Shown here piece by piece: positions 1 to 64,000 of a DNA stretch of 64,000 nt; positions within the stretch are counted from its first letter, which is position 1, and every line of letters begins with the position of its first letter. This stretch comes from Lingula anatina (Eukaryota > Animalia > Brachiopoda): the NCBI GenBank assembly GCA_051362555.1, contig CM120643.1, positions 6,572,001 to 6,636,000 of the forward strand, in the 5' to 3' direction. The translations under genes were made by a program, and so were the position numbers. The notes under the pieces are model-generated. The model had not been told where the DNA came from, searched no databases, and saw only the letters and a program-made list of their open reading frames with translations.

Positions 1-2812
1 TTTGTATAACCTGGTGTGTTAAAGTTAAAGGACAACAGTAAACACCCGAACGCACTCAAAAATCAATTTTTCCGACTCTCCCAAACATTTTATACCATCA
101 TCCATACCCTCCCCCCTTCATTTTTGTGCCGTTTTTTTCAACATATTTCCTTCTAATCCAACTTTCTCTATTGAATGACTCGTCAACATCTAATTTAAAC
201 TAAAATATTATATCATATTGTCATTTTCAATGGCTTATTAGATAATTTCTTTATGAACTTTTTATCCCCCTCCCCGCCTCGCGTTATGTCTTCACTAACA
301 CAATGGGGTGATATTTGTGGAGTCCGTCACAATCATGGTTGAGACAGCATCAGAATCAAAACACCGCAGTCTCTATCGTAAGGTTTAGTTGGTCAAACAT
401 AGCAAAAACTGCTCAGATATTCAAATCAGTGTACCTTATTGAGTCATGTCAAGAAAGCCAGTGACCTACATAATGTCGTTTCAATTTGGGGTTGATAAGG
501 ATCTGAAGTTAATTTTCGTCTGGCATTTTTTTAAATATACTGAACACAATTAAAAGTCGTCCAATGTATTTTTAATGTTGTAAAGTACAAATGAAGTTTC
601 ATCCATAAAATATTGGTGACAGTTGTAAAGGAAAGGCGGTCACTTCAGCCTGTCACCTCCCCCTACCATGAATGTAATAGGATGGACAGCCTGGAAGGAG
701 ACGTCACTGTCTCAGTGCTGAGTGATCAGGAAGTGGAGCGAAGGCGGCTTAGATATTAAGTATACGAATATCGTAATTTCAGCCATATCAATATAACGTT
801 TGAAGAAATCATTTTTAGGTATTTGGTAATAAGTTAATTGTGATTTATCTTTGAAAAGTATTTTGACGCCCGTTTACTTAAAAGTGGTTTTGAACATTTC
901 CCAACATTTTCCCCACATACAATTTATTTCCTCTTTCACTTCATCTCTTCACACCTCATAAAACAAAGGTAGATGCAGTTGCACTTCATGTTCAGTATTT
1001 TGAACTTCGTCGGTAGAAATAGTAGTGGCAGTGGAAGTTTACCGTGAGAAATGGCCAAGGAGGGGAAAATGCTGTGAAATGTCTTGTGAAGGTCTGGCAA
1101 TTGACATGTTGATATTTACATGTAGTGAGCGGTTTGTAGTGGAATTATAGAATATGATATAGGTATAGTAACAAACGTCCATTTCCGAAGTAAAGAACAT
1201 AATTCAAGTATTAAGGAGTTATAGCAGTATACAGTAATACTTCCATTTCGAATATTGGCAAGATTTCATAAATTAATATATAAGATTTCATTTCATTAAA
1301 ATGTGTGAGCTAAATTGAAGTTCTATTGATTTCTGCGTGACATATTATAAGATCAACCTTTCAAGACATAAGGGGCGAAATGCTCGAAATGCTGTTTGGA
1401 ACGGATTTGAAAAGGCTTTGTCCAAAGGTGTCTTTTACGTGTTTTTTTAGTATAACATCACGAATTTGAGGTCTTTTACGAATTAAATGTAACATATTCA
1501 AAACGTAATGGTATATCAGAAAGCATGGTCATCGGTTAAAAACTTGCTTTATTGTATTGAAATACGTTGTATACTATCGTAGTGTCAAGTTTGTCACAAG
1601 TGACATTTGTGAACTGGTACTATACGTGGTATTCTTCAGCAAGACAGCAGGGGATGACTTTCTAGTTTAGATGCGAATTAAGTACGCAGTAATATACAAA
1701 TTTTATGTCGGTTTAAAGCCAAATATTTTTTCTGTAATATTCATCTATTTCACCTAAATCACCAAGGAACACATTATCGAATCCATTAATAAATTCTACA
1801 AGTCCGGTGTCGAATTCTTAATTTCTTTTTTTACCGGCCGCGGCGTGAGTAAACTTCAGTCTCATTCTCCAAATGTACTGAAATAAAAAATAAAACGACT
1901 TACGCTCATTGTGTGTCTTTCTTTCAATGTTCAGAAGGGAAAAAAGGATTATCGTCTCTTAAAATTTGAGTATTTGCTGTCTTGTTGAGTAAGAGATGCC
2001 ATTTTACGAATCAAGATCGATTATTTTGTGTCTCAGGTGAAGTATGTAGAATTAAGAAATTTCATTTCTATTTGAGAAAAATCCCTTCTTGAAAAGCTCA
2101 TGTAAATACCATTCATATGACGGAAAAGAAACTACTTTCGTGTTTTACTTATCTCTGAACGTAGTTCTTACAATAAAAAATATGTACACGTTTTGTCCTG
2201 AAATATATGTTTTTGCCATTAATCTGTTGAACAAATACATTTATGGGAATGAAAATTGCTTTATTTTCCAAATTTAACAATTTCGGCAATTCTGTCTTAA
2301 CAGCATCATTATCTATCGGCCAGATGATACAGAAATTATTAATATTTATTGGAATTTAGAACAAAATATGTTCAGAAGGGTTTTTTTCGAATTGAAAATG
2401 CATGTAGGAAATATGAGAAAATCGTGATCTGTCCCTTGGATTTTAAGCCAGATTTCATGTGTTATCTAATTGAAAATGGATGTAGGAAATATGATCTGCT
2501 CATTGGATTTTAACCCAAATTTCATAAGTGAACATGTAGTTTGTTCTTTAAGTAGTTTTTGCAAGGAATTTTTTTAAAATTTCATATTCATTTTACTATC
2601 TAATGTTCATTAGTCTTTCCAGTTTGGCAATAGCTGTATAAACGTAGTATATGTTTTTATGTAGAACTTTTGACACTTTTTTTGCCAAACATAACGAAAA
2701 TGCGTGTCCGTTTTTTGCTCCCAACGATAAGAGTCTGACTGAAAAAAGCGTGCAATTTTAAACAGAGCATTTAATAAATATCTCATAATTTTCATTTTTA
2801 TATAGAGAAAAA

Positions 2813-2948
2813 CAATGGCGGATCCAGAACATTTGAAAGGAGTCAGATGTTGACATTTGGGGCGAGATGGAGTATTTTGAGAACTTAATCATGTGAATCC
2901 AGAATGGGTCTCTCACCATGGGGAGGGCGGAGACTAGATCCACCATTG
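2813..2948. mobile_element. short MITE with CAATGGCGGATCCAG-type terminal inverted repeats
   Basis: caatggcggatccag at 2813 versus ctagatccaccattg ending 2948; no clear TSD. Confidence 0.55.
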
Positions 2949-3309
2949 TTTTTTTTTCTATTTTAATGAAGAAGTTGAAATATTTTGTTTTTGTCATTAA
3001 GAACAAACATAACACCGTTATAGTATAGTAGATAATTTATTTGTCAAGTCGAATATATTAGAATGTTATACTTTTACACCTGGAAGTGAATTTAATAATA
3101 ATAATATAATATACATCATAATGTTATACTATGATAGCATAATATTCTTTTAGATACTAAACGCTTTTTAACTTGTAGTAATAAAAAGACTGAAGACGAT
3201 GATATTTTACAGATATATGTTTTATAAATAATTGAATACAAAAAAGCAATTTGTATTGCTCTTAATAAAAAAACTTATTGAATATACAAAATGTCTTAGC
3301 GTTTTTACT

Positions 3310-3700
3310 GATGGCTATATTGCTCAGTGGTAGCGTGGGGTTGGGGTTCGATTCCTGGCTCGGGCACTTTGGAATTACAATGAGGTGCTATTAGAAATTG
3401 TCTTTGGTTACTATAAGAAGAAAGTCTACACGGGGAGGGTGGGTGGGAACACTTAGAGGAGTAGGTAACGCGCTTGCCTCTGAGACAGAAGGTCCCCAGT
3501 TCGATTCCTGGCGGTTCTAGGTCCCAACAAGTTACCTTTTGCAAAAATAAACCCAAATAAACAATTCAAACTACTATAAGAGGAGCATACGAATGAGGAA
3601 AAACGCGTACTGAGACAGTGGCTCAGTAGGTAAGGCGACAGACTAAGAAGTAGAAAAGGGTAAGCTAGGAGTTGAAAACCTAGGGTTCAAGTCGAGCTGA
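3310..3700 (+). pseudogene. three successive degenerate tRNA-like (Pol III A/B box) sequences, probably SINE-head or pseudo-tRNA derived
   Basis: ttgctcagtggtagc...ggttcgattcc (~3310-3366); ~72-nt tRNA-like unit with aggtc variable loop and ccagttcgattcctgg T arm (~3446-3519); gtggctcagtaggtaaggcg...gggttcaagtc (~3612-3700). Stems are imperfect, so none is called a functional tRNA. Confidence 0.6.
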
Positions 3701-6700
3701 AGAAAAGAAAGTCAAGAATAAACATGTGACATTTTGCACATCATCTATTACAACTTTTATGTACGTTTATAACAAATACAAACAACTACACCATACAGAT
3801 GTATACAAAATCCTAACATTACGTTTTGACTCTACATAAAAAGTAATTTTCATAACGACTGCGCAATTTGAGATATAAATCAATCTTAAATACAACTATC
3901 TACAACTAAATGTGTGGGAGATTATATGCATTTTGAAAAGTGTCGCTCAAGATCAATCGTTTTGGTTTTAATAAAGAACATGAAATCTCCCTTTTTTATA
4001 TTTTTGCCCAAAGTTTCTTATAGATAAATAAATATGTACCTCATATTTTGTGTCATTTTTCTTCTCTTTAAATCTTAAAATAGGATTTAGGTGGCACAAT
4101 TTTGAATGAACACTTAAATTTATGCGTCGTGCGAATCAAGAACAGCATGAAGACATGGTCAGTTTACAACCTTATCCCAGTCATAGTCATTTCTAAGAAC
4201 AATATGTACACAAAATTAGAAAAGGTTATGCAAAAACAAATTTACTTAAAATAACTAAGCACATTTACTCAGAAAATGCTAATAAACTCAACTGTCTCTG
4301 GTTTTCAGTGATCAAGAAACACTCAGCAAAAATAACCCAACAGCACGTGCAGGACTGGCACCTAATCAGGTCTTTTGTTCTCAATCACCCCTTGATCACG
4401 ACCGATATATAGAATTAAGAAAATACCAAGTACAAGATCAACATTAAGTAAAACACTGACCTTCCAATTTTGTGGAAATCTTTCACTCTAACCAATCAAA
4501 GTGTCATTTTTTAAATAAATTTTCTGTTTTTTCATGTTTGATTAGACAAAAAAAAATTATGCGATTAACTGACCAAGTTTCTTTAATTACTAGGAAATAC
4601 CTATTTCCCCCAAATCAGAACTTTGCGACAACTTAAGTTTCGGATTTTTCAAAAATTTCAACTTGTAAAAGATGCGATAAATGCCAGTTCTACATGTACA
4701 TTTTAATTGACGCAAAAGGAAACACTTTCTGCTAATCACAGTTTCTCTTTGTGAGTATTTACGCTTTGTAATGAAGGTATAAAGTTAATTTCCCTACAAA
4801 AACTTATTAATTGCGAAAAAAACTAACCCAACCCCTGATTTGATTTTCTGAAAACGAACATTTCTACCCCCTCCCAGCAATAAAACTATGGGTCTGTCAC
4901 TGATCAGACATAGTACTAGTATATCAAAATACCGGGAACCCAAGGAAGTTTATTCTTACCATGCGACATAACCGCATATTCACAATTTTAGAAAGTCCCG
5001 TTTTAATACGTGTGGGCAATTCTGTAATAACTCTTAAAAGTGTCATAATTTGGATTACAGCGTTTAGTTTATTGTAAATTTACGTTTCGCTCATTTCATC
5101 CAATGAACCCACAATAAAAGATTCCTGAATGCATTTTTACGTATTTTTCTATTCTAGATTTAACTTCATAAAAATTAATATTTGTATTCAATTTTATATG
5201 AATAATCATGCATTTTTAAGTGCACAACAAAGCGTCTTATTACATATTTGCCCATACATATAATTTTACAATCAAACATTGAACCGGTCGTACTAGCACT
5301 GTGCTCTGCCTGGACTTTACTTAATGATAATTTTACAATTACTTTCATTTTCATAGATCACTTAAGCAAGACATTTTAGTATAACCTCAAAAGTGTCGTT
5401 TCAGATTCGAAAACTGGTCGGTATAAACAAAAATTTAAATTACAATAAAAACATCGTGCGAGGATAGAGTGCTGTACTACAACTTTTTTTACACATGTAT
5501 AATAATAAACCAGCGACGTGCAAGGTTGACGCTTGGATTTAGTCCATTTTATCGGAAGTTTCATGAAAAAACCACTCGTTACAAGCTGCACTTCATTTGA
5601 TACACGTTTTGATGCAGAATATTACAACCCAAAGCACACATTTCAAACCAAAGCAAATGTCAACCCTGCAAGTTGACTATACGACAAACTTAGGCACACA
5701 AGACAACGTTGACATGGGTGACTGGCGAACACGAATCTGATGTCTTTTCTCGGAGTGCGTCCATTCTCATCGTAGACGGTTGTTATGAGGCACTGAAATT
5801 AAATGAAAATGAAATGGATTAAACAAAATTCATAACAATATCTTAAGATTTGACAAAGTGAAATACATAATGATAATAACAATGATCTTGTTTGGTTTTT
5901 GACTTTCTTAGTTATACATTATTTTGCGTATTTTGTGGGTAGTGTGATATAAATTCAGGATTTTATTGCTACATGTGCTTATTAAAACCTCTTCAGAATA
6001 ATTCTACCAATTACTTTATTCCCTTGCATCCACACTTAAATAAATTCGTAATCCGAATTCTGGCACTTTAGCTCAACATTTTAAAAATCAAATACTTTAT
6101 GCAAACAATTTATTTCAGATTATAATATCAAGGACGGTATGTAATGGAAATTGCAATCAGAAAAAAATGAAGTCAAGGGAGGTCGACAGTGTCCAGCAAA
6201 TATACGTTTGCTTTCCTGGTCGCGGCTAGTTCTCTATAAAATAATTTGTTTATTGTCAGTTAACTTTAATAAACAGGATATATTTGTACAGGTCACTGTC
6301 AAAAAATAAAAAAAGGCACCCATTGGGAGCTGAGAATGTTACAGTAGTTACCTGCTTTGTCGTCTTGCTTTGTTTAAGACGGAATAACGCGTTCAGACCT
6401 TTGGACGGCTGGAATAATCTTCTCACTTCTTCATGAGTAAATACTTTCCTTTTGGAAAAAGCAATATAAAAAGTTATTAAACTTTCCAAGCTCATTTCAG
6501 CATTCATGTGAATGAAATATATCCAAGAGCCATTACGCCTGAAGTGGGAAATGCATACTTTTGGATAAAATATCGTCAACATAAACCTATCAGTGTTGCC
6601 TTATATCATCTATACAGTACTTACAACAAACTACAGCAGTTCTCAGTGCCAAAATTTCAGTCTACGTGTGGAAATTGTGGCAATGTGGCACGTGAAGCTT

Positions 6701-7168
6701 CTTCCTCTTCCTTCTGACCTTGGTCCTATCTGAATACCTCTCACCAAAATGCTCACCTGGTTTACGTAATCATATCACTGTCGCAGGATTGTGTTAGAGA
6801 AGACACGGTGCGTTTTTACCTGGTCTAAAACGTTACCATCAGGTTATTGAAAAAACAAGCTATTTTTGTCCAAAGACTTTCATCCCAAATGAATGAGGTT
6901 ATTATTATTAACGCATCCCAATTAAAACATGCTGTCGCCTATTGCTCTAGCACTATAAATATTTAATACTAGAGTTGTGGCGACTAAGGTTTGTACATGT
7001 ATATCTAACATTTTTATTCTTATGCAGCAGTACATATGAACTCAAATATGCTTCTTAGAAAAAACAAATCACATAAGAATCAGTTTACTGAGTTACGCAT
7101 CGTTCGTGAAGGTATTGTTTTCTGATTTCATTGTTTGTTCTCTGTCGTCGCGACTCTGTGGTTGCGTG

Positions 7169-7497
7169 CGACGTTGTATATGTGCGCACGCTTGTTTTTA
7201 CGTCGCTTATTCTTCTTTGTTACGTTAAAATGATACATACGTTACCAATACATACGTTACCATGAAGCGTGTAAATATTTATTCTATTTTCATTGGTTTT
7301 CTTTCGCTTTGTGGGCCAACACTTATGTCTTTTATTTGTGTTTCATTAAAATAGTGTTGGCGCACAAAAGGAGAGACAACCAATGAAAATAGAATAAAAA
7401 ATATTTACACGCTTTATGGTAACGTATGTATCATTTTAACGTAACAAAGAAGAATGAGCGACGTAATAACATGCGTGCGCACATATATACAACGTCG
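7169..7497. mobile_element. fold-back (palindromic) MITE-like element
   Basis: ~155-bp imperfect arms: cgacgttgtatatgtgcgcacgc...gccaacact versus agtgttggcgc...gcgtgcgcacatatatacaacgtcg. Confidence 0.75.
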
Positions 7498-7757
7498 CTG
7501 ACTTGATATCTGTAAGATTCTGCACGGAGAAATGGGAGACATGGCCTAGTTTTTTACCTCTCAAAAAGTTTGCAATATACTTTGTCTTTCAGTGGTCCCC
7601 GATTCTTTAATATTACCAATGTTATCACTTTGAACCGCATAAAATACTTTAGGAAGTAAAAGAATCATATTAGAAACTATCACTACACTTTCTTTTTATC
7701 ATTTTATTTTTATTCATCTTAGTATTGCCACTGACATATCTACTAGTGCCTTAATTT

Positions 7758-8010
7758 AGGACTCATTCCCAATGACACTATTGGTCTATGTAAATCGATC
7801 CAACTCCACAGGGACTCTTGCTGAATGCAATTGGATTGGCTTGCCTCCTTTTGTTTATAACATGCTTATTTTCAATTTTCTACTCAAAGCTAGGGGGTGG
7901 TATGCTAATCTCTTAATCTGATTACATTCAGCAAGAGTCCCCCTGAATTGATCTACCTAGACAGATAAAACACTGAATGCACTCTTATTTTTATTGGGAC
8001 TGAGTTCTTA
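7758..8010. mobile_element. decayed inverted-repeat MITE-like element
   Basis: gggactcttgctgaatgcaat versus attacattcagcaagagtccc; outer ggactcattcccaat versus attgggactgagttc. Confidence 0.55.
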
Positions 8011-8530
8011 GACCTAAATATTCTTACACAGTCATATAAATAAAACAACAACACATAATAATAATATCATTTAATATTTATTTATAATTAAAAGTTGGTT
8101 GGTACATTTATACTGTTGAAATGCTAATTCTCAGAAAAACAAAGGTCAAATACATTTTCAAGAAGTGCATTTAAATTGAAAGTTATGAATAAAGTTGATG
8201 AAATCATATAATTACCTAAAATAATATGAGTATGATAAATAGTGACAAAAACTGCATTGTAGACTTTCAATTTAATTTTTAAAGACATAAAAACTGTATT
8301 CATAAACATTTGCACAGTACTTTTTACTTACATTTTTGCATTAAAAATTCCCCATGTAAATGTATATGTACTTTCTAATATTTCATAAGGAAATAAAAGC
8401 CCGGAATTTACTGCAAAGAGACTGTAGTTTGCTGCTTTTAAAATGTTCTCTCTCATCACTGTATATCATGTCCACAGTGTGTTCAGTGACTTCTATATAA
8501 GACTACAGACACATATACAACTATGATCTA

Positions 8531-8699
8531 CAGGGGCGGATCCAGAAATATTTTCTGACAGTCTTCAAAATCATCTTTGTTGATCCATCCTCCATTTCTG
8601 ACCGTCTTCCGACAGATTAAAATTAGATACCCGTCCATGTAAATTTGAAAATCTGACCGTCTTCCGGAAGACCCAGAAGACGCCCTAAATCCGCCCCTG
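8531..8699 (+). mobile_element. MITE with CAGGGGCGGA termini; same family as 61875-62033
   Basis: caggggcggatcc...aatccgcccctg; internal sequence recurs reverse-complemented at 61875-62033. Confidence 0.8.
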
Positions 8700-8926
8700 A
8701 TCCCCACTGCACTGATGAATACAATAGTCGCATCATATTACCTGGTTGGAGTTATGTGTGTAAATGAAATATCTTTAATATGACAGTAAGTGTAATAGTA
8801 ACTTTCAAGTGGTGAAAAACTGGAAAATTTTTATTTATCACGTATCTTTCATCAGTTTTGTATACATACCTGTTGTAAGCATAGGTTTTACCCCCTACCC
8901 AGGTTCTGTATGATGTTATTTGTTAA

Positions 8927-9118
8927 TGAGCACATTTAGAACAGTGGACTAACTGATCCCTGGATCAAATATGGTGACCCACTAAATGCTAATGCTTGTT
9001 GCTTAATCCCCATAGGGAATCTGTTCAGTGTCTAATCAGGAATTAAGTGGCAAGCTTTTTGGTGGGTTGCCATATTTGATCCATGAACTAGTTAATCCAC
9101 TACTTTAAATGCGCTCAA
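8927..9118. mobile_element. palindromic MITE-like element
   Basis: tgagcacatttag...tggatcaaatatggtgaccc versus gggttgccatatttgatcca...taaatgcgctca. Confidence 0.7.
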
Positions 9119-10094
9119 TGAGGCATGAGAGAAAATATAACAACAGCTATAGGGGTATGATGTTTTCTTAGTGTTTAATTTCTCTTTCTCACCTCTCTTT
9201 ATCTATGCCTCTCTACAACTTCAACCCAGTTTCTCTGAAATAAAATTCTGCACTAATGAGCTTGATTAAATAAATAAACATTCTTTGATTACAAACAGCT
9301 CCAGAATTACTAGGTGGGAATTTACTAGGTACCAGTACTTATAACAGGCATTAACAATGTACGTAATGATTCAGTCATCATTCTGACTTGCTTTATTCAG
9401 TACTAATTTATTAGCACTGCTTCAGGCAAGCTAACTCAATATATAACTTTGGATATTTAAGATAAGAAAATGCCTTGTCATTTGATTCAATTTCATTAAA
9501 AAAACTAACAAAAAATTACAAAGTAAGCACCAAAAGTAATAATAAGTACTCATCTTTTATAAAGACTACGTACAATGAGATCACAACATTAGTGTACAGA
9601 CTAGTATAAAAGCTTTAGTATACTTACTGCAAGATGTTGCTTAATTCTTTATTTAAAGAAATAACAAAATGATTTTCTGCATTTCACTTATACAAAATTG
9701 CTGCAGATATCTTTTATACTTAATTATCTTTAGGCAAACCATAAGATGAGCACTACCATAAGACTAGACAGCAAAGCTGGCAAAATATACAGACACAAAA
9801 TATTCACCAAAATACACACACACAAAAAAGAAGAAATAAAAAAAAAGGTTAGATAAGATTCTGATATTTTTACTCATTCACAGTTGGGGGAGGCATGCAC
9901 AAGAATTGGGCTCCACTTCACGAAGCAGTAGTTTGTTAGTGATCAATAGTAGGCCTCTTCCTAGATATGAGTGCAGTTTCACCAAGCTATCGCTAGTTCT
10001 CTCTCTCATTATTGTGTTGTTGTTACCATGGATATTTCATGACTGGTTAGACCAGTCGCCAACTCTAGAGTTTCATCATACGCATGTGTATTAA

Positions 10095-10650
10095 ATGAAA
10101 AAGAAAGGTTGCAATATGGCGGCTGTCTTTCTTGCTATCCGGGCCACCAGAATACAAAGGAGACAACAACGGTTTTATCATAGAAAAAAACCATTAAAAT
10201 CTATGGACGCTGGAGAAATATTCAAAAGATTCTGCCTGTCTAGAAGAGAGGTGGATAGGGTCGTGGAGATCCTGCATGACAATCTCATAACATCGATGAA
10301 GATATCTCACACCCTCTCCACGCAGGTGCAAGTGCTCATTGCTTTGCAATATTTTGCAACTGGAAGCTACCAGAGAGTGGCGGGAGATGCTACTCTAGGA
10401 TGCAGCAAGAGCAGTGTCTCCTGGGCCATCCACAGGGTGGCAAATTTAATAGCAACCTCACAACATGAGGATCTTGCTGTCAAGTTTCCTACCAATCCCA
10501 AGGAAGTTAAAGCGATGAAGAAGAGATTTTATGATGTTGGGATGCATCGACAGTTCACTCATCCTTATACTGGCTCCTACCGATGATGATAGAGCAATAT
10601 TACATCAGGAGAAAAGGCTTCAATTGCCTTAAAAATTGTGGTAAATAGGC
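10095..10650 (+). pseudogene. PIF/Harbinger (HARBI1-like) DDE nuclease, N-terminal fragment
   Basis: RFCLSR...STQVQVLIALQYFATGSYQRVAGD...SKSSVSWAIHRV; after frameshifts GCIDSSLILILAP and YIRRKGFNCL (GxIDGTH / NRKG motifs); truncated. Confidence 0.85.
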
Positions 10651-10904
10651 TAGATGTTTGAAAAAAGAAACCACACTTGCAATGACCTTGTCCGTATGCA
10701 ATTTGTAAACAAAACAACTTACACAGACCAGCTACCACATCCTCGATTACTGCAATGACCAAATGCATTGTTAGCTATTTAAAAAGGAAATAATTTTCTA
10801 TTGACTTGCCAAGTCAGTATTATGACAATGCATTAAAGTCTTTCAAATATATGAATTTTAAGGTATACTAAGCAGAACAGTGTCATAAAAAACAATAGAC
10901 TGGC

Positions 10905-11500
10905 TACATGTATACATCAGAAACCTATGGACCGCTCAGCCTACTTACATAGCACCGGCTTTCATCCTTCACACATCAAAAAATCCATTGTATTTTGCTT
11001 TACAATATTACCTTAAGATACAATAGAATCAACTTGGAACCTGAAAAGAAGAGTGAACAACTTACAGATTTGCAAAAGATTTTTGAAAGACGGCAGTATG
11101 ACACGCAAATGATCAAAGAAACCAAGGGAAAAGCTAATAGAATCCCAAGAAAAGATCTTCTCCAATGCCAAAAAAGGGCACACACAAAAGGGTCCCTTTA
11201 GTAGTCACTTTTAATCCCACCCTTTACCACCTTAAAAAGATGGAACGGGATTTGCAACATATCTTTGACTCTGACACTACGCTCAAAGACATTTTTCCAT
11301 CTCCACCTATCGTCTCTTTCAGACAGCCTCCTAATCTGAAAAAACTCCTGGTTAACAATAACAGCCTTGGCGTCATGGGCACATTTCCTTGCAACAATAG
11401 AAGGTGCCTTCTCTGCCTGTGCAGCATTAACAGCCCCATCATCACTTCGGAAGGCAAGACACTCATCCCTAAGGGAAAATACACTTGTGACTCTCAGAAC
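10905..11500 (+). mobile_element. Penelope-like retroelement fragment (RT C-terminus and linker to GIY-YIG)
   Basis: KPMDRSAYLHSTGFHPSHIKKSI, LRYNRI, RVPLVVTFNP, SFRQPPNLKKLLV, PCNNRRCLLC, YTCDSQN; frameshifted. Confidence 0.85.
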
Positions 11501-11628
11501 AATTCTTTTCTATTATTAGGCATTTTATGTGTTTCAAACATCTAGAACTGATGTGCATGCTACATGTATCACATGTTCCAGTCCAAAATGTGACATTTCA
11601 ATATCAATTCATTAATTTCATTTTGCAG

Positions 11629-11740
11629 ATGACTATGACAAAGTTAGAAGGAAACTGAACATAGCTCAATATGAATCTGACATTGTAACAGAAAATGAGG
11701 AGATTATTCCAGCATCTCAGAGAAGTAAGAGAAAGAAGAG
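11629..11740 (+). pseudogene. isolated exon of a CACTA/EnSpm accessory (ORF2-type) gene
   Basis: ttgcag|...|gtaaga boundaries; DYDKVRRKLNIAQYESDI...RSKRKKR resembles the motif following the N-terminal exon of animal CACTA accessory genes. Confidence 0.55.
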
Positions 11741-12069
11741 GTAAGAAATGTCAGAGACTGCATGTGAACAGGATATTGTATTAACACAGTGAAAAAATAG
11801 AATCAAACTGACACTAATATGAATTGAATGTGGTGCCATAACAACTGGAAGAAATTGTGAATTGATTGAAAGGTTTGTGTTTTCTTTTCATTTAGTGCTT
11901 GAAAAACACAAATGCTATTTTCCTTGAAAAAATTAAAGATTAGTCCAGGTGTGTATGATTATATTATCTGTTATGTTATGTAGTCTATGTACGAGTACAC
12001 TCATATTTTTGTTTTAGTAGCACTAAAGATGAAGAATTTTTATGCTTAATAAATGTACTTGTTAATTTT

Positions 12070-12480
12070 TCGTCATGAGGTTCTCCAAAGAAGGCTCATA
12101 ATATTGGTGGCAATGCAGACTGCTGGTTTCAGGACCCCAGGCCAGCCAACTTCAGAAATAGAGCAGGATACAATCACTGCTTTCAGATTTGCAGAGATAA
12201 TGGCAGCTGCAGAGAAAAGGGACATGAACAAACTGTGTGAGTCACTGTTGTGTCCAAAACCTCAGCACACACCAGCAATCCGGCATGGACAGGACTACAA
12301 GAAATGCACCATACGCAAATTTGAGGAGAGTCATAATCTCTGGAAGCCCCTTTTTGGGGACCACACCAGATGGCTTGATTGGTGTTACTGTAGATGGCAT
12401 TGTAGGGGTCAAGTGCCCATATAAAGGCAGACACATGATAGTTGGTCTCAGACCTGATTTCCCCTTATTGGAATATGAGT
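12070..12480 (+). pseudogene. YqaJ (lambda-exonuclease-like) domain fragment 1, transposon-associated
   Basis: TITAFRF...TPAIRHGQDY..., then after a frameshift PFLGTTPDGLI...IVGVKCPYKGR. Confidence 0.8.
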
Positions 12481-12519
12481 GCTATAAGTCTAAAGAAAAC
12501 AAACAAATACTATACTCAG

Positions 12520-13140
12520 CACATGCAGACAGTATGGACATTAATGTGACCCCATCACAGGCATCATATGTGGTAAGCATAACACGCGAGAAAGCGAAGT
12601 CTGCGAAGTGGGGTCAGTACAGGGTTGGCCGGATCACAGCCTCAAGAATATACGAGGCTACATGCACCACCACAGAGACTCCCTCTAAGTGCCTTGTAAT
12701 AGGCATATGCAAGCAAGTATATGCCATTTAAGAGTGTACAGACTGGCTGGGGCATCAGGAAGGAACCAGTTGCTAAGAAGGAGTATAGCAAGCAGATGAT
12801 TCGGCAGCACAACAACTTCACCATGCAGGATAGTGGTCTGGTGCTTCATCCAGAGTACCCAGAGTTTGGAGCCAGTCCTAATGCCCTAGCTAGTCAGTTG
12901 CAGCTGTTGTGGCTCTAGGCTCTTAGAGGTAAAGTGCCCCTCCAGCCTGAAGGATTCTGAGATCATTGACATATGCCATATTTCAAGGACAAAAAGTCGA
13001 AAAAGGAAAGCAAGTAGTTTTATTAAGTGCAGATGCAACTTTTTTTAACAGAACGCAAATACTGTGACTTTTGCCTCTGGACACTGCATGCAGCCCTCTG
13101 TGAGAGAATCACCTGGGATAATGAACTGTGGGAGCATATT
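12520..13140 (+). pseudogene. YqaJ domain fragment 2 (ISL2EU-type accessory exonuclease)
   Basis: WGQYRVGRITASRIY, TGWGIRKEPVA, SGLVLHPEYPEFGASPNA, CSCCGSRLLEVKCP, QVQMQL-like, RKYCDFCLWT. Confidence 0.85.
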
Positions 13141-13858
13141 ATGTGCTGTTCTGTTTGATGTACAATAGTTTTCCACATTGTAACAATTATGAGATGGAAT
13201 TAATTTATATGTTACTTGCAATTCCTAGTAGAAAAAGGGAAAGTAGGGAAATGAGTCTGCCCCTCAGCGGTCCCGCCCCTCAGTATTAAGGTTTTTAAGT
13301 ATAAATAATGACTTGTCAACAATGTGCCAACAACATATATAAGTGTAACTTACAATAATTCAATTTTAAACAGTGGCATACTAATACCTCCAACAAAGTG
13401 CTTTAAGCAAACGAACGTTCTATCCCATTTTTCTTCTGTTATAATGTCTTTCCGATGTATAGCTTCTGGGTATGCTCGTGAAACTCGGAGACGGGGTTAT
13501 TACATGTCTCTTGTTTTATTTATTTATTTATTTATTTCAATTGTGCATAAATGCTACGGACTGTTGAGCACTCTGTACCACACTCACACTTGTTATATAT
13601 ATCTATGTGGTACATATATTTTTAAAATTCAACGAAACATTGGAGTCCATGCTGATGAAAGTGACAGGAAGACATGATTGAGACCAACAATTACAGCACG
13701 TTAGCTTTGGTTATAACACTGCTAAAAACAATACCACTGGATACTTGCCCTGGGTATGCCTGTGAAAAGCCATATGTCCTAAAGGTTACAAAATGATTGC
13801 CATAATAATAAAAGAATCAATAGAAGAAACCAAATCAAATTCACATTTACTTTTAGCT

Positions 13859-14392
13859 ATGCCTGGGCAGAAATGCAAGTACTGTAGCCTAAGATTCTCT
13901 CGCTCAAACAGAAGATGACATGAAGCAAGTGCCCACGAGAAATTTAAATGTCATGTCAAGAACTGCGACAGAGCGTATTTAACTGAAGAGGAATTGTTGA
14001 AACACAAGGAGGCCAGACACCAGGAGCCCCTGGTGTTGGCTTTCAATACAGAAGAAGAGACCTCTTTACTTGACTCAAGAAAATCACCCCAGCCTGAGCC
14101 CACAGAGAAAAGAGAAGAGCTCCCAACAAAAGTACTAGTAAGACCCACACAAGGGGGAAAAGAGATCAGGATGGATATGACCCCCATACCGCCAATTGAG
14201 GGCTGGAGCTCAGAAGATGAGGAAGAACCCTGCATCGCCATACCATCCCTTCCCTCCCCCATATCAATAGAGGAGGGAATTGCCAAATTGTACGCTCGGG
14301 TCAGGAAATATTCGGAGAAAGAAGTAATTAACCCAGATGGCAAGGAAAAGATAACCAGAAATCTCAACATTGGGTCAACCTTAACCTTATAA
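13859..14392 (+). pseudogene. C2H2 zinc-finger ORF with acidic tail, one internal stop
   Basis: MPGQKCKYCSLRFSRSNRR*HEASAH and KCHVKNCDRAYLTEEELLKHKEARH; the TGA is consistent with CGA decay; in frame with ORF 13994-14392. Confidence 0.7.
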
Positions 14393-14484
14393 CCTTGATA
14401 ATTGTTTTAATTAAATCATTATCTCACTAGAGAGGTATGCATAGGGGTAATTACCCCTCATAAAACGCTTGTTTTACCCCTTTT

Positions 14485-15006
14485 TCATTAAAATTAATTT
14501 TGTGAAAAAAGCGGTCGTCAGTTTTTTTTAACTTTCCAGATTTGATGTTCAGGTTATCTTTAAGAAAAAGAAAAAACATAGGGGCACCAGCCTTACTTTA
14601 TGGCAAATGGACAAAATTTTACTCAAGGTTGAAGAAAAAGCTTGAAAAAGCCAAAAATGCCTGTTTTTCTGGCAATTTAAGTTAGCTGTGAGAAAAAATT
14701 AGACTGGTGACCCTTTGTTTTTGTTTTCTTAAAATTATCTTAACTACCTGAGCATCAAACTGGAAAGTTTAAAAGAATCTGACGACCCATAGGCGGAAAC
14801 AGGGGGGGTCCCGGGGTCTGGACCCCCCCTTTCGTCCGAAATTACCTTTTTTTTGTAGGTAATTTTCCTAATTTCGGGGGGTTGGACCCCCCCCTTGTCA
14901 GATCTGAGGACCTTTTTTAGGAAGTCACACTGATGTTCAAAGGTTGGACCCCCCCTTTCCAGAATCCTGTGTATGCGACCGCTTTTTTCACAATGTTAAT
15001 TTTAAT
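14485..15006. mobile_element. long-arm inverted-repeat MITE carrying a nested insertion
   Basis: cattaaaattaattttgtgaaaaaagcggtcgtcag versus ctgacgacc[insert]gcttttttcacaatgttaattttaatg; inner arms also pair. Confidence 0.7.
14788..14975. mobile_element. MITE (CATAGGCG...TATG termini) with 5-bp TSD CGACC
   Basis: cgacc at 14783-14787 and 14976-14980; the opposite arm of the host element shows the empty site. Confidence 0.8.
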
Positions 15007-15699
15007 GAAAAAGCGGCCATCTTGTCATGTTTGTCTCTGCATGCAGAATCCGGCCGTGAATATTTGTCCTTTATGATTTTGGGGCAGCTTATAGATTTAT
15101 AATTTCATAATTTTGTCAGGAACCAAGGGTATTACAATAAGTGGGCTCAACTGTATCATAATGGTTAGTTGTAAAATATCAATCACATTATAATAGTTAT
15201 GTGAAAAAGGAATTTTGTAACCTTTTGTACAATTGCAGAATGTCTCCTGAGAAATTTCAAGACTTCCGAAAAAGAAGTTGACAGCCTGATGGCCAAACAA
15301 CTTCAGTTTGCTCCATACCGGACTGGAGGTGGAAAGGAAAAAAGCGGCCGGGGATCTTCAGACTAATAATTATGATACTCAGAATGCACTGTGTGTCAGA
15401 TCTATGTTTACTAGCTGTTTCTATAGGTATTTATTAAGGTATACATGGAAGTCAATCAAGTGTGTACATGATTAGTGTAGACTAGGGCTCTAGAGTGATG
15501 CCAATTGGCAGTGTGTGACACCTGCATTATAGAGGGTGACAAAACAATGTAATCACAATTGATATTGACATGTATACATGGGGGTTACAACATAAAGAGA
15601 TTATAAGAATAGGTAAATGACACGATTCAAGTAGTTTGCAGTTAACAATCAGTAGAAATGTATAAGATATCAACTAAGACTTTATCATATCCAATTTCA

Positions 15700-16392
15700 A
15701 ATGATAGCAAGTGTACAGTGGAAATGGACTCAAACTGCTGATATATTTTCCAGAAAGTGATAAGAGATGAAAACTGAAACGACATTAACCTGCCATACCC
15801 ACTACACAGCAGACCTAAGCACCCGTACAAGACCCATGTATGGACAGGTTAGATACTACAGTGAAATATTTAATACTGATGTGAAAAATATGTTTACTTC
15901 ACTTGTAGAAATGTGATGAATTAAAATTTAACATGCACATTGTGTATGTAACAGTCCTGGTATGAAATCTAAATAGCCAAGACTGTGAGAACTAGGCTTT
16001 TAATATAAGAGTACATGTACATGTTAACTAATGGACTGATATTATCTATTTCAGGCATTTTGCAAAAAGGGGCAACACCAATAGTTACATTCATTGGTGC
16101 AATGAACAGTGAAGTGGACCAGGACATTCACTGGCACAATGAACAGTGAAGTGTACCAGGGCATTCACTGGCACAATGAACAGTGAAGTGGACCAGGACA
16201 TTCACTGGCACAATGAACAGTGAAGTGGACCAGGACATACAGTGGCACAATGAACAGTGAAGTGGACCAGGACATTCAGTGGCACAATGAACAGTGAAGT
16301 GGACCAGGGCATTCACTGGCACAATGAACAGTGAAGTGGACCAGGACATTCACTGACACAATGAACAGTGAAGTGTACCAGGACATTCTTTA
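15700..16392 (+). pseudogene. intron-containing IS630/Tc1-like DDE transposase fragment
   Basis: KCTVEMD...RPKHPYKTHVWT, GT-AG intron 15848-16054, then GILQKGATPIVTFIGAMNSEV(Y)QDIL. Confidence 0.7.
16096..16388. repeat. 37-bp minisatellite, about 8 copies
   Basis: unit ggcacaatgaacagtgaagtggaccaggacattcact; starts at 16133 and 16170 give period 37. Confidence 0.95.
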
Positions 16393-17294
16393 TGATTGAA
16401 GATTCCACTTCTGCAAGAAAGGTAAGCAGCAATCAGCAGTTTTAAAACAGAGTCAATCAGTATTATCGTATATCAATTTCTGTTGAGATGTGTGTGTACC
16501 ATTTTATTTTCTTAATCACAGTGCATTTCATTTTTTTAGTGAGCTGTAGGGATTGGAGAAAACAATGGAGGGTTCTTTGTGCCTATCTCTGCCAGAAAGG
16601 GAAGTTTGGCGTAGTCAAACGTTTATTTATGGCGACGGTCTAATACTTCACAAATTTGCCTGTAGCCTCGGATTCGATGCTACACAATTTCTCAACATTT
16701 TGTTTTAGCCTCAGATTCAATGCTGCATCTATCGTTATCAGACTCCTCGTCCAATCGCGGACGTTTATTATGGCACAATTTGTCAGCATTTTGCTTTAGC
16801 CTCGGATTTAATGCTGCATTTATTTTGATCAGACACCCTGTCCAATCACGGACGGGGGTTTCACTTAGGTTCGCATCTCAGCGTTTAACCAAACGAGCGC
16901 TACTATTCCTTCTCACTCTGCTTTATGCAAGATTCTGTATAGTGTATACAATTGTCAGAATAACTTTCCATTCGCCATTTTCAAATTTTTTGTGTTACCA
17001 GTTACGGATTCAGCAGATACATTAGGTTGGGACTTCTTGCGATCCTGCTGATAGATCGACGCATCACTGGCTTTCTCAGGAACAGACCTCTGATCTGCTA
17101 CAAGTAAGTTTTCTTCTTTATTTGATTCATTGAATTTGCGACTTATAGTACTATGCATTTTCCTGACCTTTTCATTGCCACGAACCATCATCGGATCTTT
17201 GACCTTTTCAAGACTAAGTACCAATTCCCTTCATTCAGTTTTGACCTTTTAGGGCCCGATGCCTCTACACCAGCTAGAGGCTTTTTGTCTGTAG

Positions 17295-17390
17295 ATTTGA
17301 TAAGAATGCCAAATGGAGACTAGCATATCCAGATGGAAGTAAAGTTATGGAACTCCCAGATAAATCTGCACCCTTTAATTTAAAAGCTTA
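17295..17390 (+). pseudogene. short exon fragment resembling the N-terminal region of G2E3-like/HECT transposon-associated genes
   Basis: after tgtag acceptor: FDKNAKWRLAYPDGSKVMELPDKSAPFNLKAY; recognition from memory of a YPDG..V..LP....F.L..Y motif. Confidence 0.4.
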
Positions 17391-17563
17391 CAATTGCAGG
17401 CTCCTGAAATACTTGCAGCATGAGACCCGAGGGAATATGACCCCCTCCCAGCATCAGATAACACCTGCAACTGCCTGGATGCAATAGCAGGACTGAGGGT
17501 GGAATTAATGGAAAAAAATTGACAATGTTATGGAAATGCTAAAGACAGTTCAGTCACAGACTG

Positions 17564-20107
17564 CAGGGTTCTCCCCAGGATTTGAAAATAGCCCTTATTT
17601 TTTTTATGCGAGAGTACCGAAGCTCGCAAAGTGAGGCACAAAGGGGGGGGGGGGGGGGTCCGGGGATGTGCCCTCCGGAGGAAAAACTTTCATTATTTCA
17701 TGCAAAAAGGGTGCAATTTCATGCAATCTGAAGCTGTCATTAAATCGTTACAACATAGCCCACTTGCAGGACCAAATTTTGCGGGAAAATCAGGGCTAGA
17801 CACTAACTTCTATGAGCACCTGTCAGAATTTCAATCCAATCTGTCCAACAAAACTAATATTTTTTTTTCTATTCATACCATTGAACTTTGTAAATAAATA
17901 TGTGTAGTCATACAATTAATGCATTTATTGCCAAGACATTCAATTAAGTGAGCCGGAAAATGCACCTTAAAGTGAATTTATTTTCAGATAAAAAGTTGTT
18001 TTTTCATACTTGTGAACTCCTGAAGATTTAATCTTGCATATAAGTCTGATTTAACATTATAAGTTTCAATCAGGGCTTCTCCTAGGATTTTGGGTACAGG
18101 GTCTACTAATTGTAAATCTGCAATTTGATAACAAATTCACATGAAGTTTAACCAAAGCAAAAAATAAACACCCTGAGCGGCAGGTGGGGAGGGGGTACTG
18201 TTAGATTAATTTTATTAAAATATTCGAAATGAAAAATTAAAGAATATTCATCTTATAATACTTTACTTATATTAATGTTAACAATTCAACTTTTTAGGGG
18301 TTATCATGTGTTTGATTTTCTTAAATATATGAGTTAAATAAAATCAGTATAAAAAAGTTCCCCTTTTTATTTAAATTCTCATATTTGTTATTACTAATTT
18401 CTTCCTTACATCAATATCACACTGGTATATGACAGCAATGATAATTTATCATATTCCAGCACTAAATTTTTAACTGTAAATAATATAGGTGATGATAAAG
18501 TCATTAAAGAAAACATCATACAAAATTTCAGGTTATATTTTGGCAAATAAACAACATTTCAACAAGATCTTCAGTCCCAAAGATTTCACGTTCTACAGTG
18601 AGAAGATAACACACACAACATATTTGATTGACAGGCAGTATGTTGCCTGGACAACGAACTAGATATAGCCAGTTCATCTAGTCCAATCTGGCTTTGTAAC
18701 CTTGACAGTACATGTACTTGTGTTGTTTCTGTAACTACTAATGGTCTTTATCTCTAGAGCACGTAGATTTTTAACCAATAAATATTCAGTAGTGAGCCTG
18801 TTATGTGAATAAATTTTGTCTGATGAAGTTCTGGAGGGTGTTCACTTTCATAATTTAGCAGTAAGTTTGCTCAGACTTCGTTTTGCGACTGCATGTGTTT
18901 TGTGCCAAAAGTAGGTCACTCTTTTCAGTACCGTCTAGGAGGAGACAAAAAGACGTTAGTATGCATCAAAAATGATTTTTAAAAAGATTTTTGCTCCAAA
19001 TTTCTCATAAATCATGACCTGTATGTCGGACAGCCAACCCTGCAACTTCACCTGTCCGAGCTGAATTTTTACCTGTCCCGGTGTGGCGTGATAGACCCGT
19101 GCCGTGACGAAACCGTTCTGCACATGCGCATTGAGGGTAAATAGAAAGAAGTAAATTCCGGTATGACGATGTCGTCCTAAGTAGGCGCTATGTTTGCACT
19201 GAACTATGATCTTTCAATTCATAATTCAGTGGTTTTCGTCATGAGAGAGTATGTATTTGATAATCTTATTACTACAGTATACGGGGGAATGTGGAAGAGA
19301 GCTTTTGATCGTGGCTGAACTGTTTTGCTCTGTGTGAAAAACGTGGTAGATCATAGACTTGAATGTTTTCACTCTACAATGTTCATTCAATTCAGAGTTC
19401 AGTCATCTTCATTAAAAAGAAATTGTGTGTTTGATAATACTACAACCTTCTTTACGGGGAAATGTTGGAAATGCATGTGCAGCTACGTACTTTAAGTCAG
19501 CAGACTGCTACACCTTGCGTGAATAATCCGTCAGAACGGTTTATTCACGACGACGGTTTCTTCACGTGACACCGGACAGGCGCTAATGTATTAAATGGCA
19601 TTGCATCTTTTCTGATATTTTCTCTTGCCGCATGGATACATTTATTTATAAATAATCACGACTGCTACTATTCGTCAGTCAAAATAACATGAAGGATAGA
19701 CTATTTATTATATTGCTCCAAAAAATATAGATAAAGCAAACAAATCTCACAGAATTACATTGATGATGAAACTAATAAGCGGATGTTAATATTCAAAACT
19801 TGTCAGTAGGCAGGTCCCGCGCCCTCAACATGAGATGTTAATACTTGTATTACTGTGCCAGGCAGAATAAAAATAAACAACTTAACGTGCACACAAGAGA
19901 TCCAAGTACGCACACAAGTCGTTTACGTTGCGACTGTCAGGAATAAAGGCATTAAAGGCATTGGTCACACACACACTCTTTAAGGGTATCGGAGTTCAAA
20001 GAATCGTGTCGGCAAAAAAAGAAGCGTATCGGCAAAAAGAGATGCGTATCGGCAAAAAGAGATGCGTATCGGTGCCGATAGGCTATAAAGGCTTGGGGAG
20101 AACCCTG
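17564..20107. mobile_element. non-autonomous DNA transposon with hAT-like termini and 5-bp TSD GACTG
   Basis: cagggttctcccca...tggggagaaccctg; gactg at 17559-17563 and 20108-20112. Confidence 0.85.
19082..19571. mobile_element. Ginger1-type non-autonomous element (TGT...ACA, CCGG TSD), nested
   Basis: ~40-bp imperfect TIRs ending in aaaccgttctg; ccgg at 19078-19081 and 19572-19575. Confidence 0.8.
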
Positions 20108-21396
20108 GACTGCGACCCTACCATCCTCAACACGACTCCCACCAGTGCCACCATGCCTTTAACTCTCCCTTCTCTTCCATGTTTTGCTGTCAATTCACCT
20201 CTTGCTGCCCCTGCCTTACCTCCAGCTCTTCCCCCTCACCCCCTCCCACCCATACCCCTTCATGCCCCAACCCCACCATCTCTTCCAGCCCCTTCCCCCT
20301 CAGCCCCTTCAGCCCCTTACCCCTTCAGCCCCTTGTCCTTCACCATTTCCCTCAGGAGGTTGTGCCTCCTCTCCTTCTGAAGTCCCTACATTTCCTTTAC
20401 CTCCACCCACTACAATTCCTTCAGCTACTTTTCCAGCAACCCCAATCAATTGCTCCCACCCATTATTATTATTCTCCTTTCCTCTATCATATTCCATTCT
20501 CTTCTCATCCTCCATTTGCTACTCATCATCCATTCGCCCCTTATCCTCCATTTACTTCTCAGCTTCCATCCTCTTCTCCTTTTCCATCTTCTGCCTACCC
20601 TGCACCTGTTTCTTTTCCGGCAACCCGTTCTTTTTCACCAGCTCCTCCTATAACTTTAAATCCTTCATTTCCTCAACTATCCAATTTCCATCATTATACC
20701 CTATCGTTCAACACAACCACCCTCATATACACCCTATACCAGACCACAAGCTGTCCCCAGAACACCACACCTGCCATCTATGGAAGAGTTACTAGAACTC
20801 AAAGTACGATCCTCCAGCCCCGGAAACTTCTGTGTCGGTTAATGGGAAAGATTTACTCCAAAAATGAGAGGTCCGATCCCAGGTACAATGTATACAATTC
20901 CCAGGAAAGAAGCAAGAACAATAAAAAGGCAATGTACCCAAATCGTATAAAATTCATTAAGGAAAACGTAACTAAGATGTACCCGCAAAATGCAAAACAA
21001 ACTGGATTTTGGGTGAAGTGTGTGACAGCGATGAACTCTGCCAACCGCTCTTTGCAGTTCTATGAAGCCGATAGTTGATTTATTAGTGAATATCACAAAG
21101 CTGTTCTATGTATTATCCCTCACCCTTTATTTAATTTGACATTTTTTATAAAAAAAAAATAAATAAATAAACTAGTAGACCAATTATCAAGTTCAGCAAC
21201 ATATAATTGTCTTTTCCAGCTATTCAGCATGAAAATGAAATGAAAAAGTGCAATGACACAGTTGAAATTAATTCTTTTCTTAATATTTTTGCCAAGCTGA
21301 AGCCTCATTTAGAGTCCCATCTCCACAAGAAGCAAAACCTTGATTTCATGGTATAATAAATTGTGCATAGCTAAACAATGAGATGGAAAAGAAAAA

Positions 21397-21740
21397 GTGC
21401 ACTACTTCCCTCTATATTTAGGTGAAATAGCAGAGGAGTGGCATCAGCAGTTGCCACAAGAAATTCAACAGAACTATGAACAATTAGAAAGAGCATTCAA
21501 GTCCAGATTCTCTCTGCACCCTCAATCTTATGACAAAATATACCATACAAGCACCACAAGAAAAAGAACTTTAGCTAATCAAGTAAATATACCAGATGCA
21601 ATCTTATATTATACCATCATTACTCCCAGAGATCAGGAAATTTGTTATTCAGAAGCAGACAAACTCAATGCTACAATAGGCAGCTGCATTAGCTGAAGCA
21701 TCATTTATGTCCACAAACCCAAATGACAACAAAATGGATC
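21397..21740 (+). mobile_element. Ty3/Gypsy gag fragment
   Basis: YFPLYLGEIAEEWHQQLPQEIQQNYEQLERAFKSRF. Confidence 0.7.
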
Positions 21741-22029
21741 AAGAAACAACAATAAGAGAAATTATATTAACTGAATATTTAGATAGTTTTAGCTACAACC
21801 AGTGAGAATCGATTTTTGGGGTGTAAATTTTTTGATCTTTTTGCATCACATTAGTCTTTATAAAGACAAACCATTCACTTCTTCCTATGTTACTGTAGTT
21901 TATTTTTTGTAATGTACCTCCTCTTCCAATCCAGATTCCATGCAAGAGCAAATAGTAAAGGTGCCCTATTACACCAGTGCCAACAACTCCATATTTTGGA
22001 CGAAGATACTGAGAGTTAGGATTATGTTA

Positions 22030-22640
22030 CTGCCACTGATACTGGAAAAGCAGATTTTTGTAGAGTCTACCTGATCTGTGCTTCAGCAGACTTGCCTGCA
22101 AAAAGTTTAGTTTTAAACATGATGCAGTTCAATGGTTCTAATAGCTGTCGCATGTGCACACAACCAGGAAATACTGCAAAAACAGGTAAAGGTGGTGCAG
22201 TTCATATATTTCCATATGTGGAGGGAAATGCTAAAGACTCCGGTAGGGAACCAACAATATGTTTGGACAATGCTAAGGAAGCTTTAAAGGCTGGTAAACC
22301 TGTTGAAGGTATAAAGGGTCCTTCCTTTTTGATGGGGTTGAGATTTTACAATATTATTATTATATATTTTCTACCAGCATAGACTACATGCCAGACTGTG
22401 TAAGAAATCTGGTACCACTGTGGGGATATTCCTGTTTCCCATTCGAAAACATTAATGGACAGGTTACAGGATTATACCATGGCGCACAAAATATTGATAC
22501 TCAGATAGTTGCATTAGTAAATATTTTGCAGACTTTGCCTCATCTTATTTGCCTCAAAAGTTTCTCAGAATTACAATGAGATTGTACAGAAGTTAAGTAG
22601 AAAATACAGAAGTGTGCAGGAGGTGTGCAATGAGGAAGAT
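22030..22640 (+). pseudogene. CACTA/EnSpm transposase fragment, internally deleted
   Basis: LICASADLPAKSLVLNMMQFNGSNSCRMC...GIKGPS, then PDCVRNLVPLWGYSCFPFENING...HG. Confidence 0.88.
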
Positions 22641-22758
22641 TTTTGTCGCACACTTCTGCGTGCTCCCCATAGCTGTTAAGTGCACACTCTAAGAGTGTGC
22701 CACACATGTGCAGCATATTTGCAACATGTGCTGCTCACATTTTTATTTTGCTAAGGGT

Positions 22759-22982
22759 ACTGGTCCACTGACTAAATATGGCCGGCCACAGTTCAAAAGC
22801 GATGCCACCGATTCCTGATGGTCTCCCCGACTCCACACGCGCCTTTAAACAGATTAAATCTCTGCTCCGAGGTTTAATTGCAAAGCCCTGCAATGACAGT
22901 GCATGTGGAGGCGGGGAGACCATCAGATATCAGAGGCATCCCTTTTGAACTATGGTCGGCCAAATTTAGTCGGGGGATCAGT
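22759..22982. mobile_element. inverted-repeat MITE
   Basis: gactaaatatggccggccacagttcaaaagcgatgcc versus ggcatcccttttgaactatggtcggccaaatttagtc. Confidence 0.7.
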
Positions 22983-23142
22983 AAGTATTCACATCATCCA
23001 TTCTGAATGGGGCCATATTTGTTGTACAGCTAGAAGCTGCTTTTTGTTGGTCAGTAGTCAACAAACCTGTAGTTAAAAGTATAGATGAGGAATAGACATA
23101 CTGCAGATTTTCTCAACATGATTTGACTTTTTATATTTAAAG

Positions 23143-23303
23143 GTGGGGTGTCCCAAAACGCTTGCTGTCGGATAAAGGACGGGAGTTCATTGCAGCTATC
23201 AATATAGAGATGTGCAAGGCCTTGAACATTACCTGGTCAGTGACCAGTGCCTATCACCCACAGACAAATGGACTGGATGAGAGGACCAACCAAACCCTAA
23301 AGC
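23143..23303 (+). pseudogene. Ginger/GIN-like integrase core exon fragment
   Basis: AG|WGVPKRLLSDKGREF...TSAYHPQTNGLDERTNQTLK; same acceptor position as the exon at 33322. Confidence 0.85.
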
Positions 23304-23734
23304 ACGACTCGGCTGTAGTGTTTTCTGTCACTGCCGAGAGGATCCTGGGGTTCCTGTGCACAGGGGTGGTCACATACGTAAATAAAGATGCCTCCAGATA
23401 TGCACAAGAAAGCTGATATCACGCTCTCTCCTCCACTTGAAGAAAACGTCAAGAAAACTCAAGCCACGCTGTCCCTATTATACACCCACCAAACACAAAA
23501 CGTTCTTACAAAGTGGAGAAATATGGTATATATGTGACATGGGAAATCATCGTTTTAACGTGGTGGATGGTTTCAGTGTAGAAATTTAACCTGTGTACAT
23601 GCCTTATTAGGGTTAAAGGATGGCAGAAAGAATTAGGCTGCCTGCATTGGGTGCAAGAAGCACAGATTATTCTATGTGTGATTAATGGATGAATATTGTG
23701 ACTTAGTTTAAAACTTTCTTTTGATGATACAGAG

Positions 23735-23892
23735 ACAATACCTCAGCGCCATTGGGGGCAGCCATCTAAGAGACTCTATAAGAAGAATGATCCAAAAATT
23801 GGAATCCAACAGATTGTGGGCAAACTTCAGCCTCAAAGGGAGAAAGAGAAAGAAACCATTTAGCAACTTAGCTATTTGTGCAGTAATTATTA
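23735..23892 (+). pseudogene. DUF4806-like exon (CACTA accessory gene C-terminus)
   Basis: YLSAIGGSHLRDSIRRMIQKLESNRLWANFSLKGRKRKKPFSNLAICAVII followed by gtaagt. Confidence 0.75.
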
Positions 23893-24261
23893 GTAAGTGT
23901 TTATTTATAGAATACAAAGCTAAATTTTATGTTCAATGCAGGGTGGCCCAAAGTACAAGGCATGTGTATCAAATAAGGTTAAGAATGAAATTAAGGCCAT
24001 GAGATAAGGATATTATAAAAAATTGTGTACATTTTGTATACGAAGCATATACAATGTATACAATGCTATAAGGGCCATTAAGGAGCCACAGTACCTTAAT
24101 TTATAAATACCTCAATGAAGGAGTAGGTGAGACAGTAATGGGAAATATGTTTTATCAAATTCCATCAAATGCATATTGTATACTTAAAAAAGAATAGATA
24201 ATAGTTTTGGAAGAGGTTATTTGATTACCCCTTTCACTCACTTGAAATAAATATATCTTAG

Positions 24262-24892
24262 GTAGGTGCCCTCACAGAACGTTTATATACTGGTATATTT
24301 GATGTTACTGATGTTGCTGCTAAGACTGCATTATTACCTTTGAATGAAGAGTATGTATCTATTCCATTGCTTTAATTTGTGAAAATTAAATAAATTATTG
24401 TGATCTTGCAAATGTGTTTTGTCATACAGAAGGAATATTTGTACAAATTCAGTTTTTTATTACATGATGATTTGTTTCTCACCAGTACTTAGCATTTATT
24501 TTGTGTGTGTGTTTGTGTAAATGATAAAAAAATAATCTAAATGAAATTGTTATGTAATGAAGTATGAAGCTAAAGGGAAGTACCTTCACTTCACACCGAT
24601 ATTATAAATCTTTCTTACAATCAACTTGTATAAAATGTGCATGTTTTTGGGAACAAACTTATTTTGTAACTGCATTTGATAATTTTAATAGGTTGGCATT
24701 CCATCATGTATGCTGTTGTTCTTTTTGACAAAACAAATGAGGCTGAGGTGGTGCCATCATCATGGATTGATGGCGACAAGTGTTTGTGGCCTGACCATCT
24801 GAAAAGTACAACTGTTACAAAGGCCATTGAGCGTAATGTGTCTCCAACTGCTGATTAGAGGCCATACAGTGTTACAGTATGAAGACAACGAG
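24262..24892 (+). pseudogene. CACTA fragment: last exon of transposase plus first exon of accessory gene
   Basis: ...DVAAKTALLPLNEEYVSIPLL* (24262-24375); MYAVVLFDKTNEAEVVPSSWIDGDKCLWP... (24706-24892, donor gtcagt). Confidence 0.7.
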
Positions 24893-25959
24893 GTCAGTCT
24901 TTAAAAATTGCCAAAATTGTGAGTGAAGTTTATGTTCTAATTTTTATTGGCTTCATATAAATAGAATGAATAGCATCATTTTTTTGCAATCATTCATTAA
25001 TATAGATATAATTGTTGAATGCTAAACCTTCTAAGCTGCATTTGCAGATGACAATCAAAAGGCATGCCTGAAGTGTAGAAATTGGGGGCATCATGCACTG
25101 CGACCAAGCACAAGATTTTCGATTCCATAACCCCCATATGGGGCAAGTATGGGCAAGTTATGAAATCAGCTTGTCTCAGGGTACGGCTTGTTATCTACTC
25201 AAACTTATGTGGAAATTTTCACTCCATGTACTAGTAGTCAGCCATATTTATTCCTGCCATGAGGTAGCTGCTACATGCTTACATAAGATGGGTACACAGA
25301 TAGTGTATCTTTTGTATAAAAAGAACAACTCCAAAGAAAAAAAAATGTAGGTCTTTGAAAGGAAAGCAGAGGTAAGAGTTAGTAAAATATTTTCAGTTGC
25401 AGGCAGAAAAAGTAAATTAACTTTCATGTAATACACGCTATCAAAAAATGAAAAATATGGTGTCCAAATGTATTGAGTATATTCTATTTCTATTCTTATT
25501 TTTTAGGATTAAGAAAGATAAAAATGTAAAATGTTCTTCAGATATTCAAAGTTATTTTAATTAAGATAATAGCAGATGTACATTGGGTGGCCCCTAATTT
25601 TTATAGACCCTCAAAGGGTGGGCCTGACTCACAATTAATGCCACAGATCACTGACCAAATAGGATGAAAAACTGGAAGATTCTTCTGTTTCTTTCATGTG
25701 TAACAGTTGCTTGGCTATCTCTAACACCATTTCACCACATTCACTGAGGGTATTGATTTGGTCACTGATCTACTTGACACAGAAGCCATTCAAAGCATTT
25801 TGGCGAAAATAAATAAATAAATAAATAATACAGTGAGATAACAAATAGTGCTGGTGTGGAAGGTAAAGTCATAAGTAACAAAACTAGGGTGTGTGTGATG
25901 GCACCTTTTATTTTACTTTTTATGCAAAATAGACATTAAAAGGGGGTATTTAGACAACA

Positions 25960-26125
25960 ATTTTAGTTGTACAAGTTGGTGGTCAGAATTGTGGTCTATT
26001 TGCCATTGCAACAGCTGTGTGTTTAGAGAACAAGGTTGACCTGTATGACATTGTTTTCAGTCAAAAGCAGATGAGAAGACACTTGTATGAGTTTTTGTAG
26101 GGGGAAACTGGTAATGTTTCCATGT
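25960..26125 (+). pseudogene. Ulp1/C48-like protease C-terminal fragment, as carried by Ginger1-type elements
   Basis: QVGGQNCGLFAIATAVCL...FSQKQMRRHL...KLVMFP (Q...[DN]CGLFAIA catalytic Cys motif). Confidence 0.7.
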
Positions 26126-26999
26126 GAGATTAAGACCCAATCAGTAAAAGTGACATATATAACTATATCAAAAAAGTAGTTTGTTACGTTATAATGTGTT
26201 ACGTTATAATGTGATTGTGGTATCTCGTGACTTTTTGACCAATAAGAACATTGCAAATTGCACACTCCAGAAGAGGAAAAAAGGTCAAGGTCAAGTGAAC
26301 GCAACAGAAGCGTTTTCTCCGCAGCATGGCGATACATGTACTGATGACCGGGGCTGATGAATGGTGCGAGATTTGTCATTGATCTACGATTCAAACATGA
26401 GAAATATTCTGGGAAAAGGACCCGTGTACAACATGTATGGATTCCCAATGGAGAGAGGTATTTTGTATGTGACTGAATGACGTACTCCTCCGAATCCGTC
26501 GATGCATAACTATAGCGGTGTCAGTGTGACTTGGATTTTCATGAGAAACTGTGCCGCAGGAGAATGTTATTGAGGTGAACAATAATTTGTTTGACAATGT
26601 GGATGTATTTAACTTTAAAGCGAGGAGGAGGATGTGGCGATAGGCCTGACTGCCCAAGGTGGCATTTATTGACATACATGTGTGCACCATCCATCAACTT
26701 CAAGACATTATAATCATTCATGTACAAATGACTTTTAAGATTAACTGTAATATTGTTTATTCTTGTTTAGCTTGTTATATTATGTTCTAGTTCTGAAAAT
26801 TGTTAAAATTGTGTTAATCATAGCTTAGTAATATAGTAAAATTGTCCAAGAACATTGCTTTATGTTATGAGAATCTGTCCGTAACAAGTTTTACAATCAC
26901 TACATGGTTTTAAAATAAAATAAAATAAATACAGGTGGACCTCTAAACAACTTATCTTAGGACCTAATCTAATATTTTGGCATTTATTTTAAGACAAGT

Positions 27000-27800
27000 G
27001 TGACATTAATGTTGAAAAAGATGTCCTAACTGACCCTGCTGTAGAAACCCATCACTGGTACTGGACATAGAGAAATTTCTAAATGATAATATCCCTGGGT
27101 CTAGTGGATAGCTTAATCTAAAAAAAATCTGTGAAACAGGTCATCGCAAGTAAGGGATTGTTCAAGATTATAATAGTTACTTGAACCTAAACAAATGGTT
27201 AAAAGATATGCTTTAAAAACATTATGGGGATAAAATTGTTCTAAAAACCTTCAAGAAAATGCAGTCATCTGAAAGAAGCAAAGTTTTTTGACACATCAGA
27301 TTTGGAAAATAAAAGTGCTGACCTCTTTTGGAATTATTTATTTCAGTTTGTTTATAGTAATTATGCCAATTCAGTTTTGAATGCAGATATTACCCAGCAA
27401 ACAAGTATTCTCAACTGACAGAGGTTTCAAAAATTGTTTATTTTGGGCTATTTGATGAAAACACAGATAAATTTGAAACTGTCCTTATTGTTTTGGACCA
27501 TTTGTATATTTCTTTAAAAGTGGGAAAAGATCTGGACTATCTAGTGGTAGCTGGTGATGGCAAAGTATATTCCCATCTCATGCAATATGTACAGGAATCC
27601 AAAGGTGAACTTCATTGCCTACTTCTTTATCTTGGAGAATTTCACACACTAAAAAACTTTCAACATGTTTTACTTAAAATCTTTTATAATGCAGGTTTAA
27701 AAGAGCTAATTAATCTATTTCATCTTGGGGCTACAGATAAATCCGTGGCTAAAGCCAAGAATTTTGAGAAAACACATATGTATGTTTCTACTACAAATTA
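27000..27800 (+). pseudogene. Academ-like transposase fragment
   Basis: YLVVAGDGKVYSHL...LLLYLGEFHTLKNFQHVLLKIFYNAGLKEL; boundaries approximate. Confidence 0.6.
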
Positions 27801-28637
27801 GGGAAGGTTTTTTTTATAATTGAAACTGAATTATACTATAAATGGAAGCGTGGAAATATTGATTTGTCTAATGAAGACATAACTGTTAAACTTGCTGACA
27901 TGATGGGAAAAATTTGTTAGAAAGGAGTGGTGAGAAATGTGATTTTACCTGTAATTTTCTTGAAGATATTTAAGAAACTCAAACAGAATTCTCAGAGTTT
28001 ACCAGAGAGTTATCCCACAAAATAAAACCTGGTCTTTTTGGTTAAATTTTGTTCACAGAGATTGCTTTTTATACAATTCTTTATATTTTTCTGTGAGAAC
28101 AGGTGATTGGAATCTAAGAAAATTTTGTTTGAAAAACCAATGAGACAAAAGTGAAGGCATGGCAGGAAATTACTAGGTTTGGGCCAATTTTTTTTTATCA
28201 AAAGCACAAGAATAGGTGACTTGAATATTGATATATTTTAATCTTATAATTCTTTCCTCCACTAAAGTACTTCTTTTATAAACATAAGGAATTACATCAT
28301 TATGCACAGCATATTGAAGATAATTGGAAACATTAAATTTTTGTTTACTTATCACAGAAAAAATTAGTTATATCTTATTGATTTTCAGAGTCAACAATAA
28401 AGGTCTTGGGAGAAAAGATGTGAAAGTTATAAGGAAGAAGTGGTCGGATTTTTCCAGCTGCTCCAAAAAGGAGGCAGAAAGAAAGAGGAAGATTCAAAAC
28501 ACTGATGGAGGTGGGGTCTCTCAAATAATGTTGACTCCCATCCAAGAAAAGGTTAAATAATGTTAGCATTTTATAAAAAAAATTAAATGTATATAGTCAG
28601 AACATACCTTATGTAGATGGCTTTGTGTTTGAATATA

Positions 28638-29826
28638 CGGTAAAGTCTTGAAAATTTCGTCGTTCTTGAAAATTTCGTCGGCAGACGATTTTCCGCCGAC
28701 GTAATTTTTTTCCCTTTGAAAACTTCGTCGACCTTGAAAATGAGGTACTCGATAATTTTTGAAAAGTTCGTCACCAAATATGGCCGCGTTGTCCAGCTCA
28801 AACATGAAGGTAATGCGTCAGTTGAACCAAGACAATGATACGATCAGGATATCATTGCTGATAACACTCTCAATGGGAGATAGGAACAATAGTGCGCCCC
28901 TGCGAGCGGTTACTCACAATATAGATGGTTTAGATGTGAATTCCCGTTCTCAGTTGCGGGAACGTCGGCCTTTTGTCTTTAGTTTCATTACTATTACCTG
29001 GCTTAAGGTGCGTTATCAAGCCGGTAAATAGAAGTCACAGGCCGCGGCTTTGTCATTTGTAACGCCGTTATTGTTATCGGCGGCTGTCCTAAATGAGGAA
29101 GACACAATGAAAAAATCAAGATATTATCTCGAAGTGAAATGTATCCGTCACTTCTATTCATGTCCATGTTCAATTTAGGACCATTTAACGATTACCTGGC
29201 TTGTACATGGAGATCGTTCGCAATGCGAATGGGACGAGATGGCAATATTCATATCTTCAGCGGAGAATCGTTCGCGTGATATCGTCAACAGATCGTTCGC
29301 GATCCAAACGAAACGAGAAGATAATTTTCATATTTGTAGCGGACTCCGTTCGCGTAAGATCATCAGCGGGAGATCGTTTGCGATTTGAGAGAGACGAAAA
29401 GGCAATCTTCATATCTTCAGCGGCAGATCGTTCGCGATGTAAGCGAGAATAAAATGCACTTTTCATATTAGTTCAAGGGAACCTCGTTTGTGGAAGATCG
29501 TCAGCAGGAGATCATTATTTTAACCCTCCCTCCCCCTTTGAATTTTATGAATAATATATATTTTTCATTTTATCATTAACCCCCCTTCCCCCGCTCACGG
29601 CATATCTTCAGCGGAGAATCGTTCGCGTAATATCGTCAAGACTTTGTTTGCGTAAGATCGTCAGAGGGAGATCGTTCGCGATCCGAGCGAGACGAAAAGG
29701 CAATTTTCATATCATCATCGGGAGATCGTTCGGGATGTAAGCAAGAATGAAATGCAATTTTCATATTAGTTCAAGGGATTTAGGGAACTTCGTTCGCAGA
29801 AGATCGTCAGCGGAAGATTATTTAAC

Positions 29827-29860
<34 letters not shown>

Positions 29861-30451
29861 TTGGATTTTTAAAAAAATATTCATTTTCATTTGATCTTTA
29901 ATCCGCCCCCCCCCTACCCCCGCTCACGGTATATCTTCGGCGGAGAATCGTTCGCGTAATATCCTCAGGACTTTGTTCGCGTAAGATCATATCAGAGGGA
30001 GATCGTTCGCGATCCTAGCTTGACGTAAAGACAATTTTCATGTCTTCATCGGGTGATTGTTCGCGATGTATTAGCAATAATAAATTACAGTTTTCATATT
30101 AGTTCATGGAACTTAGTTTGCGAACGATCGTCAGCGGGAGATCATTATTTTAACCCCGCCTCCCCCTTTGAATTTTATAAATAATATATATATTTAGTTT
30201 TATCTTTAACCCCCCCCCCCTTCCCCGCTCACGGCATAACTTCGGCGGAGAATCGTTTGCGTACTATCGTCAGGACTTTGTTCACGTAAAATCGTCAGAG
30301 GGAGATCGTTCGCGATCCGAGCGAGACGAAAAGGCAATTTTCATATCATCATTGGGAGATCGTTCGCGATGTAAGCAAGAATGAAATGCAATTTTCATAT
30401 TAGTTCAAGGGATTTAGGGAACTTTGTTCGCGGAAGATCATTATTAAACCC

Positions 30452-30482
<31 letters not shown>

Positions 30483-31272
30483 ACACACTTTGGATTTTTT
30501 AAAAATATTAATTTTCATTTTATCTTTAATCCGCCCCCTGCCCCGCTCACGGTATATCTTGGGCAGAGAATCGTTCGCGTAATATTCTCAGGACTTTGTT
30601 CGCGTAAGATCATATCAGAGGGAGATCGTTCGCGATCCTTGCTAGACGAAAAGGCAATTTTCACATCTTCATCGGGAGATTGTTCGCGATGTAAGCAATA
30701 ATAAAATGCAGTTTTCATATTAGTTCAAGGAACTTAAATTGCGGAAAATCGTCAACGGGAGATCATTATTTTAACTCCCTGTAAATTTTTAGGAAGTTAC
30801 AGATGGTAATTTTAGAAGGCCTGACACTCAATCCTGGGAAAAGTCCTGCATGCAACAAACGTTCCCAAGTGCGTAATTTTTTTAACATGTCGCGTCCAGG
30901 TTATGATGCAAGGTTGCAATTAGGCTTATCTTGATCCTTCTCCTCTATCAGGAGGTATGTTTCTTACCGAGAAGATAATTCTCAACATGTTTTCGGGTAG
31001 CCTACAGTAAGTTAAGTATAACTTAATCGAGATGCACTAATAAATAGATTATTATTTACCACCAGAAAATGACTTAGGAAGTAGTAATAAATATCCCACA
31101 ATACAGGAGCGTCAAAGATAACAGTCGCTAAGGATAAAAGCCCAAAGGCCGGATTTTTGAAAATTTCGTCATACCCAGGAGTCGGGGAGAGGTAATTTTG
31201 AAAAATTAGTCGGATTTACACAATTAAAAATATTAATTAATTTTTAAGCTACGAAATTTTCAAGACTTTACC

Positions 31273-31273
<1 letters not shown>
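28638..31273. mobile_element. non-autonomous TA-targeting DNA transposon (Tc1/mariner-like termini) with internal tandem repeats
   Basis: TIR cggtaaagtcttgaaaatttcgt / acgaaattttcaagactttaccg; TA flanks, right flank expanded to (TA)n; lies in the Myb-gene intron. Confidence 0.85.
29205..30780. repeat. ~300-340-bp tandem repeat, about 5 units in alternating A/B types
   Basis: ccgctcacgg(c/t)at anchors near 29591, 29920, 30225 and 30543; repeated gggagatcgttcgcgat submotif. Confidence 0.85.

Positions 31274-31316
<43 letters not shown>
31274..31316. repeat. (TA)n microsatellite
   Basis: direct reading. Confidence 0.95.
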
Positions 31317-31318
<2 letters not shown>

Positions 31319-32504
31319 AACAATTATTATAGGTACTTTTGTTTCAGGTTGTGTCAATTATTGTTGAGACTGCCATTGCTGGCTTTCAAGGAGAAATTGA
31401 CACATTCCAGCAACAAAATCAAAATGACAAGTATATCAAAATTACAACCGAGGAGCTCAAAATTTTAGTGGACGGGGCCTCTGCCAAGAGCAACTTTTTT
31501 TTCCAAAATTCAGCAATGTTAACGTTATAACTAAGAGACTGAAAGAAGAAACATGGGAGGCAATAACAAATAAGTAAGTTGATTAGTTACTTTGTCAACG
31601 CATTGCAATTATTGATCCTACATTAACTGCCCCAAAGAACTGTCCCCTTTAGAACAAATATAATAATATAATATAATTGTAAAAAAATAAATAAATAAAA
31701 ATTATGAAAAAGGTAAGGTGTTATAAATAAAATTGATTACCTATTGCTGTATATTACTTCAAGTGAGGTGTATCTTATTTTGTTTATTAAATTTCAGATA
31801 ATTGAGATTATAGGGGAATTGGCCCTCAAAGGTGTTGTTGGGGGCCAAGAAACAGAAGAACCACCATCTACCTGTGTGTAATGAGAGAGGAACTGGAAGG
31901 TACTTTATTAATACCAGTAATCTAAAGTCCGATTTTTTTTTTTTACATACATAGATCAATCTTATTTCTAATATTTTAACATTAGTTATTTTTTTGTTAT
32001 TAGTTATTTTTTTGTTTTGTGTTTCTGTTGTTTTTTTTCCAGAAGTCCCAGATAAAATACAGGTACAACCAAGAAAGGCATCAAAGAAACAAGTCAGATT
32101 TTTTTAAATATTAATTCATCTTCCATAATGAAGACTGATTTGGAAAAAGCAAGGTGCCATTTTATAAATTTTAATATAGGCCTCGACAAACTATATGGGG
32201 AGAGAAATTGTACTTTTAATGCACATTGTTTATTGCATTTTGTCTTGAAAGTCGAGGATTTGAGGCTAATGAGGGCACACAGCCAAAAGCTTAAATGAGA
32301 AAATTTCATGGAACCCAGCAGGTAGAATTGCAAATAGTCACAGTGGTGTACATTCAACACAAATTACCAGAGCTGATTGAACAAGTAAAGGATGGTGCTG
32401 TGCAGGCCCTGGTGAAGCAGATGACTAAACGGTCAAGTTTGAAATTTTCAGGTAGGATAGGTAATTCCTCTCATATCCTGTTCCAACCACGCAAGAATAG
32501 TTAC

Positions 32505-32610
32505 AGTTAAAAGTGAAATCTAAGGGGCCAAGTAATTTTTGCATTCTGTTAATGGGCAGGATATATTCTAAAGAAGAACGCCTTGACCCAAAGAAGAACA
32601 TGGGGGGCTC
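32505..32610 (+). pseudogene. second BEN-domain fragment, paralog of the domain at ~20815-21078
   Basis: SKGPSNFCILLMGRIYSKEERLDPKKN aligns by eye to SSPGNFCV.LMGKIYSKNERSDPRYN. Confidence 0.65.
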
Positions 32611-32819
32611 AAGGACAGCACAATATAACCAAAGACCACAGACTACACTATATATCAAAAACAGCTTCAGAAATTGTATCCATTCGTAATGAACGAGGAG
32701 CTATGGAGACCATGTCTCTCAGCAATGAACACTGCCAATCAAAATTTGAGGTGTTCACAAAAGATCAACATATAGGAAAGCTAACACGTGTTTCTCTACA
32801 ATACACATTCATGGCTGAT

Positions 32820-34698
32820 TGAGGCAACATTTGAAAGAGCAACCAATTAACATACAGACCATGGCACACCGTGGTAGAAAATGAAGAAGAAAAGCAGACA
32901 ATTATCAAACATATGCACAGTGACAGTGAGTGAAATTTACAGATATTACTATTCTTTGACAACCTTTGGATTTATATTACTGTGAATGGAGTGTTAGTGA
33001 TATGCATATACTGATATTACAATGTACTACCAGGTGCTTTGTGCTTTCTTGTTGGGAAATGTTGTACTTTCATACAACATTTCCCAACAAGAAAGCACAA
33101 AGCACAGTCCTTACTATTTAATGTTTGGCACATAAGTAAATGATAAAGTAGACCCCATTTTAAAGTAACATCAAGTAAACTATTGTCCTCACTCTCTGAA
33201 ATACAAGTGGTCTTTAATTCTGAACACTAAGTCCCATATTATAATATTGCCCTATTGAAATGGTCTGTATGATAATCATATTTTTGGTTGGTTTTAATGC
33301 CATTTCATTTTGAATTGTCAGGTGGGGAGCACCAAAAAGGCTCCTGTCAGACCAAGGAAGAGAGTTTGTGGCTGAAATAAATACAGAGGTTTGCCGCTCC
33401 CTCAGCATAGAGAGGTCTGTGACAAGTGCCTATCATCCTCAGACCAATGGTCTGGATGAGAGAACAAACCAGACACTGAAGACTCAAATGAGCAAGCTCA
33501 TTAATGAACACCAGATCGACTGGGATACTTATTTGGAGGATGTGGTGTATTTGATCAGGACACAAAAGCAAACGTCCACAAAGTTCACCCCTTTTTTTCT
33601 TATGTTTGGGAGGCACCCTAGGTCTCTGAAGGAGGTAATTCTAGATTAAAATTTTTAATGATTTAGACAAGATAAAATTTGGAACATTTTTATTATGATT
33701 TTCTGACATCTCAGTAATAGGTTTGTTACATCACTGAAATTGTGTTTGAAAAGCAGTCTATGTGCAGCCAAAATGTGTATTAACTATGATATGCTTTGGT
33801 CTTGTCATTTATATCAAACCTATTTAATCTTTTATATCATGTAGACCTTTTTTTGATTATCAGTTATTTCTATACTGTATATGCTTAAATGGCTGCACTA
33901 CAAATATTTTATTTACCTACCTATTTTTCATTCATCTGATTATTTTACTTAACAGGCTGTCTGCTAGTCATGCTACTGATCCTGTCTTTATCTTAAATGA
34001 AGTAGGAAGCATGAAACATTGCTCCTGTGTTAAAAAAAATAACATGATGAATTTTAAAGAGGTTTTCTAATTTCAATTGTGATTTCCATTTTTAGATGAT
34101 TGCCAAAGTACTGAAGTTCTGGAAGACATGGTCAACCATAGAGAGGCACTGTTAGATGTCACCAATAAAGTTGTAAGTACAAAGACACACATAATGTGCT
34201 TCATTAAAGGGTTCTAGCATGTTACAGTTGTATCAAAATTGTATTTGAATATGAAATACTCTTCTTGTTTTATGACTGCCTATAGGTGTTATATTTGTGT
34301 TTCTAATAAGCAACTGTGCATTCATTACTAGGACATAGTATTTTAATGTACAGACACCGTGTACGTAGCCATCACCTGCCTCTGTCATGGTGCACTTTTT
34401 TTCATTGTTACTTCACTAACCTAAATACTGATATAGCTTTTTGCCTCAAAGTTATTAGTTAATTTGATGCCTGTATATGTGCCATCTTCACTGTCTATAT
34501 TTTTCTTATGTGTTTTTCTTAGGTACAAGAGAATGTGGAAAAGGCCCAAACAAAACAGAAGGAGAATTTTGCAAAGAGAAAGGCAAATGGCGTCAAATCC
34601 TTTGACCTTTCAGTTGGAGACATGGTCATGAAAAGGGCTATGAAAAACATTGGAAGAAAGGGAGGAAAAATGGAGCATCTGTGGACTGGGCCTTATCG
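32820..34698 (+). pseudogene. intron-containing Ginger/GIN-like integrase gene fragment
   Basis: exon ending EEEKQTIIKHMHSD|gtgagt; exon 33322-33634 WGAPKRLLSDQGREF...AYHPQTNGLDERTN...TPFFLMFGRHP; exon from 34097; exon 34523-34698 ...VGDMV...GGKMEHLWTGPY (GPY/F motif). Confidence 0.85.
33034..33105. repeat. perfect 33-bp-stem hairpin with 6-nt loop
   Basis: gtgctttgtgctttcttgttgggaaatgttgta-ctttca-tacaacatttcccaacaagaaagcacaaagcac. Confidence 0.9.
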
Positions 34699-36099
34699 GT
34701 ATGTATTTCTGCCAGAACTTTTCTTTTAATGAGTTACTTGCTGCTCTTGATAACACGTGATTTGTGATTTCTAGTACTTCCACCATAATACATGTACATC
34801 TTTACACAACAAAACAATAATTCAATATCTCAGAAGTAGAGGGGAAGATGTCTCTTGTCCAGAGTACAGTGGAGTCTGCACAGCCCATCTACGAGAAGAC
34901 GACACCATTGGGGACAAGCTTAACCACTGATGGGGATCGACAGCCGAGCCCAGCTGCATGTGACAATGTTGAAATTTTTTGGGACACGTGACACTTTACC
35001 AAAGCTCTGAAAAAACAAATAGAAAAAGCACCATTTTCTGGTCAAGTGTTTCCAGGAAAAACAAAATACACTAGAGACAAAATGCAAAAACGTTTTGCTC
35101 AGTGCATAGCAATGCGCTGCTATTCTGAATTTGATGCTTGCTTTAGAGCAAATCAAGGGAACATAGAGTTGACTAAAAGAGCACTGAGTTATGTCATTAA
35201 CTATATATAATTAGTTGTTACAGTGTTGATTGTCAAAATTGTTTAAAGTACTCAAAAAAATGTAAAACCTTAAGGTGGCTCAGAAACTATTTTCCCTGTT
35301 TTTCCATCTTTCTCCAGGAGGCTCTGGCCTGGGAAGCAAAGCAGAAGATTTTTTCAAGGCACATGGAACTTACAATATTCGCTCTGGCACCCAACCAACA
35401 CTTAGTGCCAATCCTGATATCCTAGAACAAGTCTGGGCTCTGCTCCTTTCTATGAAAGCAAAGACGAAGATAGTCACCTCAATCAAGGTGAAATGCCCAA
35501 CAGTAGCTATCCTAAAACGCCTTTAGTAAACCTGGACACTGTTCACAATGATGAAAGAAGAAAAAGCCTAAGTCCTTTGGTACCAGTGGGCATTACCTCC
35601 ACATTGAAACAGGCAGATACACTAACACTCCTCAGCCCTACAGAATATCTTCTAAAGACAAAATTGAAGATGAAAAACTTTCTCCCAACATGCCCTCTAT
35701 ACAACAAACCTGTAACCATATTGTACCGGGTATTTACAGAACACTATACACACTTTGGCCTCAGAACAATTGATGAAAAATTTATTATCATTATTGTAAC
35801 ATGTATATATATGAGGTTGCGTATGTATGATTGTGGTTGTGTTAGTGTAGAGTAGTGTGTTTGTGCCTTTTCGTTTGTGTTCGTGCGTCTCTGTTTCTTT
35901 ATATAACATGCCCCTATTTCTTACATGGCACGTTCGTTTCTGGTTTCTGCCACGTCAACTTACAGGTGAGATAGACTTGATTGGTTTGCTTTTAATTTTC
36001 TTTGTGTTAAAATTTTATAATTCTTTAAGATATTTTGTTTGATATTTTCAGTGCTTGTAATTTCTTTTCATCCTTATTTTGTTTAGAAGTTTAGTTTAA

Positions 36100-36304
36100 T
36101 CAACCTTCTGACTAGCAAACCTTTGGAACAGCTGGGACATCATCAAACTATCAGATCAATGAACCTTCTGACTATTGAACCTTTTGAACCATTGGATCTT
36201 GGCATCATCAAACTATCAGACCAATGAACCTTCTGACTATTGAACCTTTTGAACCATTGGATCTTGGCATCATCAAACTATCAGACCAATGAACCTTCTG
36301 ACTA
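36100..36304. repeat. ~61-65-bp tandem repeat, about 3 copies
   Basis: catcatcaaactatcagaccaatgaaccttctgactattgaaccttttgaaccattggatcttgg. Confidence 0.85.
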
Positions 36305-38654
36305 CTGTCATGCAATTGACAAATAATTTAACAATGAACTAATAATAATTTCATAAATTCACAAGATGACAATATTTAGTAATTAAAATAAATATCAGAA
36401 TCAGAAATTACTTGAATTTGATATACTCAGGAAATACTGCAGCATCATATCCAAACTGCTAACGATAACAAAACAATATCATAAAATAATCAAATCATAC
36501 AGAGTTTCTAGAGGAATTCAAAACAAAAATACAGTTTACCAGTTTTAGGGTAAACAACAGATGTGTCACAAAGTGCTGACTATGGCAATGACACTGGGCA
36601 GACACAGTGATCAGAATATAGACAGACTGAAAGTGTCTGTATATAATAAATATGTGATAAAATTTGCAATTGCACCTTAATGACCTCACAATAACAGAGA
36701 TCATCTATAACACATCATATCTGACCTGAAATATATATTAACATTTAAACATTTTCTCTGGAGTCTTGTTCTCTTCCGTGTTGGCTTATTGTCTACCACA
36801 ATCTCACTGTATATACTACCTCTACTAGTACTGTAACAGTTTCCATGCATATGGGGAAAATTATTATAACACATCACAACTGAGCTGAAATATCAATTTA
36901 CTTTTAAACATTTCCATTGTGCCTATTCACCTTCAGTGACAGGGTATTGTTCAACACAATTTCCTTGCTTTATATACCCTGCCTCTTTCCATGCATATGG
37001 GGAAATTGATTCTTTGTGTTACCTGGAACCCACATTTGTTGTGTAATTGTACTGTTCCATATAACTGGCTCCACAGGATCTGCTGTGTTTGGAAGTCTTG
37101 TTCTGGATGGTTCTGGCAGCACTCTCTCTCACTCAGTATAAAATTGACCTCTTGGTCTGCCAGCAACTCAATAGAATTCCAAGTGTATTTGCTAAAAACA
37201 TAAATGAAATGAGTGTAACTGTTTGCAATACAACTGGGTCATCTCTGTAATATAAAAACCCATCTATGTAATATAGTGCAAACTATTTCTAGGAACCATC
37301 CCATGATACACTATTCATATACAGGATGCTTTTGTAAGATGTACAATATCATTTCTGTACCACCATGCTTGATATATATCTTGTTATTGCTCATATGTAA
37401 TGGCGATCAAATTAAAATATAAGTATTCATTTTATGTGTTTTTTGCACTTAATGACAATTAAACTTAAATTCACATTACAATTAAAGCAGTGATATATTA
37501 ATTTTATTCATAATAATCCATGCTTTCTATATTGAAATAATCATTGGTGTTTGTGTCTCTGCACAAAGGAAAGAGGAGAACAAATTACCTATCCTGTCTT
37601 TTGCATAAAAAAGTAACCACAAACATTTGTATGCTATCTGCAAGAGGTCCAGTCATCTGTTTACAATGGCTGCCCTGTCTCTGGCTGTTCATTCATCCTA
37701 AAACTTACCACATCCCATGTCTTGCACAACTGGGCGAGTTGAAGATGTTCCTGTTGCTGTCTTTTTATATCTGTTTCTTATAAAATACATGTCCTCCATT
37801 TTCAGCCAGGTAAAGTCAGTTCACCTAGAAGACACCATGCTGTATGGAGACTGGAGCTGGAAAAAGAGACAAAAGATTATATGAATGAAGTGACAAATTA
37901 TCTTAATAAAAAGACAGAACCCTGACAGTTCACAAGAGCCAGCAGAATATTTAACCTACTATATTCTGCCTAATGTCCACCAAATATGACAGGTATCACA
38001 GTTATGGTGACTGAACAGAGACGAGTTTAAAATGTATTTTGGAGGCTGCTGGGCACAATTGTGACTGGTAGAACTGTCACAATCTTAAACTGATCAAAGT
38101 TGAATAAACAGAACTCTGCCAAATCTTCTGGGATTTTTCAGAAGTTTGCACACAAATTGCCTATAAACAATGGCTGTAATAATCTGGGATAAGTATATCA
38201 TGAGAGAAATGAAAAATTTTATTAAAATTTAAAGAAAGCACAAAATATGATAACTGGTTTGTTGATCTACATGGGAAGGATAGAAGACAAATTATCTATT
38301 GTAACACAACTAGTAAAACAAAACCAAGCAATAATTTTGTGCACTACCTGCAAGGTGTTTTTGGCATGGTGATGGGTGACGGTGGGTAATGACCACTGCT
38401 CCACCTTGGATCAAATACATATCGTCTGTTATGACCAGGTGCCGTGGGTCTCACTCGCCATGTGCTTCTTTCACACTCGTTCCAATAACCATGTCATCCA
38501 CCAGGTGGTGGCCCCGGTCTAGATGCGACTAATCGGCAGCCATGTATTGGTTATAACATTCCTCCCAACCTTATTTTCAATTTTCATATTGTATAAAGTC
38601 ACATCTTGAGTGCTATATGCTCTGGAATCTGTTCTTAATAGTAAATGCCAATTA

Positions 38655-38950
38655 ATATAAATTATCTCAGATTACTTTTTTTTAGGACAGCGATCCGTCT
38701 TCATCCTGATTACATAGAAATAATCTCAGATTACTTTTTTTAGGACAGCGATCCGCCTTCATCCTGATTAAATATCAATTATCTCAGATTACTTTTTTTT
38801 AGGACAGCAATCCGCCTTCATCCTGATTAAATATCAATTATCTCAGATTACTTTTTTTTAGGACAGCAATCCGCCTTCATCCTGATTAAATATCAATTAT
38901 CTCAGATTACTTTTTTTTAGGACAGCGATCCGCCTTCATCCTGATTACAC
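38655..38950. repeat. ~59-bp tandem repeat, 5 copies
   Basis: aattatctcagattacttttttttaggacagcgatccgccttcatcctgattaaatatc. Confidence 0.9.
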
Positions 38951-38966
38951 AGAAATGATTGAACTG

Positions 38967-39950
38967 TCACTTTAATACATAATCTTTAAAGTAACCTGGT
39001 TGTCTGATCGTTCTCTGTGGTCTGGTGTAAATTGGTTCTTCCATATGATCACTGTTTTTCTCTTGCTGTGGCATCTTCTCATAAACTGAATTCTCTGTAT
39101 TTAATGCAATATCATCTAAGTTTGGGATATTCTGTGTGTCTGTTGCTGCAATGTCACTTTTCACTGTAATATATCACTAAGTTGCAATTCACATGCATCA
39201 TCTTGTCTTCTCATCTCATTTGTGTTTTCTTTCAAATACGAGTCTGCTGGAATCTTCATTACATCATCTGTTGTGTTTATGACATTGTTACACAGTTTGA
39301 ATTGACTTGCATCTCTGCAGATTGTTCTTCTGTCTGTAACTCTTCTGGCAGTAACTTGAGAACCATGTATTTCCATGACGATATAAAAAATCAGTTCATA
39401 TGGTGTTGAGAGTTTGTTTCTTTTGTTCTGTTTAACTAAAACATAGTCACGTGAAATGAGTGTATTCTCCCTCCAAGTTTGATTAGTGTTGGGTCAGTGA
39501 GTGTTTTCTCTGCTCACTGAGAATCGCTGTATTTTCAGATTTCACCATCCATCTGATCCTCCTCTCTGTACTATGACCACCCATTTGTGGCAGTGGGTGT
39601 CTGGAGAGATAATCTGGGTCTGCATCATTCTTTCCCGGCTCATATACCACTTCATAGTCAACATCTTGTAAGTCCATCACCCATTTCTCTATTCTCGGTG
39701 GTAATTTTGCTTGTGCTTTGTTAAACATGGGTACTAATGGTTTGTGTGCTTCAATAATACTAAATTATTCTCTCATGTCCCAGTATGGTTCAATGTCCTC
39801 GTCTTTTCTGTATAGATTGCTGATTCCAATCTCCTGTTGAGATTCTCCCTCCAAGTTTGATTAGTGTTAGGTCAGTGAGGGTTTTCTCTGCTATCTCATT
39901 GAGAATCACTGAATTTTCAGATTTGACCACTCTGTCAAACTGTGTGCCTG
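38967..39950 (-). mobile_element. Ty3/Gypsy pol remnants (RNase H end and integrase C-terminus), rearranged
   Basis: PPRIEKWVMDLQDVDYEVVYEPGKN...DYLSRHP; IHGSQVTARR...RDASQFK; RPQRTIRQPGYFKDYV. Confidence 0.85.
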
Positions 39951-39994
39951 ATCTGAAAAAACAAAAAAGAGAAACACTCATTATAAACATTCAA

Positions 39995-40125
39995 CAGGCC
40001 TGTAGCCAGCTATTTCAAAAGGTTTTTCTTTTTCTAAAAAAAGTGGACCTTTTACCATGAAACCATTGTGTGCCTAAATGAAAATTTGCCCAGAGGGAAC
40101 CTTTTCCCAGCAAAAAAGGCTGTTC
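39995..40125. mobile_element. truncated copy of the CAGGCC(C/T)GTAGCCAG MITE family
   Basis: shares aagtggaccttttaccat and ccttttcccagcaaaaa with 52734-52914. Confidence 0.65.
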
Positions 40126-40133
40126 GTTCGCAT

Positions 40134-40949
40134 CACGCTCGGCTGTCACCTTGATTGGATAGTAAACGATTGTCGTAAAATCGCTAAATGATATTAAAAC
40201 CGGGTGCACAAACTTGAAAACCACCTAGGACAACCTTAGACTGCCACATTAATCCAATACAATGCAAAAATAAACAATAACAAGTGGTTAAAGCCTTCAA
40301 ACCGAATGTCGTAAAGTCCCCATATACCTCCATAGAGACAATAAAATAGATTGAGCTTGTGAAACAAAACTCAACCAACTTAAACATACTAATCGAAATA
40401 AAATACTGCCGGGCATCGGAGCGGCCTTAAACTTGGCACGCTTACCGCAAATACTGCAGGCTACATCATCCCGTCGCTCGTTTGTAAATTCAGTGCATGG
40501 CATACGCACAATCATATCCAAATTCCACCTCTGATGTTTATTTCGGTCCTCTCTACAATCCAATTCAGGAAATGACGTAACCGCAGAGGTCACATTGTCC
40601 AATGGCATGGCTTCTTTTTCGTAATGGGAGGTTAGAGAGGACCGAAATAAACATCAGGCCGCTCCGATGCCCGGCAGTATTTTATTTTGATTATTATGTT
40701 TAAGTTGGTTGAGTTTTGTTTCACAAGCTTACTCTATTTTATTGTCTCTATGGAGGTATATGGGGACTTTACGACATTCGGTTTGAAAGCTTTAACCACT
40801 TGTTATAGTTTATTTTTGCATTGTATTGGATTAATGTGGCAGTCTAAGGTTGTCCTAGGTGGTTTTCAAGTTTATGCACCCGGTTTTAATATCATTTAGC
40901 GATTTTACGACAATCGTTTACTATCCAATCAAGGTGACAGCCGAGCGTG
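40134..40949. repeat. long near-perfect inverted repeat (~290-bp arms)
   Basis: 40134-40426 is the reverse complement of ~40657-40949; near-identical ORFs on opposite strands (40184-40387 and 40687-40899); inner 25-bp pair 40531-40555 / 40633-40657. Confidence 0.92.
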
Positions 40950-43135
40950 GTTCCCACGTCTAAACTGGCAGTGGTCCTGGGCAAAGTCAAATTTGGCAGC
41001 TTCCTCATATTCACAGAAATTTGTCCTTTCAAATAATTGCTAATATGCATTTAATGTTTTGCCATGACTTCATGTAAAAAAATCAAACTTAAAATTGTCA
41101 TCATTTTATATTGGCAATTTAAGCTAAATTTAGAGGGCCTTTGTTGTGACTTTGCATCTTAAGTGGCACGACATGCCTCAAAACCTATCACAACACTATA
41201 TTCAATGCAGGAATGGTGCAGTCCAGATGTAACATTGTAATAATGTGATGTTATACTTGGCTACATACTGGGGTATGTATGAATTCCTAACATGCAAAGC
41301 CATTACTTCACTCCAGTTGGAAGGCTATGGCTAAATAGAGAGATATAAAGATACGTGGTAGGACGAAGTGAACACTGCAAAAATTCCCATATAGGTAGAT
41401 CACAATCCGCTAGGGGCGCTACAGTCGTAACTGTCCACGGGCAGTGAAGTGTTAAACTGAAGTCGGCCTGCTGACAGTTCGCCTATGGAACCCCTTTTTT
41501 AAATCTCTCTTTTAGCGCTGCGTAAAAAAACTAATACAAGCCATTAACTAAATAAGTTGTAAATCAAAGAGTAAAATCCGGTCACGTGATTTTCCCATGT
41601 TGCAGTCTTTGACAAGTTTCGGTTCTGCTTGTTTTAAGATTTGCCTCTACAAAATGCTAAAAAATTTCAGGTAAGTGCTGGTATCATCTTTTTGAAATTT
41701 ATATCCAGCAAAGTTTATGAAATTTGCTATATTATGTAGAAAAATCATGAAATTTGAAGGTTGCGAAGTATAGTTAATTTAATCCGCAATATTACATGAT
41801 GTGAAAATTACCACAGGGAAATAGCTCTGCCCTGATTAGTCACAGGCTATGTGAGCCAGACAATAGGCTGAGCACACAAAGACACACAGGGTGCTCTGCT
41901 GCGCCTGAGTGATCACTGCTGGTCAGTGGGCACAGGTTTTGAGCTGAGAAGTGTGGACACTTTTGGTGGATTTTTGCAGTTAAAAAACTTCAATATCTTT
42001 GTTGCTTGTAGGAATATTTAAAAAAATTCCAAATGATTTCATCAGGTTTTTGCATTACCTTTCAGATGATATAAGTATTTTAATTTTCTGATCAGTTTGA
42101 AAATTTTTCTGATATACCTATCCCATAAATAACTTTTTAGGACAACATATAGAAACCCTATTGCTCCCTAACTCTGCTAGAACTTTTTTACGTTTTACCT
42201 CAGATATTTCCAGGAATCCAGATCTACTGAATAACACTAATAACGTTCCCTTTATCTATCCTCTGGCTCTTGTATCTGCAGCTCTCTCTCTCTCTCTCTC
42301 TCAAAAACCCCGCCCAACTATGGCTTTCAATCCCAGGACTTCCGGTACCAGATCACTGCAACAAAGTACTCACCTTTCTGTCATCAAGAATGTATTTGCA
42401 TGCATATAAAAGGTTGCTGGAATCGTGAAATGTCATACTGCTTCAGATCAAACTTTTATGGTAACTCATAAATATATCTTGGCCTTAGTATAACGTTATT
42501 TCATAACGTGTAAAATTTTCCCGCTCCGCCGCGCTAAGCCTAAGTAGGTCATTTGCAAACCCGCAGTGAATAAGTTGGGTCACATCTCGGCACATCCGGT
42601 CACATGAAGCTCGCCGCAGTTTTACTCTGCTTCCCAGTTATTATATCTTTTGACTTTTCGTTTAGATATGATATTATTGATTATTGATTGAGAATAAATT
42701 ATTACAAAAAGGTTATTATAAATTCTTTTTATTGTTATTACTACATATTTTCTTTTTGCTTCAACGGATCTCAGCACTACTAACACAACGTTCAATTTGA
42801 GCAAATGGAGCATTTAAGGACCCTCGCATTTAGAGAAATTAGGGCCTACCATTTAAAGTATAATAAACAAACTAGAAAATATTCTAAAGTCAATTTTGCC
42901 TGCACAGCAACTAGTACCTGTATTTTGCGTTAATAGACTGCGGTAGAGACTGCGCTAGATGCGCGTTAATTTTTTTCTTTTTTAACGTCTAAAATTTTCC
43001 CTCAATTCCAAGTATATTTTCTCAATGCCTGGTAACGAAGGTTTTGCAAATGGCTTTCTAATAGATTGCAGCTTTGTCGTGTTTCGTGTAAAACATTTCA
43101 CTGTGCCCTATTAACATATTGTCCAGCTAATCATG

Positions 43136-43416
43136 AGGGCCCGCTGGGAAGGGAGGGGTTAGTGATCACAGTTCACGGCAACAGAAAATAAAATCATCAA
43201 ATCACAAATCACATAAATTAATTAAAAACTTAATTCGTGTCTCATTGAAAATGCTAGTCTGGCGAGCTGAAAATAAGTATCCCTGAGTATAATGACTTCG
43301 TTTTACTAAGGACGATAGAAACCCGCAATTCACGATTCACAGGAATGGGGTGCTTCACATCTCGGGGAATGATAAGTGGCTGTTACGGGTAAGGAAAATA
43401 CCCAACGGGGCCTTCA
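43136..43416. mobile_element. probable MITE
   Basis: gagggcccgctggg versus cccaacggggccttc; no clear TSD. Confidence 0.45.
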
Positions 43417-44086
43417 GTCATTGTCTTAACTAAAATGAAGATTTAATTAATTTCTAAAATATTTCAAAACATGAAAGCAACTAAAATTAATGATCTAGAG
43501 CAAAAATACGCCACGAATGATTTTTCAGCTTTTAAAAGTAGCTGCAAGTTATTTATTGCGTTATTTAAGACATAGAACATTTTCTGAGACGTTAGGCATT
43601 ATACATGCTTCCATACAAGAATCTTATTTTTCTACTTTATTGAAAATAAACTTATAGGCAAATGTGAGATGGTGTTGCAAGCGACAGTAACGAAGGTCTA
43701 AAGATGAGTCTGAATCTCGTGTTTTAAATATGATTAGCACAGGTGCTGAGCTAACTAATTATGCAGTGAATTTCGTGTGCATCGAAAGACTCACCAAGGG
43801 AAGAGCGAGAAAGCCAAAATATTATATAAAAAGACAAAATATTATTATTATTATTAATCTACACAAAGCACCTCTGACCCTGTTGGGAGTTCAACCCCCT
43901 TGAGGACTCAGATGATAACTGTCGTCAATAGGGCCTACTGCTTTTACATAACGTAACAAACGCGATCGTCCTTTGCGCTCAAATCACAAACAGGAATCTT
44001 TCTTTTTAAAAATGTGAAAGACACCCTTACATTTTATACATATCTGTGAATATCTAGTGAAAACTCCATCTGTGACTCTGGTAGAG

Positions 44087-44121
<35 letters not shown>

Positions 44122-44299
44122 GTTGTCTCTGGCCGAATTCACAATCAGCTGATCCTCGGACCAGAATCAGATAACAATTAAACCTCTTTTATGATAATTA
44201 ACTGTTATGACTGATAAATGAAACTTTTTGAAATTTTTTCATTCGACAGCATCTTCCGTATCTTTACGAAAAAATATATTGAAAACGCATCTGTAAATA

Positions 44300-44630
44300 T
44301 TAACTCTGAAAGATAAAAAAAAAAAGCCCGAGCTTTTGGCTTGTGAACCTTCTTCAGGTACCAAAACAAGAATAAACAAGCAAACTTTTGGTATAAGTGG
44401 CGTATGATGCATGGAAAAGGGACACGAAATTAGAAGTGCGTGATAAAGGTTAACGTCTTGAAGATTACGTAATAATAAAACAAGAATAATATTCGTTGAG
44501 ATATTCATTGTCTCTATAAAGTCCTTTTTTGAAGTGTCTAATATTTTTATAAACTTCTTCTCGACAATCCGTCTTTGTCTTGTGTCGCGTATGTGTCCTT
44601 TTAAAATGGTGACTGTTTGTACTGTGGTGG
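44300..44630 (-). mobile_element. Penelope-like element 3' fragment (GIY-YIG C-terminus and pseudo-LTR)
   Basis: VTILKGHIRDTRQRRIVEKKFIKILDT; downstream cctgaagaaggttcacaagccaaaagctc, a hammerhead-like core. Confidence 0.7.
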
Positions 44631-44862
44631 TTCTTGATGCGAGTTTTAAGGGCGTAAGACAGCTTTTTTCTATCGTTTTCACTTTTAATTACTATTAGTT
44701 CTATTACTGTACATAGCTACCAATTATCTGCGCTTTGAGCTTTTACTTTTTAATACAGATACAAGCAAGGCAAGCAAAAAGTCTCTGGCAGTGAATTGTG
44801 AACTGTTGCTGCTACCACTCCTACATAAAGTAGATATTGCAAACATACATCGACACATGAAT

Positions 44863-45009
44863 CAGGGCCGTAGCCTCCGGGGGGGCAGGGGGGGCAGCTG
44901 CCCCCCTGGAATTTGGAATTTTACACACCACACCCTCCCCCCTCGGTAGCTTCGCCCCCTCGTGTCCGCTTACTGCCCCCCCTGGCATTTTGCTCAGGCT
45001 ACGGCCCTG
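44863..45009. mobile_element. GC-rich MITE with 5-bp TSD TGAAT
   Basis: cagggccgtagcc...ggctacggccctg; tgaat at 44858-44862 and 45010-45014. Confidence 0.88.
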
Positions 45010-45284
45010 TGAATCAATAAGATATCAGACAACTTTCATGGAAAATAAACTGAAATTAAAGCTGGATATTCTTTTATCTATTATCATTTCGCATTTACGT
45101 TAAATCTCGACACGTACGTCTTCATCACCATCAAACTTCAGTTGCAGTCCGAAGCGACGACGTTCACACAGTGCACATCAAAACCATCAATAGGAGTCCT
45201 TACGTAGGAAACCACGCGCTAGAGAACGGGTTTAATTAAGGCATTCTTGTTGGCGGTATTGTCACTGATTTATAGAATCATGAA

Positions 45285-45975
45285 TAATTCACAATGTGCT
45301 GTACATTAACTCCACACTGTTCAAAATGAAAATAGTTACTAGCCCAGGATGTATTAACTGCCATATGAAAGAAACAATAATACATCGTTTTGTGGAATGT
45401 GTACGCGCAAGAAACTTTTGGATTGCATTTGAAAACTGGTGGAACACTCCGAATAATACCATTCACTTTAGAAAAAATGAAAAAACTACAATGTACGGCT
45501 GTTTGTCTAGCGACCACTGCGCAAAAGCTTTAAATTTCTCTATTATTGTGGCTAAACAGTTTATAAACAAAAATTCAGAAAATCCATCAGTCTATGATTT
45601 TGAACTGTTTCTGGATTTCCTCAGTCAAAAGAAGAAAAATAGAAAAATACATTGCTATAAAGACAGGTAAAGAAGATTGGTTTAAAACAAAATGGAAACG
45701 CATTCCATTACCATAACGTGTTAAAATGTCCACCTCTAGTATGTTATAATGTTGCCGATATGTAGCACACAACAAGCATGTATACGTGTAGTAAGTATGG
45801 ATGGATGAGTGAGTGAAAATATTTCTATATATTTATGTTCTCTTTAATTTATCAGTATTTAATTACTGTAATTATCATCAGTACTATATGCATTTAATTT
45901 TTATCTGTTTAAATATTTCATTATATATGTATATTTTCTTTTTTTTTATTTGAGTGAATAAACGCATTAAAAAAA
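45285..45975 (+). mobile_element. 5'-truncated L1/Tx1-type LINE (zf-RVT/CCHC end, 3'UTR, A tail)
   Basis: CINCHMKETIIHRFVECVRARNFW; aataaa at ~45957 then A-run; 13-bp TSD atagaatcatgaa at 45272-45284 and 45976-45988. Confidence 0.88.
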
Positions 45976-46276
45976 ATAGAATCATGAACAAATCTGGATG
46001 ACTCTATCTATAACAAAGTAATTACTACCTAAAAATAAAAAATTACTTTTCAGAATAATACAAGAAAAATTAATGAAAAGAACAAAGACAAAAAAATTTT
46101 AATTAAAAATGGAATCTGAACAACAAATACAGCTTCAAGCAAATGGAAATGAAAATAGAATATACACACCCTTGACTTTCGAGTTAAGCTACAAATAATT
46201 TTTAAAATAATGTCGGTACCTTGTCAATGTATGGCAGGACTACGTGAACACCCTCCCCTACACATACACTAAACAC

Positions 46277-46314
<38 letters not shown>

Positions 46315-46701
46315 GCACAGGCTCATCGTCGAAGAGGGGGAGAACCAAATCCAATCATTGAAGTTGTACATCGGTTCACTATTTGTCCTAAGTAAATCAT
46401 CATAAAATAAACGAATCAGATCAAAATTACAATAAAGCGCGGAATGTGCAGACCAGCATAATCAACACCTGTGGGTTTGGATACAAAACTGCTCTTCCCC
46501 GTTGCCAACGCTCTCAATTCAGGTCTATCTTTTAAAATAAAATGTTTTATTTTATATTAAAAAAAACATGTATAAAACAACATACTTCGGTCGATAATCT
46601 AGCAGTGTGTAATACTGTGCATGAACCCAAATATGCTGTAGATGTAGCATTATCAAAATAGAAATACCATATCTTCTTGAACATGAAAAGTCACATTAGA
46701 A

Positions 46702-46702
<1 letters not shown>

Positions 46703-46756
<54 letters not shown>
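46703..46756. repeat. poly-C tract (54 nt)
   Basis: direct reading. Confidence 0.9.
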
Positions 46757-46757
<1 letters not shown>

Positions 46758-47855
46758 TCCCACCAATACGCCCCATTTCTATTGATACCATACAAACTCA
46801 GCGTGTGTAGGAGTGTGAAAACTAAAGTAGATCAAAAGTTCACGGATAGGATATGCCATGTAAGGATTCATAGGGGAAATAGGTAATCTCCTTTTGCTCT
46901 TTTTTTTTAACCTGTCAATTTTGAGAAGAAATACAGTGAATCGGTGTCTCTCATTGCAGTTAGTCAATATAAATTCAAATATGTAAAAAACATCTTTCCT
47001 TTATCACGTAATTCGTCAGATGTAATAAAATACAGCATTTCCCTAGAAAACCTTTACCCCCTCTTGTGAATGCAATGTGCCGTCTGCAGAGCTCAGCGTC
47101 TGCTACCTCGCTGGATGCTTCGCGGTTCCCGGGAGCTGAACAGTTAACGCGGTCCAAAAAAATTTTAGGGAGAGTCAAATGAAATAGAGAGGGACCGTGG
47201 CATCTATAAAGTTCTACACGGTGAAGCTGGAGATGTGGGCTAGTTTTACTCTTTTCTTTCAAAGTTTGCAATCTACTCTGGCTTTCAGTACCCGCATGCA
47301 ACCAAAATATTTGCTGGTATCTTAATACATCTCCCACTTGTGTCTCCCCTCTAAAACGGTCCACACTAAAAAATCAATAATCGTATGGCATTTTTATACA
47401 GGCAATTGACCTACTTTTATACCCATGCAGCTATCGACGAGTTTTATGGCTGTGGAGTGAAAACGTGATACACGTCTGTGATATAAAAATTATTTCTAAT
47501 CACATAATTTACAAACAGTGCATTTGGAATAAAGGTGTCCAGATTTGTGAGCAAAAGATGACATTGCTATTTGAAAATAATGAAAAAATTGGAGACGAGC
47601 CTAAATCAGAAAAAATGCATTTTTTTCTCTTATATGCAAATTAGGTTCCTTGAAGTAATATATGACTGGCCGGAAGTGATGTTCAGAGATTTGTAACGAT
47701 GATGATCTTGATGGCCTTGATGATCTTAATGGTGGTTCAAAAAATATTATCAAAGTTTTCAGTTGTCATCTGGTGAGAAAGAAATTTTCTGCACTAACAC
47801 AATCATTCCACAAGTGAAAAATAATTAGTAAACGCGCCTCAGAGATGCGCTGCAG

Positions 47856-48625
47856 GGGTCCGCCATATAGATAACCGTCCCAATAAAACATTCGTCCCCA
47901 TAGATACGTCTCTATACATACATGTCTCAATAGATTTACGTCTCGTTAAATTAACGTTCTGATAGATCCACCAACAGATTCCTATAAACCCACGTATCTT
48001 TAGATCCAGGTACCGCTAGATCCATCTATCTGACATCGTAATCGGCTAAAAGGCCCATATCAACTTGCGTTGTGAAATTTAGAACACATTTTTTTTGTTT
48101 GTTTTTTGTTTAGAACACATTTACATGTAAATTCAGAGCACTTTTCACGTGTTCGAATGTTACATTTTGAGAACGCTTTAAACAGTGTTCTGACGCTAGA
48201 ACAGTAAGCGTTGTGAAATATAGAACACACTTTTGTTCTTTTTATGTTCTTTCACTGAGCATTGTGTGAAAACGATCTAGTAGAATAATACCGGTATATT
48301 GCTGAAAGAATTAAATATGTGTACTGTCGTTTTAAAGAAGTGCATTTTATGTACTGAGTAGTATACCAACCATTTTGAGCAATAGTGTACCTGTAATGGA
48401 TCTATCGGTATTTGGATCTATAGGTATGCGGATTTAAAGGACGTGGGTTTATGAGGACGTCGTATCTATAGGAACGCAAATATATAGGACAGCAGAAAAA
48501 AATCGGATCTATCGGTATTTAAATCTAAAAAGACATTTTTTTCCGTTTTTCCTTTATGTATCTATCGGTAACGGGAGTATAGGGACGTGTAATATTTTGG
48601 GACTAAATTTTATCCGTACGTACCC
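47856..48625. mobile_element. Mutator-like MITE with 9-bp TSD GCGCTGCAG
   Basis: gggtccg...cgtaccc termini, subterminal tagatcc/ggatcta repeats; TSD at 47847-47855 and 48626-48634. Confidence 0.75.
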
Positions 48626-49807
48626 GCGCTGCAGACGTCACGGCTTTTGGGCGAAAATCACACGCGACATTTCGTCATAATTATTTGATATAGGTAAAAA
48701 AACTGTGATTAAAAATGGATATCGGCAAAGCATTAAAATTTTGACAGCATTTCTGTTTCTTTGTGTTCGACAAGGATGAATTTAATTAGAATACCCCCTC
48801 TCTCTCTTTTTAAGCGAATATAAAGGAGAAAGCCGAGCGAAAAAAATAATGCGCATAACATATTATTAACAGTCAAAATATTCAGAAGTAAAAAAATTCA
48901 GAGTTAAAAATCTTGTTGGCCACTACAGTTCCTCTTCATAGAGGTTCACATGCAAAATTTTAAGGCAACTTGTAGCCTTTTCAATTGATGTTGTAAAGTA
49001 AATGACTTACACTTTCACTAACTGCAGATAAAGATTATAACGGAATCAAACAAGTTAAAGGAAAGGGAGTTATTGAGTGTTGCGCCGACAGAAAATTCAC
49101 AACATAAATAACAACAACAACAATCTACACGCAATATGGTAATGTGCATATCGGTAACGCAGTGGCGGATTAAGAGGTTTCTGAAAAATATATCGCACCA
49201 GTATTCCCCTCTTGAAATTAGAATTTTGTCTAACCTTTGTATATTTTTAATTGGAAAATCTACTTATTGATTATTATTCCATTTTTTCACAAAAATTATT
49301 TGTTTTTCTTAAGAAAATTAAAGTGAAAGGGAAAAGATTAGAGGGAGAAAAAGAGCAACAATTGAACATACATATTTTCCCCCAAAATATCCTTTATTAC
49401 AGTGAAATAATGAAGAACATACATACTATTGGCATGCATGTACCAAAAACAAAAAGACTTTCACTAGTATCTAAAAATGAAAATCAATATATCTTCATAC
49501 ATAAAGAACAATGCATCACCTCCAAATGAATTAACAAAATTTCAAGTATGGCATTACAGTATGGACAGACCTCTATTCAAACAAATAAAAAATACATCAA
49601 TAGAACAATTTTAAATATCTATATAATTTCCTTGATCTGAAAACAGTAAAGGAACGAATCTGACAAACTACACTGATATCATTTTATTTCCATTTCTTAT
49701 TCTTTATTTCACAATACACACTAACAGATTTACCATCATTTTAATATAAACAACTAACAAAATTGTTAAGATGCAGAAAATGTCAAAAGAGCACGTTTAC
49801 ATATGCA

Positions 49808-50087
49808 ACTAAAAAAGCACTCCAAGGGCGCAGACCTCTGCCAAGTCAGCAAAGTCTCCACCCAATGCCGTTTCACCCCTAAATTTTCATTCTATAATGA
49901 GTAAGTTTTTTTATTTTTGATTATTGATTGATTATTGATCTGGATCACCACCAAAAACTATTCATCTGTTCTTTGGCCCACTTCTGACAGTTCCTGAAAA
50001 TTTCATCAAAATCGGTCCATAGCTTTTTGAGTTATGTGGATGACAGACAAACAGGGGTGAAAACATAACCTCCTTGGCAGAGGTAAT
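49808..50087 (-). mobile_element. Helentron-associated non-autonomous element (HINE-like)
   Basis: subterminal inverted repeat acctctgccaag / cttggcagaggt; minus strand begins attacctctgccaaggaggttatgttttcacc, then gtttgtctgt. Confidence 0.7.
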
Positions 50088-50682
50088 TAGTTCAATAATG
50101 AGACAGTTAACATGCCAAAGAATTGAAAATAGCATAGGTGACAGCAATGTACGGACATGGCTGAAATTAAAAATCATACTTAAGTGAATGTTGCAATGGT
50201 GTAGGACAAATATTCTTCCAGCCTTCTTAAAGCTTTTATATTTGTACAACATTAATAAAATTTCCATCTGAAGACGTCTATACAAATGTCACATGACATA
50301 CAGTTTAAAGCCAGAAGGAAAAAGCATTATTATGTCTTGTATATTGTAAAATTAAAATTTATCTTCTACCCTTTTCTGAACCAAGACAACAGTTCTTGGC
50401 ATGGAATGTTGAGTACACCAAGCAAGCCAACACAGACATATTTCTAGGATAACGTATTAAAACAAACTGCAAAGTGCTATTTTGGATTTTCATCTGGATT
50501 CTTAATTTCAACTCTGCTGTTACATTGACTAAGCTGTATCATTTCCCTCACATTTTTAAATACAACAAAAATATCATTATTACGGGTCAGATAATACTTG
50601 TCAAGGAACTTTTTTGTTGGTTGTATTTGCCTTAGCACTTCTTTTAAGTCAGTCTATTAATCCAGTTAATATAAGTGCTAAC

Positions 50683-51358
50683 GGTATCAGGACGATTCCC
50701 CCCATTCCCCCCCCCCCCGAAGAATATATATCTATATCTATATATCTATCTATATATATATAAATAAATGTAAAGTAAAGAGTACAAAGTTCAAATCTTT
50801 TCCCCATTTTCTGAATATTTCCTAGTGTGATGATGATGCAAATCAAGGATAGATAATATCAATTTTATTAAACAATTTATTTTCATGGAGTACAAGTACA
50901 TGAAATTTTCGAGATAGAAGTACAGAACATTTTATTAAAAATCTGATCAAAGAATATATATCTCCAGGAAAAGGAGGGGTAAACAGATTATCTCACTCAT
51001 CCAGGTAGCCCTTTGATGTCTGTTTACCTGTTCATCTGTTTACCCCACTTTTACCTGAAGGATAGGTGGTTATACTTCGATTAGATACTTAATTAATCTT
51101 CCTGTACTAGTACTCAATGAAAAGGGAATTTGTTATAAAATAATTTGTTTCATGATGAAGTTATATTATCACACTAAAAATATTAATAAAATGGATGAAA
51201 TGTTTAAACTTTACACTTTCTACTTTATATTTGTTTATAAATATATATTTCTTGGGGGGGAATCGTCCGGGGGGGGAATTGTCTGGGGGGGGGGGGGGGG
51301 GGGGGGCGGGGGGGGCGGGGGGGGGGGGAATTGTCCGGGGGGGAATTGTCCTAGAATC
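50683..51358. mobile_element. inverted-repeat MITE with poly-C/poly-G subterminal tracts, 8-bp TSD GTGCTAAC
   Basis: ggacgattccccc versus gggggaatcgtcc / gggaattgtcc; TSD at 50675-50682 and 51359-51366; long decayed arms. Confidence 0.72.
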
Positions 51359-52733
51359 GTGCTAACTACTATGTAACAATACTGTCTCATGGTTACGTCT
51401 TGCAATCTGTAATGCCTACAGATTAATCAAGATTTTAAAAATCTGTTAACTGATTTCTTATTGTTAAATTAGCAACAAATAAACCAAATATTGGTATGAG
51501 AGTTCTTTGAGGAATATTTTATGTGCAAGCATGTGGGCTAAAGTTTCTGCAAACAGCACATCAGCACAAACACTATATTCAAACAGGAGGACTGACTCTT
51601 TAATAGCGTAACATTTTATCTGGAATTATTTAGTAAACAGGAATTCCAATTCTTCATCAGAGTTGGAAAGCTTCACCCATAAAAGAACAAATATATTATA
51701 TGGGTTTAATATAACACTTCATAATAAAGTTCCATCATAACTACCAACATCTATTCTGCTTTGTGTAAGACATATTTCCTCTCAACACATGGATAAGACA
51801 AAGTGCTGCTCTTGGTGCTGTCTTTCACTGCCTGCTTTTTCATAGAAAGGGTACTCTGAAAAAAGAACAATATAACTGAAAAAAACTGAAAATTACATTG
51901 GAAAGACTAGCAAATCCAAGGACTTCAAATAGTTAAACATTATTAATTTTGTCAAATCTGGTCAAATGTTTCTGAAATTTGTACAAATGATGCATAACAA
52001 CAATAAAAATCTGTGATAAGCTGATCAGTTGACTGTGTCAAATGAAAAGTGTCTTTTTGTGACAATATATTTGGGAAAACTGAAATTTACATTGAAAAGA
52101 CTGGCAAATCCAAGGACTTCAAATAGTTAAACGTTAATAATTTTGTCAAATCTAGTCCAGTGTTTCTGAAATTTGTACAAATGATGCTTAACAACAATAA
52201 AAACCTGTGATAAGCTGATCAAATGACTGTGTTTAATGAAAAGTATCTTCTTTCGACAAAATCCTTGAAAAAACTGAAAATTACACTGTAAAATCTGGCA
52301 AATTCCATGGCTTAAAATGGTTAAATGTTAATAATTTTGCAATGTGATTATAAAATAAAATAGCAAATGTGATGATTTGAGGTTGTTTGTGTAGGAGGTT
52401 GCAAATTACCTATAACTGTTATCTGGAAAACAATATATACCCAAACAAGACTTCTCCTTACTATCAATGCCAGATGCAGATTACTCCTTACAATCGGTTT
52501 CTGGAATGGGTTGTTGTTATCACAACATTTGACAATGCCTAAATCTTGCCACATATCATGTATTGTACACATGGATAAGACATAGTGCTGCTCTTGGTGC
52601 TGTCTTTCACTGCCTGCATCTTCATGGTAAAGGTAATCTGGAAAAAGAACAATATAACTGAAAAAACTGAAAATAACATAGAAAACGCTGGCAAATTCCA
52701 TGACATAAAATAGTTAAACGTTAATAATTTTGT

Positions 52734-52914
52734 CAGGCCCGTAGCCAGCAATTTTAGAGGGGGGGTTCGTTTTCTGAAGAAGTGGACCTTTTACCATAAA
52801 ATCCTCAAATTGATCAAATAGATCAATAGATCAAATTGTACCTGGAGTGGACCTTTTCCCAGCAAAAAGGGTGGTTCTTTCGAACCCCCCGAACCCCCCC
52901 TGGCTACGGGCCTG
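52734..52914. mobile_element. MITE with 5-bp TSD TTTGT inserted in one array unit
   Basis: caggcccgtagccag...ctggctacgggcctg; empty site aattttgtcaaatct is seen in sister units. Confidence 0.9.
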
Positions 52915-55900
52915 TTTGTCAAATCTAGTCCAATATTTCTGAAATTTGTACAAATGATGCTTAACAACAATAAAAATCTGTGATTAGATGATCTGTTGAC
53001 TGTATCTAATGAAAAGTGTTTTTTGGGACAACATATTTGGGACAACTGTAATTTACATTGAAAAGACTGGCAAATCGAAGGACTTCAAATAGTTAAACGT
53101 TAATAATTTTGTCAAATCTAGTCCAGTGTTTCTGAAATTTGTACAAATGATGCTTAACAACAATAAAAACCTGTGATAGGCTGATCAAATGACTGTGTCT
53201 AATGAAAAGTATCTTCTTTCGACAATATCCTTGAAAAAACTGAAAATTACACTGAAAAATCTGGCAAATTCCATGGCTTAAAATAGTTAAATGTTAATAA
53301 TTTTGCAATGTGATTATAAAATAAAATAGCAAATGTGATGATTTGAGGTTGTTTGTGTAGGAGGTTGCAAATTACCTATAACTGTTATCTGAAAAACAAT
53401 ATATACCCATACAAGACTTCTCCTTACTATCAATGCCAGATGCAGCTTACTCCTTACAATGGGTTTCTGGAATGGGTTGTTGCTATCACAGTATTTGACA
53501 ATGTCCTAAATCTTGCCTCATATCATGTATTGTACACAAGGATTAGACATAGTGCTGCTCTTGGTGCTGTCTTTCACTGCCTGCATCTTCATAGTAAGGG
53601 TAACTCTGGAAAAAGAAGAATATAACTGAAAAAACTGAAAATAACATAGAAAACGCTGGCAAATTCCATGACATTAAATAGTTAAACGTTAATAATTTTG
53701 TCAAATCTTGTCCAATATTTCTGAAATTTGTACAAATGATGCTTAACAACAATAAAAATCTGTGATTAGATGATCTGTTGACTGCATCTAATGAAAAGTG
53801 TTTTTTGGGACAACATATTTGGGACAACTGAAATTTACATTGAAAAGACTGGCAAATCAAAGGACTTCAAATAGTTAAATGTTAATAATTTTGTCAAATC
53901 TTGTCCAATATTTCTGAAATTTGTACAAATGATGCATAACAACAATAAAAATCAGTGATTAGATGATCTGTTGACTGCATCTAATGAAAAGTGTTTTTTG
54001 GGACAACATATTTGGGAAAAATGAAATTTACATTGAAAAGACTGGCAAATCCAAGGACTTCAAATAGTTAAACGTTAATAATTTTGTCAAATCTAGTCCA
54101 GTGTTTCTGAAATTTGTACAAATTTGGCAAATCCAAGGACTTCAAATAGTTAAACGTTAATAATTTTGTCAAATCTAGTCCAGTGTTTCTGAAATTTGTA
54201 CAAATGATGCTTAACAACAATAAAAACCTGTGATAAGCTGATCAAATGACTGTGTCTACTGAAAAGTATCTTCTTTTGACAATATCCTTGAAAAAAATGA
54301 AAATTACACTGAAAAATCTGGCAAATTCCATGGCTTAAAATAGTTAAATGTTAATAATTTTGCAATGTGATTATAAAATAAAATAGCAAATGTGATGATT
54401 TGAGGTTGTTTGTGTAGGAGGTTGCAAATTACCTATAACTGTTATCTGGAAAACAATATATACCCAAACAAGACTTCTCCTTAATATCAATGCCAGATGC
54501 AGATTACTCCTTACAATCGGTTTCTGGAATGGGTTGTTGTTATCACAACATTTGACAATGTCCTAAATCTTGCCACATATCATGTATTGTACACATGGAT
54601 AAGTCATAGTGCTTCTCTTGGTGCTGTCTTTCACTGCCTGCATCTTCATGGTAAGGATAACTCTGGAAAAAGAAGAATATACCTGAAAAAACTGAAAATA
54701 ACATAGAAAAAGCTGGCAAATTCCATGACATAAAATAGTTAAACGTTAATAATTTTGTCAAATCTTGTCCAATATTTCTGAAATTTGTACAAATGATGCT
54801 TAACAACAATAAAAATCTGTGATAAGCTGATCAGTTGACTGTGTCAAATGAAAAGTGTCTTTTTGTGACAATATATTTGGGAAAACTGAAATTTACATTG
54901 AAAAGACTGGCAAATCCAAGGACTTCAAATAGTTAAACGTTAATAATTTTGTCAAATCTTGTCCAATATTTCTGAAATTTGTACAAATTATGCTTAACAA
55001 CAATAAAAATCTGTGATTAGATGATCTGTTGACTGTATCTAATGAAAAGTGTTTTTTGGGACAACGTATTTGGGAAAACTGAAATTTACATTGAAAAGAC
55101 TGGTAAATCCCAGGACTTAAAATGGTTACATGTTAATAATTTTGTCAAATCTCGTCCAGTGTTTCTGAAATTTGTACAAATGATGCTTAACAACAATAAA
55201 AATCTGTGATAAGCTGATCAAATGACTGTGTCTGATGAAAAGTATCTTCTTCCGACAATATCTTTGAAAAAACTGAAAATTACGCTGAAATCACTGGCAA
55301 ATTTCATGGCTTTAAATAGTTAAATGTTAATAATTTTGCAATGTGATTATAAAGTAAAATAGCAAATGTGATGACTTGAGGTTGTTTGTGTAAGAGGTTG
55401 CAAATGACCTATAACTGTTATCTGGAAAACAATATATACCCATACAACACTTCTCCTTACTATCAATGCCAGATGCAGATTACTCCTTACAATGGGTTTC
55501 TGCTATGGGTTGTTGCTATCACAATATTTGACAATGTCCTAAATCTTGCCACATATCATGTATTGTACACATGGATAAGACATAGTGCTGCTCCTGGTGC
55601 TGTCTTTCACTGTCTGCCTTTTCATAGTAAGGGTACTCTGGAAAAAGAACAATATAACTGAAAAAACTGAAAATTACACTGAAAAAACTGAACTGGCAAA
55701 TTCCATGGCTTATAATAGTTAAATGTTAATAATTTTGTCAAATCTAGTCCAATATTTCTGAAATTTGTACAAATGATGCTTAACAACAATAAAAATCTGT
55801 GATAAGCTGATCTAATGACTGTGTCTTATGAAAAGTATTTTTTCAGATTATATATTTGAGAAAACTGGAAATTACACTGAAAACACTGGCAAATCCCATG

Positions 55901-55927
55901 ACTCAAAACAGTTAAACAAATATTGTC

Positions 55928-56005
55928 CAGGCCTGTAGCCAGAGGGAGTTCGGGGGGTTCGAAAGAACCACCCCTTTTGCTGGGAAAAGGTCCACTCTGG
56001 GTAAA
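55928..56005. mobile_element. truncated copy of the same MITE family, opposite orientation
   Basis: caggcctgtagccag...ggttcgaaagaaccacccccttttgctgggaaaaggtccact. Confidence 0.7.
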
Positions 56006-56578
56006 ATTTTGAAGTGTCAAATTTATGGGAAATTGATAATCAGAAGAATGAGAATTGACCAAAACAAATATTGCAATGTATTATTTACTCTCTTTACTTT
56101 GAAAGAAAATAGCAAATGTAATGATTTGAGTTTGTTTGTGTAGGAGGTTGCAAATTACCTATAACTGTCATCTGGAAAACAATATATACCCATACAAGAC
56201 TTCTTCTTGCTATCAATGGCAAATGTGATCCATGACAGCTAACCTGCTGAGAGTGAATGGCACCCTATGTGGACAAGTTGGGAATGCTGGAATTGATAAC
56301 AGGTGACTACATACAACTTTTTCAATAGCAGTATATGAATCAGCTTTGAAACAGTTTTAGAAATGGACCGATATCTGTACTTTAAAGCTGGAACATAATT
56401 TTATATCATGTTTTCAAACAAAGAAGTTGGCATTTTCTGGTCAAATGCACCCATTACTCGTCTCTAAATTCCCAGAGTTTACTAAATTGACAAGCAATCT
56501 TTATAGCTTCAGTAAGGTCGAAACCCACTACCTGACAACCCATTTCTTTGATATCCATCTTCATTCTAAGCAATACTT

Positions 56579-56677
56579 ACTACACCCTTCCTCATCACTG
56601 TTAGCTCTACAGTCATTGTTGTGGTCACAGCTCCAAGATAAGTTGATACAGAAACAATATTACCACATACAAACATC
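56579..56677 (-). pseudogene. LDL-receptor class A (LDLa) domain pseudo-exon
   Basis: FVCGN, frameshift, [23 protein letters not shown] then gtaagt; matches the CI...W.CD...DC...SDE..C consensus. Confidence 0.75.
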
Positions 56678-57009
56678 TGTGGAGGACATGTGTGATCAAC
56701 AGGAAGACAATAAAAAATACATCTTTAAAACAATCAACTTTATTTTCAAGTGTATTAAAACTGTTCCTTCACTTTCTTTGACAAAGCATTAAAATACCTG
56801 GGTAATTTAAATTAAAATTCTTACATCACTAGAAGCACAAATCCACCTAAATATCAGGCATTACATTGAACAAGATGAAAAACTTGCTGAAAGGCTGTGA
56901 TCAAGCAGCATTACAGATTCAAAAATTCACTGAATATGAAAAGATTTAGAAGACAATGTGACCTACTTATGAAGATTTAATAAATGAAACTCATGTTGTT
57001 GCCTCTTAG

Positions 57010-58815
57010 TACACTATTGTAGCCTGGAGTCATTGTGTTCCATTGTGGCAGTATAGTTCTGTACCTCCTAGTACAGTGTAGTAGTCTGGAGTCATTGTGT
57101 TCCATTGTGGCAGTATAGTCCTGTGCCTCCTAGTACAGTGTATTAGCCTGGAGTCATTGTGTTCCGTTGTGACAGTATAGTCCTGTGTCCCCTAGTACAG
57201 TGTAGTACTCTGGAGTCATTGTATTCCATTGTGGCAGTATAGTCCTGGGTCTCCTAGTACAGTGTAGTACTCTGGAGTCATTGTGTTCCATTGTGGCAGT
57301 ATAGTCCTGTGCCTCCTAGTACAGTGTAGTACTCTGGAGTCATTGTGTTCCATTGTGGCAGTATAGTCCTGTGCCTCCTAGTACAGTGTAGTACTCTGGA
57401 GTCATTGTGTTCCATTGTGGCAGTATAGTCCTGGGTCTCCTAGTACAGTGTAGTAGTCTGGAGTCATTGTGTTCCATTGTGGCAGTATAGTTCTGTGTCT
57501 CATAGTACAGTGTAGTAGTCTGGAGTCATTGTGTTCCATTGTGACAGTATAGTCCTGTGTCCCCTAGTACAGTGTAGTAGTCTGGAGTCATTGTGTTCCA
57601 TTGTGGCAGTATAGTCCTGTGCCTCCTAGTACAGTGTAGTAGTCTGGAGTCATTGTGTTCCATTGTGGCAGTATAGTCCTGTGCCTCCTAGTACAGTGTA
57701 GTAGTCTGGAGTCATTGTGTTCCATTGTGGCAGTATAGTCCTGTGCCTCCTAGTACAGTGTAGTAGTCTGGAGTCATTGTGTTCCAATGTGGCAGTATAG
57801 TCCTGTGCCTCCTAGTACAGTGTAGTACTCTGGAGTCATTGTGTTCCATTGTGGCAGTATAGTCCTGTGCCTCCTAGTACAGTGTAGTACTCTGGAGTCA
57901 TTGTGTTCCATTGTGGCAGTATAGTCCTGTGCCTCCTAGTACAGTGTAGTACTCTGGAGTCATTGTGTTCCATTGTGGCAGTATAGTCCTGGGTCTCCTA
58001 GTACAGTGTAGTAGTCTGGAGTCATTGTGTTCCATTGTGGCAGTATAGTTCTGTGTCTCATAGTACAGTGTAGTAGTCTGGAGTCATTGTGTTCCATTGT
58101 GGCAGTATAGTCCTGTGTCTCCTAGTACAGTGTAGTAGTCTGGAGTCATTGTGTTCCATTGTGACAGTATAGTCCTGTGTCCCCTAGTACAGTTTAGTAG
58201 TCTGGAGTCATTGTGTTCCATTGTGGCAGTATAGTCCTGTGCCTCCTAGTACAGTGTAGTAGTCTGGAGTCATTGTGTTCCATTGTGGCAGTATAGTCCT
58301 GTGCCTCCTAGTACAGTGTAGTAGTCTGGAGTCATTGTGTTCCATTGTGGCAGTATAGTCCTGTGCCTCCTAGTACAGTGTAGTAGTCTGGAGTCATTGT
58401 GTTCCATTGTGGCAGTATAGTCCTGTGCCTCCTAGTACAGTGTAGTAGTCTGTAGTCATTGTGTTCCATTGTGGCAGTATAGTCCTGTGCCTCCTAGTAC
58501 AGTGTAGTAGTCTGTAGTCATTGTGTTCCATTGTGGCAGTATAGACCTGTGCCTCCTAGTACAGTGTAGTAGTCTGGAGTCATTGTGTTCCATTGTGGCA
58601 GTATAGTCCTGTGCCTCCTAGTACAGTGTAGTAGTCTGGAGTCATTGTGTTCCATTGTGGCAGTATAGTCCTGTGCCTCCTAGTACAGTGTAGTAGTCTG
58701 GAGTCATTGTGTTCCATTGTGGCAGTATAGTCCTGTGCCTCCTAGTACAGTGTAGTAGTCTGGAGTCATTGTGTTCCATTGTGGCAGTATAGACCTGTGC
58801 CTCCTAGTACAGCGT
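57010..58815. repeat. 62-bp minisatellite, about 29 copies
   Basis: unit agtctggagtcattgtgttccattgtggcagtatagtcctgtgcctcctagtacagtgtagt; starts at 58261 and 58323; no unique spacers. Confidence 0.97.
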
Positions 58816-59184
58816 AGTGTGGAGTCAGATAATGGTCTGGAAAAGACAAAAAAGTCAGTGATCCAGAATATTAGAGTAATAAAATTTCAGCAGGTTTATT
58901 ACATCAAATTAACCCCAAAGAAATATTTAAAAAAAACTTACAAACTAAAGTGTTGTTGTGAGTCAAGGCTGAAGCATACACTGTACCAGTACTGATAATA
59001 AAGAGGTGGGTTTATAGTGCTTTCTGAAACTCAGGATGGTATTGCTAGTACACGTAAGTATGTGTTATTCATAATTCAGTGCATATATTAGTATTTCGAC
59101 AGATGACTCTAGAGGAACAAGAAGGCCTATTCTTATAAATTATAATAGAAGAAACAATGTCAGTTCTCCTGTTAATTATCTCAC

Positions 59185-59546
59185 CTTCATTAGCCATTGG
59201 GTAATTGCAGATGAAAAGGGAATGACAGAACTTGAAGTAGATGACAGCGTGCAATCTTGCCATTTCTCCATAGCACTTTTAATCTGCAGCAGCAACGTTC
59301 TGTAGCACATTGTAAAATCTTCTCCAGCACATTGCATCGTGATGTGAACAGTGAACAACTGACACAGTCGATACCACAAGTGTCCTTCACTTCAAATGTC
59401 TCATCCTGAGCTCGCCGATAAAGTTTGTCAACAGAATCTATAACAAAACCATCTAAGAACAGTGTCTTGATGGAAGGTGACACTTAGTGTTCAGAACGTT
59501 TGATGAAAATTCCGGCTTTTCAGCGTCACCCTTTGCCTACGCCATA
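59185..59546 (-). pseudogene. decayed first exon of a minus-strand transcript of unknown origin
   Basis: ATGGCG followed by a stop, protein-like pieces in shifting frames, donor AAG|gtgag at ~59184, next acceptor cttttccag at ~58838. Confidence 0.4.
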
Positions 59547-59559
59547 TAAAAAAAATGTT

Positions 59560-59915
59560 GAGTATAGATGGCGCTGTGCAAGAGGTGAGACTTTGGATTT
59601 GTAATGGACTGCGGTCAGTATCAGCAAAAGGTTCACCTTCCGCTTTCTAAGAAGCTCGTGCGAGGAGGGAGAGAGTTCTGGAACCCCAGTAGATATGACC
59701 AGGGTCCAGGCACTGTGATATAGATTACGATATATTGTGATTTCTATTTAGTAGAAAGACTCAAAGGTCGAGAGCTTCAACGAAGCGTCAATCTGATTGG
59801 TTTAAAGTTAAGGAAACAATAGAGGAACCGTCCAATGAAATTCTTTTATACAATAATTATTCCTTTTTATTGTTTTAGTAAACAAAGCAAAGAGACAATG
59901 TCTACACAGCCGCTG
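59560..59915. promoter_or_regulatory. candidate bidirectional promoter and + strand first (non-coding) exon
   Basis: locally CpG-richer; agatggcg (YY1-like), ctgattgg and ccaat boxes; + strand donor ctg|gtaagt at ~59916; divergent exon at 59185-59546. Confidence 0.45.
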
Positions 59916-60201
59916 GTAAGTTTTATTAAATTTTTTTATTCAAAATTGAAATTCTGTAGCAAGTTCAAAGTAAGCCCACACAGCGCTTTTTTTTCACGTC
60001 GTTCATGATTTTTTATGTGATTAATTAATATTCTAAATGAAATTCTTAAAAATTTCTTGTCACATGACGATTTGCTGATCATTCTGGTAATGGTACAAAT
60101 GTAGTTTACATCACAAACTACCAAATAAAGATACAAAATTCTATGTATCCCGTTAACATGATTTCTTTAATTTATTGTACATATTGCAGATAATAGCTGA
60201 T

Positions 60202-62268
60202 ATGGAAAATGAAATAAATAAAGAAGAACAGTGTGCTCGTAAGTTGTGTGTATGTTTGTATAATCAGACTGTATGTGTTTTATAATACAACGGGCCTAAA
60301 ACTACTCTTGCAATTTTTTGTTGTTACATATTATAAAAAAAGATTTAATTTGTTCATAATAAGAAAGTAAGATATCCTATTCTTTATTTACATTAATTAA
60401 GTGGTCAGTTTGAATGTCTGTAATGTAAATATCAAAAACGATATATTGATAGTATTTCTTTCTATTTTACTTTTTACTTTGAACAGCCAAGGCCACTGTA
60501 AGAGTTTTCTTAACCAACAACTATTTAAAGGCCAAAGTGGTGGGCAGGGGAACTGCCCTCGGGGATGGGACCCCCCAGAAAGGTGTGAACCTGTCAAGGT
60601 TCACTGATATAGGGGTCCCATCCCTCAGGGCAGAGTTTCTCCTGCCCAAGGGCTCAAATATAGAATGGAAATTCATTAAGCCACAAAATGTAAGTATGAG
60701 ACTTTTTTTTTTTAAATAATGATCTTCTTTAAATTTATTCAGCCTTACCACCCTGGGTCTGGCTGGACATGGGAGCCTGAACCCTTTAGGAACAGGTGCC
60801 TCCAGGTGACCACTAAGGACAGCATCGAAGTAACCTGCACTTGGGGAGAACTGGACATGGAAATAAAAGGTGCTTGAACTCATAATTCTCGTAACCTTTT
60901 AAATCTGTCATGTACAACATATGGAAATAAAAGATTACTTGATCTCACTATCCTATAAAAAAAACTGTAGAAAAATGATGAAATGGTCCTTTAATATTGT
61001 CAAATACATTTAAGGCTTTATTTTAGTGTATATCATAACTTGTAAATAATAAATAAATGTGCCATCTTATACCAGAGTGGGACTACATGTACAAGCCTGA
61101 AGTCCACACAAGTGGTAAGTCCACACCATTGCTCTATTCAATCAACTTGATGCATCTTTTATCTTTTAGGAAGGATTCATGAAATAAAATTACAACAACA
61201 TCCTGACTCTCAGGGTGCAAGTCTGGACCCTCAGGGGCTGTTGGCAATGAATTTGGAGACCTAGCTAATGTGCACTAACTCCATGGAAACTCTCACTGAA
61301 TACAATCAGATTAACAGACTAACATGCTTCTTTTTGTCTCCAACATACTCCAACATACTCACATATTTGGTATTCCTTAAAATTCAATTCTGTTCTTTCA
61401 GGTGATACCAAAGAAGAGAATAATGTAGCAATTGTTAGGAACCTAAGCATTAAGGAACTAGGTAAGGCTGGAATCACAGTAAAATAATAACATTATGAAT
61501 TTTAATATACTTGCACACACACATACACTAACAAACACACATACACATGCACTTACACATGGCAAGCATGTTGCTCAAGCAAAGTCTGGTCTTTAGCATA
61601 CTTAAAAAGGTAATTCATTTATTTTTTTAAGTGAATTAAATCTTTTATTGTGACATCAAATTGTAATAGGCCTACTGAATCCTTTTTGAGCATACACAGA
61701 TATGGAATGTCAAGTTCTTTTTTGATATCAATTTTTCTTTAGCTGATATCAAAGACACAAAGAGTGATGCTGAGGGCAGCAAGGAGAGAGGTAAGACAGT
61801 AAGATCAATTTAACAGGTGTTCATTTAACACGCTTAAATATGTAAAAACACACAAACAGGCTCTCAGGCACAAACAGGGCCAGATTGAGGCCATCTTGGT
61901 CTCCGAAAATGTCCAGAATTCTTTACATTGATCAGGATCTAATTTTTTTTGTCAGAAGACGGTCCATAATGGAGGATGGATCAACAAACATAATTTTCAA
62001 GACTTTCAGAATATATCTCTGGATCCACCCCTGACAAACACTGTTTAATTTTAAATCTTTGAATGTGTCTTTGACTATGTAAAATAATGTATTGAATCCT
62101 TGTTGTGCACAGGCATGGGATGTGTAATTTGTGTTCATTCTTTCCTTCAGCTGATGTCAAAAACACAACTATGACAGTGGATGTGAAGGAAAGAGGTAAG
62201 ACAGCAGGGTCAATAGAAAAGGGATCTATTTGTTACACTGATGACATGTGACTGTGCATGTACATGCA

Positions 62269-62301
<33 letters not shown>

Positions 62302-63350
62302 CAAGGTACTGTACTTGCATGCATGTTGCACAAGCAAAGTCTGGCCTTTGACAGACTTAAGAAGATACTATATCTTCTGAAAAATTAAGGCTTTTGCTGT
62401 GTAACGATTGAACACACATAATTTTGTCTTGAAAATTCGATTCAATTCTGCCCTTTCAGTTGATATCAAAGTGAAAGACAAGAACAATGTAACACTTGTG
62501 AAGACGCTAAGTATGGATGAGATAGGTAAGAGAGGAATCTCGGTAAAATTTAAATTTAATATACTATTGAAACATCCGTGCACACACACATACACTAACA
62601 AACACACATACACACACACTGCATGCATGTTGCTCAAGCAAAGTCTTAAGTATACTTAAAAAAATTATTTATTTTAAAGTCAATTAAACATTTGGATGTG
62701 TCTTCAACAAACTGTATTAAACTATTGAATCCTATTTGGACAAGCGCAGACATGGAATATGAAGTTTTTATTTGATATCATTTTTTCTTTAGACAATATC
62801 AAAGACACAAAGATTGAGTCAGATGCTGAGGACATCAAAGAAAAAGGTAAGACAATGAGCTTAGGACAATTTAACAGGGATTCATTTAAGACAGTTAAAA
62901 ATTGTAAACACACAGATGGACTTTAGGGGGGAGACTCACACACAAACACTGAAATTTAATTAATTAATTAAGGGATCTAAAACTTTGAATGTGTCTTTGA
63001 CTATATTTAATAACATATTGAATCCTTGTTGTGCAGGTTTTATTTGTTTTCCCCCATCTTTCTTCAGTCAATATCAAAGACACAAAATCTGTGATGGCAG
63101 ACGTGAAGGAGAGAGGTAATACAGTAGGGCCAATAGAATAGGGATCTATTTATTATGTGATTGTGTATGTACACACATGTGCGTACACACACACACACAC
63201 ACACTCCTTATGTTGTGCCAACACAGTTTGTGCTTTTGGAAAGTTTAAAATGATACTTGGCAAATTTGTTCATTCCAAATACTGGTAAAAGTGTTACAAT
63301 GCAGCTCCATACATGAAATATGATGTGGCACTGACTACTTATTGAATTGT

Positions 63351-63385
<35 letters not shown>

Positions 63386-63680
63386 TTATTGAGCATTAAA
63401 ATGTGTACAGTTACATTTTACAAGCTCTCTAAACTACAGTTTTACATAAATTGTGCACATAAGCTTAAATAAGTATAACTACTTTAGATCATTCAAATAC
63501 TTAAATACATATTAGCTAACTACTTCATACATATAGCTCACAATAGTAAACATATATTATTGAATCGTAGTAAGTAATATTGTTTTATATATTTCAGCTC
63601 CAAAGAATTGCCACCAATCTAGGTGGAGGAGGGTATTAAATCTGTTCATGTCTTGCTTCAGGCGCAGGCCAAGAACATAA
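60202..63680 (+). CDS. multi-micro-exon gene, ~146-aa Lys/Asp/Glu-rich repeat protein with basic Cys-containing C-terminus
   Basis: join(60202-60238,61402-61461,61743-61790,62151-62195,62460-62525,62793-62846,63068-63115,63598-63680); all introns GT-AG and phase 1; open throughout: MENEINKEEQCARDTKEENN...ADIKDTKSDAEGSKER...APKNCHQSRWRRVLNLFMSCFRRRPRT*. Confidence 0.75.
61875..62033 (-). mobile_element. intronic MITE with 5-bp TSD ACAAA; family of 8531-8699
   Basis: caggg...ggatccacccctg; acaaa at 61870-61874 and 62034-62038; absent from the paralogous intron near 62940. Confidence 0.8.
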
Positions 63681-64000
63681 ATGGTTAGTATTATCATTAT
63701 CATTATTATTATAATTATTATTATTATTATTATTAAATAAATCAAATAACTTCAGACATTTAGAAATGAGGAAATTGCAGTAGTATTTTTGAAAAGGACA
63801 GATTTATTATGTTTTTTAAATAAGTTTTGATTGTCTCTTTGTCTTAATTGTATCATAATTAAGTAAGCTTTCAGTTTTTTATAAGAAAACTTTGTCAAAC
63901 AGCTGGTAAAACTGTACATGAAAGCAGTAATTATATGATAGCAGCCAAGAGCTGGTGGATGTAAAGTTACTGTCAACATCTTTTTACAGCTAATAGATTT

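Follow-up and report, generated by a model that had tools for sequence, protein, structure and literature searches.

A dense, co-oriented block of transposon coding fragments in Lingula anatina as a candidate uni-strand piRNA-cluster-like archive rich in DNA transposons

About 25 short, broken and unrelated transposon coding scraps are packed into 26 kb of the Lingula anatina genome, and nearly all of them face the same way (Table 1). They lie in a window of 64,000 nucleotides (GCA_051362555.1, contig CM120643.1, positions 6,572,001 to 6,636,000), whose numbering is used throughout. Both the strand bias and the density of transposon pieces in the block are real. A first-pass annotation had described about 20 fragments at 10095..34698 and placed all identifiable ones on the plus strand; the bias stands, while the block reaches ~35.9 kb and has two probable exceptions on the minus strand. 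As that annotation also held, DNA-transposon pieces make up most of the ~26 kb. We consider it probable (roughly 60%) that the block, rich in DNA transposons, is an archive resembling a uni-strand piRNA cluster.

Table 1. Features of the block and its edges, in window coordinates. Family names marked as presumed are assigned from sequence motifs.
Position	Strand	Feature	Support
9900..10060	-	Gypsy RNase H scrap, broken, probable	motif, presumed; adjoins left edge; exception to bias
10116..10544	+	Harbinger/HARBI1-like nuclease, N-terminal piece	motif, presumed; maximum codon score 13 on +
10920..11500	+	frameshifted Penelope-like piece, from end of RT to GIY-YIG linker	motif, presumed
11629..11741	+	DUF4806-type transposon gene, single intron-bounded exon	sequence; codon score 14; family name presumed
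11824..13150	+	YqaJ-type exonuclease pieces	Pfam PF09588 E 2.9e-5, 0.0019
13625..13762	+	Gypsy/Ginger-type integrase scrap	best tblastn E 6e-5, 15 loci as queries; absent from first reading
13860..14390	+	C2H2 zinc-finger piece	weak Pfam matches, E 0.004-0.025
14426..15016	.	high-copy non-coding insert(s)	TIR pair 14477/15016; DNA depth 3000-4800
15205..15860	+	BEN-type C-terminal scrap, then Tc1/IS630-like scrap	motifs, presumed
16958..17230	-	ORF, 91 aa, possible exception	codon score 7-8.5 on -
17250..17564	+	G2E3-like transposon-gene piece	motif, presumed; codon score ~7
17565..20113	.	segment rich in high-copy repeats	lacking in other haplotypes or copies
20114..21075	+	proline-rich tract + BEN domain	PF10523 E 1.3e-4
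21349..21800	+	Gypsy-type gag scrap	PF03732 E 3.4e-4; tblastn E 2.6e-4 (21349-21516)
21885..22549	+	CACTA transposase pieces joined over internal deletion	11 PF02992 relatives, E to 8e-30
22758-22983	.	TIR-bounded non-coding insertion	inside block
23141..23302	+	Ginger-type integrase exon A	rve E 1e-4; tblastn 4e-17
23712..24860	+	DUF4806 piece + N-terminal scrap of same gene type	PF16064 E 0.004; second piece by motif, presumed
25969..26190	+	Ulp1-like protease piece	48% identity, E 1e-8, to ORF behind integrase match in locus L020
27364..28242	+	DUF6589 (Academ-like) transposase piece, internal deletion	399 relatives, best E 2e-25; tblastn E 8e-31
28389..28557	+	Myb/SANT-like exon, Harbinger accessory type	motif, presumed; splice ends in sequence
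28633..31278	.	TIR-bounded non-coding insertion	42-nt TIRs, 90%; internal ~320-bp tandem array (TRF)
31347..31574	+	further Myb/SANT-like exons	motif, presumed; codon score 10
32110..32820	+	second CACTA transposase piece	32110-32495 by tblastn, E 4e-12
33013..33135	+	further integrase scrap	tblastn from 15 loci, E 9e-5; absent from first reading
33322..34711	+	Ginger-type integrase exon B + downstream exons, introns kept	tblastn E 2e-36, 2e-9
34830..35850	+	Mutator-like piece + LINE-type 3' end, extends block to ~35.9 kb	PF20700 E 0.057, weak; LINE-type 3' end by motif, presumed

The transposon-type pieces with support from search tools are 12 on the plus strand and 0 on the minus strand (P-value = 5e-4, with reference sequences seeded from plus-strand pieces). 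They comprise CACTA (two), Ginger/Gypsy-type integrase (four), DUF6589 (Academ-like), Ulp1-like, YqaJ, BEN, DUF4806 and gag. When pieces recognized by motif are included, the tally by eye is ~25 to 2 (P-value = 6e-6), the block limits having been set after the bias was noticed. We also ran a Pfam scan that was symmetric by strand and used stop-to-stop ORFs of at least 40 amino acids (150 of the 152 on the plus strand and 150 of the 154 on the minus strand). Plus-strand ORFs matched YqaJ twice, BEN, Retrotrans_gag (E-values in Table 1) and rve twice (~8e-5 and 1e-4), and more weakly DUF4806 and zf-C2H2_6 (0.004 each) and DUF1258 (0.014). None of the 150 minus-strand ORFs fell below E 0.01 or matched a transposon family. 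Counted as independent pieces, the scan returns 7 on the plus strand and 0 on the minus strand (P-value = 0.016). The tblastn searches with fetched relatives place the CACTA, DUF6589, integrase, Ulp1-like and gag pieces all on the plus strand; every minus-strand match within the block is merely the shadow of one of these integrase ORFs.

A leave-one-out codon model points in the same direction, with 55 plus-strand and 14 minus-strand coding-like segments among 346 overlapping ones in the block; 7 of these 14 are the antisense of the proline-rich tract. The corresponding counts are 2 and 2 of 132 on the left flank, and 3 and 17 of 177 at 38-51 kb. Coding-like density is therefore 69/346 in the block and 4/132 on the left flank. 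Donor motifs of the form AGGT[AG] are also more frequent on the plus strand (63 versus 39, P-value = 0.02), and AATAAA and most other splice motifs show no strand bias in the block. An ordinary heterochromatic transposon graveyard, in which the run of orientations arose by chance, is very improbable given the 12 to 0 and 25 to 2 tallies and flanks that have neither density nor bias in the codon model. This holds even though the window was chosen from a very large scan, many piece names are presumed from motifs, and weak matches can mislead: a Pfam match to PPV_E2_C (E 1.4e-4, at 15560-15859) is an artefact of a stop-rich read-through frame.

The pieces are of mixed origin, and their names differ in support. 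Gag, BEN, YqaJ, CACTA and integrase were recovered by the searches, and the names Harbinger, Penelope, Tc1-like, G2E3-like and Myb/SANT found no support from any tool. The Harbinger-like piece has no relative in the protein collection, viral contigs, Pfam, NCBIfam or PDB. The Penelope-like piece has no Pfam match, and between 11251 and 11400 the codon model partly prefers its opposite strand. Four CACTA pieces had been claimed; two CACTA loci have tool support, both on the plus strand; in the one at 21885..22549, residues 605 to 714 of the relative P0154 are skipped. Long relatives of the DUF6589 piece carry DUF6589 in 11 of 12 cases, and the nearest named ones are from Mytilus and Branchiostoma. 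Integrase exons A and B are 72% identical, and the Ulp1-like piece is of a kind found downstream of a Ginger-type integrase. As for the exceptions, tblastn and Pfam did not confirm the Gypsy RNase H scrap. The minus-strand ORF, flagged earlier at 16955-17224 as a possible exception, is scored coding-like by the codon model at 16958-17230, and a search for its relatives found none. At 34992-35207, all Atlas matches were below 0.9 and represent noise. No conventional host-gene exon was matched among the 300 block ORFs scanned with Pfam on both strands, which fits selection for transposon content.

Introns are kept in several fragments, as had been noticed at first sight. The YqaJ pieces contain a likely GT-AG intron (11873-12079) that is skipped by reads of a related transcript, and the region of integrase exon B shows an intron-like gap also in L001, the nearest locus. 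As a correction to the first reading, non-coding TIR-bounded elements lie inside the block. The high-copy insert at 14426..15016 contains a Helitron-like 3' end at ~14430, on the minus strand. The repeat-rich segment at 17565..20113 is skipped in DNA with the joints 17516>20108 and 17564>20772, with a between-letters match at 20114-20141.

DNA contigs of another run span some of the junctions and show deletion variants, which excludes an artefact of assembly. Up to position 29150, DNA run X1 covers the stretches identical to the window with contigs at a depth of 27-52, whereas junction-spanning contigs reach 231 (9966-10409) and 466 (26181-26884), with a median of ~400 for low-copy bins on a scale that has no single-copy baseline. 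At least three structural versions are present in the DNA (joints 17516>20108, 17564>20772 and 20096>22521), and many DNA joints cluster at depth 100-146. Metagenome contigs contained no match to a 22-base motif taken from the contig at depth 466. Such depths and versions, together with introns kept as in DNA-level capture, are what one would see if the block were cargo of one multi-copy element of Helitron or Pack type, or a young segmental duplicate, with the capture process setting the orientation. Helitrons may capture fragments in the same orientation, a property not found in the literature searched. Around the block, self-BLAST and a 13-mer scan for long terminal repeats (4-11 kb versus 34-48 kb) returned only short scattered matches. 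The two candidates in the window for a Helitron 3' hairpin with CTRR (8697 on the plus strand and 14430 on the minus strand) do not bound it, and the only one inside the block is on the opposite strand to the pieces. With no bounding TIR, LTR or Helitron end and no captured host exons, the single giant element that the first-pass annotation had named as a threat to its proposal is quite unlikely, and DNA depth leaves several copies possible. The joints at depth 100-146 are also what alleles of a single locus would give if the library is deep, uneven or pooled, and duplication is itself compatible with a piRNA-cluster reading.

We examined stranded polyA RNA over 9200-29150 in 19 low-copy bins, at ~1x coverage with gaps, after calibrating library direction on reads spliced over the plus-strand intron 11873-12079 (first-mate-minus in X15, with which X12 agrees at 8 of the 11 shared sites compared). 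In library X12, minus-strand RNA is ahead in 11 of the 19 bins and plus-strand RNA in 4, with 4 empty (~64 versus 23 reads; P-value = 0.12, sign test); plus-strand RNA leads at 16.5-17.9 kb and 21.9-22.5 kb. The second library, X15, is neutral (6 minus, 5 plus and 8 empty). At position 10303, 6/6 X12 reads are on the minus strand, the cleanest with 1 other difference, and four minus-strand X12 reads carry the deletion 27914>27972, which is also found in DNA. Between 65% and 74% of the placed reads run on into unlike sequence, indicating that many come from other loci; given this, the gaps and the low coverage, a single continuous minus-strand precursor remains only putative. X15 and X18 both contain a spliced sense transcript that is related to the YqaJ piece, so that expression is seen for at least one possible live target. 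Neither a promoter nor an upstream gene on the minus strand was identified. The piRNA-cluster reading is thus partly supported: the anatomy fits, and RNA leans to the minus strand in one of the two libraries.

Sparse minus-strand reads and a plus-strand excess of donor motifs would also be expected if the block were part of an ordinary minus-strand transcript, as a long intron or as lncRNA, that makes no piRNAs and from which sense insertions were removed owing to the disruptive effect of their splice and polyA signals. Transposons in introns are known to lie preferentially in antisense orientation. We regard this explanation as unlikely, since no minus-strand host exon was detected among 150 of the 154 minus-strand ORFs of the block or 150 of the 262 ORFs of the flanks, and the only host-like gene seen is on the plus strand, at 60 kb. 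Nor does it account for the coding cores of about ten superfamilies packed end to end beside a left flank that is nearly free of coding-like sequence. To the right, a long Gypsy remnant at 38.2-40 kb lies on the strand opposite to the block pieces. As a lead, the minus-strand pieces beyond 36 kb may form the second arm of a divergent cluster; the codon model leans to the minus strand there, mostly through this one Gypsy remnant.

We propose that dead coding pieces of transposons are densely archived here in one orientation, and that the block is likely transcribed on the minus strand into an antisense precursor, from which piRNAs directed at many transposon families would be cut. The elements would have been inserted or copied in as DNA, antisense pieces being retained and sense pieces mostly lost, and deletions would have trimmed each element to its coding core. 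What the block itself displays is co-oriented pieces of mixed origin, with introns retained, deletions inside pieces and non-coding insertions of later date; the other DNA run adds deletion variants. The archive reading predicts minus-strand 1U piRNAs across 10-36 kb. If true, it would widen the one-way design, in a marine invertebrate, to elements that move by cut and paste, and would offer a sequence-only way to find such loci together with a record of the families that the host has faced. It also touches on the question, still open, of how clusters gain and trim content. A bolder and doubtful extension is that marine invertebrates hold compact polymorphic antisense libraries. Scraps of catalytic cores and accessory genes from many superfamilies of DNA transposons would enter these libraries as short internal stretches of DNA instead of complete insertions, and the libraries may have spread as a duplicated family. 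They would amount to a CRISPR-like sampling archive predictable from genome sequence alone.

In flies and mosquitoes, piRNA source loci with a one-way layout have been well characterised and act against retroelements and viruses. Our literature search, which covered few subscription papers, turned up no marine invertebrate for which a one-way cluster of DNA transposons is described. The unistrand flamenco and flam-like clusters of Drosophila measure 227-1085 kb in the species quoted, with a bias driven by Gypsy (PMC10643416). In contrast, our block spans ~26 kb and consists mostly of DNA-transposon coding cores of 0.1-0.9 kb, with piRNAs that are only predicted; it has neither the Gypsy LTR-driven bias nor the hundreds of kilobases that define flamenco strictly. 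In its DNA-transposon content it resembles the piRNA clusters of Lymnaea and Crassostrea, those of Lymnaea being enriched for DNA transposons (Kolobok, hAT5, hATw) and Gypsy (PMC6128900). That study stresses young, low-divergence elements, whereas the block pieces are short and decayed; no one-way layout is described there, and 'strand' occurs 0 times in the main text. A patchwork of intron-bearing fragments without ends of their own is shared with Helitron and Pack-type elements, which have cargo that is mostly host genes, and defined termini (PMC3288121), neither of which was found in the block. Like the core piRNA clusters of mosquitoes, which trap short foreign fragments in antisense orientation (bioRxiv 10.1101/2022.08.22.504762), the block holds short foreign pieces that would be antisense to its precursor. 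The mosquito contents are viral and arise by read-through from an upstream gene, unlike here, where no such minus-strand gene was seen. With uni-strand clusters in general, the block shares dense transposon fragments with a strong bias to one strand, in the tool-supported pieces and in the tally by eye alike.

The transposon-gene pieces of the block (~10-35.9 kb) lie nearly all on one strand, as the first-pass annotation had proposed. We scanned 150 plus-strand and 150 minus-strand stop-to-stop ORFs (at least 40 aa, ~9.8-36 kb) against Pfam and detected YqaJ (twice), BEN, Retrotrans_gag, rve (twice), DUF4806, a weak C2H2 finger and DUF1258 on the plus strand, while the minus-strand ORFs returned no match with E < 0.01 and no transposon family. 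This search of both strands gives 7 plus versus 0 minus independent pieces (P-value = 0.016). Seeded searches, where reference relatives were fetched with the plus pieces as queries, confirmed on the plus strand two CACTA pieces (E 8e-30 and 4e-12), four integrase pieces, one gag, one Ulp1-like piece and a DUF6589 piece, which we take to be Academ-linked; inside the block, the same references produced only shadow matches on the minus strand. With references thus seeded from plus pieces, the tool-supported tally is 12 plus versus 0 minus (P-value = 5e-4). It becomes about 25 versus 2 (P-value = 6e-6) when we add the presumed Harbinger, Penelope, Tc1-like, G2E3-like, Myb/SANT, BEN-type and LINE-end pieces, named by motif; database searches did not confirm these names. 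Both tallies speak against a chance run of orientations, which we consider very improbable: the co-orientation is real and well above chance.

In the block, 55 plus and 14 minus windows out of 346 scored as coding-like under a codon model from whose training the piece under test was withheld; the left flank gave 2 of each among 132, and 38-51 kb gave 3 plus and 17 minus among 177. We attach no P-value, because the windows overlap. The minus lean right of the block gives a weak hint of a divergent second arm. AGGT[AG] donor-like motifs favor the plus strand (63 versus 39, P-value = 0.02); AATAAA and other splice motifs show no plus lean. GTAAG donors at 59-64 kb number 16 plus versus 2 minus.

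The patchwork extends beyond its first-pass right limit (34698), running on in plus orientation to about 35.9 kb, and two integrase scraps were missing from the earlier inventory. The reported lack of TIRs is correct for the coding pieces, which have no ends of their own; the block also contains non-coding TIR insertions. The minus-strand ORF flagged as a possible exception scores as coding, and searches gave no relative. A minus-strand scrap adjoining the left edge, probably Gypsy RNase H by its motif, found no confirmation in sequence searches. The window is eukaryotic DNA with 32-41% GC; Mytilus, Branchiostoma, Haliotis and Ptychodera supply the nearest named relatives of its pieces, which suggests that the source is a marine invertebrate. 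The Ulp1-like piece matches an ORF directly behind the integrase of L020, a locus in another genome that is likely a Ginger-type element.

Features in the window and in the related locus
Position	Strand	Feature
14426-14460	-	Helitron-like 3' end, 16-nt hairpin 12 nt before CTAG-T, within high-copy insert
16087-16388		37-bp tandem array, 8 copies, in exon-like piece; one DNA version (run X1, joint 16109>16401) lacks it
16958-17230	-	ORF
36900-44700		coding-like remnants leaning minus (codon model), mostly one element
38200-39990	-	long Gypsy pol remnant, RNase H to integrase, outside block; tblastn E 3e-9 at 39495-39764 (-) with the references used for block pieces
40125-40958		near-perfect foldback, arms 303 nt, 96% complementary, spacer 228 nt
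44242-44716	-	presumed Penelope-like GIY-YIG piece (by motif)
45284-45667	+	LINE zinc-binding 3' piece, zf-RVT E 3.3e-5
51880-56200, 57000-58818		composite ~194-bp tandem array in ~1-kb higher-order units, plus 62-bp satellite, 29 copies, 96%
59900-60900	+	host-like gene, short exons, CBM20 starch-binding domain (PF00686, E 1.4e-5, over gathering score)
L020:8001-9790		integrase match, then ORF with Ulp1-like protease and PHD-like part

Several pieces retain splice ends, in agreement with the introns noted earlier, and therefore entered as DNA. Internal stretches of the relatives are missing from both the first CACTA piece and the DUF6589 piece, which indicates deletion in place. Contigs of X1 include versions without 17565-20113, 19082-19602 and other segments, with piece order kept; the patchwork thus exists beyond this assembly and is structurally variable. 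Word shares for 20000-29000 are 0.06-0.47 in 10 contig sets (four studies, one organism). Insertion followed by trimming would be the simplest account, although short pieces may have been captured as such. X1 depth is 27-52 in contigs identical to the window, 231 and 466 in junction-spanning contigs and 100-146 at many variant joints. Taken as raw values, these depths fit several near-identical copies, as expected if the block were cargo of a multi-copy element or a duplicate, or a single locus sequenced in a library that was deep, uneven or pooled. We found no TIR, LTR or Helitron end bounding the block, which argues against a multi-copy element and against the single giant element named at first as the refuting case; we regard the cargo or duplicate origin as unlikely.

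Reads from three RNA libraries (6-25% of each run) were compared with 9200-29150 at a likeness of 90%. X18 appears unstranded. X15 reads matching 11824-11876 run on into 12085-12113, and so skip a GT-AG interval on the plus strand; since these plus-sense reads are first-mate-minus, first-mate-plus means minus-strand RNA. X12 agrees in direction with X15 at 8 of 11 shared sites compared. We kept 19 of 30 bins (DNA depth < 1100) and dropped 11 high-copy bins. Minus RNA leads in 11 of the kept bins in X12, plus in 4, and 4 are empty (about 64 versus 23 reads, P-value = 0.12); one minus-leading bin, 13196, consists largely of a short pile of cross-matching reads. The corresponding X15 figures are 6, 5 and 8. 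Dropped bins at 9866-10531 hold only minus RNA in X12, where 6 out of 6 reads at 10303 are nearly identical to the window; of the 611 X12 reads overall, 41 reach 99% likeness, and 65% continue into unlike sequence. The RNA leans towards antisense transcription of the block, with a continuous precursor as a candidate.

The block is co-oriented, mixed in content and trimmed, and we predict that it is probably a uni-strand piRNA source. In this mechanism, to which we assign a probability of about 0.6, the minus-strand transcript suggested by the RNA would traverse the block and, following established piRNA biology, be cut into piRNAs antisense to many transposon families, which would silence transposons. 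Selection would keep antisense pieces, discard sense ones and keep host exons out. Purging of sense insertions from an ordinary minus-strand transcript is, in our judgment, a rather doubtful alternative to this piRNA source.

The literature searched, of limited coverage, yielded no description of a marine-invertebrate cluster with DNA transposons in a single orientation. Enrichment of piRNA clusters in DNA transposons is already known from Lymnaea, in a report whose main text gives no strand data (PMC6128900). Mosquito core clusters, according to the available part of the study, trap antisense fragments via read-through (10.1101/2022.08.22.504762). Flamenco-type unistrand clusters, as portrayed in part of PMC10643416, resemble the block in layout, but they are Gypsy-driven and large, and the block fits neither trait.
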